From Candidatus Kuenenia stuttgartensis (GTDB lineage Bacteria > Planctomycetota > Planctomycetia > Pirellulales > UBA1268): a DNA stretch of 64,000 bases. Both the position numbers and the translations under genes were made by a program. The stretch lies in assembly GCA_945891385.1 (NCBI GenBank), contig CAMDDJ010000015.1, forward strand, positions 1,237-65,236. The letters are read 5' to 3'. Under the pieces are notes generated by a model. That model saw only the letters and a program-made list of their open reading frames with translations, made no database searches and was not told where the DNA came from. This document shows, in pieces, positions 1 through 64,000 of this stretch (position 1 is the first letter of the stretch; each line of letters starts with the position of its first letter).

Positions 1-594
1 CACCGTCGTGTTGGGGATCGTGAGCGGCTGATTGTCCAGCAGGAGGGTCGGAGTGCCTTCGGGATCGAGAATCAGGTCGGCCGTTCGGGCCACCATGTCG
101 AAATCCAGCCGCACGGTGCGATAGACGTCGCCTGTGAAGGTACCCGTCCCGCTTCGACGAGTGCCATTGTCGAAGATATAGAAGAGGTCGTTGTTGCCGA
201 AGTCGTAGCCGATTCCAAGCCGCTGGGTCGTTCCCTGCGCCAGGCCCGCCTGCCAGAAACTCGGTGACCGTGAGGTGATGTCCAGGCGAAGCGACGTGGT
301 GCCGGCAGGGATCGAGTACGAAAAGCCGGCATCATTGGCCCGGGTTACAGAACTGTCCCCCCCGGTATTGTTTCGGGCGTAGAGGCCGCCGCTGTATGAA
401 TTGGACACCCAGAGGTCGTTGGTGTTCGCCCAGCCATCGGCCGACAGAAGCGTGCCGGCGTTGCCGACGTCGCCTGCAATCGTGTAGGTCGAAACGGCCT
501 GAGCGCCTGCGAGGCCCGGCGCGACCACCGCCAGACCACAGGCAATCCCAACCGCAGCACCGCGAGAGAGACGCCTCACCACGTTCGCCAGCAT
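1..594 (-). CDS. Secreted protein with signal peptide, 3' end outside the window (possibly PEP-CTERM surface protein)
   Basis: Manual translation, absent from the ORF track: MLANVVRRLSRGAAVGIACGLAVVAPGLAGAQAVSTYTIAG..., open to the window edge; GGGAGG RBS upstream; sigma-54 motif at 666-680. Confidence 0.75.
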   Translation of the reverse strand, partial: MLANVVRRLSRGAAVGIACGLAVVAPGLAGAQAVSTYTIAGDVGNAGTLLSADGWANTNDLWVSNSYSGGLYARNNTGGDSSVTRANDAGFSYSIPAGTTSLRLDITSRSPSFWQAGLAQGTTQRLGIGYDFGNNDLFYIFDNGTRRSGTGTFTGDVYRTVRLDFDMVARTADLILDPEGTPTLLLDNQPLTIPNTTV

Positions 595-665
595 CACCGA
601 GTCCTCCCCTCGAAACGCGGGCCCCTTCAATCAGAAGAAAATCACCCCCGCGGATTCGGGAGAAG

Positions 666-680
666 GCAAGCGGCATGCCA
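666..680 (-). promoter_or_regulatory. Sigma-54 (-24/-12) promoter
   Basis: Minus strand TGGCAT-GCCGC-TTGC, about 70 bp upstream of the ATG at 594. Confidence 0.75.
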
Positions 681-826
681 AAACTGCTGAAAAAGTCAGC
701 CTGGCCAGTCCTCCCGAGCATGAACGGGCATCGCTGGCCCGCTTTTTCCCGGGCCAGAGACGGCTTTCCCACCGCGGGAGGGCCGTCGGAGAGTTCGCCG
801 CGACCAGAGCACAGAGCGTGACCCGT

Positions 827-866
827 TTCACGCCCCTAGGGAAACTCAGTTCCCCAGAATGGTGAA
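827..866. promoter_or_regulatory. Two TTCAC-N7-GTGAA-like boxes (candidate enhancer)
   Basis: TTCAC-gccccta-GGGAA at 827-843 and TTCCC-cagaatg-GTGAA at 850-866; one mismatch each to the boxes at 55584 and 55649. Confidence 0.5.
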
Positions 867-920
867 ATTCACCGGATCAGGGGTGTTGTCGGGGCATCGC
901 AAAACGTCATCCCTTGGCCG

Positions 921-3362
921 TCACGGCTCGTCCAGCGGCTCGCAGAGAGCCCCCAGCGTCGGAGAGGTGGCCCTGCGCCGGCCGTCCACCCAGACGGTGA
1001 GGCCCCGGCCGCGATCGTAGTGCGTGCCGTCGCGGTCCCAGACGATCGTGAGTTCGTGACCGCGGTAGCGGATGCCCTCGAGGCAGAACCAATCCCATTC
1101 GTCCGGCGGCAGGAGCGGGTGGAGTTCGAGCCGGTCGTCCCCGCGGGGAACGAGGCCGACGAGACCTGTGATCACCAGGTCGGCGAACGTGGAATGGTTG
1201 TACCAGCGGCTGCGGGGATCCGGGCCCTTGAGCCAGGCCCCTGTCGTCTCGTCGAGGTATTCGCCGATGTACGGCTCGCCATCCCAGCGCTGGCTGCGGG
1301 CATACGTGAGCAGCGCCTCGGTGAAGTCGCGGTTGGTCACCGGCACCTCGTGGCCCGCTCGCAGCACGTTCGCGAGGGCCGTCAGCGTCTGCGAGGTGGC
1401 GAAGGGCCACACCGCCCCGTCCCACTCGCAGGTGCCCACGCCATGGGAACGAAACTCGGGATGGCGGCGCTCGGCCGTGGTCATCCCGAACGGTGCCTTG
1501 AATCCGGCCGGGTCCGTGAACTGCAGCCAGGCCGCCTCGTAGCCCAGGCCGGCCGGTGGGAGCGAGAAGTACCAGGGGATGAATCCGATCGCCTCCCGGA
1601 CGCCGGCAAACGAGCCGTCCTCGCGAACCACCTCGAAGAAGGTCTGCGCGGGATTCCAGAGCGTGGTGAGCAGCTGCTGACGGAGCGACTCCCCCTCCGC
1701 GTCCAACTGGTCGGCCTCGGCAAAGCGGCCGGCTGTGCGGGCGATTTCCGCCAGGGCCAGAGTGCTGGCGGCCATGTAGGAGTTGAGCGTGGGCCGGATG
1801 TTCTTCGCCGTCCGGCTGCCGCTGATCGATTCCTCCATCGCGTCGCGGACGTCGTATTGCCAGTAGAGCCCGTCGGGCCGGCGTCGCTCGGCGGCCCAGG
1901 CGGCGTGGTCGGCAATCAGTTGGTCGAGACGAGCGGTCACGAATGCCGTGTCACCGGTCACGAGAGAGCGTTGCCAGAGGGCGTAGGGGAGCCACTGGCT
2001 GTATTTGTGAAGCCGAGCCCGTTGCTCTGGAGCCAGCCAGAAATCGACGTAGCCATCGAGGAACTGCGGGTCGCGGAGCCAGCGGCCTTCCATCAAGTGG
2101 TGCCCGAGGGCGGAACTGACCGGCTCCGGTCGGGTGATGAACTCGGTGAAGACCCAGCGGCCGGCGGCATCCCGCCGCAGGTGCTTGCGAAACGCCCACC
2201 AGCGGAAGTACCAGAGTTCGACGAGGTCGGCATCCGGGCAATCGAACCGCGGACAATGGGTCTCGAGCCAGGCGGCTGCCTCGGCGTTGGGAACTGCTCC
2301 CACGACGTCCTCGGGATCGAGCCGGTTGAAGGCGGCCACATGCTGCTCGATCACGGCGGCTGGAATCAGCCGTTCGACCGCGTCGGTTTGGGTCGTCTCG
2401 CTGGGAGCGTTCGCCTCGCCCTCCAACTGGATGTCTGCCGCCACCTCCGCCAGCTGCTCATCGGTCAGCTCGTCGTGCACCGCGATCACGGCTGCCAGCC
2501 GCAACGTGCCTCCCGGCTCGAGCACGATCGCGCCCGAATCGCCGCCCGCGTACGTCTTCGTGCCGAAGTGATTCATCAGGAGCCAGCCGGAGTCCCGGGC
2601 ATGAAAGAACGGCTGCCGCGGGTTGCCAACGCCATCCATGAAGAGCACGCCGCAGGCTCGACCGTCGATCGTTCCAGTCGCGTCGCACCAGGCCGCCTGC
2701 CGACCGAACACGCCCTTCTCGTTTCGGCCGCCGTGGCTCGCCAGGGTGCGGCCGCCCCATTTCGGCGCGAGTTCCTTGGCCAGGCGGATGCCGAACCCCA
2801 TCTCCTGGACGTCGGCGAAGGTCAGCGGCATCGCACCGGCCGTGAGCACCGCCTGCCACTCCAAGATCCAGACATCCTCGCCGCCCAGGCGTTGCGAGTG
2901 GAATGCGAGCGTCGATGCCTCCCGGCAGAGAACGGGCGTGTCGGCTTCGTCCTGCGGGCCGGCGAGATACTCGCTGACCGCCGTGAACGCGAACCGGCCA
3001 TGCTTGACGGTCGGCTCTCCCTCGAAGCCCACCCACCGCACGGCGGCCTTGTGCCGCCAGGGATCATGTCCCGAGAGATCGCTAAAGCAGAGCATGACAC
3101 CGGGATGCATCGTGGGGTGGTCGGGCGGGTCGATGCCGTCCCGCGGCGGGCAGGGCCGGGTCACGAGGCAGCCGGCCGGAGTATGGAGATCGCGGAGCGC
3201 GGGCCTGCCGATCTGCGGGTCGGCGAACACGTAGTCGGCGACGGGCCGGCCCGAGTCGGTCTCGATCGTCAGGCGGTCGGGGAGCCGCCGGCCGCGGAAG
3301 TCTGCCGCCGCCGGCCCGGCTGCCAGGAGGATTGCCACCACAAGCCAGAAGCAGCGGATCAT
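921..3362 (-). CDS. Secreted fusion: DUF6807/PmoA-like N-terminal domain + MGH1/GH63-like (alpha/alpha)6 glycoside hydrolase
   Basis: Start MIRCFWLVVAILLAAGPAAA (signal peptide; ATGA overlap with the upstream stop); HPTMHPG and EMGFGIR motifs; YFRWW, DAMEESISG, CEWDGAVWPFATS and YNHSTFADL motifs. Confidence 0.75.
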   Translation of the reverse strand: MIRCFWLVVAILLAAGPAAADFRGRRLPDRLTIETDSGRPVADYVFADPQIGRPALRDLHTPAGCLVTRPCPPRDGIDPPDHPTMHPGVMLCFSDLSGHDPWRHKAAVRWVGFEGEPTVKHGRFAFTAVSEYLAGPQDEADTPVLCREASTLAFHSQRLGGEDVWILEWQAVLTAGAMPLTFADVQEMGFGIRLAKELAPKWGGRTLASHGGRNEKGVFGRQAAWCDATGTIDGRACGVLFMDGVGNPRQPFFHARDSGWLLMNHFGTKTYAGGDSGAIVLEPGGTLRLAAVIAVHDELTDEQLAEVAADIQLEGEANAPSETTQTDAVERLIPAAVIEQHVAAFNRLDPEDVVGAVPNAEAAAWLETHCPRFDCPDADLVELWYFRWWAFRKHLRRDAAGRWVFTEFITRPEPVSSALGHHLMEGRWLRDPQFLDGYVDFWLAPEQRARLHKYSQWLPYALWQRSLVTGDTAFVTARLDQLIADHAAWAAERRRPDGLYWQYDVRDAMEESISGSRTAKNIRPTLNSYMAASTLALAEIARTAGRFAEADQLDAEGESLRQQLLTTLWNPAQTFFEVVREDGSFAGVREAIGFIPWYFSLPPAGLGYEAAWLQFTDPAGFKAPFGMTTAERRHPEFRSHGVGTCEWDGAVWPFATSQTLTALANVLRAGHEVPVTNRDFTEALLTYARSQRWDGEPYIGEYLDETTGAWLKGPDPRSRWYNHSTFADLVITGLVGLVPRGDDRLELHPLLPPDEWDWFCLEGIRYRGHELTIVWDRDGTHYDRGRGLTVWVDGRRRATSPTLGALCEPLDEP

Positions 3363-4471
3363 GCCAGGGCGACCTCGTAGAGTTGCGCGACGCCGCTCTG
3401 GTCGCTCGTGAAGACCACTCGGGAGCCATCCGGGGAAAACGACGGGTGAGGATGGGTGTGCTGGGGGGCGTAGACCTGCACGGGACCGTCGTCGTAGGGG
3501 CAGTGATCCACGTTCCAATGGCTACCCGCGTTGCTCGACCGGCTCCCCACGAGCGGGGTGACCGCCGCATCGGGGCCGCGGGAAGGATCGAAGGTGAACA
3601 GCCCACGGTCGGGAAAGGTCGTGTCGGCGACGCAGGAGCGGCCGTCGCGGCGAACCATCGGGTGCCACGCGGGAAAGCCGGTCACCCGCCGGAGGGTACC
3701 GGAGTCGACGTCGATCCCGATCATGCCGTGGGGCCAGATCACGGTCACGATCTCGTTGCGGCCTCCCACGGCCGCTCGGGGCATCCACGTCTCATGGACC
3801 ACCCATTCCCGGGCGGCGGTGTCTCGTTGATACGCCAGCCGGTGGTTGCTTCCGTCGCGGCGGACGACATGGATGCGGTCGGTGAAGCGACCGGCGAATC
3901 GGATCAGCGAGGAGTCATCGGGATGCACCTCGGGGTGGCCGATCGAGTCGTGTTCGCAGACCACGGCCATGCTGCCCGACGCCGTGTCGATCGCATGCAG
4001 CCGGGCGACCGCGCCGGTCTTCACCGGAACGATCCACCACCGGTCGTCGCGGGAGAGCGAGGTCGTGCCCATCGCGTCGCCCACCATTCCCGGCGGGATC
4101 ATCGGGACGTCGCCGAAATCGGCGAGGCACTCCTCGTGGAAGCCCGGGGCGGTCGACACCCGCCAGCCGCCGCAGCCGGCGGTGAAGTAGACCCATCGGC
4201 CGTCGTGCGAGGGATGCACGCTCCACTCGTTGAGGTCGGCGCGATCGGTCAACTGCACGAGCCTGCCGCTCGAACGCTCCTCGGCGAAGATCGCCGGCCG
4301 GCCGCTGCGATGCGAGACGAACACGAGCCATTGCATGGCGTCGTCGTAGGCCGGCAGATAATAGAAGGGGTGGTGATGGATCGATCGATGCGATGTCACC
4401 TGCCGCACCGACCGGCCCGACCCCGGGTCGATCGTCGTCAGCGATTCCGGCGGGTACGAGCGGCCCTTCAT
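3359..4471 (-). CDS. ogl: Oligogalacturonate lyase family (PL22) beta-propeller
   Basis: MKGRSYPPE...VRQVT...HHHPFYY, HETW, HPHPSFSPDG..VVFTSD motifs. Confidence 0.75.
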   Translation of the reverse strand: MKGRSYPPESLTTIDPGSGRSVRQVTSHRSIHHHPFYYLPAYDDAMQWLVFVSHRSGRPAIFAEERSSGRLVQLTDRADLNEWSVHPSHDGRWVYFTAGCGGWRVSTAPGFHEECLADFGDVPMIPPGMVGDAMGTTSLSRDDRWWIVPVKTGAVARLHAIDTASGSMAVVCEHDSIGHPEVHPDDSSLIRFAGRFTDRIHVVRRDGSNHRLAYQRDTAAREWVVHETWMPRAAVGGRNEIVTVIWPHGMIGIDVDSGTLRRVTGFPAWHPMVRRDGRSCVADTTFPDRGLFTFDPSRGPDAAVTPLVGSRSSNAGSHWNVDHCPYDDGPVQVYAPQHTHPHPSFSPDGSRVVFTSDQSGVAQLYEVALA

Positions 4472-4502
4472 GATGCTTGCGGAAATTGCCTGAGGAGGAG
4501 GA

Positions 4503-4627
4503 GTTGCCCGTGCCAATTGAGCGGCGTAGGAAACCGAGCGGAGCCACGACGGCGAAGCGAGGTTTCCTCCGAGTGAGCGGAGGTCCGGATGACCGCAGCG
4601 AACGTCCGGCGAGATGGCACGGGCAAC
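4503..4627. repeat. 125-bp intergenic element with 13-bp perfect terminal inverted repeats and internal hairpins
   Basis: GTTGCCCGTGCCA (4503-4515) / TGGCACGGGCAAC (4615-4627); internal AGGAAACC/GGTTTCCT, CTCCG/CGGAG, CCGGA/TCCGG. Confidence 0.6.
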
Positions 4628-4656
4628 CCTGCCGCCCCTTCGTAAACCCGCTGGAA

Positions 4657-5691
4657 TCAGACCCGCACGGGACGCCGGCTGGCGTGCCCGTTGGTGGCAG
4701 GCCGCTCGGTCACGCACTCCAGGCCCAGGGCCTCAAGACCCTGGCGAATCCGCGCGAGATCCTCGCTGGCCAGCGGCCGCACCGGTTTGCGGAAGGTGGG
4801 GCTGGGAAATTTGCCCAGCAGCCAGCGGGCGGCCTTCATCCGCTGATGCGCCCCGCAGCCCGGCTCCCCGAAGGCGTAGACGATCCGCGCCAGCGGCGCC
4901 ACGAGATCCCCTGCCTTTCGGGCCCGCGGCAGGTCGCCATCGAGGGCTGCATGAACGAGTTCGACCATCAACTCCGGCGCGAAGCCGGCGAACCCGATCA
5001 GGGCTCCGTCAGCGCCCTCGAGCAGCGTTGGCAGCAGGAATTCGTCGTGGCAGGTGACGATCGAGACATGGGGTGCCACGGCCTTGAGCTGCTCGTAGTC
5101 CCACCGCCACCGAGCCATGTCACGGGTGCCCATCTTCACCATCACGACTTCCGGCAATTTCACCATCTCGGTCATCTCGGCGAGCGTGTATCCCGCCTTC
5201 GTCCAGGCCGGATATTGGTGGATGATGATCGGCACGCCGGTGGCGGCCACGTCGGCGATGAAGCCGACGGCTGTTGCGGCGGAGCGGCCGAACCGCAGCC
5301 AGTGGTGGGGTGGCATCAGGAGAATCGCGTCGGCCCCGGCCTCGCGGGCGGCGATCGCATGGTCGACCGCCTCGTGGCTCCCCTCGGCGGAGACCCCGGT
5401 GATCGCCTTGACGCTCCGGCCGGTCGCGGCGTTGGCCTCGCGAACCGCCTCGGCCACGATCTCCATCACGCGAGCCCGCTCGGCTGGCCGCAGCGACATG
5501 ATTTCGCCGGTGTGGCCATTGCAGACGACGCCCTCGACCCCCGGGACCATCGCCACGTCGAGGATGTAAGAGCGGAGGCCCTCCTCGTCGATCGACTCGT
5601 CCTCATGAAACGGGCAGAGGGTCGCGGGGAAGACGCCGCTCCACGGGCGGTCGCGCCAGGCCTGGGCGGGCTTCGATGAAATGGCAGACAT
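4657..5691 (-). CDS. Dihydrodipicolinate synthase-family aldolase/dehydratase
   Basis: GVFPATLCPF, NGHTGE, Schiff-base Lys in VMVKMG, GADGALIG. Confidence 0.85.
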   Translation of the reverse strand: MSAISSKPAQAWRDRPWSGVFPATLCPFHEDESIDEEGLRSYILDVAMVPGVEGVVCNGHTGEIMSLRPAERARVMEIVAEAVREANAATGRSVKAITGVSAEGSHEAVDHAIAAREAGADAILLMPPHHWLRFGRSAATAVGFIADVAATGVPIIIHQYPAWTKAGYTLAEMTEMVKLPEVVMVKMGTRDMARWRWDYEQLKAVAPHVSIVTCHDEFLLPTLLEGADGALIGFAGFAPELMVELVHAALDGDLPRARKAGDLVAPLARIVYAFGEPGCGAHQRMKAARWLLGKFPSPTFRKPVRPLASEDLARIRQGLEALGLECVTERPATNGHASRRPVRV

Positions 5692-5716
5692 GCAAAACTC
5701 CAGAGTGTGCGGGGAA

Positions 5717-6814
5717 TCACCGCGGCCGAACGGCGGCGGTGGCGGCGTGCGGCGCGAGGGAGGCCTCGGGAATGAGCGTCGGGGTGACGTTGATGTCGAC
5801 CGCGACCCCGTCGAACACGCCGGTGATGCGGCGGGTGAGTTGCTCGACGGCCAGCTGGCCCACCCGACGGAGGTGGGCATCGATCGTTGTGAGCGCGGGC
5901 CAGAGCCCCGCGACCAGGCTCCGCTCGTTGTTGCAGGAGACGATCGCGATCTCCTCGCCCGGCTTGACGCCACAGGATGAGAGCGCGCGATAGAGCAGGG
6001 CCGCGATGCTGTCTGCCGGCACGAATACGGCCGTGGGTCTGGGCCGCTCCCGTAGGAGCGCCTCCACCAGCGGCAGCACGGAAGCCACGTCGACGATCGG
6101 CTCCAGGGGAAAATCCCGGGGGCGATTCCGCCGGCTCGTGAAGGATGCAACTGTCGCGCCCAGCTCGGTCGCCGTCGCCGTGAAGCCCTGCTGCCGCAGG
6201 GAGAACATGCCGTGGTCGGCCTTCGGGTTGACGATCGCGAGCCGGGAGTGCCCGTGGGCGACGAGTGCCTCGGCGGCAAGGCGGCCCATGGCGACGTTGT
6301 CGGGGCCCACGGCGTCGCCTTTCATGCCCAAGGGCCGGCCGAGCATCCAGACCAGGGCGTTGGACTCGATCACCGACCGGAACTTCGACCCGATGGCGTC
6401 GGCGATGTCGCCCTGCAGGGCGGCTTTGGCGAGAATGCCGTCGAACCGCACCCGCCGGAGCGCCCGCGGCGGCGAGGTGGGATCGGGCACGTTGATAAGC
6501 GTGGGATGGGCACCGGCGGCCGCAAGCGCCTCTTCAGCGCCGTGGATCGCCTCCGCGACTGCGGGTAACCCGGCAAGGGTGCGGTCGATCCCGAGCATCA
6601 CCAGCGCGATCCGCTTTCCGACGAGCGGGGCCCGCCGCCGCCGCCCGGATCGATCTCGCAGTGGCTTGTAGGACAGCGACTCGGCCGCTTCTTTGACGCG
6701 AGCGATGCACGCCTCGCTGATCTGCGGATGCCCCCGCAGCGCGCGGCTCGCCGTGCCCGGGGATACCCCCGCTCGGGCTGCAACATCCCGAATCGTGACC
6801 TCCGTGGATTCCAT
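5717..6814 (-). CDS. LacI-family transcriptional regulator
   Basis: VTIRDVAARAGVSPGTASRAL HTH; C-terminal sugar-binding fold (PALTTID). Confidence 0.92.
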   Translation of the reverse strand: MESTEVTIRDVAARAGVSPGTASRALRGHPQISEACIARVKEAAESLSYKPLRDRSGRRRRAPLVGKRIALVMLGIDRTLAGLPAVAEAIHGAEEALAAAGAHPTLINVPDPTSPPRALRRVRFDGILAKAALQGDIADAIGSKFRSVIESNALVWMLGRPLGMKGDAVGPDNVAMGRLAAEALVAHGHSRLAIVNPKADHGMFSLRQQGFTATATELGATVASFTSRRNRPRDFPLEPIVDVASVLPLVEALLRERPRPTAVFVPADSIAALLYRALSSCGVKPGEEIAIVSCNNERSLVAGLWPALTTIDAHLRRVGQLAVEQLTRRITGVFDGVAVDINVTPTLIPEASLAPHAATAAVRPR

Positions 6815-6873
6815 GATTTCGATGCTAGACGGCAGAATTTCCCGATGCAACGATGTGCGCAACAAAATGCACC

Positions 6874-8205
6874 TCACGGTTCCGCAAGGGGCCTAGCCCA
6901 GTGGCCAGTGCGATACTCGCGGCCGAGCAAGGCGGTCGCCTCCGCATCGCCTGCGATCAGCCCGGTCGGGGTATCGATCGTGAGGCTGCGGCCCAGCCGG
7001 ACGGCGATGTTGCCGTAGTGCACCAGAGCCACCGAGAGAAAGGCCTCGTCCATGTCGGCCCGGGGTTCGCGGCGGTCGCGGATGGCCGCTACGAAGTCGG
7101 CCTGATGGCTGCCCTCGAGGGATGGCGTACCCGGGGCCGGCACCTCCTGCCGCTTGTTCCTGCCGTCGAGGAGTTCAAGCTTCCCCCGCTTGCTCACGAA
7201 CAGCATGCCGTCGGTGCCCTGGAACTCCACCCCGCTGTCGCAGTTGTGCGGGTAGTTGCCCGACCAGAGCCGCATTTCGAAGAGCAGCTGCCGGGGGTGC
7301 CCGCCGGGCCGATCGGCGGGAAACTCGAAGGCGAGGCTGGCAGTGTCGGGAAACTCCTGGTCGTCATCGAAGTGGTACTTTCCCCCGAGGCCCGCCACAC
7401 GAGCAGGCAGGCTGTCGACGCCGAGGCCCCAGCGGGCATAGTCGAGTTCGTGGGTGCCGTCGTTGCCGATGTCACCGCAGCCGAAGATGTGCCACCACCG
7501 CCAGTGGTAATGAAAGCGATTTGCTTGGAACGGCACCAGGGGTGCGGGGCCGACCCAGAGGTCGTAGTCGACGCCTGGCGGCGGTGACGACGGCTGGTCG
7601 TGGCCGATGCTCTCCCGGCGTTGAATATTCCACGCCTTTGCCACGAGCACGTCGCCGATCACCCCGTCACGGAGCAGATGGACCGCGTGGGCGATCAGCG
7701 GATTGGATCGGCTCTGGGTGCCATGCTGCACGACGAGGCCGCTCTGGCGGGCGGCGGAGCGAAGGAATTCGGCCTCCTGGAAGGTGTGGCTGCACGGTTT
7801 TTCCAGGTAGACGTGCTTCCCGGCCGCGAGGGCCAGCAGGGCGGCCGGGGCGTGCCAGTGGTCAGGGGTGGCGATGATCACGGCGGCGAGGTCTGGGCGG
7901 TCCAGCAGCCAGCGAAAGTCGGCCACGGACTCCCCTGCCCCGCACTCGACAGCCGCAGCATCAGCCCGCGTGGCGTCGGGGTCGCAGACGGCCGAGATGC
8001 TGACGCCTGGAACGGCCGCCATCGCCTTGGCCACGCTCCGGCCCTGCCGGCCGCAGCCGATCAGGCCGACCCGCAGGGGCTCGAGGTTGGTGGCTCGGCT
8101 CGCGGCAGGAGCCGCTCCGAGTGCCAGAGTCGCGGTCGCGGAGACTCCGCGGAGGAAGTCCCGCCTCGTCGGAGCCGATCGGGGCTGATCGAGGTTCCAT
8201 CCCAT
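6874..8205 (-). CDS. Gfo/Idh/MocA oxidoreductase, Tat-exported
   Basis: TRRDFL Tat motif, GLIGCGRQG, ATPDHWH, YLEKP. Confidence 0.9.
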   Translation of the reverse strand: MGWNLDQPRSAPTRRDFLRGVSATATLALGAAPAASRATNLEPLRVGLIGCGRQGRSVAKAMAAVPGVSISAVCDPDATRADAAAVECGAGESVADFRWLLDRPDLAAVIIATPDHWHAPAALLALAAGKHVYLEKPCSHTFQEAEFLRSAARQSGLVVQHGTQSRSNPLIAHAVHLLRDGVIGDVLVAKAWNIQRRESIGHDQPSSPPPGVDYDLWVGPAPLVPFQANRFHYHWRWWHIFGCGDIGNDGTHELDYARWGLGVDSLPARVAGLGGKYHFDDDQEFPDTASLAFEFPADRPGGHPRQLLFEMRLWSGNYPHNCDSGVEFQGTDGMLFVSKRGKLELLDGRNKRQEVPAPGTPSLEGSHQADFVAAIRDRREPRADMDEAFLSVALVHYGNIAVRLGRSLTIDTPTGLIAGDAEATALLGREYRTGHWARPLAEP

Positions 8206-8345
8206 CGTCGCCGCTCTCTGGTCTGCACAGTCAACGGTCTACTGCCGGGTCTCACCCGCGTACGAATCAAGCATCGACAGTACCTGATCGAGATTCCCGC
8301 CCGGCCCTCTGGATTGGCGCAACTGCGGCCACCCGTTGCACGACC

Positions 8346-9626
8346 TCAGTCGGCTCGTTCCTGGGCCGGGGCGAACCAGATGACCACCATGCCCAAGGCG
8401 TAGACCAGCGAGAGCACGGCCCCGACTCGGGCGTAGTCGGCACCGAAGGCGGTGAACAGCCAGCCGGAGGCGAGCACGCCGGCCGCGGTGAGAAACCGTC
8501 CCGCGTTGTAGGCAAGGCCCGCGCCGGTCGCCCTCATGGTCACCGGGAAGAGCTCCGGGAGGTAGACAGCGAGCCAGCCGAAGAACAGCGTGGAGATGAC
8601 GCCCTGCACGAATACGACCGGGAGAAACGTCGCCTCGAGCGGGGCGGTGAGCGTGAACATCGCGAGGGTCGCGAGGGTCGCTCCGACGCTGATCAGGAAA
8701 TAGCTCCGCCGTCGGCCGAGCCAGCCGGCGAGCTGGGCGCCGATGAAGCTGCCGATGATCGAGCCGGCGGCCCACCAGCCCTGGGTGATCGCCTTGTAGG
8801 CCGCGTGGGTGCCCCCGCCCACCTTGTCGGCCCAGGGCACCATCCACTTGCTGGCGGACCAGGCTCCGACCATCGGAATGCCGCTTACGAGGATCGCTGC
8901 CAGCGTGATCCCGATGAGCCCGGCCGAGAATAGCGAGCGAATCGGCGCGTGGGCTCGGGTCGACGCACCGCCGGCGAGCCGCCGGCGGTGCATGGCCAGC
9001 CACTGCGGTGACTCGGGCAGCGCCAGGAGCACGATCACGCCCAACAGGGCAGGGGCTCCGGCCAGTTGAAACACCCACCGCCAGGAGTCGGGCGTCAGCG
9101 GCCAGATCCGGGCCAGTTGGGCGAGCAGCAGAATGCCCGTGTTGAGCCCGGCCGCCATCACCCCAGACACGGTGGGCTTCGACGCGTTCGGCCAACTCTC
9201 GGCCACCAGGGCGATGCCGTTGGGCCACATGCCCCCCACGCCGAGGCCGACGAGAAACCGCAGCGCCAGCATCTGCTCCTGGGATGTGACGAAGCCGCCG
9301 AGGGCCGCGCACACGGAGTAAAAGAGGATGCTGACGCCCATGGCCCGGCTGCGGCCGATGCGATCGCCCAGGTTGCCGAGCACCACGCCGCCCACCGCCG
9401 CCCCGAGCATCAGGGCCGCGGTGAACCAGGCAAACCACTGGCCACCGAGTTCCTTCGTATAGGCATCCCCCAGCAGGCTCTGCGAGACCGACAGCGAGGC
9501 GACCGGCATCAGCCCGAGCTCGACGCCGTCGAAGAGCAGGCCGAGAAACGCGGCCGCCAGCACGGCGCCGCGGGCAAGCGGTCTCAGAGGAGCGACGGAC
9601 TCGGGAGAGGCTGGCATAGCTGCCAT
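8346..9626 (-). CDS. MFS transporter
   Basis: GNLGDRIGR motif, LPESP, PELFP...RATG; multiple hydrophobic segments; start uncertain. Confidence 0.88.
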   Translation of the reverse strand: MAAMPASPESVAPLRPLARGAVLAAAFLGLLFDGVELGLMPVASLSVSQSLLGDAYTKELGGQWFAWFTAALMLGAAVGGVVLGNLGDRIGRSRAMGVSILFYSVCAALGGFVTSQEQMLALRFLVGLGVGGMWPNGIALVAESWPNASKPTVSGVMAAGLNTGILLLAQLARIWPLTPDSWRWVFQLAGAPALLGVIVLLALPESPQWLAMHRRRLAGGASTRAHAPIRSLFSAGLIGITLAAILVSGIPMVGAWSASKWMVPWADKVGGGTHAAYKAITQGWWAAGSIIGSFIGAQLAGWLGRRRSYFLISVGATLATLAMFTLTAPLEATFLPVVFVQGVISTLFFGWLAVYLPELFPVTMRATGAGLAYNAGRFLTAAGVLASGWLFTAFGADYARVGAVLSLVYALGMVVIWFAPAQERAD

Positions 9627-9669
9627 CCTGCGGGACACGCCCCACGCGGTCAAACCAGGCCGCGTTGGA

Positions 9670-10932
9670 TCAGCGGATGAGGGCCGTGCCGGTCGAGTCC
9701 CCCGCGAGCTGACCGAGCCGCGGCAAGACCGCCTCGTCGAGCAGGACGACGACCGTACCGCCGCAGCCGCCGCCGCTGACCCGGGCGCCGTAGAAGCCCG
9801 CGGCGGGGCCGAGCGATTGCACCGCTGCGACCATCGCATCGGTCTCCGAGGTTCCCAGCCCGATGGATGAGTAGCCCCGATGAGATTCGCAGAGCAACTC
9901 GCCCAGCATCCGTGGGATGTCCCGCGCCGAGTCGGTGGAGTCGGCTCCGCGACGGAGCAGGTCCGCAGCGACCGTCGCCCGGGCGTTCTCGCCCACGGCA
10001 AAGGCCGCCGCAGCCCGCACCGGGTACGTCAGCCCTGCCTCGATCGCTGAGACCGCATCCGCGACGCTGCCGTGCTGCTCGAGAAATGCATGGCCCGGCA
10101 TCGCATCCGGCAGGACGTCGTGGCCGATGCCGGACAGAGCCGACGGGGCCACGTCGGTGAGGTATTCAAGGGGCACTCCCATGGTTGCCGCGAGGATCTG
10201 CTTGGCCATGAAGGCCGCGGTTCGGGCCGTGCGGTACGGCGATCCGCTGACGGCGTGGGCGACGCCGCTCGGCCAACCCGCCGCGACCACCCCGGACGGC
10301 AGCGGCAGCGCTTCGCCGAGGAGGTCGGGCCGGCACCGAATCGGGAGCAGCATCCCCGGCCGGCCGTGGGCGGATGCCAGTTGATCCATCAGGCCGCAGG
10401 GCGCCCCCACGATCTCGTTCTCCGCCCGCTGGGCCAGCCGGGCCAACTCGGTGCCCGAAAAATGGAAGCCGGCCCACTGCTCGAGCGCGCGGAGCGTGGC
10501 GACCTCGAGGGCAGCGCTCGAGCTGACGCCCATCGACACCGGGACGTCCGAAGCGACGTCGAACATGAGCCCGCTTGTCGGCTGCCAGGCGGCGTGGTGG
10601 GCATAGAGCACGAGGCAGCCGAGCGGATACCGGGCCCAGGCGGGAACGCCCTGTTCGTCGAGCCATGCGCGGCCCACCGAGGCAGGATCGGCGGCAGTCA
10701 TCAGCGTCGCCCATGCGGGAGCCTGCACCACGACCGATCGGGCCTCACCGGCATGGCCGCTCGTGAGTCGCAGCACAGGCTCGTCGCTGTCAGAGATCCG
10801 CACCCGGGTGGTGGCAGCGAGCGGCGTCTGCAGCACGAGGGAGCCGCTGTAGTCGGCCACCCCGCCGAGCACGTCGAGCCGGCCCGGGGCCTCGCCGACC
10901 ACGACTCCACGCCCGGGATCGCCCCGGCTCAT
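9670..10932 (-). CDS. GHMP sugar kinase (galactokinase/arabinokinase-like)
   Basis: APGRLDVLGGVADYSG, PVSMGVSSSAA, CGLMDQ, GARVSGGGCGG. Confidence 0.85.
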   Translation of the reverse strand: MSRGDPGRGVVVGEAPGRLDVLGGVADYSGSLVLQTPLAATTRVRISDSDEPVLRLTSGHAGEARSVVVQAPAWATLMTAADPASVGRAWLDEQGVPAWARYPLGCLVLYAHHAAWQPTSGLMFDVASDVPVSMGVSSSAALEVATLRALEQWAGFHFSGTELARLAQRAENEIVGAPCGLMDQLASAHGRPGMLLPIRCRPDLLGEALPLPSGVVAAGWPSGVAHAVSGSPYRTARTAAFMAKQILAATMGVPLEYLTDVAPSALSGIGHDVLPDAMPGHAFLEQHGSVADAVSAIEAGLTYPVRAAAAFAVGENARATVAADLLRRGADSTDSARDIPRMLGELLCESHRGYSSIGLGTSETDAMVAAVQSLGPAAGFYGARVSGGGCGGTVVVLLDEAVLPRLGQLAGDSTGTALIR

Positions 10933-11975
10933 GACGGCTGCTCCGGAGCGGGGTCGTTCTGGGCGAGCTCTTCACGGATCAGCCGCTGAAGGATCGGCCG
11001 CACCTGGGCCGCGAGCGTCTCGTTGCCGTAGCCCATCCAGGACACCGGAGACGTGGTGTCGAGCGGCACGTCGAGGGGCCTGCCGAAGGGATCCTCGACG
11101 AGGCCCCCCGATTCGTCGAGCAGCAGGCAGGTGCAGATGTCATAGGGATGGCAGACCAGTGACGACTCGAGGCCGAGCCAGGCATGGACCAGCGGCCGCA
11201 GGTCGCCGAGCATCCGGTCGTGGCCGGTCATCAACTCGTAAAGCTGCCCTCCGGTGGTCATGTACTGGTCGTCGAAGACCACCGGCGAGGCCGACTGCCC
11301 CAGCCCGTACAGGGCCTCCCAGAGCGACTCCTCGATCCGCGCGAGCGTTGTCTTGCCCTCGGGGAAGAATTTGGCGATCGAGGCAAAGCCGTGGCGGAAG
11401 TCGGTGGCTTGCGAGGGCCGCAGGGCGAGCGGCTCGCGGTGGCCGCTGCGGACGTCGCACCGATCAGCGACGAGTCCGCGCGGGCCGCAGCCGCGGATCC
11501 CGCTGATCTGATCCGACGCCCATTGCTTGGTCGTCGGCAACTCCGTCATCGCGGCCACGACGATGTCGCCGAGCCGCGTGCCCTCCGCTCGCCGCCGCGC
11601 CAGGCCGGCGAGCATCCAGGCCGACCGCTTGTCGTACATCAGGTTGCGGGTGCCGTCGATCGGGTCGAGGATGCAGACAAACTCGCAGGCCGCCGCCGCC
11701 GTGCCCCGCGGGAACGTGTGGGCATCGCCTCCCTCGGCCCCCTCCATCACGAGTTCCACCGGATGGTCGGCCGGCCAATAGGCCGCGAACCACTCGAGGA
11801 TCACCGCCTCGCTCACCTTGTCGATCTGATAGATCGTGTCGGCGACGGTGATCTCGGCGACGGCCGCGAGGTCGTCGGTCGATCGCTCGTGCCGCGCGGT
11901 GACGAGTTTCGCCCGCACGGCCTCCTGGAGCTGACAGAGAAGTGAACGGAATTGATCCAGCGGGTGTGCGGTCAT
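10929..11975 (-). CDS. Inositol monophosphatase-family phosphatase
   Basis: ILDPIDGTRNL motif; HPYDIC. Confidence 0.8.
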   Translation of the reverse strand: MTAHPLDQFRSLLCQLQEAVRAKLVTARHERSTDDLAAVAEITVADTIYQIDKVSEAVILEWFAAYWPADHPVELVMEGAEGGDAHTFPRGTAAAACEFVCILDPIDGTRNLMYDKRSAWMLAGLARRRAEGTRLGDIVVAAMTELPTTKQWASDQISGIRGCGPRGLVADRCDVRSGHREPLALRPSQATDFRHGFASIAKFFPEGKTTLARIEESLWEALYGLGQSASPVVFDDQYMTTGGQLYELMTGHDRMLGDLRPLVHAWLGLESSLVCHPYDICTCLLLDESGGLVEDPFGRPLDVPLDTTSPVSWMGYGNETLAAQVRPILQRLIREELAQNDPAPEQPS

Positions 11976-13051
11976 GGAGCGGGTTCGGTGGGTGTGGCGA
12001 CGGGGTCCGGACTCGGTCGCTTGTAGTGCGGGCCGCCGGCGGCGCGGAGTTCGGCCGCCTTCTCGTCGGGATTCGACTCGTTGGTCATCGAGCCGCCGCC
12101 GATTTCGGGACCAGCCAGATACTTGAGCGTGTCGGGGGTACGCAGCGGCGGATGAAACTCGACGTGGAAGGGAAAGGCGGCGTAATCACCGCCATCGGTC
12201 GGAGCCTGGTGGATCGCCATCACATAGGGCATCGGCATCCGCCAGAGATTGTCGTAGCGGATGGCCACCTCCCGGAGCATGCTGGCAAGCGCTGCCCGTT
12301 CGGATGCGGCCAGATCGACGAGGGACGTCAGCTGCCGCCGCGGGAGCACGAGCACCTCGTAGGCATATCGGGCAAACCAGGGCACGCAGGCGACGAACGC
12401 GTCGTTCTCGGCGACCACCCGGGGGCCGGCCAACTCCCGGGCGAGGATCCCTTGGCCCAGGAACTCGCCCGTGCGGGCCTGATGCCGCCGGCTGCTCTCA
12501 ACCTCGCGGACGGCATGGCCGTAGACGAGGCCGCCCGCATAGATCTGGCAGTGCGGATGCGGATTGCTCGTGCCCACAGCCGAGCCCTTGTTTTCGAAGA
12601 TCAGCACATGGTTGACGTCGGGCCGGACGGCGAGCGCGGCCGTGCGTTCGGCCCAGAGATCCACCACGGCGGTCACCTCGGCGGGTGTCAACCCCGCCAT
12701 CGTCTTGGCGTGGTCGGGGTGGTAGCAGACCACCTCGGCGGTTCCGACCGCGGGCCGGCGGCGATAAAGGTCGTCCGCGGTCTGACTGTCGGACCAGTCA
12801 GGCGCGTCGGAGCCGAAACAGGGCAGGTCGTTGGGGAACCAGTAGACGCCCCGGTACGGCGGATTCACGCCGCCAAGCCGCTGGTTTCCCGGGCAGAGCG
12901 CGCAGGTTGGATCGTAGGAGTCCGGGGCGACATCGGCCGCCTTCAGCTCGCCGATCCAGGGCCGGCCGCCCCGATGGGCCGTGAACAGCACCCATTCCTC
13001 GCGCAGCGGATGCCAGCGCTGCTCCCAGATCGGCTCCGGCGGTGGTGGCAT
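11972..13051 (-). CDS. galT: Galactose-1-phosphate uridylyltransferase-like (HIT family)
   Basis: RWHPLREEW, CALCPGN, FENKG..VGTSNPHPHCQ, KYLAG.E. Confidence 0.88.
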   Translation of the reverse strand: MPPPPEPIWEQRWHPLREEWVLFTAHRGGRPWIGELKAADVAPDSYDPTCALCPGNQRLGGVNPPYRGVYWFPNDLPCFGSDAPDWSDSQTADDLYRRRPAVGTAEVVCYHPDHAKTMAGLTPAEVTAVVDLWAERTAALAVRPDVNHVLIFENKGSAVGTSNPHPHCQIYAGGLVYGHAVREVESSRRHQARTGEFLGQGILARELAGPRVVAENDAFVACVPWFARYAYEVLVLPRRQLTSLVDLAASERAALASMLREVAIRYDNLWRMPMPYVMAIHQAPTDGGDYAAFPFHVEFHPPLRTPDTLKYLAGPEIGGGSMTNESNPDEKAAELRAAGGPHYKRPSPDPVATPTEPAP

Positions 13052-13134
13052 GGACGGGTTGGGGTACAACGAGGACGAAGCTCATTGCCAAAAGTGCGGG
13101 AACGATGAGCCACTGCCCTTCGTTGTACCCTCGT

Positions 13135-13971
13135 ATGAAATCCGCCGTCACTATCAGCCTCGTGCCCGAGGCCGTCCGCGGGCCGTTCGTGTTCCACTGT
13201 CCCGGTGGAACGGGGCTCTCGTTGGCCACGGCCTGCCGGGACGCAGCCGACCTCGGTTTCGACGCCGTGGAGATCTTCGCCGCCGATGCTGAGCATTTTC
13301 CCCGGCCCGAGCTGCGGGCACTGTGCGAGAAACACGGGATGGCGGTCGCCGCCGTGGGAACCGGGGCTGGTTGGCTGAAACACGGCCTCTCGCTGACCGA
13401 ACCCGATCACGCGCGTCGCGCTGCCGCGGTCGAGTTCGTCCGCAGGATCATCGCCGTGGCCGCGGAATGCGACGCTCCGGTGATCATCGGCTCGATGCAG
13501 GGGCGTTCGGCAGCGGGCGGCGACCGCCCGGCCGCCCTGGGGCATTTGGCCGAGTCGCTCCGCACCCTGTCGGCGACCGCCGCGGCGGTCGGGCAGCCGC
13601 TCCTCTACGAGCCGCTCAACCGCTACGAGACCGATCTCTTCAATCGGCAGGCCGAGGCCGCCGCCTTCCTCGAGGCCGAGTCGCTGGCCCAGGTCAGGCT
13701 CCTCTGCGATCTCTTCCATATGAATATCGAGGAGGCAGACCCCGCCGCCACGCTCGCCTCCCTGGGGACGCGGGTGGGCCATGTGCATTGGGCCGATTCC
13801 AATCGCCGCGCCATGGGGCTGGGGCACACCCAGCCCGGACCGATCGTGGCCGCCTTGGCGGCGACCGGCTTCGGCGGCTACCTTTCGGCCGAGGTGTTTC
13901 CGCTCCCGACCGACGCGGCCGCCGCCCGGGCCAGCATCGAGAGTATCCGCCGTCACGCGTCCACTCCCTGA
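13135..13971 (+). CDS. Sugar phosphate isomerase/epimerase (xylose isomerase-like TIM barrel)
   Basis: EPLNRYE, DLFHMNIEE, HVHWADSNR. Confidence 0.85.
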   Translation: MKSAVTISLVPEAVRGPFVFHCPGGTGLSLATACRDAADLGFDAVEIFAADAEHFPRPELRALCEKHGMAVAAVGTGAGWLKHGLSLTEPDHARRAAAVEFVRRIIAVAAECDAPVIIGSMQGRSAAGGDRPAALGHLAESLRTLSATAAAVGQPLLYEPLNRYETDLFNRQAEAAAFLEAESLAQVRLLCDLFHMNIEEADPAATLASLGTRVGHVHWADSNRRAMGLGHTQPGPIVAALAATGFGGYLSAEVFPLPTDAAAARASIESIRRHASTP

Positions 13972-13996
13972 CCCCGTTCCCGGAAGCCTGGTTCCC

Positions 13997-14449
13997 ATGC
14001 TCGACACGTCCCTCCTGCACCCCGAGATTCTCAGAGTGCTCGCCGCGGCCGGTCATCATGCCCGGGTGCTGATCGCCGATGGCAATTATCCGGCCAGTAC
14101 AAAACGCGGCCCGCGGGCTGAACTCGTGTCGCTCCAGCTCTCGCCCGGCATTCCCACGGTCGCGCAGGTGCTGGCCGCGATCCTGGCGACGGTGCGGATC
14201 GACGAGGTGCACTGCATGGGCATCGATCGCGACGACGCCTATGCCGCGGCGACGCCGGGCGACCCGCCCGTCTGGGACGAGTACCGTCGGATCCTCACAG
14301 CCGCCGGCAGTTCCTGCGGGCTCGTGCCGATCGTGAAGTGGGATTTCTACGCGGCGGTCGAGTCGCCCGACCACGTGCTCACGATCCAGACCGCCGACAC
14401 CCAGCCGTGGGCGAACCTGCTGCTCTCGCTCGGCTGTCGCACCTTCTAG
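13997..14449 (+). CDS. RbsD/FucU family mutarotase
   Basis: LHPEIL..LAAAGH...LIADGNYP; IQTAD..PWANLLL. Confidence 0.85.
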   Translation: MLDTSLLHPEILRVLAAAGHHARVLIADGNYPASTKRGPRAELVSLQLSPGIPTVAQVLAAILATVRIDEVHCMGIDRDDAYAAATPGDPPVWDEYRRILTAAGSSCGLVPIVKWDFYAAVESPDHVLTIQTADTQPWANLLLSLGCRTF

Positions 14450-14473
14450 ACCCTCGAACTGGAGTTCGTTTTC

Positions 14474-15406
14474 ATGCAGACGAGGATCCTGGGCTCCACC
14501 GGCCTCGCCGTGCCGATCCTGTCGTTCGGCGCCTCGTCACTCGGCCAGGAGTTCCGCCGGATCACGCTCGACGAGGCTCTGGCGAGCGTCCGTACGGCCC
14601 TCGACTGCGGCCTGTCCCTGATCGACACGAGCCCCTTCTACGGGCGGGGCATGAGCGAGGTCCTGTTGGGAATGGCCCTCCGCGAGGTTCCCCGACGTGA
14701 CTATCTCCTGTGCACGAAACTCGGCCGCTACGACCTCGGCCACTTCGACTTCTCAGCCCGCCGGGTGGCCGAGAGCATCGACGTCTCACTCCATCGACTG
14801 GGCACCGACTATCTCGACATCGTGCTCTGCCACGACATCGAGTTCGTGCCCTTGCAGCAAATCGTCGACGAAACCCTGCCGGCGCTGCAGCGGGCCAAAG
14901 ACGCAGGCAGGGTGCGGTTCATCGGCTTCAGTGGGTATCCGCAGAAGATTTTCCGCGTCATCTGCGACCAGTCCGATGTCGATTGCGTACTCAACTACAA
15001 CCAATACACGCTCCAGAACACCCGCTTCGCCGAGGAGACGATTCCCTACCTTGCGGCCAAGGGCATCGGCGCGATGAACGCCGGCCCCTTCAGCGCCCGC
15101 CTGCTGACCGACGCCCCGCTGCCCGCCTGGCTCAAGGAGCCGGAATCGGTGAAGGCAGCGGCTCGTGCGGCCGCCGACCTCTGCCGCCGGCGCGGCAGCT
15201 CGATCGCCAAGTTGGCCCTGCAGTTCTCGCTCGCCAATCCCGCAATCGCCACCACCGTGGCTGGCAGTGCCAATCCGGCCAACATCCGCGGCTGGGCCGA
15301 CTGGGCGGCCGAGCCCATCGACGCGACGCTCCTCGCCGAGGTGCAGGCGATCTTCAAGCCGGTGCATGACATCGGGCACCTCGAGGGTCTCCCGGAGAAC
15401 AATTGA
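14474..15406 (+). CDS. Aldo/keto reductase (L-galactose/L-fucose dehydrogenase-like)
   Basis: LSFGASSLG, IDTSPFYG, TKLGRY, CHDIEF. Confidence 0.85.
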   Translation: MQTRILGSTGLAVPILSFGASSLGQEFRRITLDEALASVRTALDCGLSLIDTSPFYGRGMSEVLLGMALREVPRRDYLLCTKLGRYDLGHFDFSARRVAESIDVSLHRLGTDYLDIVLCHDIEFVPLQQIVDETLPALQRAKDAGRVRFIGFSGYPQKIFRVICDQSDVDCVLNYNQYTLQNTRFAEETIPYLAAKGIGAMNAGPFSARLLTDAPLPAWLKEPESVKAAARAAADLCRRRGSSIAKLALQFSLANPAIATTVAGSANPANIRGWADWAAEPIDATLLAEVQAIFKPVHDIGHLEGLPENN

Positions 15407-15414
15407 GTCCATCC

Positions 15415-16248
15415 ATGATGATCGACGCCCATCAGCATTTCTGGGTCTACTCGCCGGAGGAGTACCCCTGGATCGGGCCGGGCCTGGAGCGGCTGGCCCA
15501 GACGTACCTGCCAGGCGACCTCGAGCCGCTCCTGGCCGCGGCTGGGCTCGATGGCTGCGTGGCCGTGCAGGCTCGGCAGACGGTCGAGGAGACCCGCTGG
15601 CTGTTGGAATTGGCGGATCGGCATCCCATCATCCGCGGCGTGGTCGGCTGGGTCGATCTTCGGGCGACCGATGTCACGGACCAGCTTCGGAGGTTTGCCG
15701 AACATCCCCGGTTCGTCGGTGTGCGGCATGTGGTGCAGGATGAGCCCGACACGCGATTCGTGCTCGGCGCCGACTTTCGGCGGGGACTGCGGGCCGTGCA
15801 CGACTTTGGGCTGACCTACGATCTCCTGCTCTACCCACCGCAGCTCCCGGCCGCCATCGAGTTGGCCCGGCTCACGCCCGAGCAGCCGTACGTGCTCGAT
15901 CATCTGGCCAAGCCGGTGATCAAGGAGCAGCGAATCGACCCCTGGCGGGCCGATCTCACCGCCCTGGCCGCCCAGGAGAATGTCTGCTGCAAGCTCTCCG
16001 GCATGGTGACCGAGGCCGCCCGGGGCGGCTGGCAACGGGCTGATTTTCGCCCCTACCTCGAGATCGTTCTTGACGCCTTCGGCGCCGACCGGCTGATGAT
16101 CGGGAGCGATTGGCCGGTCTGCCTCCTGGCTGCCGACTACGCCGACACGCTGGGCATCGTTACCGACTTCATCGCCAGCCTGTCGGCCGGCGAGCAGGCG
16201 GCGATCATGGGCGGGACGGCGGCCCGGTTCTACGGACTCGACGTCTGA
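15415..16248 (+). CDS. Amidohydrolase (sugar-1,5-lactonase-like)
   Basis: IDAHQHFW, LDHLAKP, CKLSG, GSDWPV. Confidence 0.85.
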   Translation: MMIDAHQHFWVYSPEEYPWIGPGLERLAQTYLPGDLEPLLAAAGLDGCVAVQARQTVEETRWLLELADRHPIIRGVVGWVDLRATDVTDQLRRFAEHPRFVGVRHVVQDEPDTRFVLGADFRRGLRAVHDFGLTYDLLLYPPQLPAAIELARLTPEQPYVLDHLAKPVIKEQRIDPWRADLTALAAQENVCCKLSGMVTEAARGGWQRADFRPYLEIVLDAFGADRLMIGSDWPVCLLAADYADTLGIVTDFIASLSAGEQAAIMGGTAARFYGLDV

Positions 16249-16289
16249 TTGACGGATCCCATATCAGCCTCTCCTGTGAGTCGATGCTC

Positions 16290-17318
16290 ATGAATGCCCT
16301 GCTGCTCCGCGAACCTGGCCGGTTCGAGTTCGTCGACGTTCCCGAGCCGCAGCCGCCGGGGCCGGGCGAGGCGATTGTGCGGGTCAGAAGCGTGGGCATC
16401 TGCGGCACCGACTACGGTGGCTTTCGCGGCACGATGCCGTTTTTCAGCTATCCGCGGATACCCGGGCACGAACTCGGCGTCGAGGTGGCGGTGGTGGGGG
16501 ACGGCGTGACCAACGTCCGACCGGGAGACCGGTGCTGCGTCGAGCCCTACATCAACTGCCAAAACTGTCATTCCTGCCGCCGCGGGCTCACCAACTGCTG
16601 CGAGCATCATCAGACGCTCGGAGTGCACTGCGACGGGGGCTTGAGGCCGCTGTTCACGCTGCCGGCGCGAAAGCTCCATCTGTCGCCCGCGCTCTCGAAT
16701 GCCGAGAATGCCCTCGTCGAGACGCTGGCCATCGGCTGCCACGCCATCGACCGGGCCAAGCCCACGTGGAACGAGACGGTGCTCGTGATCGGGGCCGGAC
16801 CGATCGGGCTGGCCGCGGTGGAGTTTGCCCGCCTGACGGGAGCCCGGGTGATCGTGATGGATCGGGTGGCAGGGCGGCTCGAGTTCGTTCGAACTCGGCT
16901 CGGCATCGCCGACACGCTTCCCGCGACCAGTTTCGCCGCCGACGAGGCTGCGGTGCGGCACCTCACGGACGGCCGGATGGCGGAGGTGGTGGTGGACGCC
17001 ACCGGCAGTCCGGAAAGCATGGGGCAGGCGCTGGGTTTCTGCAGTTTTGGGGGCCGGCTCGTCTACGTCGGGATCACCCAGCAGACGATCTCGTTTCCGC
17101 ACGCGCCGGTGATGCACCGCCGCGAACTCTCGCTTCTGGCCAGCCGCAACGCGCTCTCCCGCGACTTCACCCGAATCATCGGGCTGATCGAGTCCAAGGC
17201 GATCGACACCAGGCCCTGGATCACCCACCGGCTGCCGTTTGCCGACACCATCCGAGAGTTCCCGGAACTGATCGATCCCGCCTCGGGCGTCGTCAAGGCC
17301 GTGATCGAGATGCCGTGA
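16290..17318 (+). CDS. Zn-dependent dehydrogenase (L-galactonate dehydrogenase-like)
   Basis: GICGTD, PRIPGHELG, CxxCxxC..NCC, GAGPIG, SRNA. Confidence 0.85.
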   Translation: MNALLLREPGRFEFVDVPEPQPPGPGEAIVRVRSVGICGTDYGGFRGTMPFFSYPRIPGHELGVEVAVVGDGVTNVRPGDRCCVEPYINCQNCHSCRRGLTNCCEHHQTLGVHCDGGLRPLFTLPARKLHLSPALSNAENALVETLAIGCHAIDRAKPTWNETVLVIGAGPIGLAAVEFARLTGARVIVMDRVAGRLEFVRTRLGIADTLPATSFAADEAAVRHLTDGRMAEVVVDATGSPESMGQALGFCSFGGRLVYVGITQQTISFPHAPVMHRRELSLLASRNALSRDFTRIIGLIESKAIDTRPWITHRLPFADTIREFPELIDPASGVVKAVIEMP

Positions 17319-18303
17319 GTCGCTCCGGGGCGGACTCATCCGCGGCCGGTGGCTCGTCCTTCACAGGCCGGCGGGCCCAGTACCCGGCCAGCACCGATCC
17401 CGAGATGTTCATCCAGGGGCTGAAGACCGCGGCAGCCAGGCCGACCGTGCCGAGTTTCCCCATCTGACCGGCGATGCCCGAGGCCATCCCGCCGTTCTGC
17501 AGGCCGACCTCCAGGGCCATCGCTCGGGCGCTGGGAATGTCGAGCCCGGCCAGGCGGCTGCCGGCGTAGCCGAGCAGGTAGCCGAGGCAATTGTGCACGA
17601 TGCAGGCCAGGAGCAGGAGCGGGCCCACGCGGAGCAGTTCCTCGCGGCCGGCGGCCGTGGTCACGGCCGTAAAGAACACGATGCCGGCCATCGAGAGGAA
17701 CGGTAGGCCCCGCCGGATCGCCTCCCAGATCGGACGCGTCCGGGGCACCGCCCCGACGATCGCCTCCAGGAGAAACGCAGCACCGACCGGCACCAGCACG
17801 ATCTGCACGATCGACAGCATCATGGAGGCCATCGACATCTCGACGAGCCTGCCAGCCAGGGCCTTCATCAGGAGCGGAGTGACCAGTGGCGAGAGTAGCG
17901 TAGCGCAGGCGGTGACGGTGACGGAGAGCGTGAGGTTCGCCCCGGCGAGGTAGGTCATCACATTCGACGCCAGCCCGCTCGAGCAGGAACCGATCAGCAC
18001 GACGCCGGCGGCGATCTCGTCGGGAAACCCACACAGCCGGGCGAGAGCCCAGCCCAGGAGCGGCATGATCGTGAACTGACACGCCAGGCCGACGAGCACG
18101 CCCCGTGGCTCGCGGATCACGCCCACGAAATCGGCGAATCGCATCTGGCTGCCCATGCCGAACATCACCAGTTGCACGATGACGAGCACGACCCGCGGAT
18201 CCCGCAGCTCGATGCCGCCCCACCGTACGAAGGCCTCTGGAGCGATCAGGGCGGCTGCGACGGCCGCGACGATTGCGGCGGTGTAGAGTCGTCCGATCTG
18301 CAT
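17293..18303 (-). CDS. Bile acid:sodium symporter family transporter
   Basis: VMFGMG, QFTIMP, GLASNV, EVGLQNGG. Confidence 0.88.
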   Translation of the reverse strand: MQIGRLYTAAIVAAVAAALIAPEAFVRWGGIELRDPRVVLVIVQLVMFGMGSQMRFADFVGVIREPRGVLVGLACQFTIMPLLGWALARLCGFPDEIAAGVVLIGSCSSGLASNVMTYLAGANLTLSVTVTACATLLSPLVTPLLMKALAGRLVEMSMASMMLSIVQIVLVPVGAAFLLEAIVGAVPRTRPIWEAIRRGLPFLSMAGIVFFTAVTTAAGREELLRVGPLLLLACIVHNCLGYLLGYAGSRLAGLDIPSARAMALEVGLQNGGMASGIAGQMGKLGTVGLAAAVFSPWMNISGSVLAGYWARRPVKDEPPAADESAPERLTASRSRP

Positions 18304-18307
18304 GGCC

Positions 18308-18970
18308 CTACCAGCCAAAGCGGGCCGCGAGGCTGGCCACCGCGAGCGGCGGGCTCGCCAGCACGGGGGCAGTCGCATCGTCTGTCGGGAGCGCCTCGGC
18401 CACCCGGGCCATCGACGCCTGAGCCAGGAGCACCACGTCCGAGCCCCGCTGCATCTCCCGAATCGCGGCCCCGACGATGGCGTCATGGGTCGCGGCGTCG
18501 CCGGCCATCAGGGCCTCGAAGGCGCCCGGGCAGACGCGGGCCGTCACGGTGACGGCCTTGTCGGCCTCTGCGGCCTGTCGGCGGACGAGCTTCTCGGTTG
18601 GCCCGAGCGTGGTGGGAAGGGTGGCGAGGACGCCGACCCGGCCCCCGATCCCGACCGCACGGTCCGCCATCGCCTGATCGACGCGAATAACCGGCACCCG
18701 CGAGAGTCGGGCGGACAGTTCGACCGCCTCCCCGATCGATGAGCAGGTCACGAGGATTGCGTCGGCCCCGGCGCGCTCGGCGAGGCCAACCTGATCAACG
18801 ACGCGGGATGCGACCGCAGGCGTAAGGGAGCCCGCGTGGATGACATCCTTGATCAAGCTGTCATCGACAATGTTGAAGCCGCTCACCCGCGGCCCGAAGG
18901 GCAGCAAAAGCTCGGCGAAAACCGGCACGAGCGTAGCCGAGGTGTGCACGAGCCCGAGTTTGGTGACCAT
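18308..18970 (-). CDS. Asp/Glu/hydantoin racemase family protein
   Basis: LVHTS, TCSSIG, LAQASM. Confidence 0.8.
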   Translation of the reverse strand: MVTKLGLVHTSATLVPVFAELLLPFGPRVSGFNIVDDSLIKDVIHAGSLTPAVASRVVDQVGLAERAGADAILVTCSSIGEAVELSARLSRVPVIRVDQAMADRAVGIGGRVGVLATLPTTLGPTEKLVRRQAAEADKAVTVTARVCPGAFEALMAGDAATHDAIVGAAIREMQRGSDVVLLAQASMARVAEALPTDDATAPVLASPPLAVASLAARFGW

Positions 18971-19186
18971 GCCCGCACGTTCCGGATGGCAGAAGACCAG
19001 GAGACTGCGGAGTCTAGCCGACAGGCAGCAAGGCGATCAGGCCCACGCCCCCGCAGCGGCCGCTCAGCGCTAATTGCGCAAGTTTTTTGTGGTGATGGAC
19101 AGCAAACTTTACCCTAGCATGAATTGGGTTGGAGGCTCGGGTGGCTGGCGTGTGGCCGTCGTCCAGCTCGACTCACGGGAGGGAAC

Positions 19187-20197
19187 ATGAATCGCGTTGG
19201 TCTGGCTTTGCACGATCGTCCCACCACTGGACAGTGGTCGAAGAGATCTCGCGGTTTCACGCTGGTGGAACTGCTTGTCGTGATTGCCATCATCGCCACG
19301 CTGATCGGGCTGCTTCTGCCGGCCGTGCAGAGCGCCCGCGAAGCGGCTCGCGGCTCCCAGTGCAAGAACAACCTCAAGCAGTGGGGCCTGGGGATGCACA
19401 ACCACCTCAGTGCGCTCCGCTATTTTCCGCTCGGTGCGTTGTCGAGCCCGCGGCGCACCTTCGTGATCGCCTGTTGGCCGTACCTGGAGAATAAGGCGTT
19501 GTTCGACGCCTACGACATGAACGTGGACTGGCAGTTGAGCGATGCCAACAAGTCGCTCGTCCGCCAGCCGGTTCCCCTCTACTACTGCCCGTCGGATGCC
19601 AACGCGAGCGGGCCGGGGAAGATCGCGAACCTCGACAAGGTGGAGCGGGCTCGGTCGAACTACGTCGTCAGTGCAGCGCAATGGACGGAGAGCGGCCGGC
19701 TTGGGTTGGACCGTAACCAGCGGCGGACTCTCTACGCGGGCATGTTTCTTTCGCACAGCAAGAAGGCAAAGCCCTTCGATCCCAAGCCCTTCACCCCGTC
19801 GAACGTCTCCGACGGCCTGAGCAAGACGCTCTGCATGTCGGAGGTGCTGATTCCGCTCGACAGCGGCGTGAATGCTCAGGCCGTGGACTCCCGGGCCGAC
19901 GCCTTCGACACCAAGGGGGAGCGGTGGTCGTTCCATACGTCCTACCCGCCGAATACGTCCACGCTCGACCGCCCGGAGCTCTGTGGGCCTTCGGCCAGTC
20001 AGCCACAGATCAACATGCCCTGCATCCAGAACCCGAGCAGTAACTTCATCGCACATTCGGCCCGAAGTCGGCATCCTGGGAGCGTCCAGTCTCTGATGGG
20101 AGACGGATCGGTCCGCGGCGTCACCGACAACATCGACACCGGTGCCTGGAAGGCCTTGGGGACAAGTTCGGCTGGCGACGACCCGGGGGCGTTCTGA
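19187..20197 (+). CDS. DUF1559 prepilin-type N-terminal cleavage / H-X9-DG protein
   Basis: [34 protein letters not shown]; DGLSKT; [13 protein letters not shown]. Confidence 0.92.
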
Positions 20198-20199
20198 CC

Positions 20200-20640
20200 A
20201 TGGCACATCATTCTCTGGCTCCGCTGCGACGCCCGTCAGATCGTTCACTCGAGTGGTCCACGGCTGTTCTCGGGCTCGTCCTGGCTGGCTGCGGCAGTGG
20301 CAATGCCACGGTCACGGGGCGCGTCACCTTCAACGGCGAGCCCGTCAATCGGGGCTCTCTCACGCTCATCCCAGTCGACGGCAAGGGTCAGCCGGCCGGT
20401 GGGAACGTTGAGAACGGAGCTTTCACGATCAAGGAAGTCCTCCCCGGGGAGAAGACGGTCCAGATCATGGCGGTCTACCCGATCGGCCGAGAAAAGCGGG
20501 ATGATGGCAGCGAACTCGAGATTGTCGGCGATCTCCTACCGGCCGAGTGGGGGCTCGACTCAAAGCACACGCTCATGGTCACGGCCCCGACCACGAACCA
20601 CGACTTTACGATCGAGGGCCCCGATCCCCGCAAGAAGTAG
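20200..20640 (+). CDS. Lipoprotein, carboxypeptidase-regulatory-like domain (DUF1559 partner)
   Basis: LAGC lipobox; VTGRVTFNGEP. Confidence 0.8.
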   Translation: MAHHSLAPLRRPSDRSLEWSTAVLGLVLAGCGSGNATVTGRVTFNGEPVNRGSLTLIPVDGKGQPAGGNVENGAFTIKEVLPGEKTVQIMAVYPIGREKRDDGSELEIVGDLLPAEWGLDSKHTLMVTAPTTNHDFTIEGPDPRKK

Positions 20641-20702
20641 CTGTCGCGTCGGCGGATGAACAAATTTCAGACGGTCCTTCAAGCCCCACGATGTGCCAGG
20701 CC

Positions 20703-21719
20703 ATGCCCGATTCGTCTCCCGGCGGTGATCTTCGTGCCCAGCGGCCTGAGCGCCACGGCTTTACTCTCGTTGAACTGCTGGTGGTGATCGCCATCATCGC
20801 GACGCGGGTCGGCCTCCTGCTGCCGGCCGTGCAGAGCGCCCGCGAAGCGGCTCGCGGCTCCCAGTGCAAGAACAACCTCAAGCAATGGGGATTGGCGATG
20901 CACAACCACCTGAGCGCGAGGGGCCATTTCCCGTTCGGTGCTCAGAACAGCCGTCAGCGGACGTTCGTGATCAATCTCTGGCCGTATCTGGAGAACAAGG
21001 CCCTCTCCGACGCCTACGATTTCTCGGTCAACTGGTACGGCAGCAATGGTTCGGGCACCGGGCCAAACCTCCAACTCTGCCAGCAGCCGATGCCGCTGTA
21101 TTTCTGTCCGTCAGACTCCGGCAACTCTGGGCCCGCCCGGTTCTACATGGGTGACAACACCAGGCGGGCCAGACTGAATTACGCCGTCAGCGAGGCCCAG
21201 TATCCCCAGAGTGCCTTCCTCGGAGTCTCGGATAAGAAGCAGCGGATTGGCCTCTACGGCGGAATGTTTCTCAGCCACAATACCTCGAAGTCGGTCCCTG
21301 ACCCCAAGCCGTTCACGCCGGGCACGATTTCCGACGGCCTGTCAAAGACGCTCTGCATGTCGGAGGTGTTGCTCCCGGCTTCGGACGGCTCCGATCAGGC
21401 CGCGATTGACTCCCGCGGCGACGGCTTCAACCAAAAGGGCAACCGCTACGCGTTCCACACGTCCTATCCGCCCAATAGCTCGTCGGTCGATCGGCCTGAA
21501 GAGTGCGGCGCGTCGGCCAGCCAGCCCCAGGTGAATCTCCCCTGCCTGCAGAACACGCACGGCAACTTTATCTATCACTCCGCCCGCAGCCGCCACCCGA
21601 GTGGCGTGCAGGCATTGATGGGCGACGGCTCTGTTCGGGCGGTTGCGGACAACATCGACGACGCGACCTGGAAGGGATTGGGTACGGCCGCGGCCGGTGA
21701 CTCGGTCGGCACGTACTGA
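20703..21719 (+). CDS. DUF1559 prepilin-type / H-X9-DG protein (paralog of 19187)
   Basis: [27 protein letters not shown]. Confidence 0.9.
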   Translation: MPDSSPGGDLRAQRPERHGFTLVELLVVIAIIATRVGLLLPAVQSAREAARGSQCKNNLKQWGLAMHNHLSARGHFPFGAQNSRQRTFVINLWPYLENKALSDAYDFSVNWYGSNGSGTGPNLQLCQQPMPLYFCPSDSGNSGPARFYMGDNTRRARLNYAVSEAQYPQSAFLGVSDKKQRIGLYGGMFLSHNTSKSVPDPKPFTPGTISDGLSKTLCMSEVLLPASDGSDQAAIDSRGDGFNQKGNRYAFHTSYPPNSSSVDRPEECGASASQPQVNLPCLQNTHGNFIYHSARSRHPSGVQALMGDGSVRAVADNIDDATWKGLGTAAAGDSVGTY

Positions 21720-21777
21720 GTCCGCGCGGAAAAGCGGTCCTTGGCCCGGTTCGTTTCGATGACGTGCCGTGCCGAGG

Positions 21778-21864
21778 CGGACGGGGTGGGATTCGAACCC
21801 ACGAGCCGCTTTCGCGACTGCCGGTTTTCAAGACCGGTGCATTCAACCGCTCTGCCACCCGTCC
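21778..21864 (-). tRNA. tRNA-Ser(TGA)
   Basis: GGACGGG/CCCGTCC acceptor stem, CCGGT-CT-TGA-AA-ACCGG anticodon arm, long variable arm, GGTTCGAATCC T-loop; CCA not encoded. Confidence 0.96.
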
Positions 21865-22060
21865 GGAGTCGCCCCTTGGATCACTGGGATCGGGACGTCC
21901 GCCGATTCTACACCGTCCTGGCCGACGGGCAGCCGCAACCCGCGAGCGGGCGTCCCTGCAGGCGGGAGACCGTTTCACGAGCCCCTGGGCTGCTGCCTTT
22001 GACGGAGCGGGGCTCGTTTCCTAATCTTCAGGCTTTCCACACCACGTACGAAAGGATCCT

Positions 22061-22255
22061 ATGGGCGGCATCAGCAACCGGATGAAAGAGATCAAGCGGC
22101 GGCGGCATCGCCGGCAGAAGCTGGCCAAGTTCGAGACCAAACTCAAGAAGGCGACGGCAAGCGAGAAGCTGGTGATCGCCGAGAAACTCCGCAGGATGAC
22201 CCCCGGCTGCGACGGCCTGATCGAGCGGATGGGGCTCGAAGACCGCAAGCGGTGA
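22061..22255 (+). CDS. Small basic protein (DUF6800-like)
   Basis: EIKRRRHRRQKL...IAEKLRRMTPG; AAGGA RBS. Confidence 0.7.
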   Translation: MGGISNRMKEIKRRRHRRQKLAKFETKLKKATASEKLVIAEKLRRMTPGCDGLIERMGLEDRKR

Positions 22256-22276
22256 GGCCAACCGCGGCCCGCGGTT

Positions 22277-24919
<2,643 letters not shown>

Positions 24920-24954
24920 GTCTCACCTCCGGATTGTGTCTGGCGGCAAACGCT

Positions 24955-24989
24955 CGGGGGCAGGTCAGCCGCTGGCCAACCTGCCCCCG
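24955..24989 (-). terminator. Stem-loop between dnaK and clpB
   Basis: CGGGGGCAGG...CCTGCCCCCG inverted repeat; no clear U tract. Confidence 0.45.
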
Positions 24990-25014
24990 GCGGGCTTGAA
25001 GTCGGCGGGGCCGG

Positions 25015-26940
25015 TCAACCGTCCTTTTTCACTTCGAATTCCGCGTCGATGGTATCGTCCCCGCCTGGACTGGCGGAGGAGCCGGCCGTCTGCTCTGCGC
25101 CAGGGGTCCCCCCGCGCTGGGCCGAGGCCTGCTCGTAGAGCACCTTCGAGAGAGCATGGGCGGCCTGCTCCAGTGCATCGTGGGCTGACTGGATCGCGTC
25201 GGCATCATCGCCCTTGGCCAGCTCGCGCGCCTTGGTGATCGCCGCCTCCAGCGGAGCCTTGTCCGAGCCCGAGAGCTTTCCGTCGTTCTCTTTGATCAGC
25301 TTCTCGGTCTGGAAGCAGAGCGCCTCGGCACGGTTCCTGGCCTCAGCCAGGCGGGCCTTCCGCTTGTCTTCCTCGGCATGTTCTTCGGCATCCTTCCGCA
25401 TCCGCTCAATCTCGGTCTCGTTGAGTCCGCTCGACTGCTCGATCCGGACCGTTTGCTCCTTGTTGGAACCGAGGTCCTTGGCCGTGACATTCAGGATGCC
25501 GTTGGCGTCGATGTCGAACTTCACTTCGATTTGGGGCGTGCCCCGCGGCGAGGGCGGAATCCCCTCCAGGTTGAACTGGCCGAGCAGCCGGTTGTCCCGT
25601 GCCATCGGCCGCTCGCCCTGGTACACGCTGACCGTGACGGCGGTCTGGTTGTCGGCCGCGGTGCTGAACACCTGCTTCTTGTCGGTCGGGATCGTGGTGT
25701 TCCGCTCCACGAGCTTCGTGAAGATGCCCCCTTCCGTCTCGATGCCGAGCGAGAGCGGAGTGACGTCGAGCAAGAGCACGTCCTGCACGTCGCCGCCGAG
25801 CACGCCGCCCTGGATCGCCGCACCGAGGGCGACCACCTCGTCAGGGTTCACACCCTTGTGGGGCTCCTTGCTGAAGATCTTCTTGACGAGTTCCTGGACC
25901 TTCGGGATTCGGGTCGAGCCGCCCACGAGCACGACTTCGTCGATCTGCGACGGCTTCAGCTTGGCGTCCTCGAGGGCCTTCATCACCGGCCCTCGGCACC
26001 GTTCGATCAGGCTGTCGGTGAGCTGCTCGAATTGGGCCCGGGTGATCGCGATCTGCAGGTGCTTCGGCCCCGACGCGTCGGCCGTGATGAAGGGCAGATT
26101 GATGTCGCTGCTCTGGGCGGTTGACAGCTCCTTCTTGGCCTTCTCGCAGGCCTCCTGGAGCCGCTGCATCGCCATCGCGTCCTTCCGCAGGTCGATCCCC
26201 TGCTCTCGCTGAAACTGGTCGGCCACGTGGTTGATCAGCGCCTGGTCGAAATCATCGCCACCGAGGTGCGTGTCGCCATTGGTGCTGATCACCTGGAAGA
26301 CGCCGTCCTTCGAGACGTCGAGCACCGAGACGTCGAAGGTGCCTCCGCCGAGGTCGAATACGACGATCTTCTCGTCCTTCTGCTTGTCGAGGCCGTAGGC
26401 GAGCGCGGCGGCCGTCGGCTCGTTCACGATCCGCATCACTTCGAGCCCGGCGATCTGACCGGCGTCCTTGGTGGCCTGCCGTTGGGCGTCGTTGAAGTAG
26501 GCCGGGACGGTAATCACCGCCTTGTTGACCTTGTGGCCGAGGTAGCTCTCCGCCGATTCCTTGAGCGCCCGCAGGACCTTCGCCGACACCTCCGGCGGGG
26601 TAAACTCCTTGTCGCCGGCCTTGACCTTCACGTAATCGTCGGGGCCGCCGACGACCTCGTACGGGACCATCTTCTCCTCGGAGGCCACCTCGTTGTGCCG
26701 CCGACCCATGAATCGCTTGATCGAATAGATCGTCCGCTTGGGGTTCGTCACCGCCTGCCGCCGGGCGATGTCGCCGACGAGCGTCTCGCCTTTGTCGTTG
26801 AAGGCGACCACGCTCGGCGTGAGGCGATTGCCCTCCTTGTTCGCGATCACCTTGGGCTCCTTGCCCTCCATGACGGCCACGACTGAGTTGGTCGTACCCA
26901 GGTCGATGCCGATGATCTTTTCGCCCTGCTTTGTCGCCAT
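25015..26940 (-). CDS. dnaK: Molecular chaperone DnaK
   Basis: [32 protein letters not shown] tail. Confidence 0.98.
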
Positions 26941-27063
26941 GATTTCGTTGCCCTTTCCCGTGTCAGATGCCGGCCCGAATGGCCGGGCAGCGTGATGAAC
27001 TGTCGCCCTCACGGCTCCGAGGCGCCATTTCGTGCGTTGCCCGGAGCATGCCGGGAGAGGGAT

Positions 27064-27078
27064 GCAAAGACCGTGCCA
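27064..27078 (-). promoter_or_regulatory. Sigma-54 promoter of dnaK-clpB
   Basis: TGGCAC-GGTCT-TTGC consensus match. Confidence 0.8.
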
Positions 27079-27254
27079 ACTGCATCGGCGAGGGGGCGTC
27101 TGAGCGCGGCGGCTCGCCAGGGGGGAAAAAGAACTGCCCAATTGGCCCAATTGTCGGGATTTTTCCCGAGTGTAGAGTTTTGGGGTCGCTGCTCGGGTAC
27201 ATTCCCCAGCCTGGCCTAGCCTGCCATTTTGGCCGTTTTCGTTTTGGCCCTCCG

Positions 27255-28370
27255 ATGACGTCGTCTGGTTCGCCCCGTAAATCCGACAGTCCACGCAAGC
27301 CCTCGCTGGCCACGCTCCGTTCGCACATCGACCGGATCGACAGGGAACTCGTCGCCCTGATGAATGATCGGGCCGGCGTGGCCCGCGAGATTGGGCACGT
27401 CAAGCAGACATCCGGCCAGCAGACATACGATCCCTCTCGGGAGGAGACGGTCCTCGAGCGGGTTGCCGCGGCCAACGCCGGGCCCCTGTCCGACGACAGT
27501 CTCAAGGCGATCTTTCGCGAACTGATCTCGGGGTCGCGGGCCATCGAGCAGCACCTTCGGGTGGCACACCTCGGTCCGGCCTGGACCTACAGCCACCTGG
27601 CCGCGGTGCATCGATTCGGCAGCTCCGTCGATTTCGTACCGGTCGCCAGCATCTCGGCCGCCTTCGAGGAGGTGAACGCAGGGCACTCCCACTACGGAGT
27701 CGTTCCGCTGGAGAACTCAACCGACGGGCGAATCGCCGACACCCTCGACAACCTCTCGAGGCTTCCCGTCAAGATCTGTGCCGAGGTGCCGCTGCGAATC
27801 CACCACACTCTGCTCGCCACCTGTGATCGCTCGGCGATTCGTGAGGTGTATAGCCGACCGCAGGCCCTCTCGCAGTGCCGGAATTGGCTCGCCCGCCACC
27901 TGCCCTCGGCCCGACTCGTCGAGGTGACCAGCACGAGCGCCGCTGCCGAGATGGCGGCGAAGCGGTCCGACGCGGCGGCAATCGCAAGCCGCCAGGCAGG
28001 TGTGCACTACGGCCTCGACGTGTTGGCGGAGGAGATCGAGGACGTCGCCGGGAACACCACCCGATTCGCCGTCATCGGCCACACCGACGCCGGGCGAACC
28101 GGCAAGGACAAGACCTCGCTGATGTTCGAGATCGAGCATCGCCCGGGCGGCCTGGCCGATGCCCTTGCGATTCCCAAGCGGCAAAAGCTGAACCTCACGT
28201 GGATCGAGTCGTTTCCCCTGCCCGGGGAAGACCGCGGCTACATCTTCTTCGTGGAACTCGAAGGCCACCGCGCCGACCTCCGAGTCCGGCGGGCCATCGC
28301 CAGCCTCGAGAAGCGGTGTAAGCGGGTGGTCTGCCTCGGCTCGTACGCGGCGGCCGCTCCAGTCGGCTGA
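27255..28370 (+). CDS. pheA: Chorismate mutase/prephenate dehydratase
   Basis: LRSHIDRID; GVVPLENST; QALSQC; NTTRF; IESFP. Confidence 0.95.
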
Positions 28371-28379
28371 CGCCCCTGC

Positions 28380-29294
28380 TCACCAGACGCGGCGGATCTC
28401 GGCCAGGTGGCGTTGCACCAACCGCCAGCGGTAGTGCCAGATGGATTCCCGCGACGCCGCGGAAAAGCCGGCCGCGATCGCCGCCCGCACGGCGGACTCG
28501 AAGGCAGCCAGGAGTTCGGGATAGCCATCCGCCTGCGACGTCGCGTGAGACGACACGACCTGGGCCGCGCTCGTGCCAACGATCGGGCTTCCCCGGACGA
28601 TTTTCTGCATCACCCGCAGACCATACGCCTGCATCGCCGCCGGCGGACCGGCGAGCCGGGTCGAAGTGACGTTCTCCCGGCCCGTCTCCACGAACGCAAG
28701 GTCACGGTCGGTCGCCAGCCGAAGGACCGCCGCGGCGAGGCCTTCGGGGCGGGTCTCCTCGAGCGAGAGAAACCGAGCCCCGTGTCGGGAGAAGAATCGC
28801 ACCTCGCTCCGCTGCTGGTGGAGGAAGTCGGCTGCCCAGGTTCTCAGGTCGTATTGCTCGCGAAAGAAGAACCCGAGTTCGCCGTCGAGCCGGGCCAGGA
28901 CCAAGGAGCGGGCGAGTTCGGCCGGACGCCGCAGGACATACAGCATCCTCGTGTCATTCCCCGTCACCCGACGGTAGCGACGGAGCATGGCGACGAGCGC
29001 GCGGCGGATCATCGGTCCCCGGAAATTCTCACTCGAAAGGAAGAGGGTGTCGCAGGATCGCCGCTCGGCCTCGGCTCGCGCGGCCAACACCCAGTCGAGG
29101 ACAGCCTCTGGGCCGGCCCTGACAAGGAGCGTGGCGACGTCCGCATGCTGATCGGGGAACTCGGCGGCTGGGACGCTGCGGGGATACCAGACGCCGGCCT
29201 TGGCAAGTTGGTCGCGGTGGGCCACGACCGCCCGTTGCAGGCTCGTGCTCCCCGTCTTATGCGGACCGACATGCACCGCCAGTCGAATCGGCAT
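28380..29294 (-). CDS. Hypothetical protein, sulfotransferase-like N-terminus
   Basis: VHVGPHKTGSTSLQ and LSSENF motifs. Confidence 0.6.
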   Translation of the reverse strand: MPIRLAVHVGPHKTGSTSLQRAVVAHRDQLAKAGVWYPRSVPAAEFPDQHADVATLLVRAGPEAVLDWVLAARAEAERRSCDTLFLSSENFRGPMIRRALVAMLRRYRRVTGNDTRMLYVLRRPAELARSLVLARLDGELGFFFREQYDLRTWAADFLHQQRSEVRFFSRHGARFLSLEETRPEGLAAAVLRLATDRDLAFVETGRENVTSTRLAGPPAAMQAYGLRVMQKIVRGSPIVGTSAAQVVSSHATSQADGYPELLAAFESAVRAAIAAGFSAASRESIWHYRWRLVQRHLAEIRRVW

Positions 29295-29333
29295 GGGTGA
29301 GGGCCTCCGCTGCGAGCCTCGAGGCGTCCCCGA

Positions 29334-30050
29334 TCACCCGCAGATCAGTCGCTTCATCTCACGGACGGCTTCCGTGAGGCCGACGAAAATCGAGCGGGCC
29401 ACGATCGAGTGACCGATGTTGAGCTCGCCCATACCCTCCAGTCGCGCCACAGGCACCACATTGCGGTATGTGAGGCCATGACCGGCTGCCAACTCCAGGC
29501 CAGCTTGCCGGGTCATGTGCCCCGCCCGGGCAAGCTCCACGAGACGGATCTGGCGGTCCTCCGCCTCCGTCGCGTTGGCATAGCCGCCGGTGTGGAGTTC
29601 GACCGCATGGGCACCGAGCGACACGGCCGCATCGATCTGCCGCGGGCAGGGATCGATAAACAGCGAGACGCCGATTCCCGCCTCCTGCAGCCGCGTGATC
29701 GCGGCCGCCACGGTGTCGCGGTGCGAGAGCACGTCGAGGCCACCCTCGGTGGTCACTTCCTCCCGCCGCTCAGGCACAAGTGTGACGAGGTCGGGGCGAA
29801 CCCGGCAGGCGATGCCGATCATCTCAGGGGCCACCGCACACTCCAGGTTGAGCTTCACCTGGACGGTGCGGCGGAGCACGTCGAGATCACGGTCCTGAAT
29901 GTGCCGCCGGTCCTCCCGGAGGTGGACCGTGATCGCATCGGCACCCCCGAGTTCGGCGGCGGCCGCCGCCCAAACCGGATCAGGCTCCACCGTCCGGCGA
30001 GCCTGCCGGACGGTGGCGACGTGATCGATGTTGACTCCGAGACTCGCCAT
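29334..30050 (-). CDS. pdxJ: Pyridoxine 5'-phosphate synthase
   Basis: [30 protein letters not shown]. Confidence 0.97.
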
Positions 30051-30072
30051 GATGAGAAGCCTGCCTGGACCG

Positions 30073-31626
30073 TCAGTCCTTTTTCAAGAGCACCACGCGA
30101 TTTCCGCTCGGTGTGCGGATCTGCAGTAGAATCCCCTCCTCGGCTGACTGTCCCTCGACTGCCGCGGCGAATTCCGCAATCGACCCAACGGCAGTCCGTC
30201 CGACCTTGCGAATCAGCATCCCAGGGCCGATGCCCGCCTCTGCCGCGAGGCCGTCGTCATCGACGCGATCGACGAGCACGCCCGCGAAATCAGCGTAGGC
30301 ATCCTCGGCCAGCGACTCCTTGTCGCGGACCTCGAGGCCGAATTCCTCGGAGTAGAAGGTCTCCGCACCCGCCTCCAGCGACCGTCGCTGCGGGGGCTGG
30401 CCGGCCGAAAGGTCGGTCGGCAGTGGCTTCACGCTCACTCGGAGCGTAAGCGGCTTCCCGTCTCGATACACGGTGAGGCTGTGCGGCCGACCGAGGTCAG
30501 CCCGCTCGACGAGCTCCTGGAGCGACCGGGTGCCGCTGATCGAGTGATCGTCGAAGCCCGTGATCACATCCAGGGGCTGCACCCCGGCAGCCGCCGCCGG
30601 CGAATCAGGAACAACGTCGTTGACGAGCACACCACCCCGGTCCTTGACCCCGAGCTTCTCCGCCATGCGCCGATCCAGTGGCCCCATCTGCACGCCGATG
30701 AAGGCCCGCTCCACCGTGCCCTTGTCGATCAACTGGCCGGTCACCCATTTGGCGAGATTGACGGGGATCGCGAATCCAATTCCCTGATATCCGCCGCTGT
30801 TCGAGGCGATCGCCGTATTGATCCCCACGACCTCCCCGGCCAAGTTCACCAGTGGGCCTCCGGAGTTTCCGGGGTTGATGGCGGCGTCGGTCTGGAGGAA
30901 CTGGGCCCGGCGGATCGAGCCCAACTCGCGGCCCTTGCCGCTGATGATCCCTGCGCTCACCGTGGTCTCGAGCTCGAAGGGGTTGCCGATCGCGATCACC
31001 CAGTCGCCGATCGAGAGCTTGTCTGAATCGCCCAACTTGGCGACCGGTAGACCATGGGCATCGGCAAGCTTGACGACGGCAAGATCGCTGTCGGGATCGG
31101 TTTTGATTTCGATGGCCCGGAACTCCCGGCCGTCGGAGAGCTCGACGACAACCTCGTCAGCGCCCTCGACCACATGGTTGTTGGTGATCACGAGACCGTC
31201 GTCAGAGACGATCACCCCAGAACCGACCCCGGCTCGCCCGGGCATCCGGCCCTCGGGCAGATTGAATTCGAAGCCCTCGGGCAACCCCTCCGGAAACATG
31301 TCTTCGAAGGGCGTCCCCTCGAAGGGATTTGCCCGGCCCTCGGGTCGCTTGCCCCTGGCCCGCTTCGGCTTCACCTCGCTGCGAACCACCACCACGCTGG
31401 GCGTGGCGATCTCGGCCGCATTGCGAAAGGCGGTGGAGAGTGCATTGGCGTGCATCAACGCCTGGGCGGTGGCGATCGAGTCGTCGGCCTTGGCCGACGG
31501 CACCACGAACGCTCCGAGTGCGGCAGCCGAGGCCGCAGCCATGGCCGTGCAGAGCAGGCAAAACCGGCGGCTGCTACCGGTCGCAGGCCGGCTGGCAGCG
31601 GTCACGGACGAATTCATCGAAAACAT
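30073..31626 (-). CDS. DegP/HtrA serine protease with two PDZ domains
   Basis: [19 protein letters not shown]; start approximate. Confidence 0.93.
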
Positions 31627-31855
31627 ACAAAAACCTCTTCGGGCTGGAGAACGCGTCAGATTCCGAGAATACCCGTCGCCGCAACCGTACCCGTTGGCCT
31701 GCTCGTGGGCAGACCTTCGGCCGGAAGGCCGCGGCGGCCTCATGCTCAGTGATACGCAGGACCACCGAGAAGGGTTCAGCGACCAAAAACTGAACCGCCC
31801 GCGTTGACACCGCGGGCAGCCAGGCCGTAGGGTGCCATGCACAAGGGTTTTTGCC

Positions 31856-32593
31856 ATGGCCAGCCAGGATTTCGCGGCTTCGACCGGGGCGGAAATCGAC
31901 GTCGCCGAAGCTGAGCGGCGGATTGGGCACCATTTTTCCGCCCCCGGCCTACTCGTGGCGGCGATGACCCACGCCTCGGGAGCCCGGCATCGACTGGCCT
32001 CGAACGAGCGGCTGGAATTCCTGGGAGACGCCATCCTGGGCTTCATTGTCTGCGAATGGCTCTTTCGCGAGTTTCCGGAATCGCTCGAGGGCGACCTGAC
32101 CAAGATCAAATCGGTGGTTGTCAGTCGTGAAACGTGCAGTCGGTTGGCACGGCAACTCGGACTGGCCGAGTTCGTCATCGTGGGCAAGGGGCTCGCGTCG
32201 AGTCAGTCGGTGCCGGAGTCGGTGCTTTCCGACATGTTCGAGGCCGTGGTCGCCGCCCTGTATCTCGACGGGGGCATGGATGTCGCCCGCCCGTTCGTCG
32301 AGCGGTTGCTGGCTCCTGAAATCGGCAAGGTGGCTTCGGGGGAACTCGGCTCGAATCATAAGTCCGTGCTCCAGCAACTGGCTCAGAGAGATTTCGGCCT
32401 GACGCCGACCTACGAGGTCTTGGCCGAGGAGGGGCCAGACCACAGCAAAAATTTCCACGTCGCCGCCCAGATTGGCGGCCGCCGATACTCCCCCGCATGG
32501 GGCCGCAACAAAAAGGAAGCGGAGCAGCGGGCGGCGTCAAACGCGATCAACGAACTCGCCGGCACGCCTACCACGCCGCTCCCCAAGACGTAG
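31856..32593 (+). CDS. rnc: Ribonuclease III
   Basis: NERLEFLGDA; dsRBD with GPDH and KKEAEQ. Confidence 0.96.
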   Translation: MASQDFAASTGAEIDVAEAERRIGHHFSAPGLLVAAMTHASGARHRLASNERLEFLGDAILGFIVCEWLFREFPESLEGDLTKIKSVVVSRETCSRLARQLGLAEFVIVGKGLASSQSVPESVLSDMFEAVVAALYLDGGMDVARPFVERLLAPEIGKVASGELGSNHKSVLQQLAQRDFGLTPTYEVLAEEGPDHSKNFHVAAQIGGRRYSPAWGRNKKEAEQRAASNAINELAGTPTTPLPKT

Positions 32594-32626
32594 GCGAAAG
32601 GGGCGGCAACGCTCGCGGTGGTCTGG

Positions 32627-33130
32627 TCAGGCAGACGCCTGGGCTTGCTGACGGCTGCGGCCTGTGCGGAGCATGTCGATCGTCACTGGTCCGACGAAAT
32701 AGCCCGCTGCGGCTGAAGCCAGTGCCCGCTGCTCCTCCTCGACTCGGTAGGAGTCGGCCACCATGAATACCCCCGATCGCATCCCCTCGCCCACATGGTC
32801 AAGCGAGATGGGAGCGCCGCCCAGCAGCGGGTCGACGGCCCCTTGAGCGACATAGGGCAACAGAATATCCAGCAGGTCGAAGCCGGACATGTCAGGCAAA
32901 TCTCCTGCCACAAGCCAGAGATCAGCGCGGAACCGCCGGGCGAGGCGGACCGCTGACGTGCCGTCGACGCAGAAGTGAAGCCCAACCTCACCGGCTTCCG
33001 CAGCCGCAATGAAGTCGGAATATTTCTCGCATGCCGAATCGACGATCACGATTTCCTTGATTCCAGTTGCGCGACGACCGGTGGGGAGGAGGGAATCGTG
33101 AGCGAGCGAGGGCTGATTGGACGCGTTCAT
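32627..33130 (-). CDS. Degenerate single-domain response regulator (pseudo-receiver)
   Basis: IVIVD, DLWLVAGDLPDMSGFDLL, GYFVGP: receiver-like, but the phospho-Asp and conserved Lys appear replaced. Confidence 0.65.
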   Translation of the reverse strand: MNASNQPSLAHDSLLPTGRRATGIKEIVIVDSACEKYSDFIAAAEAGEVGLHFCVDGTSAVRLARRFRADLWLVAGDLPDMSGFDLLDILLPYVAQGAVDPLLGGAPISLDHVGEGMRSGVFMVADSYRVEEEQRALASAAAGYFVGPVTIDMLRTGRSRQQAQASA

Positions 33131-33245
33131 GGCTGAAAACCTCTTCGAAATGCGAGCGATGAATTGTGAGGGAGAAAGGCCGCCGTCGGGCCGGTCTCGG
33201 AACATGTTTGCCAGTGACTGCCGTCCCCGCAGCGCTGCTGCAGGT

Positions 33246-33350
33246 TCAGACCAGGGACACGATCGACAAAAACAGAGCGATCGGCAGGGAGCAGAGCAGC
33301 AGGTCACCCTGCGTCAGATCCCAGCCGCTGTCACCATGACTGAAACGCAT
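33246..33350 (-). CDS. Putative 34-aa small membrane protein
   Basis: MRFSHGDSGWDLTQGDLLLCSLPIALFLSIVSLV; AAAGGA RBS; first plausible ORF after the sigma-54 promoter. Confidence 0.45.
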   Translation of the reverse strand: MRFSHGDSGWDLTQGDLLLCSLPIALFLSIVSLV

Positions 33351-33522
33351 TACGCACCGTCCTTTCAGAGGGTCTCTCAAAGTCTCTTGTGGGGTCAGGC
33401 AACGTCCGCCGTCACACACCGCTGACGACGACGCCCCACCGAGCGCTGCCGCCCGGCCTGTCTCGCACTCTGCGGCAGGGGCTGACACCCGCCAGTCCGC
33501 CGTCCGCTGAAGAGAAAACAGA

Positions 33523-33537
33523 GCAAGCGGCGTGCCA
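33523..33537 (-). promoter_or_regulatory. Sigma-54 promoter
   Basis: TGGCAC-GCCGC-TTGC. Confidence 0.8.
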
Positions 33538-33655
33538 AAGGCGTGAGAAACGCTGGGCAACCGAAGGTTCCACCCCGAAAGGGCCTATTCCGCGAGTGAA
33601 ACCGTTTTTTCTTTGCCGCCGTCCACGCCGGCCGTCTGGGCAAACCGAGTCGGGG

Positions 33656-33717
33656 GTGGAGCGATTCGCTCCACTTGGGTGGTCGCTGGCGACCAGGGGT
33701 GGAGCGATTTGCCCCAC
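33656..33717. promoter_or_regulatory. Palindromic boxes GTGGAGCGA-T-TYGCYCCAC (candidate enhancer)
   Basis: Perfect palindrome 33656-33674; second copy 33699-33717; TGGTCGC-TG-GCGACCA between them; same motif at 63561-63622. Confidence 0.65.
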
Positions 33718-33822
33718 CCCACCCCCCCTGGGGAATGATCTGGGGAATCGTCCTTGCACCCGAGGTCGACCGGGTAGACTCCGCATCAGGGCGTGTGAAC
33801 TGGCAACCCGGGAATTCGAGCC

Positions 33823-35085
33823 ATGACGTCAGCGAACCGCAGGGCCTTTCTCAAGACGGCGGCGGCGACGGCGGGGGCCCTATCAGCAGCCCCGTATCTG
33901 ATCACGTCCAAGGCGCTCGGCGTGGGAGAGATTCCGCCGGCCAGCGATCGGATCGTGATGGCCGGAATCGGGCTCGGCAATCAGGGGTCCGGCGATCAGC
34001 GGCGGTTTCTGGACAATCCCGCTGTCCAATACGTGGCCGTCTGCGATGTGCGAACCAAGTGGCGGGACGAGGCTCGCGGCCGGGCCAACGAGCGGTACGG
34101 CAACAAAGATTGCCAGGCTCTGCTCGATTTTCGCGACCTGCTCGCCCGCGACGATATCGACGCGGTTCACATCGCCACACCCGACCATTGGCATTCCATC
34201 ATGACCGTGGCGGCCTGCCGGGCAGGCAAAGACGTCTTTCTCCAGAAGCCCGAGACGCTCACGCTCGCCGAGGGCCCCGTCATGCTGGCAGCAGCCCGCC
34301 GGTATGGAAGGGTGGTTTCGGGGGGCTCGCAACGGGTTCTGGAGGACTATCGCGACCTCGTCGAGCCCGTCTGGGCCGGCGAGCTGGGGCGCATCACCTC
34401 GATCGACATCGATGCCGGTCCATCGTCGATGGAGTGCTACCTCCCCGCCGTCGCTCCGCCCAACGACATCGACTGGGATCTCTGGCTGGGACCCGCCCCG
34501 TGGCAGCCCTACCATCCGGGGCGCTGCGATGGGAATTTCGGCACCGCGGGTAACAGCTGGCGGTCGTATGTCGACTACTCGGGTGGCAGCCTCACCGATT
34601 GGGGCGCGCATAATTTCGGCGGCTGCCTGTTCGCCGCAGGCCTCGGCGACCTGCAGCCTGATCGGGTCGCCTGGCACTCCGATGACCGCGGAGGCGGCTA
34701 CGCAACGCTGCGGTTTCCGAGCGGTGTCGAACTCCACTGCAATCGTCCGGCTGCCCTCCGGCCGCACGACGCCCCGGCGCAGGTGACGCACCAGCGAGGC
34801 ATCACCCTCCGAGGCGACGGCCAAACGGTTCCTCCGCGGGCTGTGCCGGTGTATCGCGGCAGCCGCGGCCTCCACGGCGACTTCGTCGAAGCGGTGAAGT
34901 CGCGGGAACGACCCTTCCGCGATCTCGACATCGCCATCAATACGATGGTCGCAGCCCACCTTCTGGGCATCGTGCGACAGCTGCGGCGGTCGCTCACCTG
35001 GGATCGGTCGCGGCAGCAGTTTCACGACGACCCGACGGCCAATCGCCTGCTCGACCGGGCCCGCCGCGAACCCTGGATGCTCTGA
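33823..35085 (+). CDS. Gfo/Idh/MocA oxidoreductase, Tat-exported
   Basis: NRRAFLK, ATPDHWH, QKP, WDLWLGPAP. Confidence 0.9.
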   Translation: MTSANRRAFLKTAAATAGALSAAPYLITSKALGVGEIPPASDRIVMAGIGLGNQGSGDQRRFLDNPAVQYVAVCDVRTKWRDEARGRANERYGNKDCQALLDFRDLLARDDIDAVHIATPDHWHSIMTVAACRAGKDVFLQKPETLTLAEGPVMLAAARRYGRVVSGGSQRVLEDYRDLVEPVWAGELGRITSIDIDAGPSSMECYLPAVAPPNDIDWDLWLGPAPWQPYHPGRCDGNFGTAGNSWRSYVDYSGGSLTDWGAHNFGGCLFAAGLGDLQPDRVAWHSDDRGGGYATLRFPSGVELHCNRPAALRPHDAPAQVTHQRGITLRGDGQTVPPRAVPVYRGSRGLHGDFVEAVKSRERPFRDLDIAINTMVAAHLLGIVRQLRRSLTWDRSRQQFHDDPTANRLLDRARREPWML

Positions 35086-35103
35086 ACTCGGAGGAATTGC
35101 TCC

Positions 35104-35835
35104 ATGGCTACCGATCCTCTCGACGCCCCTTTCACGGCCCTGGCGACCTTCGACTGGGGAGGCGATCCCACGCCGCTGGCCGACCTCGAGTCGCGGGTGA
35201 GGGAAGCGGCCGCTGCCCCGCCTCTGGCCGGTGAACTCGAGCCGCGGTTCGCCGAACTGCTCACGTCCTCGGCTCCGCTGGCGGCCAAGGCCTTTGCCTG
35301 CCGACAATTGCGTCTGATCGGGACGGCTCGCTCGGTGCCAGCGCTCGCCGGACTGCTGGCCGATCCGGAGTTGTCGCACATGGCCCGCTTCGCCCTTGAA
35401 CGGATCGATGGACCCGAAGCGGGCCAGACGCTCCGCGAGGCGGTTCCCCGCGTGGGAGACGAGCTCGCGCTCGGCATGATTTCGTCGCTCGCGAACCGCA
35501 GGGACGAGGCAGCGGTGCCGCTCCTCGATGCGCTGCTGAGCGGACCGGAGCCGCTCGCGGTCGCAGCCGCGCTCGCGCTCGGGCGGATCGGCACTCCGGC
35601 GGCCGCCAAATCGTTGGCGGCCGCGTCGGCCGCCTCGGCCCGGTACGCCGACGCCTGGGCCACTGCCCGAATCGACTGCGCCGATCAACTTCTTGCCGAC
35701 GGCGACCGGACTGCGGCGACCGCCCTCTACGAGGCTGTTGCCGCGACCACGGGGCCGGCGGCAGCCAACCGGCGCTCGCGTGGCCTACGCATTGCCGCCC
35801 AGACCGGCCTGCTCGACTGCTTGGAGAACGCGTGA
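35104..35835 (+). CDS. HEAT-repeat protein
   Basis: ACRQLRLIG..SVPALA.LL; ALGRIG repeats. Confidence 0.75.
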   Translation: MATDPLDAPFTALATFDWGGDPTPLADLESRVREAAAAPPLAGELEPRFAELLTSSAPLAAKAFACRQLRLIGTARSVPALAGLLADPELSHMARFALERIDGPEAGQTLREAVPRVGDELALGMISSLANRRDEAAVPLLDALLSGPEPLAVAAALALGRIGTPAAAKSLAAASAASARYADAWATARIDCADQLLADGDRTAATALYEAVAATTGPAAANRRSRGLRIAAQTGLLDCLENA

Positions 35836-35898
35836 CGCCGCCGCCGCGGCCTGCTCACCCTGACAGCTCACCCGATTCTTGATGAGGGACGCCGAGGC

Positions 35899-37302
35899 AT
35901 GACAAGGACGACACGCTGTACGAGTCGATCGATATCCGGGGGCGGCCTCGGGCTCGCATGTCTGCTCCTCCCATGTCTGTTCTCGGCTCTGGCGGTGGCG
36001 GCGGAACCCACCGCGTCGGCCCGCCAGGCGGCAGCGACCGTTCTCGAACTCATGGCCACGGGCGACGCCGACCTGGAGGCTGTGGCGCTCGAACGGGTGC
36101 GGTATGGCCTACGAGGCACATGGTTCACCGCTGCGGCCGGTGAATGCCTTCCGAGACTGCCGCCGGCGCGACAAGCCCGGCTCCTCGCGGCCTTGGCTGA
36201 TCGCGGGGATCCCGCGGCGCTGCCCGCGGCCCGATCACTCGCGTCATCCAGCGACGACGACGTTCGGCTCGCGGCTGTGGGCTTCTTCGGCAGGATGGGT
36301 GAGCCCCAAGACCTTCCGTTTCTCCTCGCCGCCCTCGCTCGTGGCGGCCGCGACGCCGCGGTGGCACGGCGAGCGCTCATCGAGTTCCCGGCAGCCGATG
36401 CCGTGCGAGCCGCGGCCACGACCGCCCCCCCTCCCACCCAGGCCGTTCTGATCGAGGTTCTCGCCGATCGCCGGGATCGGAAGGCATTGCCCATTTTCGC
36501 TGCCGCAGCCGATGGGGATCCCTCCGCCCGTCCGGCGGCGGTCGGGGCCTTGGCCCGGTGTGGAACCGCCCGAGAGCTCGACGCCCTCGTCCGGCCCTTT
36601 TTTCAGACCGCCGGCGACGATCGGAAGGCCGCTGAGGCGGCCATCGTCGCGGTCTGCACCACAGGCAGCGACGCGGGCACTGCCGCTGAATCGTTGGTGG
36701 CGGGGTTTGCGAAACTCGATCCCGAAAGGCAGGAAGCGATGCTTCCCGTCCTCGCCCGGGTAGGTGGCCCCGCCGTCATGGCGATTGTCGACGGCCTGGT
36801 GGCCGACCCGACCACGCGTCGGCGGGGGCTCGAGGCCCTCGCTCGGTGGCCCGATGCCACCGTCACGGATCGCCTGCTGGCCATCCACACCGCCACTGAT
36901 GACGCCGACGAGAAGCAGCTCATCCTCAACGCCCTGATCCGGATCGCACCGCTCCCCGACAACAGGCTCGACGACGCCGGCCGGCTCGCACTGCTCGAAA
37001 CGACGCTCGGCCTGTGCGACCGGGCCGACGATCGGGTCCGGGTGATCGAGCGAGCCAATGCGATCCGCACCTACGAAGCGTTTCGCTTCGTCGCCGGCTT
37101 TCTCGACGATCCGACCCTGGCCGATGCGGCCTGCCGGAGCGTGGTCGAGCTCGCGCACCACCGGACGCTTCGCGACGCCCACAAGGCCGAGTTCATGGCC
37201 GCGCTCGACAAGGTGCTTGCCACCTCGAAGAACCCGGAACTGCGTGACCGGGCTACCCGGTATAAGGCAGGCCAGACCTGGGACCGCAAGCAGAAGGGCT
37301 GA
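35899..37302 (+). CDS. Secreted HEAT-repeat protein
   Basis: Hydrophobic N-terminus; repeated LAALADRGD/VRLAA helical units. Confidence 0.72.
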   Translation: MTRTTRCTSRSISGGGLGLACLLLPCLFSALAVAAEPTASARQAAATVLELMATGDADLEAVALERVRYGLRGTWFTAAAGECLPRLPPARQARLLAALADRGDPAALPAARSLASSSDDDVRLAAVGFFGRMGEPQDLPFLLAALARGGRDAAVARRALIEFPAADAVRAAATTAPPPTQAVLIEVLADRRDRKALPIFAAAADGDPSARPAAVGALARCGTARELDALVRPFFQTAGDDRKAAEAAIVAVCTTGSDAGTAAESLVAGFAKLDPERQEAMLPVLARVGGPAVMAIVDGLVADPTTRRRGLEALARWPDATVTDRLLAIHTATDDADEKQLILNALIRIAPLPDNRLDDAGRLALLETTLGLCDRADDRVRVIERANAIRTYEAFRFVAGFLDDPTLADAACRSVVELAHHRTLRDAHKAEFMAALDKVLATSKNPELRDRATRYKAGQTWDRKQKG

Positions 37303-37320
37303 GGGGTGGTACCATGACCG

Positions 37321-39246
37321 GTGGTGTCAGCGACCTTTGCGGGGGATGAATCGATGCACGGTGGTTGGACTGAGGTGGGATCTCGGGCTGTCGCGGTGCA
37401 ACATTCTTGGTTGACGGCCCTGCTCGTGGTAGTCGCGTCGCTACCCTGCCGTGCGGACGAACAGGCGGAACTCCTCGTCCCCAACTGGGTTGAAGATGCG
37501 GTCTTCTACCAGGTGTTTCCTGAGCGGTTTGCCAACGGCGACCCGACGAACGACCCCAGGCGAGACACGCTCGAGTCCGACGTGCCCGAATCGTGGCAGA
37601 TCTCGCCCTGGACGGGCGACTGGTATGCCCGCGCCGAGTGGGAGCGGGAACTTGGCCCTGACTTTTTCGAGCATGGGGTGTTTCACCGCCGCTACGGCGG
37701 CGATCTGCAGGGCGTGATCGACCGGCTCGATTACCTCCAGGATCTGGGCGTCACCGCGCTCTATCTCAATCCGGTCTTCGAGGCCCGCTCCCTGCATAAG
37801 TACGACGGTAACTCCTTCCACCATGTGGATCGGCACTTCGGGCCGGATCCTGCCGGTGACCTGGCTCTGATGGCCGAAGAGACGGCCGACCCGGCGACCT
37901 GGAAGTGGACTGCCGCCGACAAACTCTTCCTCGAACTGTTGCGGGAGGCCCATGCCCGGGGCCTGCGGGTCGTGATCGATGGCGTCTTCAACCACACGGG
38001 CCGCGACTTCTTCGCGTTTGCCGACGTCCGGCGTCTGGGCCGAACATCGCCCTATGCGAACTGGTACACGATCCACGCCGAGGACGACCCCGTCACGCCA
38101 GAAAACGAGTTTCGCTATCAGTGCTGGTGGGGCATCGACACGCTGCCCGAGTTCGCCGATACGCCCGACGGCAAGGATCTCGGGTCCGGCCCGAAGGACT
38201 ACATCATGGCGATCACCCGCCGCTGGATGGATCCCGACGGCGACGGTGATCCGGCGGACGGCATCGACGGCTGGCGGCTGGACGTGGCCCGCGAGGTGCC
38301 GACCGCCTTCTGGCGAGACTGGCATTCCCTCGTGCAGCGGCTCAATCCCGAGGCGTACACCGTGGCCGAAGAGTGGGACGAGGCGAGTGGCTTTCTCAAT
38401 GCGGCCGATTTCGATGCCACGATGAACTACTTCGGGTTCTCCTTTCCCGTCAAGGGTTTTCTCATCGATGGCACGCTGCCCGCTTCCAAGGCCGTGGCCG
38501 CGTTCGAGGAGCGGCTGGCCGCCCATCCCCGCTCCCGGCGGTATGCGATGCTCAACCTGATCGACGGCCACGACACCGATCGGGTCGCCTCGATGATCGT
38601 CAACGCGGCCCGCCGTCCCTACGAGCAGCCGAACCGCTATGACTTCGACATCGCGGTCTCCCCGCGGCATCATGCCGACTACGACCTCCGCCAGCCGAAC
38701 GCCCGCGAGCGAAGAATCCAGCGGATGGTGGCGGTGATGCAGCAGACGTTCGTCGGCGCACCGATGATCTACTACGGCACGGAAACCGGCATGTGGGGGG
38801 CCGACGACCCCTGCGATCGGATGCCGATGGTCTGGCCGGGCATGCGGTTCGAATCGCAGCAGGCCGACCCGCGGGGCCGGGCGCGGGAGCCGCAGCCGGT
38901 CGCATTCGACCAGTCCTTGTTCGCCTTCTATCGGGCGCTGATCGAGCTTCGCCGGCGGCACGCCAGCCTGCGTCGCGGCGAGGTCGAGTTCCTTCCCACC
39001 GACGATGCAGCCGAGTTTCTCGCCTACGCCCGCACGCTCGACGACGAGCGTCTCCTCGTGGGCTTCAATCGCGGCGGCGCCGAGCATGCCTGGCAGGTGC
39101 CGACGCCTGCCGGTGCGAAGGTCGAGCAGCTCGTCACGGCCTCGGGCGATGTGGGCAAGGTGCGGATCGTGCCGCACGGTGACACGGCGACCGTGAGCCT
39201 GCCGCCGCTCGAAGCGGTGGTGCTTCGTGTCACGCGGGCCGAGTGA
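37321..39246 (+). CDS. GH13 alpha-amylase/neopullulanase-like
   Basis: FYQVFPERF, GGDLQG, DGVFNH, DGWRLDVA, EEW, GHD; start uncertain. Confidence 0.92.
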   Translation: MVSATFAGDESMHGGWTEVGSRAVAVQHSWLTALLVVVASLPCRADEQAELLVPNWVEDAVFYQVFPERFANGDPTNDPRRDTLESDVPESWQISPWTGDWYARAEWERELGPDFFEHGVFHRRYGGDLQGVIDRLDYLQDLGVTALYLNPVFEARSLHKYDGNSFHHVDRHFGPDPAGDLALMAEETADPATWKWTAADKLFLELLREAHARGLRVVIDGVFNHTGRDFFAFADVRRLGRTSPYANWYTIHAEDDPVTPENEFRYQCWWGIDTLPEFADTPDGKDLGSGPKDYIMAITRRWMDPDGDGDPADGIDGWRLDVAREVPTAFWRDWHSLVQRLNPEAYTVAEEWDEASGFLNAADFDATMNYFGFSFPVKGFLIDGTLPASKAVAAFEERLAAHPRSRRYAMLNLIDGHDTDRVASMIVNAARRPYEQPNRYDFDIAVSPRHHADYDLRQPNARERRIQRMVAVMQQTFVGAPMIYYGTETGMWGADDPCDRMPMVWPGMRFESQQADPRGRAREPQPVAFDQSLFAFYRALIELRRRHASLRRGEVEFLPTDDAAEFLAYARTLDDERLLVGFNRGGAEHAWQVPTPAGAKVEQLVTASGDVGKVRIVPHGDTATVSLPPLEAVVLRVTRAE

Positions 39247-39262
39247 CGGCGGGGGACGGCAG

Positions 39263-41548
39263 ATGGCCGCGTTGCTCGCTCGCGCTTCGGTTCTCACGGC
39301 CCTTCTGGTGGTCGGCTTCGGCTGCAGCGGCGGCGACAGCCGCACGACCATCACGATCTGGCACCAGTCACGGCCCAACGAGCGGGAGTTTCTTGCGGAC
39401 GAGATCGCCCGGTTCGAGAACCAGAATCCCGGGGTGCGAGTCCGGCCGCTCTACAAGGAGACCGAAGAGCTCCGCAGCGGCTTCCAGGCCGCGGCCCTGA
39501 CCGGTGCCGGCCCGGAGCTCGTCTACGGTCCGTCCGACGTGCTCGACACCTTCCACACGATGGGTCTGATCCAAGACCTGGGAAGGTGGCTTCCGCCGGA
39601 CGAGCGGGCGGACTTCGTGGCCGGCTCCCTCACGAGCCTGCCCGCTCGCGACGATCCCGCCCGCGAGGAACTCGTGCAGATCGGCGACCGGTTCGGGAAT
39701 CATCTCGCCCTGGTCTACAACCGGCGGCTGCTGCCATCCCCGCCCGAGACGACCGACGAACTCATCCGCCTTGCCCTCGAGCAAACGGTCGATCAGGACG
39801 GCGACGGCCGAATCGATCGCTACGGCCTGGTCTGGAACTACACGGAGCCATTCTTCGCCATCCCGTTCATCACCGGCTTCGGGGGCTGGGTCTTCCAAGA
39901 AGGTGAGTCTCGATCCTCAGTGCCGGAGTCTCGATCTCCAAAGCCCGCCCTCGACACACCGGCCATGCGGGAGGCGCTCGGCTTCATCCGCGATCTCCGG
40001 GAGGTGCACGGTGTCTCGCCGGCCAACTGCGACTACGAGTTGGCCGACTCGCTCTTCAAGTCGGGTCGGGCGGCGATGATCGTCAACGGCGATTGGAGTT
40101 GGTCCGACTATCTGGCCGAGCCGGAGCTCGATGCCGCCGTCGCGGTGCTGCCGGTGGTGTCATCGACGGGCCAGCCGATGCGGCCGATGATCGCTCCGAA
40201 GGGATATTCGCTCAACGTCAACGCCGCGGGGCCGGCGGCGGACGCCGCCATGGCGTTCGTCCGACACATGACGGCAGCCGACACCCAGCGTCGGCTCGTG
40301 GAGCGGCTCCGGATGCTGCCCGTCCGCCGCAGCATCCAAGCCGACCCGCTGTTTCAGTCCGATCCAACGCTCGCCGCCTCCCAGCGGCAGCTGGAGAACG
40401 GCCGGCTGATGCCGGTCGTTACGGAGCTGCGAGCCATCTGGGATGGCATGCGGCCGGGCTATCAGGCGGTGCTCGGGGGCAGCCTCACGCCCGCCGCCGC
40501 GGCCGGGCGGATGCAGGCAGACGCCGAAGGGTTCATCGCCACGATGCACCGGCGGATCGAGCCCAGTCCGGCTGCGACGTGGCTGCCGGCCGTCGCAGGA
40601 CTCGGTTTGCTCGGTCTGCTCGTCTGGCAGCTGCCGGCGTGCGCTCGCCTCCTGGCCGATCTGCGGGCGAACCCGACCGCCTACCTCTTCGCCTTTCCGG
40701 CCGTAGCCATGATTTTCGCAGTGATCGTATTTCCCTTCGTCTGGAACATCGTGCTCTCGCTTTCCGACATGTCGCTGACCAGGTTTCGTGACTGGCGGAT
40801 CGTCGGCTTTCAGAACTACGCCGAGGTGCTCACCGACCCACGGCTCTGGGGACTCAGCGGGGTATTTCTCAAGACGATCCTCTGGACGGTCGTCAACGTG
40901 ACGCTCCATGTCGCGATCGGTGTGATGCTCGCTGTGACGCTCAACGGGCCTGTGCGGGGCAAGTCGATCTACCGCCTGCTCCTGATCATTCCCTGGGCCG
41001 TGCCCGCGTACATCACAGCCCTCACCTGGCGGGGCATGTTTGACTATGAGTACGGCGCCATCAATCTCGTGCTCGGTCGGTGGCTCGGGCTCGCGCCGGT
41101 CAATTGGCTGGGCGAGCCGCTGCGGGCCTTCGAGGCCTGCGTGATCACAAACGTCTGGCTCGGATTTCCCTTCATGATGGTGATCGCCCTGGGTGGGCTT
41201 CAGGGAATTCCCCAGGAACTCTATGAGGCGGCTCGGATCGACCGGGCTGGCCGGTGGCAGCAGTTCTGGCACATCACGCTTCCGCTGCTCAAGCCCGTCC
41301 TGCTCCCGGCCGCCACGCTCGGAGCGATCTGGACCTTCAACAACCTAAACGTCATCTGGCTGGTCTCAAACGGCGGCGAGCCACAAGACTCCACCCACAT
41401 TCTGGTCTCCTACGTTTACAAGTCGGTCTTCAATCTCTACCGCTACGGCTACGGCGCAGCCCTCTCGATGGTGATGTTCCTGATCCTGCTCGGGGCCTCC
41501 CTGGCGTTGTTGCGGCGGGGCAAGGCCACGGAAAACGTCTACGGCTGA
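39263..41548 (+). CDS. Fused maltodextrin solute-binding lipoprotein + MalF-type ABC permease
   Basis: FGC lipobox, SBP domain (ALVYN, AMIVNGDW), then TM region with ELYEAARIDRA. Confidence 0.87.
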   Translation: MAALLARASVLTALLVVGFGCSGGDSRTTITIWHQSRPNEREFLADEIARFENQNPGVRVRPLYKETEELRSGFQAAALTGAGPELVYGPSDVLDTFHTMGLIQDLGRWLPPDERADFVAGSLTSLPARDDPAREELVQIGDRFGNHLALVYNRRLLPSPPETTDELIRLALEQTVDQDGDGRIDRYGLVWNYTEPFFAIPFITGFGGWVFQEGESRSSVPESRSPKPALDTPAMREALGFIRDLREVHGVSPANCDYELADSLFKSGRAAMIVNGDWSWSDYLAEPELDAAVAVLPVVSSTGQPMRPMIAPKGYSLNVNAAGPAADAAMAFVRHMTAADTQRRLVERLRMLPVRRSIQADPLFQSDPTLAASQRQLENGRLMPVVTELRAIWDGMRPGYQAVLGGSLTPAAAAGRMQADAEGFIATMHRRIEPSPAATWLPAVAGLGLLGLLVWQLPACARLLADLRANPTAYLFAFPAVAMIFAVIVFPFVWNIVLSLSDMSLTRFRDWRIVGFQNYAEVLTDPRLWGLSGVFLKTILWTVVNVTLHVAIGVMLAVTLNGPVRGKSIYRLLLIIPWAVPAYITALTWRGMFDYEYGAINLVLGRWLGLAPVNWLGEPLRAFEACVITNVWLGFPFMMVIALGGLQGIPQELYEAARIDRAGRWQQFWHITLPLLKPVLLPAATLGAIWTFNNLNVIWLVSNGGEPQDSTHILVSYVYKSVFNLYRYGYGAALSMVMFLILLGASLALLRRGKATENVYG

Positions 41549-41559
41549 CGGATTGCGCT

Positions 41560-42390
41560 ATGAAAGAACCCATCCGCATCACGCTCCTGCGGCACGCCGT
41601 GCTGCTTGTGTTTGTGGCAGTCGCGATCTACCCGGTGCTCAACGTGGTGTCGATCTCGCTCCGTCCTGGAGACCGGCTCCGCTCCACCGACCTCGCGGTC
41701 ATTCCCACCGACTGGACCCTCGCAAGCTACGTGAAGCTCTTCACGGAGCAGCCTTTTCTCCGTTGGCTGGGCAACTCCCTCGTGGTGTCGGCCGGAGTGA
41801 CCCTCACCGGCGTGACGCTCGCTTCGACGGCCGGCTACGCCTTCAGCCGGTTTCACTTCGTGGGCCGCAAGGCCACGATGCTCGCGATTCTCACGACTCA
41901 GATGTTTCCCGCCACCATGCTCCTACTGCCGCTGTATGTCTTGATCGCGGCCCTCGGGCTGATCGACACCTGGCTCGGCCTCATGGTCTTCTACACGGCA
42001 ACCGCCCTGCCGTTCTGCGTCTGGCAGATGAAGGGCTTCTACGACACGATCTCGCCGTCGCTCGAGGAGGCCGCCCGGATCGACGGCTGCAGCCGGTTTC
42101 AGGCCTTCTGGCATGTGGTCCTGCCGCTCGCCACCCCGGGGCTCGTCATCACGGCGTTATTCAGCTTCATGACCGCCTGGAGCGAATACATCGTGGCGGC
42201 CCAGGTGATGCAGGATGAGCGGATGTTCACGCTGCCCCTGGGCATCAAGGGCTTTCAGGCCACGCTCTCCTCGCAGTGGGGCCTGTACGCGGCCGCGTCG
42301 ATCCTCGTGAGCCTGCCGGTGGTGGTCGTGTTCCTCGCGCTCTCCCGCTATCTCGTCAACGGGCTGACCGTCGGCTCGGTCAAGGAGTGA
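41560..42390 (+). CDS. Sugar ABC permease (MalG-like)
   Basis: TQMFP, LEEAARIDG, TLPLG. Confidence 0.9.
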   Translation: MKEPIRITLLRHAVLLVFVAVAIYPVLNVVSISLRPGDRLRSTDLAVIPTDWTLASYVKLFTEQPFLRWLGNSLVVSAGVTLTGVTLASTAGYAFSRFHFVGRKATMLAILTTQMFPATMLLLPLYVLIAALGLIDTWLGLMVFYTATALPFCVWQMKGFYDTISPSLEEAARIDGCSRFQAFWHVVLPLATPGLVITALFSFMTAWSEYIVAAQVMQDERMFTLPLGIKGFQATLSSQWGLYAAASILVSLPVVVVFLALSRYLVNGLTVGSVKE

Positions 42391-42398
42391 CACCCGTC

Positions 42399-43472
<1,074 letters not shown>

Positions 43473-43513
43473 TGCCCAGGCCCGCACCGAGCCAGTGCAG
43501 CCAGAGTTGACCC

Positions 43514-43698
43514 GAGGCTCGGGGGTCGGCGAACGCTCGCGGAGCAATCGGGGCGTATCCTCGCCCGCAACGCGACTTTTGCCGCCCCCGAGCCGGTGCG
43601 TACCGTTTGACGGAGGCTCGGGGGTCGGCGAACGCTCGCGGAGCAATTGGGGCGTGTCCTCGCCCGCGACGCGACTTTTGCCGCCCCCGAGCCGGTGC
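43514..43698. repeat. Two tandem 86-bp hairpin (REP-like) units
   Basis: 43514-43599 and 43613-43698, 3 mismatches; each bounded by GGCTCGGGGG/CCCCCGAGCC. Confidence 0.85.
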
Positions 43699-44438
43699 TA
43701 TCGAGAACCCGAAGACGCTCGACGCGGCGGGAGCCTGATTCCCTGAGCCTGCAACTGCCGCTCGACCTGACCGGCCCAGCCGCGGTTGGCCGCGGGGCTG
43801 GCCGGGCTTGGATGGAGGATCGTTCCGATGGGCGGACCAGAGACGCCCAGCGCCTTGGCCGCCCGGGCGGCGGCAAACGCCCCGACCCCGATCACCCGCC
43901 TCGGGCCGCACCATCGCACGAGCCGCCGCAGCGCCTCGTCGCAAACGCGGAACAGCGGCTCCTGCTCCCGGGCCGGCAGCTTGTCGGGCGTACGGTTTCG
44001 GCCCGACTCTTCCATGAACACGAGCGGACAGTAATTGATGACGAGAAACTGCCGGCTGAACCGCTCGGCCGTGCCAAACCGCGCTCTGGCCCAGCCCCAG
44101 AACCGCTGGCCGCTCACCTCGCTGCGACCGCAGGCGAAGCCCTCGATCGGCCGCTTCGGATGGAGGATCGGTGGCTGATCCACGCGAGCGACGATCCCGA
44201 GGAACTCGCGAACCAGGCTTACCTCGCCGAAGGGTACTCCCGTCTGGGCCATGCCCCAGGGCCCCGGGTTCATGCCCACCAGGATCGCATCCACGTCCTG
44301 GCGGGCGTGCTCGCGGAGATAGGCCTCGTGCGGCCGCCGGGCGTAGGCGAGCGGGTTGTAAACACACGCGGTGGGCGGCCCGAACTCGAGCCGCTCCACC
44401 TCGCGGGCCAGCCAGCGTGAGATCGAAACGGGCGTCAT
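43698..44438 (-). CDS. SMUG1-type (family 3) uracil-DNA glycosylase
   Basis: GMNPGPWGMAQTGVPFG, SEVSG.RFW, NYCPL, HPSP. Confidence 0.9.
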   Translation of the reverse strand: MTPVSISRWLAREVERLEFGPPTACVYNPLAYARRPHEAYLREHARQDVDAILVGMNPGPWGMAQTGVPFGEVSLVREFLGIVARVDQPPILHPKRPIEGFACGRSEVSGQRFWGWARARFGTAERFSRQFLVINYCPLVFMEESGRNRTPDKLPAREQEPLFRVCDEALRRLVRWCGPRRVIGVGAFAAARAAKALGVSGPPIGTILHPSPASPAANRGWAGQVERQLQAQGIRLPPRRASSGSR

Positions 44439-44462
44439 GCCCGGGATCGTATCACAGCGCCG

Positions 44463-47400
44463 TCAACCGGCCCGCCGCCGCCGGCTTGCCCAGGCACCGG
44501 CAACCGCCGCTGCCGCCACGAGCGCGAACGACGCAGGCTCGGGGACCGCCGCCACGCTTCCCAGGCTGCCAGCAGAGGGCGAGGCCGGGAAGTAATTGCC
44601 CTGCCCATAGACACCCGCCGTGTTGACGCTCACCAGATCGAAGACGTTCGTCGATCCGTCGTAATTGAAGTCGCCCTGGTTCCAGACGCTCGCCTGGCCG
44701 GTGCCGTACTTGCCCGAACTATTGATGCTCACGAGGTCGAACACGTTGACAGCGCCGCTCAGATCGACGTCACCGGAGGCGGCAAACGAGACTTTCGCCG
44801 AGCCGTCGCCGGCCACGACATATCCGACCGCCCGCGTGCCGCCGCTGGCCGCCGCCGTGCTCGAGGTGATGCCGGCAGCGCCGTTCCAGGCCCCGCCGTT
44901 ACGGCCGGCGATGATGTCGGCCCGGAGATCGGCCGCCGAGATCCCGCCGGCTGCGATCGAGACCTGCCCCGCGCCGAGGTCGAGCCGGCCACCGCCCCCG
45001 GCCTGATCGACCGAGAGCCCGCCGACGCTCACCGTCACACGGGCATCCTGCACGAGCGACATCTGGCCCCCTGCCCCCACCGTCACCACCGGTGCCCCGG
45101 AGATCGTGCCGGCGTTGATTGCCAGCGACGTGATGCCGGTCGTGTTGTTGACGGCGAGGCTCGCGGCCGACAGCGTGCCCCCATCCACGATCACCGCCGG
45201 CGCCCGCATGGTGGTGCCGGAGGCTGCGGCCAGTGTGGCCCCGGTATCGACCGTGACGCTCGTCGCCTGGAGCCCGGCCGCGTTGGCCACCTGGAGGGTG
45301 CCGGCCGAAATCGTCGTGGGCCCGGTGTAGGCGTTCACCGCGTCGAACACGACCGTGCCGGCTCCCGTCTTGGTGACCGAGAGGGCCGACCCGATCGTCG
45401 GATACCCGGCCTGCGCCTGGGTCTGCGTGCCGGAGGGCACGTCGATCACGATCGCCGCCGGTCCGCTGCCGGGCGTGAACACGAGCTTCAGGTCGTTGCC
45501 CGCCTGGGCGACACTGAACGATCCGGAACCGAAGTCGTTGGCAAAGCCGGCGGTGCCGTTGTTCGGCCCCGTGACCACGGAGAAGGCATCGGCGGCGAAG
45601 CCCGTGATCCCGCCGCTGGCCGTGGCGATCGTCCAGGAGGCGGCCGTCGTGGAGCTGAAATTCGCCGCCGGTCCGCTCACGTCGGGGCCGGTCGAGGAGA
45701 GCGTCCAGAGGCTGATCTCGACCGGTGCGGCAGAGGTGGCCGTGATCACCAGGCCGCCCCCGATGCTCGCGAGGTCCCAGCCGCTGCCGGCGGTGCCGCT
45801 GGCGTCGAGGAGTTGCCAGTTGTAGTTCGCGCCCCCGGCCCAGGTCATGCCCTGCGAAAACGAGAGGGTGCCCGGACTCGCCCCGGGCGACAAGGTCGCG
45901 TCGGCCGAGAGCGTCGTGCCGCCACCGACCGTGCCGACGCCGGCGAGGGTGCCGCCAGCCTGCACCGTCACCGCTCCGGTGGCCAGGGAGTTGTCGCCGT
46001 CGACCTGGAGCGTGCCCGCCGCCACCGCGGTCGGGCCGGTGTAGAAGTTCGCCGCGGAGAGCGTGAGTTTTCCGCTTCCCGCCTTGGTGAGTCCGCCGCC
46101 GCCGCCGTCGGCAAACGATTGGTCGATCGAGATCGTCGCCCCATTGGAGTCGACCGTGGCCCCGCCGGGAAGCACGAGCAGGCTGTCGAGCCCGCCGACG
46201 AAACTGCCGCTCGAGGTTGGGCGGGCCTTGAGCGTGCCGCCGTTGAAGACGAGCGCCGTGTTCGTGCCCGTGCCCTTCGTGACCTTTGCGACCTCGAGCA
46301 CGCCGCCGTCGAGATTGACCGCCGCCGACTGGGAGAATTCGGTCGCCCCGAGCACCATGCCGGCGGTCGCGGCACCGACCACCCGGCCGGTGCCGCCGAT
46401 CGTGAGCGTGGCCGTGCCGTCTCGGCCGACGATGAAGTTGCCGTCGGTGCTCGTCTGGGAGAACGTTCCACCTGACAAGGTCATACTGCCCACGCTCGCG
46501 TCGCCTTTGGCGACGAAGAATGAGCCGGCGGAGACGGTCGCCTGATCGGCCAACGTCACCGTGCCGGTGGAACCGCCCAGGTCGCCTACGTTGAAGTCGT
46601 ACTGCACGCTCATCGCGGCCGTTCCGTTCATCGCGAGCGTGCCGGTGCCCGAGTTGCCGACGGCGATGTAGCCGGTCGCCGTCATGCTGCTCCCCGACTG
46701 CATGGTGAGCGTGCCGGCGCCGAGCAGTTGGTTGCCGATCTGGACCTGATCGACCACCAGCCTCGAGGTGTCGGTTGCCGTCAGGTTGCCTGTGCCCCCG
46801 TCACCGACCCGCAGCCGCCCCACCGCCGTGAGGGTGCCGGTGCCGCTCACGGTGACGGTGCCCTGGGTGCCGGACGAATTGCCGATGTTGAAGTCGCCGC
46901 CCGATCGGAACGACGACGACCCGCCGACCGTCACATTCGCCACCGAGGGGCCGATGTTGCCGATCAGTGTCTCACCCGTGATGCTCACCGCCGAATTGTT
47001 CAGCGTGAGGGTGTGGGTTCCGGAGTTATCGACATCCCCGTAGCCCATCCGGAAGTTGCCGGCGTTGACCGCCGCCCGGGTGAAGGTAGCCGTGGTGGCG
47101 GCCGCGCCGGTCTGATGGCCCAGCGACATCCAGCCATCGAGGGTCAGGGTGGCATTGGTGACGTTGAGCGTGGCCCCCTGCTCCGGCACGTTGCCGAGCC
47201 GGAAGTCGCCTGTCATCGTGTTCACGAGCGAGGTCGGCACGGTCGTGCCGCCCGCGAAGGTCATCGTGCCGGCCTCAACGATGAATCCGGGCCCCTCCTC
47301 GACCGCCGCGATCACGTTGGTAGCGTTCGTGCCGAGAAACCGGAGGTGGCCCGGGCCGCTCTTGCGGAAGCCGCCCGACTCGGCGGTCACACGGGCGTTG

Positions 47401-49853
47401 AAGGAGAGGGTGGTCGTCGGGCCTGCGACCTCGATCCCACCGCCGGGGCCGGCGAGCGACAGGCCACGATTGGTGGTGGCATTGCCGCCGGTGTAGGCGA
47501 GCGTGCCTCCGGCGAACACGAGGTTCGTCGGATCCGAGGAGGCGGCGCCCAGGGGGCCGGCCACGCCGCCATTGGTGATCGTGGCGATGCTCGTCGTGCC
47601 GCCGGCCAGGCGGACGGCCCCGGTGAAGGTGTTGGCCGTGGCGATGGTCACCGTGCCAGCACCGGATTTCGTGAGGCCGCCGCTGCCGCCGATCGAGCCA
47701 GTGCCTGTGAGACTGTAGGCGAGGACATCGTTGGAGAACTGGGTCGTCACCGGCGCGACCGCCACGTCGAGCGTGACGGCCGTGGGACCAGTCGCAGTGT
47801 CGTTGAAGATCACCGGCCCGTCGCCGTTGGCGAATGTCACCGTCGCGCCCGGGCCACTGAACGAGTCGAGCCAGTTGGCAGCCGTCGTGTTCCAGGCGGC
47901 GCTCGCACCGCCCTGCCACCGCCGCACCGGCACGCTCGACACGAGCAGGTCGATCTGGTTGGCGGCGGCGTTGTTGACCAGCGTGGCCTGCATCCCGGCC
48001 GGAAGGGTGCCGAGCGTGAAGGTGTAGGCATCGAGGCTGCCATACTTGACGAGCGGAATCGTGCCCGCGGCCGGCGCCAGCGTGGCGAAGTTGATCGTGG
48101 CCGCCGCACCTCCGGTCGTCAGGGCACCGACCACATTGAGCGGGGCGTAGCCCGGGTCGGGGTTGCCGAACGAGCCCAGGTCGATCGTGATCGCCGATCC
48201 TTGGCCGACGGAGAGGGCGGACGTCGTCAGCTGGGTGAGCGGTGCCGCGAGGCTCACCCCGAGCGTCGCATCGGCGGCGATTCCGATGCTGCCGCCACCG
48301 GCATGGGCCGTGCTCAGGGAGAGCGTGCCGGCCGCGATCTGGATCGGGCCGGTGAAGCTCCCTGGACCGGTCAGGGCAAGCGAGCCGGTGCCTTCCTTGG
48401 TGAGTCCGCCCGTACCGGCCAGTGCCTGCGGCATTGCGAGCGAGAACGCCTGGGAGTCGATCACCGCCGTGTCATTCAAATTGACGGCGGTCACCCCGCT
48501 CATGAAGGCGGTCGAGTTGCCGGCGGCCACTAGCCGGCCGCCGTTAAAGTTGAATTCCGTGTACGCGAAAATATCGGCAGCGGTCACCCGGGCGGCCTCG
48601 AGCCGTCCGCCGGCGTCGAGGTTGATCGTGGCGGCGAGGCTCGCCCCCAACTTCGACATCACCACGGGACCGGCCCGCACCACCCCCGTGCCGCCGATCG
48701 AGAGCGTGCCGGTGCCGCCGTACTTACCCACGGCCAGGTCACCCCCCGTGATCTCCACGAGCCCGCCCGTGACCGACATCGTGCCCACACCCTGGCCGCC
48801 CTCACCGATCTCGATATCGCCGGTGCCGGTCTTTTGCACGAGGCCGCCGGTCATGGTGAACGTTCCCTGGCCATTCTGCCGGCCGATCGAGAGCGCGCCT
48901 CCGTCGACGGAGAGCGTGCCGGCCGAGATCGTGTAGCTGCCGATTCCGTCGACCCCGAACGCCCCGACGTTCACGCCTTCGCCGCCCGACACGTTGACGA
49001 GCCCGCCGGTCTGCACGGCTTCGCCCGTGGCCTGGTAGTCACCGAACACCAGCCGGCCACCGCCGAGTTTGTTGAAGGTGCCGCCTGAGATCACGAGCCG
49101 GCCCAGCCCGCCGCCGCCGTCGCCGCCGAAGGGCTTGCCGCCGAATTTGGTCCAGTCGTTGGTCGTGACGACGCCGCCGTCGACGAGCGTGAGCGTGCCG
49201 GTGCCGGTGCCCCCTCCCCCCTGACCGCGGCCGATTTCCATTTCGCCGGCCGAGACGGTGAGCGTGCCGGCGACGTCGATCGTGCCGGTCGACGTGCTGC
49301 CGGCGATCGTCTGGCCGACGATCAGCTTTCGGCCAGTGGCGTTGAAGACGAGTTCGCCGCCGGCTGCGATCGCGACTCGGCCATCACCGCCGACGGCATC
49401 GGCCCCACCGCCGACCAGCGCGTCACCACCGCCTGCCAGCGTGAGGGTGGTGCCGCCTCCGATCGAGAGCGTGCCGGCGCCGGGTGTCACACTGCCGGCC
49501 GTCGTGTAGCCGACGAAGGCCGGCCCGGCGACAGTCGCCGATCCTGAGCCCGCCACCGCGAGCGAGCCGGTGCCATCGCGACCAATCGCGATCTGTGGTC
49601 CCTCAACGGCCGCGCCGCCGGCGAGCGTCAGATCAGCCTGGCCGCCATTGGCGATCACGGCGACGTCGCCCACCGTCGGCACGATGCCGCCGCTCCAGTT
49701 GGCGCCGTCGACGAACGACCCGGTCGTGGCGATCCAGGAGATCTCGGCCGCGGACCCACCGATCGGCAGGCCACCGGTCGCGATGGTGACAAGCAGCGGC
49801 ATGATCCGACTGCGGAACGTCGCGGGCTGAAAGAGTGTCCGTCGGCGGAACAT
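44463..49853 (-). CDS. Large PEP-CTERM surface protein with autotransporter-associated beta-strand repeats and a dockerin-like domain
   Basis: Multiple LTKxGxGTL..N.YTG repeats; GDVDLSG.VNVFDL / GDFNYDG duplicated motif; VPEP-hydrophobic-RRRR tail. Confidence 0.9.
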   Translation of the reverse strand: MFRRRTLFQPATFRSRIMPLLVTIATGGLPIGGSAAEISWIATTGSFVDGANWSGGIVPTVGDVAVIANGGQADLTLAGGAAVEGPQIAIGRDGTGSLAVAGSGSATVAGPAFVGYTTAGSVTPGAGTLSIGGGTTLTLAGGGDALVGGGADAVGGDGRVAIAAGGELVFNATGRKLIVGQTIAGSTSTGTIDVAGTLTVSAGEMEIGRGQGGGGTGTGTLTLVDGGVVTTNDWTKFGGKPFGGDGGGGLGRLVISGGTFNKLGGGRLVFGDYQATGEAVQTGGLVNVSGGEGVNVGAFGVDGIGSYTISAGTLSVDGGALSIGRQNGQGTFTMTGGLVQKTGTGDIEIGEGGQGVGTMSVTGGLVEITGGDLAVGKYGGTGTLSIGGTGVVRAGPVVMSKLGASLAATINLDAGGRLEAARVTAADIFAYTEFNFNGGRLVAAGNSTAFMSGVTAVNLNDTAVIDSQAFSLAMPQALAGTGGLTKEGTGSLALTGPGSFTGPIQIAAGTLSLSTAHAGGGSIGIAADATLGVSLAAPLTQLTTSALSVGQGSAITIDLGSFGNPDPGYAPLNVVGALTTGGAAATINFATLAPAAGTIPLVKYGSLDAYTFTLGTLPAGMQATLVNNAAANQIDLLVSSVPVRRWQGGASAAWNTTAANWLDSFSGPGATVTFANGDGPVIFNDTATGPTAVTLDVAVAPVTTQFSNDVLAYSLTGTGSIGGSGGLTKSGAGTVTIATANTFTGAVRLAGGTTSIATITNGGVAGPLGAASSDPTNLVFAGGTLAYTGGNATTNRGLSLAGPGGGIEVAGPTTTLSFNARVTAESGGFRKSGPGHLRFLGTNATNVIAAVEEGPGFIVEAGTMTFAGGTTVPTSLVNTMTGDFRLGNVPEQGATLNVTNATLTLDGWMSLGHQTGAAATTATFTRAAVNAGNFRMGYGDVDNSGTHTLTLNNSAVSITGETLIGNIGPSVANVTVGGSSSFRSGGDFNIGNSSGTQGTVTVSGTGTLTAVGRLRVGDGGTGNLTATDTSRLVVDQVQIGNQLLGAGTLTMQSGSSMTATGYIAVGNSGTGTLAMNGTAAMSVQYDFNVGDLGGSTGTVTLADQATVSAGSFFVAKGDASVGSMTLSGGTFSQTSTDGNFIVGRDGTATLTIGGTGRVVGAATAGMVLGATEFSQSAAVNLDGGVLEVAKVTKGTGTNTALVFNGGTLKARPTSSGSFVGGLDSLLVLPGGATVDSNGATISIDQSFADGGGGGLTKAGSGKLTLSAANFYTGPTAVAAGTLQVDGDNSLATGAVTVQAGGTLAGVGTVGGGTTLSADATLSPGASPGTLSFSQGMTWAGGANYNWQLLDASGTAGSGWDLASIGGGLVITATSAAPVEISLWTLSSTGPDVSGPAANFSSTTAASWTIATASGGITGFAADAFSVVTGPNNGTAGFANDFGSGSFSVAQAGNDLKLVFTPGSGPAAIVIDVPSGTQTQAQAGYPTIGSALSVTKTGAGTVVFDAVNAYTGPTTISAGTLQVANAAGLQATSVTVDTGATLAAASGTTMRAPAVIVDGGTLSAASLAVNNTTGITSLAINAGTISGAPVVTVGAGGQMSLVQDARVTVSVGGLSVDQAGGGGRLDLGAGQVSIAAGGISAADLRADIIAGRNGGAWNGAAGITSSTAAASGGTRAVGYVVAGDGSAKVSFAASGDVDLSGAVNVFDLVSINSSGKYGTGQASVWNQGDFNYDGSTNVFDLVSVNTAGVYGQGNYFPASPSAGSLGSVAAVPEPASFALVAAAAVAGAWASRRRRAG

Positions 49854-50042
49854 GGCAAGACCTCCCGAGGGAAAGAGGAGCAGCGGTGGGCCGAAGAACT
49901 CTCGGAGGCTGCTAGGCCCGCGACGTTCCCCCCATCGACTCCGACTATTTTCCAGGGCTGGGCGGCTGGCCGTCAACCGGTGAGGCCTGAGTCTTCGGGA
50001 GCGTGACGTCACCCAAGCTATCACGTCCGCAAGAGGGTACCC

Positions 50043-52001
50043 TCACTGAGCCGGAACCGGGGCCGCCTGGAAGTAGGGGATTTGCTCGAGCGCGGCGGCC
50101 ATCGCCTGATAGGCGGGCTTGAACTGGCCGGCGTGCCTGAGGCCCTGCTCGACGATGCCGCGGGCCGCGGTCAGGTCGCCCGTGCGACGATACGCCTCGA
50201 AAAGCGCCTGCTCGCAGGCCACCAGGTCGGATCCTTGCAACCGCGAGCGGGCGGCCATGAGCGGCCGGAGCGAGGCCTGCCACTCCCCGCGGAGCTGGTG
50301 GAGTCGGCCGACATATCGCTCCGTGAGTCCGGTCTCGGAGAACCCTCGCTGGAGAAGAAACTCCCCCTGGGCGATCGCGGCAGCGGCGTCGTCCCGATCC
50401 GCCTCGGTGAGCGTGCTGTGGATTCGTTCCCGGCAGGCGAGCGTGAAGTACACATATTCGAGGTACCAGGATGTGTAGTCGGGCACCTGCCGCTGAGCGA
50501 GCTCGTAGAGCGGCTCGGCATCGGCGGGCTTGTTCTCGCGGAGCAACACCCGCGCCACCATGCCCGTGAGCGGCCGCAGGCCGCCGGCGTGCGGGCGGAA
50601 GGTCTGCCACTCGCGGGCAGCCTCCAGAATCGCCGGCGGCATCGCCCGCTCGGCCCGCTCGCACTCGGCCTGAAATCGGCGGAAGGCTTCCGGGTTTGAC
50701 CGCTTCATGAACGGCACGCTGAACAGCGTGCGGAGCGTGTGGTGCACGCGGTAGGCGTCGTAGTCGTTGCTGCCGAGTTGCTCAGCGTAGGCCTGCCAGT
50801 CAGCGAGGCCCGCTACTCGGTCGGCCTCGACCCGCACCTCCGCTGGAAGCTCCTCCATCGCCTCGACGACCGCCCGGGCTACCTCGGCCTGGCCGCGGAG
50901 CGAGAGGTGCACGTGGTCGTCGAGGAGGTCCCAACTCGTGGCAGCCTCGGTCGACAGGCTACGAAACCGCTCCGCCACGTCGCAGAGCGTCGCTCTGGTT
51001 CCGGCAGCGGCTCGGCGGATCGCCTCCTCCGTGGCCGACGTCGGCCGCCAGGGCATCGTGTCCTGATCCCGGGCCGCGAGGAACGCGGCCCGGGCAGCTG
51101 TGCGATCGCCGGCGGCGGCGGCTGCTTCGGCCCGCGCGAAAGCCTCGGCAGCCGGACCGCCCTCACCGAGCGGATGGAGTCCGGCCTCGTTGCTCGCAGT
51201 CGTGCAGACAACTGCCGGCACGCCCGCCTTGGCGACCGTGGCAAGCATCTGCGTCAGATGGGTTTCGAGGTTTCGCGCGGCTGCCGCCCGGAGCGGTGAG
51301 TCGGCCGGGATCATCGTTTGGCCGACCATCTGCTCCATCAGCGTGCGGCTCTCATCGGCCTTGCGGTGGACAAGGCCCTCGAGTGCCTGGACGATCGCCA
51401 GCCCGCGGGCCTGACGCATCAGCGGCAGAGCCCAGGTCGGCGTTGTGCCCGAGGCGTTGATCGAAGCCACGCCGTAGGCTCCGAAGAACTCGTTGTTTCC
51501 CACATAGAACACGACGAGGTCGGGCTCGAACCGCACGGCGTCGCGGACGAGATAAACGAGCGGAAAACTCGCCACCGCCGTCGTACCCAGGCTGATCACT
51601 TCCACGCGGCGATCGGGCCAGACGTCGGAGAGCATCGCCTGGAGGAAGGCAGCCAGCGAGAGATTTCGCGGCTGGGGATACCCCTTGGCGGCCGACTCGC
51701 CCACGATGAACACCCGCACGGTGCCCGGCGGCTTGGGCATGAGGAAGTTGGTCTCCTCGGCGTAGCCCGGCCGCGTGGGGTTGGCGAAGAAGTAGGGCTT
51801 CGAGGCCGCCGGCTCGACCAGAGCGACCTGCTGACCCGACGGCAGGCTGCCGGCGATCCGCAGAAAGGGAGGGTAGCCACCCCAGCCGGCCAGCCGCAGG
51901 CCCCCCTCGACGAGGCCGAGCGCCACCAGCGGTAAGGCGAGCGTGACCACCATAAAGATGGCCCGCTTCCAGCGGGGCAGCGGTGCGACGTGCTGGTTCA
52001 T
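50043..52001 (-). CDS. Membrane-anchored SGNH/GDSL hydrolase-like protein with TPR-like C-terminus
   Basis: N-terminal TM; GESAA, YVGNNE, DHVH motifs. Confidence 0.78.
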   Translation of the reverse strand: MNQHVAPLPRWKRAIFMVVTLALPLVALGLVEGGLRLAGWGGYPPFLRIAGSLPSGQQVALVEPAASKPYFFANPTRPGYAEETNFLMPKPPGTVRVFIVGESAAKGYPQPRNLSLAAFLQAMLSDVWPDRRVEVISLGTTAVASFPLVYLVRDAVRFEPDLVVFYVGNNEFFGAYGVASINASGTTPTWALPLMRQARGLAIVQALEGLVHRKADESRTLMEQMVGQTMIPADSPLRAAAARNLETHLTQMLATVAKAGVPAVVCTTASNEAGLHPLGEGGPAAEAFARAEAAAAAGDRTAARAAFLAARDQDTMPWRPTSATEEAIRRAAAGTRATLCDVAERFRSLSTEAATSWDLLDDHVHLSLRGQAEVARAVVEAMEELPAEVRVEADRVAGLADWQAYAEQLGSNDYDAYRVHHTLRTLFSVPFMKRSNPEAFRRFQAECERAERAMPPAILEAAREWQTFRPHAGGLRPLTGMVARVLLRENKPADAEPLYELAQRQVPDYTSWYLEYVYFTLACRERIHSTLTEADRDDAAAAIAQGEFLLQRGFSETGLTERYVGRLHQLRGEWQASLRPLMAARSRLQGSDLVACEQALFEAYRRTGDLTAARGIVEQGLRHAGQFKPAYQAMAAALEQIPYFQAAPVPAQ

Positions 52002-52034
52002 TGTCACCGACAACCTTCTCGAAACGAGGGACGG

Positions 52035-52454
52035 CTAAAAAGGACGGCTCGGGTCGTGGGACGTCTGCGGCAACGATTGCCACAGCGAAACGTCGGCTGG
52101 TGGCCGACCCAGCCTGAGCCGATCGCGGCCCACGAGCCGAGCCACCATGCCCAGCGGCGTTACGACCAGGTAGAACACGGCGGCCAGGGCCAAGGTGCCG
52201 ATCGTGGTGCCGATCAGCCAGACGATCGCCATCCACAGCCAGTAGGCGGGCAGGCCGATCCGGGTGCCGGTGCCGCCGGTGACGAGCGCGACGACGCCGA
52301 AGCCCCAGAGCCAGGGAGCGATCGCATGGCCCGCGCGAAAGATGCCCCAGTCCACGAATTGAAACAGCGACCCCGACACGGCCAGCCCGGATGCGACGGT
52401 GAGAGCCCACCGCCGCAGGTGGGCGGGTTCGGGGTGCCAGTCGATCGTGATCAT
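52035..52454 (-). CDS. SxtJ-family membrane protein
   Basis: LRRW, YWLWM, VFYLVVTPLG..RL.GRD.L, terminal PF. Confidence 0.8.
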   Translation of the reverse strand: MITIDWHPEPAHLRRWALTVASGLAVSGSLFQFVDWGIFRAGHAIAPWLWGFGVVALVTGGTGTRIGLPAYWLWMAIVWLIGTTIGTLALAAVFYLVVTPLGMVARLVGRDRLRLGRPPADVSLWQSLPQTSHDPSRPF

Positions 52455-52498
52455 GAAAAGCAGTTACCCCCGCGGGAACCGAGCAGCAGGGTCGGCCA

Positions 52499-52654
52499 TC
52501 AGAAGAGCGTGTAGATCAGCGGTGCGGCCTGGGTTCCACCCAGGATGATGAGCACGCCAGCCAGGAGCAGGACGACGATGATCGGCGCGAGCATCCAGGC
52601 CCTGTTGGTGAGCACATAGTCGTAGAGTTCGGTCAGAAAGGAGCGACGCCGCAT
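52499..52654 (-). CDS. DUF5989/SxtK-like small membrane protein (51 aa)
   Basis: Manual translation MRRRSFLTELYDYVLTNRAWMLAPIIVVLLLAGVLIILGGTQAAPLIYTLF; APxIYTLF tail; absent from the ORF track. Confidence 0.85.
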   Translation of the reverse strand: MRRRSFLTELYDYVLTNRAWMLAPIIVVLLLAGVLIILGGTQAAPLIYTLF

Positions 52655-52683
52655 GATGGTGTCTCCCGACGTGGCGTGATGAG

Positions 52684-54483
52684 TCAGTCCGGCCGGAAAG
52701 ATCGCCGGTACGCCTCCGCGCCCGCCAGCGGAGGTTGGCGTTCCTTCCGATACAGGTGGCGGCCCACGACGAGCGAATCCATGTCGGTATACATGAAGCA
52801 GCGGTAGGCGTCGGCCGGTTCGTGAACGATCGGCTCACCCCGGATATTGAAGCTCGTGTTGGCGAGCACCGGGCATCCTGTCAGCCGGTCGAACTCCGTA
52901 AGGATGGCATGAAACCGCGGCGACTGGCCGGCGTCAACGGTCTGGATCCGGGCCGAGCCGTCGACGTGGGTCACGGCCGGCAGCGGACCGCCGACGGCCC
53001 GGAGCCGTTCGAGACCGCGGCCGGCGGCCGCCCCGGCCTGGCGAACGGGAGCCACAAGCAGCATGAAGGGGCTGTCGCACTCCAACTCGAAGGACTCGTG
53101 CTGCCGGCCGGCGAGCACGGCCGGGGCGAAGGGTCGAAACGACTCCCGAAACTTGATCGCCAGGTTGAGCCGCCGCTGCATCTCGGGCCGGCGAGGATCC
53201 GCGAGGATCGAGCGGTGCCCCAGCGCCCGCGGCCCGAACTCAGCCCGGCCGTGAAAGTGGCCCACGATCCGACCGGCCGCGAGGCCCTCTGCCACTGCCG
53301 CCACGAGCGATTCCTCGTCGGGAAACGCCTCACCGATTCCTCCCAGGTCGGCGATCGCGGCCGTGGCGGTGACATCGTCGTATTCTGGTCCCAGGTAGGA
53401 ACCATGCATTGCATCTGCGGCCGCATGCCGTGGCCGGCCGAGATGGCCGTGCCAGTGCAGGAGCGCGGCACCGAGGGCCCCGCCGGCATCGCCGGACGCC
53501 GGCTGGATCCAGAGCCGCTCGAAGGGCCCCTCCCGCAGCAGCCGACCGTTGGCCACGCAGTTCAGGGCCACGCCCCCGGCAAGGCAGAGGTTCGTCAGGC
53601 CGGTCTGAGCATGGACATGGCGGCCCATCCGCAGCACGATCTCCTCGGTCACCTGCTGGATGCTCGCGGCGATGTCGAGTTCCCGATCGGTGAGCTGCCC
53701 ATCGGGACGGCGGCCCGAGCCGCCGAAGAGCCGCTCGAAGCGTCGGCCCGTCATCCGCAGGCCAACGCAGTAGTCGAAGAATGACTGGTCGAGCCAAAAG
53801 GAGCCATCCGGCCGCAGGCAAACGATCTCGCGGAGGATCGTCTCGGCATACCGTGGCTCGCCATAGGGGGCCAGCCCCATCAGTTTGTACTCACCCGAGT
53901 TGACCCGAAAGCCGCAGAACAGGGTGAATGCGGAATAGAGCAGACCCAGGGAGTGTGGAAATTGGAGGTCGGCCTCCAGGCGGATCGAGTGGCCCTGTCC
54001 CCTGCCCCAGGCGGCGGTGCTCCACTCGCCCACCCCGTCGAGTGTGAGGATCGCCGCCTCGTCGAAGGGGCTGGGATAGAAGGCCGATGCCGCGTGCGAC
54101 TCGTGATGCGTCGTGAAGAAAATCGGCCCGTCGTAATCGCCGCCGAGGCCCCGATCGATCTCGCGGGGCAGATGGAGCTTGGTCTGAAGCCAGCGGGGCA
54201 TGGCCGTGAGAAAGGCCCGGAATCCCCGCGGCGCGAACGCCAGCGCCGTCTCGAGCAGCCGCTCGAATTTCAGGAGCGGCTTCTCATAGAACACGACGGC
54301 ATCGAGTTCGGCCGCCGTGATGCCGGCCTCGGCCAGGCAGAAAGCTGCGGCCCGAGCGGGAAACGAGTCGTCGTGCTTACGGCGGGTGAACCGCTCTTCT
54401 TCAGAGGCGGCCAGGATGGTGCCGTCCTGGACGATCGCTGCGGCGCTATCGTGGAAGAAGGCGGAGATGCCGAGGATGTTCAC
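52684..54483 (-). CDS. NodU/CmcH-family O-carbamoyltransferase
   Basis: ILGISAFFHDSAA, EEERF.R.KH, HHESHA, EFGPRALG.RS, KFRESFRPFAP, NTSFN. Confidence 0.93.
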   Translation of the reverse strand: MNILGISAFFHDSAAAIVQDGTILAASEEERFTRRKHDDSFPARAAAFCLAEAGITAAELDAVVFYEKPLLKFERLLETALAFAPRGFRAFLTAMPRWLQTKLHLPREIDRGLGGDYDGPIFFTTHHESHAASAFYPSPFDEAAILTLDGVGEWSTAAWGRGQGHSIRLEADLQFPHSLGLLYSAFTLFCGFRVNSGEYKLMGLAPYGEPRYAETILREIVCLRPDGSFWLDQSFFDYCVGLRMTGRRFERLFGGSGRRPDGQLTDRELDIAASIQQVTEEIVLRMGRHVHAQTGLTNLCLAGGVALNCVANGRLLREGPFERLWIQPASGDAGGALGAALLHWHGHLGRPRHAAADAMHGSYLGPEYDDVTATAAIADLGGIGEAFPDEESLVAAVAEGLAAGRIVGHFHGRAEFGPRALGHRSILADPRRPEMQRRLNLAIKFRESFRPFAPAVLAGRQHESFELECDSPFMLLVAPVRQAGAAAGRGLERLRAVGGPLPAVTHVDGSARIQTVDAGQSPRFHAILTEFDRLTGCPVLANTSFNIRGEPIVHEPADAYRCFMYTDMDSLVVGRHLYRKERQPPLAGAEAYRRSFRPD

Positions 54484-54506
54484 GTCGCGGCCCGCACGAA
54501 AAGGCA

Positions 54507-54544
54507 ATCACCCTGGTTCGGCCGGGCGACCAAACCAGGGTGAT
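54507..54544 (-). terminator. Hairpin/likely intrinsic terminator after the PEP-CTERM gene
   Basis: ATCACCCTGGTT/AACCAGGGTGAT 12-bp stem, followed by TGCCTTTT on the minus strand. Confidence 0.55.
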
Positions 54545-54596
54545 GCACGGACTCTTCCCCACCCACACCGAAATCGAGAGTTGATCCTCGGGCGGC

Positions 54597-55382
54597 TCAG
54601 GCAGCCTGCCGCTTCCGCCGCCGGCGAACCAGTTCGAGGCCGCCGGTCGTCACGATCGCGACCATGGCGAACGTGCCTGGCTCGGGCACAGCGACCGTAT
54701 AGGCATTGAGGCCCGGCCCCCCAGCGACCGTCGCGTACGACGTGTAGGGCCCGCCCCAACTCGTAATCGCCACGTTCGGATTGGCCAGCGAATCAACGGC
54801 ACTGTCGCCGCCGCCTCCGCCGGAGGAATACGCGTCGAAGTAGATCACGTCGCCGGGAATCAGGTTCATCGAGGCGAGCGGCACCGTCATGTTGATCTCG
54901 CTCGTCGTGCCACCCGTGAAGCTGAAGCTGGTGAGAGCCGAGGGACCAGCCCAGGTTGATGAGCCGTTGTCATAGGTCCAGAATTGAGCGCCACCACCGC
55001 CATCTACCCAGGTGCCGATCCAATGGTTCATTCCGATGATCTGAGTGGCGAAGGGATCATTGTCATACGAGAGATTGATCGGTCGGCCCCAGCCGTTGCC
55101 GTTGAACGCGCCTTCGGTCTTGCCGGTGGCGATTCCGACCATGAACTTGCCCCAGTCGGTCGTGGCCACATCGCCATTGACGGTCAGCTTGAAGTTGATG
55201 TCGGTCGTGGTGTTCGACACCTCCATCCCGGTGATGTCGATCGTCCCGTTGGCGGTCGAAATACCGGCATCGATGTCGCCAATCGCATCGGTATAGGGCG
55301 ACGTCGTACCTTCCGCCCCGAACGCGAACGGGACGCAGCCCCAGATGAGACAGCACAAGGCAAGAAGCGTGGAACGTCGCAT
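54597..55382 (-). CDS. PEP-CTERM protein (DOMON-like carbohydrate-binding fold possible)
   Basis: Signal peptide; DITGMEVSN..DINFKL..WGKFMVGI; VPEP-hydrophobic-RRRRK tail. Confidence 0.85.
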   Translation of the reverse strand: MRRSTLLALCCLIWGCVPFAFGAEGTTSPYTDAIGDIDAGISTANGTIDITGMEVSNTTTDINFKLTVNGDVATTDWGKFMVGIATGKTEGAFNGNGWGRPINLSYDNDPFATQIIGMNHWIGTWVDGGGGAQFWTYDNGSSTWAGPSALTSFSFTGGTTSEINMTVPLASMNLIPGDVIYFDAYSSGGGGGDSAVDSLANPNVAITSWGGPYTSYATVAGGPGLNAYTVAVPEPGTFAMVAIVTTGGLELVRRRRKRQAA

Positions 55383-55457
55383 GGGTGCAACCTCAAAAAT
55401 GTGTTGGGTTTGAGTTGTGGGATCGAACAACAGTGGGAAACCCCTGGGGAATCAAAA

Positions 55458-55472
55458 GCAAACCGTGTGCCA
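55458..55472 (-). promoter_or_regulatory. Sigma-54 promoter
   Basis: TGGCAC-ACGGT-TTGC. Confidence 0.8.
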
Positions 55473-55583
55473 TCTGATGTTCGGCTCATTTGAGGAAACG
55501 GCGCCTGCGCGCAAGTTCTTTCTGAGCAATGCCTTGCGCACGCATCTTCAATCCGCATCCCCTGCCGGGGGCAGTCCAGCATT

Positions 55584-55665
55584 TTCACTTTCTCGGTGAA
55601 ATCCTGGCGGGCGGATGCCGGCTCTTTCCCAAAAACCGGGTAATCACCTTCACAGAGAAGGTGAA
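55584..55665. promoter_or_regulatory. Two TTCAC-N7-GTGAA palindromes (candidate enhancer)
   Basis: 55584-55600 and 55649-55665. Confidence 0.6.
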
Positions 55666-55823
55666 AGAAACTCGGCCAGGGGAACGCGGTCGGCTCGACC
55701 TGGGCGGCGTTCCTCGCGAAGGCGGCTCCGCAGGCGGCAGGGCAGTTTGCCCCCGAGGAGGTGACGAGGTCAGACTGACGGTATGCGGGGGGAAGATTTG
55801 TGATCCGGATAAGGAATATCGCC

Positions 55824-56855
55824 ATGAACCAAGGTCATCCCAGCCTGGCGTGTCGTGTCCCGCTCGCGGGCAAATCCCTACAAGCGTCCTCCGGCCGCGA
55901 TGGTTTCACACTCGTCGAGTTGTTGGTGGTGATCGCGATCATCGCCACGCTCATCGGCTTGTTGCTGCCAGCCGTGCAGAGCGCTCGGGAGTCCGCCCGC
56001 CGCACCTCGTGCAGCAACAAACTCCGGCAGCTCTCACTTGGCACGTTGACCTACGAGAGCGCGAAGAAGAAGTTTCCCCAGAGCCGGCCGCCCTGGGCCG
56101 AGCCAGCGGGCGGCCCTGGCGCCTGCGACCGAACGAGCACCTGCACCGGCCGGGGCTGGATCCTCGAGACGTTGCCCTTTATCGAGGAGGGCTCGCTCTA
56201 CGAATCCTTCGCTCCATCGCTCAAGGGCAATGACTACGACCGCGGCGGGCTCAAGGTGGCCGCGGTGCGGTCGCTCCTCAAAGCGCCGCTCGCGATGCTG
56301 GCCTGTCCCAGCGACCCCGATGCAGCCATCCCGAGCATGGAGATGTTCAACTGGCGAAACATCCCGGTGACTGTTACCAGCTACAAGGGTGTACTCGGCG
56401 CGACCAAAGTCGGGGGAAGTTACGGCAGCATCTGGCCGCGGCATGACGACGAGCCCGGAGCGGCCGTCGACTGCCACAACAACACCCGTCAGTTGCCCTG
56501 CAAGGGGATCTTCTGGCGGCATACCTACATCTACCCGGTCCGGCTCTCGAGCATCGCCGACGGCACGAGCAAGACCTTTCTGATGGGCGAGTCGGTCGCC
56601 AAGCACGACTGGCACTCGGCGGCCTTCTACGCCGACGGCGACTGGGCGAGCTGCAACCTGCCGCTCAACTACCTACCGACGCCGCCTCAGCCCCAGAATT
56701 GGTGGAACGTGCGCGGATTTCGCAGCCTCCACCAGGGCGGAGCCCACTTTGCCCGGGCCGACGGCTCGGTGTCGTTCGTCAACGAAACGATCGACATGAC
56801 TCCCTACATGGCCATGGCGACCCGCAATCGGGGTGACGTCGCCGACACACCCTGA
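55824..56855 (+). CDS. DUF1559 prepilin-type / H-X9-DG protein
   Basis: [27 protein letters not shown]. Confidence 0.92.
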   Translation: MNQGHPSLACRVPLAGKSLQASSGRDGFTLVELLVVIAIIATLIGLLLPAVQSARESARRTSCSNKLRQLSLGTLTYESAKKKFPQSRPPWAEPAGGPGACDRTSTCTGRGWILETLPFIEEGSLYESFAPSLKGNDYDRGGLKVAAVRSLLKAPLAMLACPSDPDAAIPSMEMFNWRNIPVTVTSYKGVLGATKVGGSYGSIWPRHDDEPGAAVDCHNNTRQLPCKGIFWRHTYIYPVRLSSIADGTSKTFLMGESVAKHDWHSAAFYADGDWASCNLPLNYLPTPPQPQNWWNVRGFRSLHQGGAHFARADGSVSFVNETIDMTPYMAMATRNRGDVADTP

Positions 56856-56942
56856 CGTTCGCCCTGAACGCTCCCTCACTGCTTGGAGCGAGCCCTTGGG
56901 CTCGGATGTTCGATGCTTCGACCTGTCCTGGTTCTCTCCTCG

Positions 56943-57431
56943 ATGCCGATTGGGTGCCACTCGTGCTGCCTCGCTTCCAGCAGTCTCGCACTGGTCGTCC
57001 TGACGACGATTCTCGCTGCAAGCGGATGCAGCCGTCATCCGTCCAAGCTCACGGGAGAGGTGGTGCTCGACGGCAAGCCACTCACGACCGGCGTCATCAT
57101 GCTCTCCCCGGCTCGCACTGGGCCCTCTGCTTATGCCGAGATCAGGCCAGACGGCAGTTACGAACTCAAGACGGGTTCCGAGAAGGGGCTCGAACCCGGC
57201 GAATACGTGGTGACGGTTGCCGCCAACGCACCCGGCCCCGACCAGCCCGAGTCAGAGAACGGTGCCGCGCCCGCGATCCGGCCGCTGATGACGCCGCCAC
57301 AATATGCGGATGTCAGCACCTCGCCGCTGCGGATCACCGTGAAGCCCGGCAGTCAGAAGTGGACGATCGACTTAAAGACGGAGGCCGACGCGGCTCCCGA
57401 GCCGTCTCCGTCGGCAGGCGAAGCCGAGTGA
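56943..57431 (+). CDS. Lipoprotein, carboxypeptidase-regulatory-like domain (DUF1559 partner)
   Basis: ASGC lipobox; LTGEVVLDGKPL; PGEYVVTV; start uncertain. Confidence 0.78.
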   Translation: MPIGCHSCCLASSSLALVVLTTILAASGCSRHPSKLTGEVVLDGKPLTTGVIMLSPARTGPSAYAEIRPDGSYELKTGSEKGLEPGEYVVTVAANAPGPDQPESENGAAPAIRPLMTPPQYADVSTSPLRITVKPGSQKWTIDLKTEADAAPEPSPSAGEAE

Positions 57432-57595
57432 GCCCACGACCGCGGCAGCCCGGCGGCGAAAGAGCCGCCCCGTCCGGCGGAGACGGCCGCGGATTGCGGT
57501 GAGAATGTGGCGGGGGCTATGTTCCCTCGACCGTCCGATCGGCCTCCGGGGAACCGCCCCCGGCACCGTCGCGACTCCCGCCAGGTACGAAACTC

Positions 57596-58771
57596 TTGAA
57601 TTCCGACCGCACGACGCTGCTCACTGGGGCCACCGGACTGCTCGGCTCCTATCTGCTTCGCGACCTTCTCTTCGCGGAGCGGTCGGTCGCGGTGATCGCC
57701 CGGCCCACCCGTCGAGCGTCGGCCCATGAGCGGATTGAGACGCTCGTTCGCGGCTGGGAGTCGTCGCTCGGAATCGGCCTGCCACGACCGGTCGTGCTCG
57801 TCGGCGACCTCGACCGCCCCCTGTGCGGACTGGGCGGTGCCGATCTCGGCTGGGTGCGAGAGCACTGTGAGCAGATCGTGAACAATGCCGCCAGCCTGAC
57901 GTTTCGGGGCGTCGACCGCGATGCCGAACCGTGGAAGACGAACGTCGGCGGCACGGTCACCATGCTCGCGCTGGCCGAGGCGGCAGGAATCCGGCATGTC
58001 CATCATGTCTCGACCGCCTACGTGGCGGGCCTCCGCACCGGCATTGTTTTGGAGGACGACGGAAACGTCGGCCAAGAATTCGGCAACGACTACGAGGCCA
58101 GCAAGGCCGAGGCTGAGCTCCTGGTACGGGCCGCTCCGCACCTCGACACGGCGACGATCTACCGTCCTTCGATCATCGTAGGTGATTCTGCCACCGGGTA
58201 TACCTCGACCTACCACGGCTACTACGCGGCCCTGCGGCTTGGTCACACGCTGCTGACCCGCGTCTCACTGGGGTCGACCAGCGGCCGGGCGCTGCTCACC
58301 CTCCTCGGGATCGATGCCGACTCCCGCAAGAACTTCGTGCCCGTGGACTGGGTCTCCGCCGTGATCGCCCGGGGCATCGCCAGCCACTCGGCCCGAGGAC
58401 GCACCTACCACCTCACGCATCCCGAGCCGCTGGCGATGGAGTTCGTGGCGGAGGTGATCCAGGAGGCCGTGGAGTCCTATTCGGTGGCCGCGGCACCAGA
58501 TGCTCCGGACCTCTGTGATGAGCAGTGGTTTGCCGATCACCTGCGAGTGCAACTCGATCTCTACCAGCGGTACTTTCGCACCGACCCCAGCTTCGATCAC
58601 CCCAACACTTCCACGATCGCGGCCGACCTGCCCTGCCCTGCCCTTGACCGAGACACCCTGCTACGGATGTCGAAATACGCGATCCAGCACAACTTCGGCT
58701 GGTTTCCCCCAGATGCCGTGGTCACCGAACTGCCTCGGGCATCCAGCCGCCGAGGAACGCTCGCACACTGA
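57596..58771 (+). CDS. Extended SDR, fatty acyl-CoA/thioester reductase-like
   Basis: LLTGATGLLG, HVSTAYV, YEASK, RPSII, VPVD. Confidence 0.85.
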   Translation: MNSDRTTLLTGATGLLGSYLLRDLLFAERSVAVIARPTRRASAHERIETLVRGWESSLGIGLPRPVVLVGDLDRPLCGLGGADLGWVREHCEQIVNNAASLTFRGVDRDAEPWKTNVGGTVTMLALAEAAGIRHVHHVSTAYVAGLRTGIVLEDDGNVGQEFGNDYEASKAEAELLVRAAPHLDTATIYRPSIIVGDSATGYTSTYHGYYAALRLGHTLLTRVSLGSTSGRALLTLLGIDADSRKNFVPVDWVSAVIARGIASHSARGRTYHLTHPEPLAMEFVAEVIQEAVESYSVAAAPDAPDLCDEQWFADHLRVQLDLYQRYFRTDPSFDHPNTSTIAADLPCPALDRDTLLRMSKYAIQHNFGWFPPDAVVTELPRASSRRGTLAH

Positions 58772-58815
58772 ACGCACCGGGCCAGGCAGACTCGAGTCGC
58801 GGAGCTTCGGGCAGC

Positions 58816-59052
58816 TCAGCCGGCCATGGATCGGCGGCCGCTGCCACCGGTCGTCGGGCCGCGGGTGGCCTCGCCGATCAGCGTGCGGAGAATCTTGCGG
58901 GCGAGATTGGCTCCTCCGACGATACGCCCCTCGGTGTAGTCGTCGAGACCGTAGCCGGGACCCTGCTCGCGGGCCCGCTGCTCCTGCACCGCCTGCTGGC
59001 ACAGGCGTGCGATCTCATTGAGCTTGTCGTGGTCAAGGTTGTGGCGGGGCAT
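58816..59052 (-). CDS. Hypothetical protein
   Basis: Protein-like ORF MPRHNLDHDKLNEIARLC..., GC-rich third positions, GAGG upstream. Confidence 0.55.
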   Translation of the reverse strand: MPRHNLDHDKLNEIARLCQQAVQEQRAREQGPGYGLDDYTEGRIVGGANLARKILRTLIGEATRGPTTGGSGRRSMAG

Positions 59053-59280
59053 TGGACTGCAAGAGGCGCGGGTAGCCATAACAACGGCTCGAAACGATCA
59101 TGAACTTCATGTGAGGAAGTTTAGGCCGCATAACCGGCCCGGCCAGAGCCCTGTGACATTGCTGATCGCCCGGGGTCTCGCCATCGCGTACTGTTCGCTT
59201 GTGGAAACGCGGGCCACAAGGCTATCTTTTCCACAGGTTCGGCAGGGATGCCGACCGGCCGCAGCTGCCAGGAGGTCCGC

Positions 59281-60612
59281 ATGTCGGAAGCCCGCCCCAA
59301 GCTGTTCGTGCTCGACACGAACGTGATCCTGCACGACAGCGGCTGCATTCGGAATTTCGAGGAAAACGACATCGCGATCCCGATCACGGTGCTCGAGGAA
59401 CTCGACCAATTCAAGCGGGGCAACGAAGACATCCACTTCCAGGCGCGGGAGTTTCTGCGGCGGATCGATGCCCTCACCGGCGACGTGCTCTCCGCGGCAG
59501 GCAGCCCCCTCGGCCCGGGGCTCGGATCGATCCGCGTGGTGCTCGGCGGGTCTGCCCGCGATCTGCTCCACGAGTCGTTTCTGCAAGACACGCCCGACCA
59601 CCGGATTCTGCGGACCACGCTCGCGCTCCAGCAGGAACTCGCCCCGCGGGCGGTGATTCTCGTCTCCAAAGACACGAACTTGCGGATGAAGGCCAAGTCG
59701 CTCGGCCTTCGCGCCCAGGACTACACCTCCGACAAGGTGCAGGGCATCGAGAAGCTCTACACGGGCAGGCGCACGGTCGAAGGCATCGCATCGGAGGTTA
59801 TTGACGAGTTCTACGCGAGCGGCGGCGTGCTGTCGGCCGACAGACTGTCGCTCGAGCCTCCGCCGCTTCCCAACGAGAACTTCGTGCTCCGCAACGGCAG
59901 CAAGTCAGCCCTGGCCACCTTCCGGCGTGCGGACGGCTCCTTTCACCGCATCGAGAAGCAGACCTGCTACGGGATCACGCCCCGCAATGCCGAGCAGTCA
60001 TTCGCCCTCAAGGCCCTGATGGACGACGACATCAAGCTCGTCACGCTCTCGGGCACGGCCGGAACCGGCAAGACACTCCTCGCGCTCGCTGCGGCCCTCG
60101 AGCGGCGGCAGCAGTACCGTCAGATCCTGCTCGCACGTCCCGTGGTGCCGCTCTCCAACCGCGACCTTGGCTTTCTGCCGGGCGACATCACCGACAAACT
60201 CGACCCCTACATGCAGCCGCTGTACGACAACCTGACGGTGATTCGGCACCAGTGCGGCGAGGAGACGCAGGCCGCGAAGCGGATCGTCGAAATGCGGGAG
60301 TCGGAGAAGCTGATGATCACCCCCCTCGCCTACATCCGCGGCCGCAGCCTGCAACGGATGTTCTTCATCGTGGACGAGGCCCAGAATCTCACGCCCCACG
60401 AGGTCAAGACGATCATCACCAGGGCCGGTGAGGGAACGAAGATCGTGTTCACCGGCGACGTGGCCCAGATCGACCAGCCCTACCTCGACGCGCTCTCCAA
60501 CGGCCTCTCCTACCTGATTCACAGGATGATGGGACAGCCGATCTACGCGCACATCACGCTCGAGAAAGGTGAGCGGTCGGCCCTGGCCGATCTGGCCAGC
60601 GAGTTGCTCTAG
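59281..60612 (+). CDS. PIN domain-PhoH family ATPase
   Basis: [30 protein letters not shown]; GGAGG RBS. Confidence 0.93.
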
Positions 60613-60720
60613 ACGTTGATGAAACGTGTGAACGGCTGCGCTACACTGTGCCGGCCGGGAACACGCGGTAGAAACTGCCTGTGTCGATCATTCCTTTCCG
60701 CAACGTCGGATGCCGTGCCC

Positions 60721-61275
60721 ATGAACGTCGACACTCATCACGACTCGCTCCTGCGAGCGGCAATCCAGGATCGTCCGACCGTCACTGCAGCCGGCCAGCC
60801 CATGCGGCGGCTCACTGACGGTGTCAGGATCCGCCCCCTCCCCACCCATTTCGACCAGCGGGGATCCGTAACGGAACTCTACGACCCTCGCTGGAACTTC
60901 CACCCGGACCCCCTGGTGTTCGCCTATTGCTTCACGATCCGCCCAGGGTTCGTCAAGGGCTGGAATCTCCACCAGCGGCACGAGGATCGGTATGCGCTCA
61001 TCAAGGGAGAGCTGGAACTCGTGCTGTACGACTCTCGGGAGGGGAGCCCGACCTACAAGGAGATCTGCGTGATCCGAGTCTCGGAGAGCAGCCGTGTCTT
61101 AGTGACGGTGCCGATCAACGTCTGGCATGCAGACTTCAACGTCGGCTCCGAGGACCTGATCGTGGCGAACTTTCCCACCACTCCCTACGACCATGCCGAT
61201 CCCGACAAGTGGCGGCTGCCCATCGATACCCCGCTCATACCGTATTCGTTTCCCCCGGGTGTGCGGGGCGGATGA
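60721..61275 (+). CDS. dTDP-4-dehydrorhamnose 3,5-epimerase-like cupin
   Basis: DQRG, KGWNLH, LYDSR..SPT, VWH. Confidence 0.8.
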   Translation: MNVDTHHDSLLRAAIQDRPTVTAAGQPMRRLTDGVRIRPLPTHFDQRGSVTELYDPRWNFHPDPLVFAYCFTIRPGFVKGWNLHQRHEDRYALIKGELELVLYDSREGSPTYKEICVIRVSESSRVLVTVPINVWHADFNVGSEDLIVANFPTTPYDHADPDKWRLPIDTPLIPYSFPPGVRGG

Positions 61276-62159
61276 CCGTCACGCGGCCGAAGTTTTCGAT
61301 TCTCCTGCCGACGCATAATCGGTGCGACGTGCTGGGGCTTTCGATCGACTCGGTCCTGCGGCAGACCGAGACCGACTTCGAGCTCCTCATCGTCGCAGAC
61401 GGGTGCACCGATGACACCCTGGCAGTCGTTGCCGGGCGTGCCGATCCGCGGATTCGCCTGTTCGACCTGCCGAAGGCGGCGGGCTTCGGCTATGCGAACC
61501 GCAACCTCGCCCTCCGGGAGGCCCGGGGCCATTATGTGGCCTTCGCAGCCCACGACGACCTTTGGTTTCCTGATCACCTCGCCGTCCTCGGTGGAACCCT
61601 TGACCGCACGGGTGCTGAGTGGGGCTACAGCCAGCCACTCTGGGTTTCGACTGATGGGTATGTCCTCCCATACTTCACGAATCTGGGGCTCGCCGACGAG
61701 TTTCAGCTCTTCATGACCAACTCCAACACGATCCCGGCGCAGTGCGTGGTACACACCCGGCGGCTGCTGGAGCAGGTGGGGTATTGGCCGGAGGACGTTG
61801 CCGAGGCGGCCGATTGGCGGCTGTGGCAGCGGATGCTCAGGGCTTCCGCAGGCAAGGCCGTGTTTGTGCCGGTGGCCACCGGGCTCCATTTTTCGGCCCG
61901 CTGGCGGGAGTCCCGCGTGTCAGGAAGCGCTGACGGACAGGTTCTCGTCGCGGTCGCGGAGCGGGCTGCCTGGTGGCCGCAGGCTTTGAAACTGCACCTC
62001 GCCGGACACCAGACTGAGCAGTCGGCCGCCTGGGCGGTCTTGGTGGGCGAGGCCGACTGGGTTTCGGCGGTGCGTTTGGCTGTCTCCACCGTTGCCGGTC
62101 GGATCGCCTGGATGGCGGTGAGAAACCTGCTGCCGCAGGCGGTTGCCGCGCAGGGCTGA
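61272..62159 (+). CDS. GT2 glycosyltransferase
   Basis: FSILLPTHN, DGCTD, AHDD. Confidence 0.85.
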   Translation: MTVTRPKFSILLPTHNRCDVLGLSIDSVLRQTETDFELLIVADGCTDDTLAVVAGRADPRIRLFDLPKAAGFGYANRNLALREARGHYVAFAAHDDLWFPDHLAVLGGTLDRTGAEWGYSQPLWVSTDGYVLPYFTNLGLADEFQLFMTNSNTIPAQCVVHTRRLLEQVGYWPEDVAEAADWRLWQRMLRASAGKAVFVPVATGLHFSARWRESRVSGSADGQVLVAVAERAAWWPQALKLHLAGHQTEQSAAWAVLVGEADWVSAVRLAVSTVAGRIAWMAVRNLLPQAVAAQG

Positions 62160-62164
62160 CCTTC

Positions 62165-63316
62165 TCAGCGTAGGAGGGCATCAACGAGTACGGCGGCCCG
62201 ATGGACATCGTTGATGCCTAGGGCCGCGCCGTCGAAGGCAAGGAACACCCCGCCATCCTCGAGAACCTCGACTCCCGTGAGTTTCCGGTGTTCGCCGCTG
62301 AACCGCGGCGGCACGACGAACTGTCCGCCGTCGAGCCCATAGCGGTCGACGAGCCGCTGCGCGTCGGCTACGAGGTCGTCGTATCGCGCCGGATCTTCGT
62401 TGAGCTCCCCGAGAATGCCGTGCACGACGTCCGCCACATGAATCGGCTTGGTTGCAAGCTCCGCAAACTGACGGGTGGCCCGGAGCCGCACCGACGCGAG
62501 ATGGATCGCAAGGGCCGTCGAGTCGCCCAGTTCAGGTTCGGCAAGGGGGCGCCGCATGCCCCGGAGAAAATCCTCGGAAAGCTGCCGGCCGGCCTGCTTG
62601 CTGCGGAACGAAACACCGGAACTCGAGGCGGAGAGCCCTCGGATCGAGAGGGGCCGCTCGACCAGCACAGCCGACGTCGCCATGATGCCGGTGACGATCC
62701 CCGAGGAGACGTCTGCCACCTCGTCGCAGAAGTAGCTACCGGTCCGATGTCTGACCCGCTCGAGCAGGCTCCGAGCGACGAACCCGTTGTAGATCGAGGG
62801 AAGCCGCTCGAATAGCCACAGGTTTCGCGGTTCATCGAAGAAGCGGTCGACATACTCCCTGGCGTTGACCCTCCTCGCCGTCTTCGGATTGGCACGGACA
62901 TAGACCATCTGCCGCTTGTGCGGTAGCAACGCATCGGGCCACCAGTAGATGTGCGGAAACCAGAAGAACACCTCGGGCTGGGCGGAGGCCAGAAGGGTTC
63001 GGGCTACCTCGAGGGCATTCCGGCACAGTCCGTCGTCGTCACCGAGGATCGAGACATAGCGGCCGCGGCTGGCAGTCACGCAGTGTTCGAAATTGCCTCG
63101 CAGCCCCAATCTCTGCGGCGTGCGGAGGTAGCGCAGGCGGCCAGGCTGGCCCAGCCGCTCGACGACCGCCCTGATTCCGGGTGGGCCATGGTCGTCTGAG
63201 ACCAGGATCTCGAAGTCGTCCCCCGGCTGCTCCAGAACCGTGCGCAGGCTGGCCTCGAGGGCTTCCGGGTTGCGATAGGCGGGGATGCAGACGGAGAACT
63301 GTGGGATCACGGGCAA
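62165..63316 (-). CDS. GT2 glycosyltransferase
   Basis: FSVCIPAY, VSDD, LGDDD. Confidence 0.85.
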   Translation of the reverse strand: MPVIPQFSVCIPAYRNPEALEASLRTVLEQPGDDFEILVSDDHGPPGIRAVVERLGQPGRLRYLRTPQRLGLRGNFEHCVTASRGRYVSILGDDDGLCRNALEVARTLLASAQPEVFFWFPHIYWWPDALLPHKRQMVYVRANPKTARRVNAREYVDRFFDEPRNLWLFERLPSIYNGFVARSLLERVRHRTGSYFCDEVADVSSGIVTGIMATSAVLVERPLSIRGLSASSSGVSFRSKQAGRQLSEDFLRGMRRPLAEPELGDSTALAIHLASVRLRATRQFAELATKPIHVADVVHGILGELNEDPARYDDLVADAQRLVDRYGLDGGQFVVPPRFSGEHRKLTGVEVLEDGGVFLAFDGAALGINDVHRAAVLVDALLR

Positions 63317-63557
63317 CCCTCACACCCTTTCGAGGATGCCGATTGGTGCAGCGCGAGTCGCACCGGCCTGCCGACCACACGCTCGCGAGCATCAACGGGC
63401 CGACACGGCGGGAGCCAAACTGCCGCCAGGCACAGCCCGCCAGAATACCGGGCAGACAAGTGGCCGCCAGCCGCGGATGAGGAGCAGAACAGTTTCCGGG
63501 CACAGGCCAGTTGCCGTGCCTACGCGGGAAACCGCAAGTTTGGCCGCCCCGACGCAA

Positions 63558-63622
63558 TGGGTGGAGCGATTTGCCCCGTGGGTGGAGCGATTTGCCCCAG
63601 TGGGTGGAGCGATTTGCCCCAC
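63558..63622. repeat. Three identical 20-bp units TGGGTGGAGCGATTTGCCCC (candidate enhancer array)
   Basis: 63558-63577, 63579-63598, 63601-63620; periods of 21 and 22 bp. Confidence 0.85.
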
Positions 63623-63703
63623 GTGCCCATGGCCCGTGCGGCTGTTTAGGGCCGAAATGGTCATTTGGTGCACGAAACCGCTGATTGGTGCATGAGCCCC
63701 ACG

Positions 63704-63718
63704 CGGCACGAGAGTTGC
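63704..63718 (+). promoter_or_regulatory. Sigma-54 promoter
   Basis: CGGCAC-GAGAG-TTGC, 60 bp upstream of the ATG at 63778. Confidence 0.7.
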
Positions 63719-63777
63719 GGGCTTAAGGCGGAAGGTGATCTGCCTCATCGAACCAATCGCCCAAGAGAACGTGCACC

Positions 63778-64000
63778 ATGGCCTGCCCCTCAATCCGCGC
63801 CCGGGTCGGGATCGCGAGACTCCGCTCCATCGCTGCTCTGATCGCATGGATGCTCGCAGGTCTTGCCGTCAGCCCTGCCCATGCCACACCGATCACGATT
63901 GACATGGTGACGGTCGGCAATCCGGGCAATGGCACCGACACGAGCGGCCGCCCAGACACTGCTGGCTTTGGCCGCGTGGACTACGCCTACCAGATCGGCA
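63778..64000 (+). CDS. Secreted FGE-sulfatase (SUMF1)-domain protein, partial (often PEP-CTERM)
   Basis: Manual translation ...SPAHA|TPITIDMVTVGNPGN...GFGRVDYAYQIG, the typical start of this family; runs off the window. Confidence 0.75.
   Translation, partial: MACPSIRARVGIARLRSIAALIAWMLAGLAVSPAHATPITIDMVTVGNPGNGTDTSGRPDTAGFGRVDYAYQIG

Follow-up and report, generated by a model that had tools for sequence, protein, structure and literature searches.

What acts through a palindromic box that recurs upstream of two sigma-54-type promoters in one stretch of planctomycete DNA? The window, the whole 64,000-nucleotide stretch analyzed here, carries at two loci copies of box A, whose core TGGAGCGAWTCGCTCCA is a 17-base palindrome with a perfect dyad (Table 1). 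It holds 7 strand-matches to the 19-mer at three mismatches or fewer against 0.05 expected, and none of 100 shuffles reaches 7. A preliminary description had proposed a candidate, undescribed enhancer-binding-protein regulon; the boxes, middle palindrome, A/T tract and both promoters all lie at the coordinates it gave, and we measured the same 43-bp separation of the outer boxes at both loci. The host is an uncultured freshwater planctomycete; the MAGs related to it carry the labels Pirellulales or Planctomycetaceae.

Table 1. Positions of boxes, promoters and genes at the two loci of the window.
Feature	Position	Strand	Details
Locus 1 pseudo-receiver, 167 aa	32630..33130	-	(beta-alpha)5 receiver fold (predicted); insert at residues 97-117; no Pfam match
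Locus 1 micropeptide ORF, 34 aa, MRFSHGDSGWDLTQGDLLLCSLPIALFLSIVSLV	33249..33350	-	hydrophobic C-terminus; AAGGAG upstream; first gene of operon
Locus 1 sigma-54-type promoter, TGGCACGCCGCTTGCT	33522..33537	-	10/11 consensus positions; rpoN in genome
Locus 1 A/T tract	33598..33614	.	between boxes and promoter
Locus 1 box, perfect 17-bp palindrome TGGAGCGATTCGCTCCA	33657..33673 (19-mer GTGGAGCGATTCGCTCCAC 33656-33674)	.	centre -129 from GG of promoter 33522-33537
Locus 1 middle palindrome TGGTCGCTGGCGACCA, TGGTCGC-TG-GCGACCA	33680..33695	.	about 2 helical turns from either flanking box
Locus 1 box TGGAGCGATTTGCCCCA, 2 mismatches	33700..33716 (19-mer GTGGAGCGATTTGCCCCAC 33699-33717)	.	centre -172 from promoter GG
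Locus 2 box, 3 mismatches	63562..63578 (19-mer start 63561)	.	centre -135 from GG of promoter 63704
Locus 2 box, 2 mismatches	63583..63599 (19-mer start 63582)	.	centre -114 from promoter GG
Locus 2 box, 2 mismatches	63605..63621 (19-mer start 63604)	.	centre -92 from promoter GG
Locus 2 sigma-54-type promoter, CGGCACGAGAGTTGCG	63704..63719	+	9/11 consensus positions
Locus 2 secreted protein gene, 5' part	63778..64000	+	ATG 63778; ended by window and contig edge

Sigma-54 promoters are recognized by a -24 GG and a -12 GC spaced as in TGGCAC-N5-TTGC. We called promoters with a simple score over 11 positions of this type of consensus, and the genome has one rpoN gene (PF04552 match, 209 bits). 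Of the 377 promoter-like sites in the genome, 8 carry box A between -50 and -260, with box offsets of -92 to -173; these eight score 9-11 of 11 consensus positions, and boxes lie upstream at each. Conversely, a promoter-like site is found 80-250 bp downstream at 7/9 box loci, as against 1.66% of positions drawn at random (n = 200,000; binomial P ~1.2e-11, genome-wide, for the nine box loci), and 14 of the 15 genome copies at two mismatches or fewer are in sigma-54 promoter regions. The copies in the genome are located ahead of GG-N10-GC promoters. They do not lie at the 3' ends of genes, the placement that the preliminary description had named as counting against its own reading. It had also suggested a PWM scan of the genome and its relatives, and across the genus the association is kept, with a promoter at 19/20 multi-box loci (one of these being G000's own) and at 10 of the 12 named MAG loci.

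The arrangement of the boxes is regular. Each promoter has a group of 1-3 copies, that of C7 being one degenerate box, and at 5/8 promoters nothing is repeated between -90 and -175 except two to three phased box A copies. Adjacent boxes are 20-24, 31-34 or 42-45 bp apart, which corresponds to about 2, 3 or 4 helical turns, and spacings of 25-30 or 35-41 bp were absent from the 7 spacings of the genome itself and the 34 in relatives. This is the geometry of a bEBP (bacterial enhancer-binding protein) enhancer, in which two or more dyad sites lie about 80-200 bp upstream and are phased by whole turns. In a three-species alignment of the locus 1 promoter whose flanks have diverged, neither the boxes nor the TTTGGCACG and TGC cores vary. 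The A/T tract of this locus stands in a genome of 67.6% G+C, relatives have a TTTTTTCAG-type T-tract in the same place, and the tract may serve as a DNA-bending site. Exact copies of the middle palindrome occur genome-wide only at C1:33564 and at locus 1 of the window, both between boxes; these are the two receiver-operon promoters among the eight, which combine box A copies with the middle palindrome, and the relatives' receiver-operon promoters keep it as well.

To this promoter association and phasing is added conservation across genomes. The box (one mismatch or fewer) is present in 65/68 genomes of the genus, and a reversed control gave 0 in all 68. It is present in the sister genus genome G139 and absent from G166, and among other families of the order it was found in 1/16 genomes, as a single site. 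Together, promoter association, phasing and conservation argue that box A marks a real, small and lineage-restricted enhancer-box regulon in this planctomycete, as the preliminary description had supposed, with its activator at the level of candidates.

The regulon, of about eight promoters, consists by sequence largely of PEP-CTERM surface proteins. Five or six promoters lead to PEP-CTERM (exosortase-sorted) surface proteins and three to receiver-like paralogs; PF07589/TIGR02595 tails are found on the products of C24, C55, C13, C1-S8, C123 and C7, three of the box-regulated PEP-CTERM proteins have FGE-like domains and one is an S8 protease. The genome has one exosortase, at C4:90389-91135. 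At locus 2 the preliminary description had seen a secreted FGE-domain protein: the gene is incomplete at the contig end, and the N-terminus of its product is paralogous to those of two box-regulated FGE-sulfatase plus PEP-CTERM proteins (C13, C55). The PEP-CTERM genes number at least 56, and only about 5-6 have box A ahead of them; box A is therefore not "the" PEP-CTERM regulator. In the same genome a second box type, box B (TTCAC-N7-GTGAA), goes with other PEP-CTERM genes.

The best-conserved target of the regulon, judged by sequence, is the operon at locus 1, in which the sigma-54 promoter is followed by the micropeptide, in some copies by a 158-aa ORF, and then by the pseudo-receiver. This unit, named in the preliminary description, proved to be real, a conserved 34-aa ORF with an AAGGAG ribosome-binding site, and after it a protein that has a receiver fold with non-canonical signature residues. 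Micropeptide homologues were found at E<1e-4 at 27 of the 42 loci searched, nucleotide changes in the ORF leave the amino acid unaltered, and the lengths of indels are multiples of three; we consider the product a candidate membrane peptide. Receiver-like genes lie downstream of boxes at 12/19 relatives' loci. We use the name pseudo-receiver because Pfam scores are below cut-off (PF00072 gave no match for the window copy and 22.8 bits for the C1 copy, against a gathering cut-off of 30.2) and because the acid and Lys positions are non-canonical: among 10 sequences, the acid that closes beta-3 is D in five and E in five, and R or G stands in place of the conserved Lys. An AF2 model (pLDDT 68.2, pTM 0.66; 1/5 models confident) predicts a (beta-alpha)5 CheY-like fold, and the best Foldseek matches to it are CheY-like receivers, such as 3crn_B (E 3.3e-7).

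Which protein would bind box A? The list of NtrC-family genes that the preliminary description had called for comprises nine PF00158 bEBPs; none of the nine genes adjoins a box, and none showed autoregulation. Three of these bEBPs, the C31-, C2- and C34-types, are family-restricted and have only AAA+ and HTH domains, with no regulatory or receiver domain. They are our candidates because they are missing together with the box and the pseudo-receiver: the three genus genomes in which no box was found (G002, G018 and G065) also lack the pseudo-receiver and all three types, and G166, where the search covered the C31- and C2-types, lacks the pseudo-receiver and both of these. In high-quality genomes the box, the pseudo-receiver and the C31-type are each present in 29/30 and the C2-type in 27/30. 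At the thresholds used, five box-bearing genomes have no C31-type match, all of them less than 90% complete, and five have no C2-type match, three of them less than 90% complete and the others being G058 (90% complete) and G023 (95%). Most probably, one of these three bEBPs is the activator. The phyletic pattern comes down to about two events of loss or gain, one in the G002/G018/G065 group and one in G166; it does not separate the three bEBPs, and a fourth factor that travels with the module may fit it too.

The AAA+ activators that bind bEBP enhancers have a GAFTGA loop and an HTH at the C-terminus; the C31-type bEBP has a GSFTGA loop and an HTH that are unchanged in 21/21 orthologs. Its gene is divergent from a cluster of a periplasmic binding protein, MCP, CheW and CheR, which by sequence inspection continues with a CheA-like protein with a receiver and then CheB; the bEBP-PBP-MCP synteny is kept in two other species. 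Complex prediction for the C31-type bEBP with the pseudo-receiver gave 0.59 ("weak support"; best of three controls 0.00), with runs agreeing in at least 68% of contacts and a partner pLDDT of at least 65. The mark for such a prediction is reached by 58/80 solved complexes and 2/110 mismatched pairs, and scores of 0.60 or below include only 7 of the 80 solved complexes together with both mismatches that passed. The pass may reflect memory of solved NtrC-type receiver-AAA+ structures.

Box A is probably the upstream activator sequence of a bEBP, its copies being putative sites for a sigma-54 regulon. In the mechanism that we infer, in which binding by the bEBP, DNA looping, the identity of the acting bEBP and the signal are all putative, dimers would bind at two to three boxes, or as many as five in relatives, that share one helical face 90-175 bp upstream, and would assemble into an active AAA+ ring. 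An A/T-rich bend would loop this ring to the sigma-54 holoenzyme at the -24/-12 element, and ATP hydrolysis by the bEBP would then open the promoter. A more elaborate and rather unlikely reading, built partly on modelling, is a self-contained, family-restricted split-activator module: one or two domainless bEBPs, the C31-type maybe as a hetero-oligomer with the C2-type, would act on box A and the middle palindrome under trans control by the pseudo-receiver and the membrane micropeptide, a feedback that would follow the logic of PspA or HrpV with a degenerate receiver domain in their place and would gate exosortase-sorted surface display.

In a genome of 67.6% G+C, a short palindrome rich in G+C could also arise by chance, or be a REP-like, mobile or selfish repeat with no regulatory role, and two single box copies indeed have no promoter, one of them (C2:38790) lying within a 5724-codon open frame. 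We give such readings next to no credence, since copies are few (15 at two mismatches or fewer, with only one outside sigma-54 promoter regions), the reversed control is empty in every genus genome, and positions, phasing and orthologous placement are kept across species while flanks diverge. A REP-like or mobile repeat would be expected in many copies, at the 3' ends of genes or in the gaps of convergent gene pairs and with no tie to promoters, which is not the pattern of box A. The boxes might instead be operators of a conventional non-AAA+ factor, repressor or architectural, with the true enhancer elsewhere, for instance at the middle palindrome. The C1-type operon has one conserved box at +48, downstream of its promoter, a typical operator position for which simple activation gives no account; the palindrome between the boxes at receiver-operon promoters is a different one; and the binder of box A is itself still only a candidate. 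Against this, two to three phased copies at five of the eight promoters have the classical geometry of a bEBP enhancer, the middle palindrome is present at only two of the eight, and the phyletic pattern, surveyed for bEBPs and the pseudo-receiver, points to bEBPs. We therefore regard the operator reading as improbable and keep to box A as a bEBP enhancer.

Almost nothing is known of gene regulation in the Planctomycetota, and members of this lineage are uncultured; an enhancer box with about eight targets per genome in 65 of 68 genomes of a genus makes a concrete, testable regulon. Its PEP-CTERM targets are associated with the surface and exopolysaccharide, and in lakes they probably influence attachment and aggregation. 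The micropeptide/pseudo-receiver operon together with three domainless bEBPs offers a tractable case of signal reception without sensory domains.

The closest precedent is proteobacterial. According to the text of Haft 2006 (PMC1569441), PEP-CTERM genes there are for the most part single-gene units that have long leaders, and ahead of them stands a sigma-54 promoter with a 17-nt motif further upstream. This motif, sometimes repeated, was predicted to bind a bEBP (PrsR) identified by phylogenetic profiling. The same text gives motif 1 (17 nt) a 3' end of TTTACA, sets it some 63 nt ahead of the sigma-54 motif, states that the motifs occur only in Proteobacteria, and predicts other motifs and regulators elsewhere. 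"Undescribed", the word of the preliminary description, therefore covers motif, lineage and activator and not the principle, because sigma-54 control of PEP-CTERM genes has this precedent: the motif and likely activators appear new, whereas systems of this kind are already known in proteobacteria. In the gap that this paper's text leaves, box A and box B would be two such motifs, in one planctomycete without PrsR or PrsK.

Could box A then simply belong to an ordinary, diverged PrsK/PrsR/PrsT system? The logic described in the paper's text is the same: PEP-CTERM targets in an exosortase genome, a sigma-54 promoter and, ahead of it, a motif of 17 nt. Nevertheless, none of the nine bEBPs reaches the TIGR02915 (PrsR) cut-off of 502.6 bits, the best scoring 366, and the best TIGR02916 (PrsK) match in the genome is 97.3 bits against a cut-off of 300. 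Box A is from Planctomycetota and, compared with motif 1 as the paper's text describes it, has no TTTACA; the text confines the proteobacterial motifs to Proteobacteria; and the candidate activators of box A lack a receiver domain. Membership in that system is very improbable on these grounds. The box A regulon further differs in covering only a subset of PEP-CTERM genes, in adding the micropeptide/pseudo-receiver operon and in sharing its genome with a second box type for other PEP-CTERM genes.

In geometry box A resembles NtrC-type enhancers, the tandem dyad sites 100-150 bp upstream of glnAp2 on one helical face, at which dimers oligomerise into an AAA+ ring and DNA looping is often bend-assisted. 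The likeness is one of multiple phased dyad sites upstream; the box A sequence is unrelated, its candidate activators have no phospho-receiver domain and binding is predicted here. Domainless bEBPs with trans-acting regulators from their own regulon are known in PspF/PspA and HrpR-HrpS/HrpV. The box A candidates are likewise AAA+ plus HTH only, with two or three paralogs that co-occur, and the best-conserved target of box A, a small regulatory-looking operon, could feed back on the activator as in PspF and HrpR-HrpS. Unlike PspA and HrpV, the putative modulator is a pseudo-receiver with a membrane micropeptide, no homologue of either, and its interaction with the bEBP has weak in-silico support. 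In Myxococcus xanthus, Che3-CrdA places a sigma-54 activator under the control of a chemosensory-like pathway. The C31-type bEBP gene resembles this arrangement in adjoining a Che-like chemosensory cluster, although the protein has no receiver domain to take phosphate, and its link to box A is one of three possibilities.

Box A, a 17-base palindrome, lies upstream of sigma-54-type promoters at two loci in the window, and its copies, the middle palindrome, the A/T tract and the promoters all proved to be where the preliminary description had placed them (table). Box centres are at -129 and -172 relative to the promoter GG at locus 1 (near 33.6 kb) and at -92, -114 and -135 at locus 2 (near 63.6 kb). 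Searching both strands and allowing up to 3 mismatches, we detected seven matches to the 19-mer in the window against 0.05 expected, a number equalled in none of 100 shuffles. In an Rfam scan of the window only one tRNA gene reached the gathering score, and no known RNA family was found in the leaders.

Coordinates of promoters, boxes and associated genes in the window
Feature	Position	Strand	Remarks
sigma-54-type promoter TGGCACGCCGCTTGCT	33522-33537	-	locus 1; matches 10/11 consensus positions
A/T tract	33598-33614		locus 1, upstream of the promoter
Box A, perfect palindrome, core TGGAGCGATTCGCTCCA	33657-33673		locus 1, upstream of the minus-strand promoter
Middle palindrome TGGTCGCTGGCGACCA	33680-33695		between the two boxes of locus 1
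Box A, second copy	33700-33716		locus 1
Micropeptide MRFSHGDSGWDLTQGDLLLCSLPIALFLSIVSLV	33350-33249	-	locus 1
Micropeptide and receiver-like protein	33350-32630	-	targets at locus 1
Box A, three copies	63562-63578, 63583-63599, 63605-63621		locus 2
sigma-54-type promoter CGGCACGAGAGTTGCG	63704-63719	+	locus 2; preceded by the three box A copies
Target gene at locus 2	63778 onward		encoded N-terminus shares 50-58% identity with the C13 and C55 proteins; the contig ends within the gene
Box B	55584-55600, 55649-55665		
Promoter with box B	55457-55472	-	
sigma-54 promoter TGGCACGGTCTTTGCA	27063-27078	-	matches 11/11 consensus positions
dnaK	25018-26952	-	
clpB	22280-24919	-	
tRNA gene	21778-21864	-	sole Rfam match in the window

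Across the assembly (3.77 Mb, 150 contigs, 67.6% G+C, 93.9% complete), the 17-mer core had 15 matches at up to 2 mismatches, and 14 of these fall into seven clusters, two on C15, which carries the window at 1237-65236, and one each on contigs C1, C13, C24, C55 and C123. The fifteenth stands alone on C18; C2 carries another isolated site, with 3 mismatches. Promoter-like sites, called on both strands by a simple scan with GG and GC fixed and a minimum of 9/11 consensus matches, numbered 377. The proposed association of the boxes with sigma-54 promoters held genome-wide: seven of nine box loci lie upstream of a promoter-like site at a distance of 80-250 bp, compared with 1.66% of 200,000 random positions (binomial P ~1.2e-11). 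In the converse scan, exactly 8 of the 377 promoter-like sites had a box (up to 4 mismatches) at -50 to -260, these being the seven clustered loci and C7:68318, with a single degenerate box at -116. The lone boxes C2:38790, situated within a 5724-codon open frame, and C18:30027 are without a promoter and were treated as non-functional or chance occurrences. We rejected the idea that box A as a whole is a REP element or a product of chance, because 14 of the 15 good copies lie in sigma-54 promoter regions.

The distance between neighbouring boxes is 20-24 or 43 bp in this genome and 22-23, 31-34 or 42-45 bp in relatives (n = 34), and no spacing of 25-30 or 35-41 bp occurred at the 34 loci of relatives; the spacings correspond to 2, 3 or 4 helical turns. 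Box A at up to 1 mismatch was present in 65 of 68 genus genomes, with 1-34 sites per genome, and a reversed box A control was found in none of the 68. Among 16 genomes from other families of the order, a single site was found in one genome. A promoter lies 95-242 bp downstream at 19 of 20 multi-box loci (one locus being the genome's own), and 12 of the 19 downstream regions encode a receiver-like protein. In relatives recorded as metagenome-assembled genomes and labelled Pirellulales, Planctomycetaceae or Planctomycetota, box and promoter precede a gene at 10 of 12 loci, the remaining two having less than 400 bp of upstream DNA. Strong sequence statistics, together with conservation, support the predicted box A regulon.

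Box A promoters on C13 and C55 precede genes for proteins with an FGE-sulfatase domain and a PEP-CTERM tail, and that on C24 precedes a gene for a PEP-CTERM protein (PF07589, 30 bits). The C123 target encodes a VPEP-TM-RR-tailed protein and is followed by an ECF sigma factor gene. On C1, the targets are a micropeptide, a 158-aa ORF that matched no family in our searches, a receiver-like protein and then a PEP-CTERM-tailed S8 peptidase of 609 aa. The C7 promoter is followed by genes for a 118-aa PEP-CTERM protein and a receiver-like protein bearing a membrane helix at its C-terminus; at this locus (C7:68318-69420; L127:519-1619) the promoter matches 11/11 consensus positions, and the receiver-like gene is a distant paralog. 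Because the genome contains at least 56 PEP-CTERM matches, together with one exosortase, box A would govern only a subset of PEP-CTERM genes. The C1-type operon also has an extra box A downstream of the promoter, at +48/+49 and 5' of the micropeptide ORF (C1:33363-33379; loci L013 and L041). This position is kept in at least three loci of relatives (seen in L023, L040 and L087), and the box could act as operator or roadblock or form a hairpin in the RNA.

An alignment of the window leader with those from the two nearest species showed no changes in the boxes, in the middle palindrome or in the TTTGGCACG...TGC core; in a short ORF behind AAGGAG the differences were synonymous and indels came in multiples of three. 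This ORF encodes the micropeptide, and a search of 42 loci yielded homologues (ending ...LLCxLPIxLFLSIVSLV) in 27, among them the C1 paralog of this genome. The two boxes at receiver-operon promoters are 42-45 bp apart, and midway between them a second palindrome, CTGGTCGC-YRG-GCGACCAG, unlike box A, is kept across species; exact copies occur at two places in the genome only, both at receiver-operon promoters. The 167-aa protein encoded downstream of the micropeptide has no Pfam match, and the C1 paralog reaches 22.8 bits against PF00072, where the cut-off is 30.2. Its predicted structure is nevertheless a (beta-alpha)5 receiver that contains a disordered insert (pLDDT 68.2, pTM 0.66, one of five models confident), for which the closest structural matches are CheY-like receivers; its nearest Atlas clusters consist of unnamed Planctomycetota proteins. 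Of ten orthologs, five have D and five have E as the acidic residue after beta-3, and R or G takes the place of the conserved Lys. On account of these substitutions we read the protein as a pseudo-receiver, and its sequence fits a domain that would not be phosphorylated.

A single rpoN is present in the genome, along with nine bacterial enhancer-binding proteins (bEBPs) with strong PF00158 matches. Two box-less genus genomes, G002 and G018, contain only scattered weak box A matches and encode seven bEBPs each, without orthologs of three of the nine that comprise AAA+ plus HTH only, namely the C31-type (C31:14432-15550), the C2-type (C2:103591-104658) and the C34-type. The pseudo-receiver, the C31-type and the C2-type are found in 61, 60 and 60 of the 68 genus genomes, respectively, and in 29, 29 and 27 of the 30 high-quality genomes, 29 of which have box A; the C34-type is heterogeneous. 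The pseudo-receiver, C31-type and C2-type are all missing from the box-less G002, G018 and G065. The pattern recurs at a second boundary: G139, of a sister genus, has box A and the pseudo-receiver along with a C31-type bEBP at 76% identity and a C2-type at 75%, and all four are missing from G166 (95% complete); the rest of the order has C31-type homologues at ~52% identity only. This co-distribution of box A, pseudo-receiver and bEBPs draws on about two evolutionary events. Profiling reduced the candidate bEBPs from nine to three without telling apart the C31-type and the C2-type, the HTHs of which are both conserved. On the contigs compared, no bEBP gene adjoins a box or a receiver-like gene. 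Because neither profiling nor HTH conservation can separate the candidates, we rejected the naming of a single activator; the box A activator is probably among the C31-, C2- and C34-types, the C31-type being marginally favoured.

By Pfam, a conserved cluster divergent from the C31-type gene encodes a Peripla_BP_5 protein, a dCache-HAMP-MCP, CheW and a CheR-TPR protein (C31:4779-15550; L124). Further along, inspection of ORF sequences without a family scan gave a CheA-like protein with a receiver and then CheB. The bEBP-PBP-MCP order is kept in two other species (G004 and G021). A TPR protein is encoded downstream, with two PEP-CTERM genes nearby. The C34-type gene (C34:8886-10295) is directly 3' of a PEP-CTERM gene (C34:7443-8420; TIGR02595, 28.7 bits).

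As judged from sequence, the boxes are arranged as in a classical bEBP enhancer, from which we infer that bEBP dimers would occupy the phased dyads and assemble into a ring. The ring would contact the closed sigma-54 complex over the A/T-rich bend, and ATP hydrolysis would open it. More speculatively, the pseudo-receiver and micropeptide encoded by the regulon might modulate the domainless bEBP(s) in trans. Complex prediction for the C31-type bEBP with the pseudo-receiver weakly supports such modulation, scoring 0.59 against 0.00 for the best of three controls, with contact agreement of at least 68% and partner pLDDT of at least 65 across runs. Among solved complexes, 58 of 80 pass the mark used, as do 2 of 110 mismatched pairs, and only seven of the 80 solved complexes, along with both passing mismatches, score 0.60 or less. 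Likeness to solved NtrC-type structures may be the source of the passing score.

A second enhancer-like motif, box B (TTCAC-N7-GTGAA), has 16 exact matches in the genome versus none for a reversed control. Ten of the 16 precede sigma-54-like promoters by 100-190 bp, and 11 are within 3 kb of a PEP-CTERM tail; the motif is found in the window and on C10, C24, C44, C62, C65 and C94. Five other genus genomes have 2-7 scattered single sites each, which are uninformative for the activator. Box B looks like the mark of a distinct bEBP regulon, one that serves other PEP-CTERM genes. C16:62259 (+) and C34:143 (-) have in common a sigma-54-like promoter, TGGCACGGGGCGTGCA, and at least 120 identical bases downstream; one of the copies lies where a contig ends, immediately behind a PEP-CTERM tail, and the shared stretch could be either a repeat or an overlap in the assembly. 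At C70:7670-7990, three tandem ~60-bp units, each with TTGGCACGCTGCG, lie 5' of a sigma-54-like promoter followed by an ORF starting VAKQMVFDDEAR, which we take to resemble GroEL. Just upstream of dnaK and clpB is a full-consensus sigma-54 promoter that has neither box A nor box B. This promoter fits a report (PMC12316311) that predicted sigma-54 targets in Planctomycetia are enriched in chaperone genes.

Our literature search found no earlier description of the planctomycete system and a link between PEP-CTERM and sigma-54 in one paper only (Haft et al. 2006, PMC1569441); PEP-CTERM and exosortase go unmentioned in the available text of the 2025 survey of sigma-54 regulons (PMC12316311). According to Haft et al., a 17-nt motif ending TTTACA and then a sigma-54 motif precede 99 of 167 proteobacterial PEP-CTERM genes, PrsK, PrsR and PrsT were identified through phylogenetic profiling, and the motifs are common to Proteobacteria only, so that further motifs must exist. 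Membership of the PrsR/PrsK system was rejected here, as none of the nine bEBPs reached the PrsR cut-off and the genome has no PrsK. The planctomycete regulon has the same logic as the proteobacterial system, but it belongs to another phylum, has another motif, occurs in a genome without PrsR or PrsK, has domainless candidate activators and includes an added regulatory operon.
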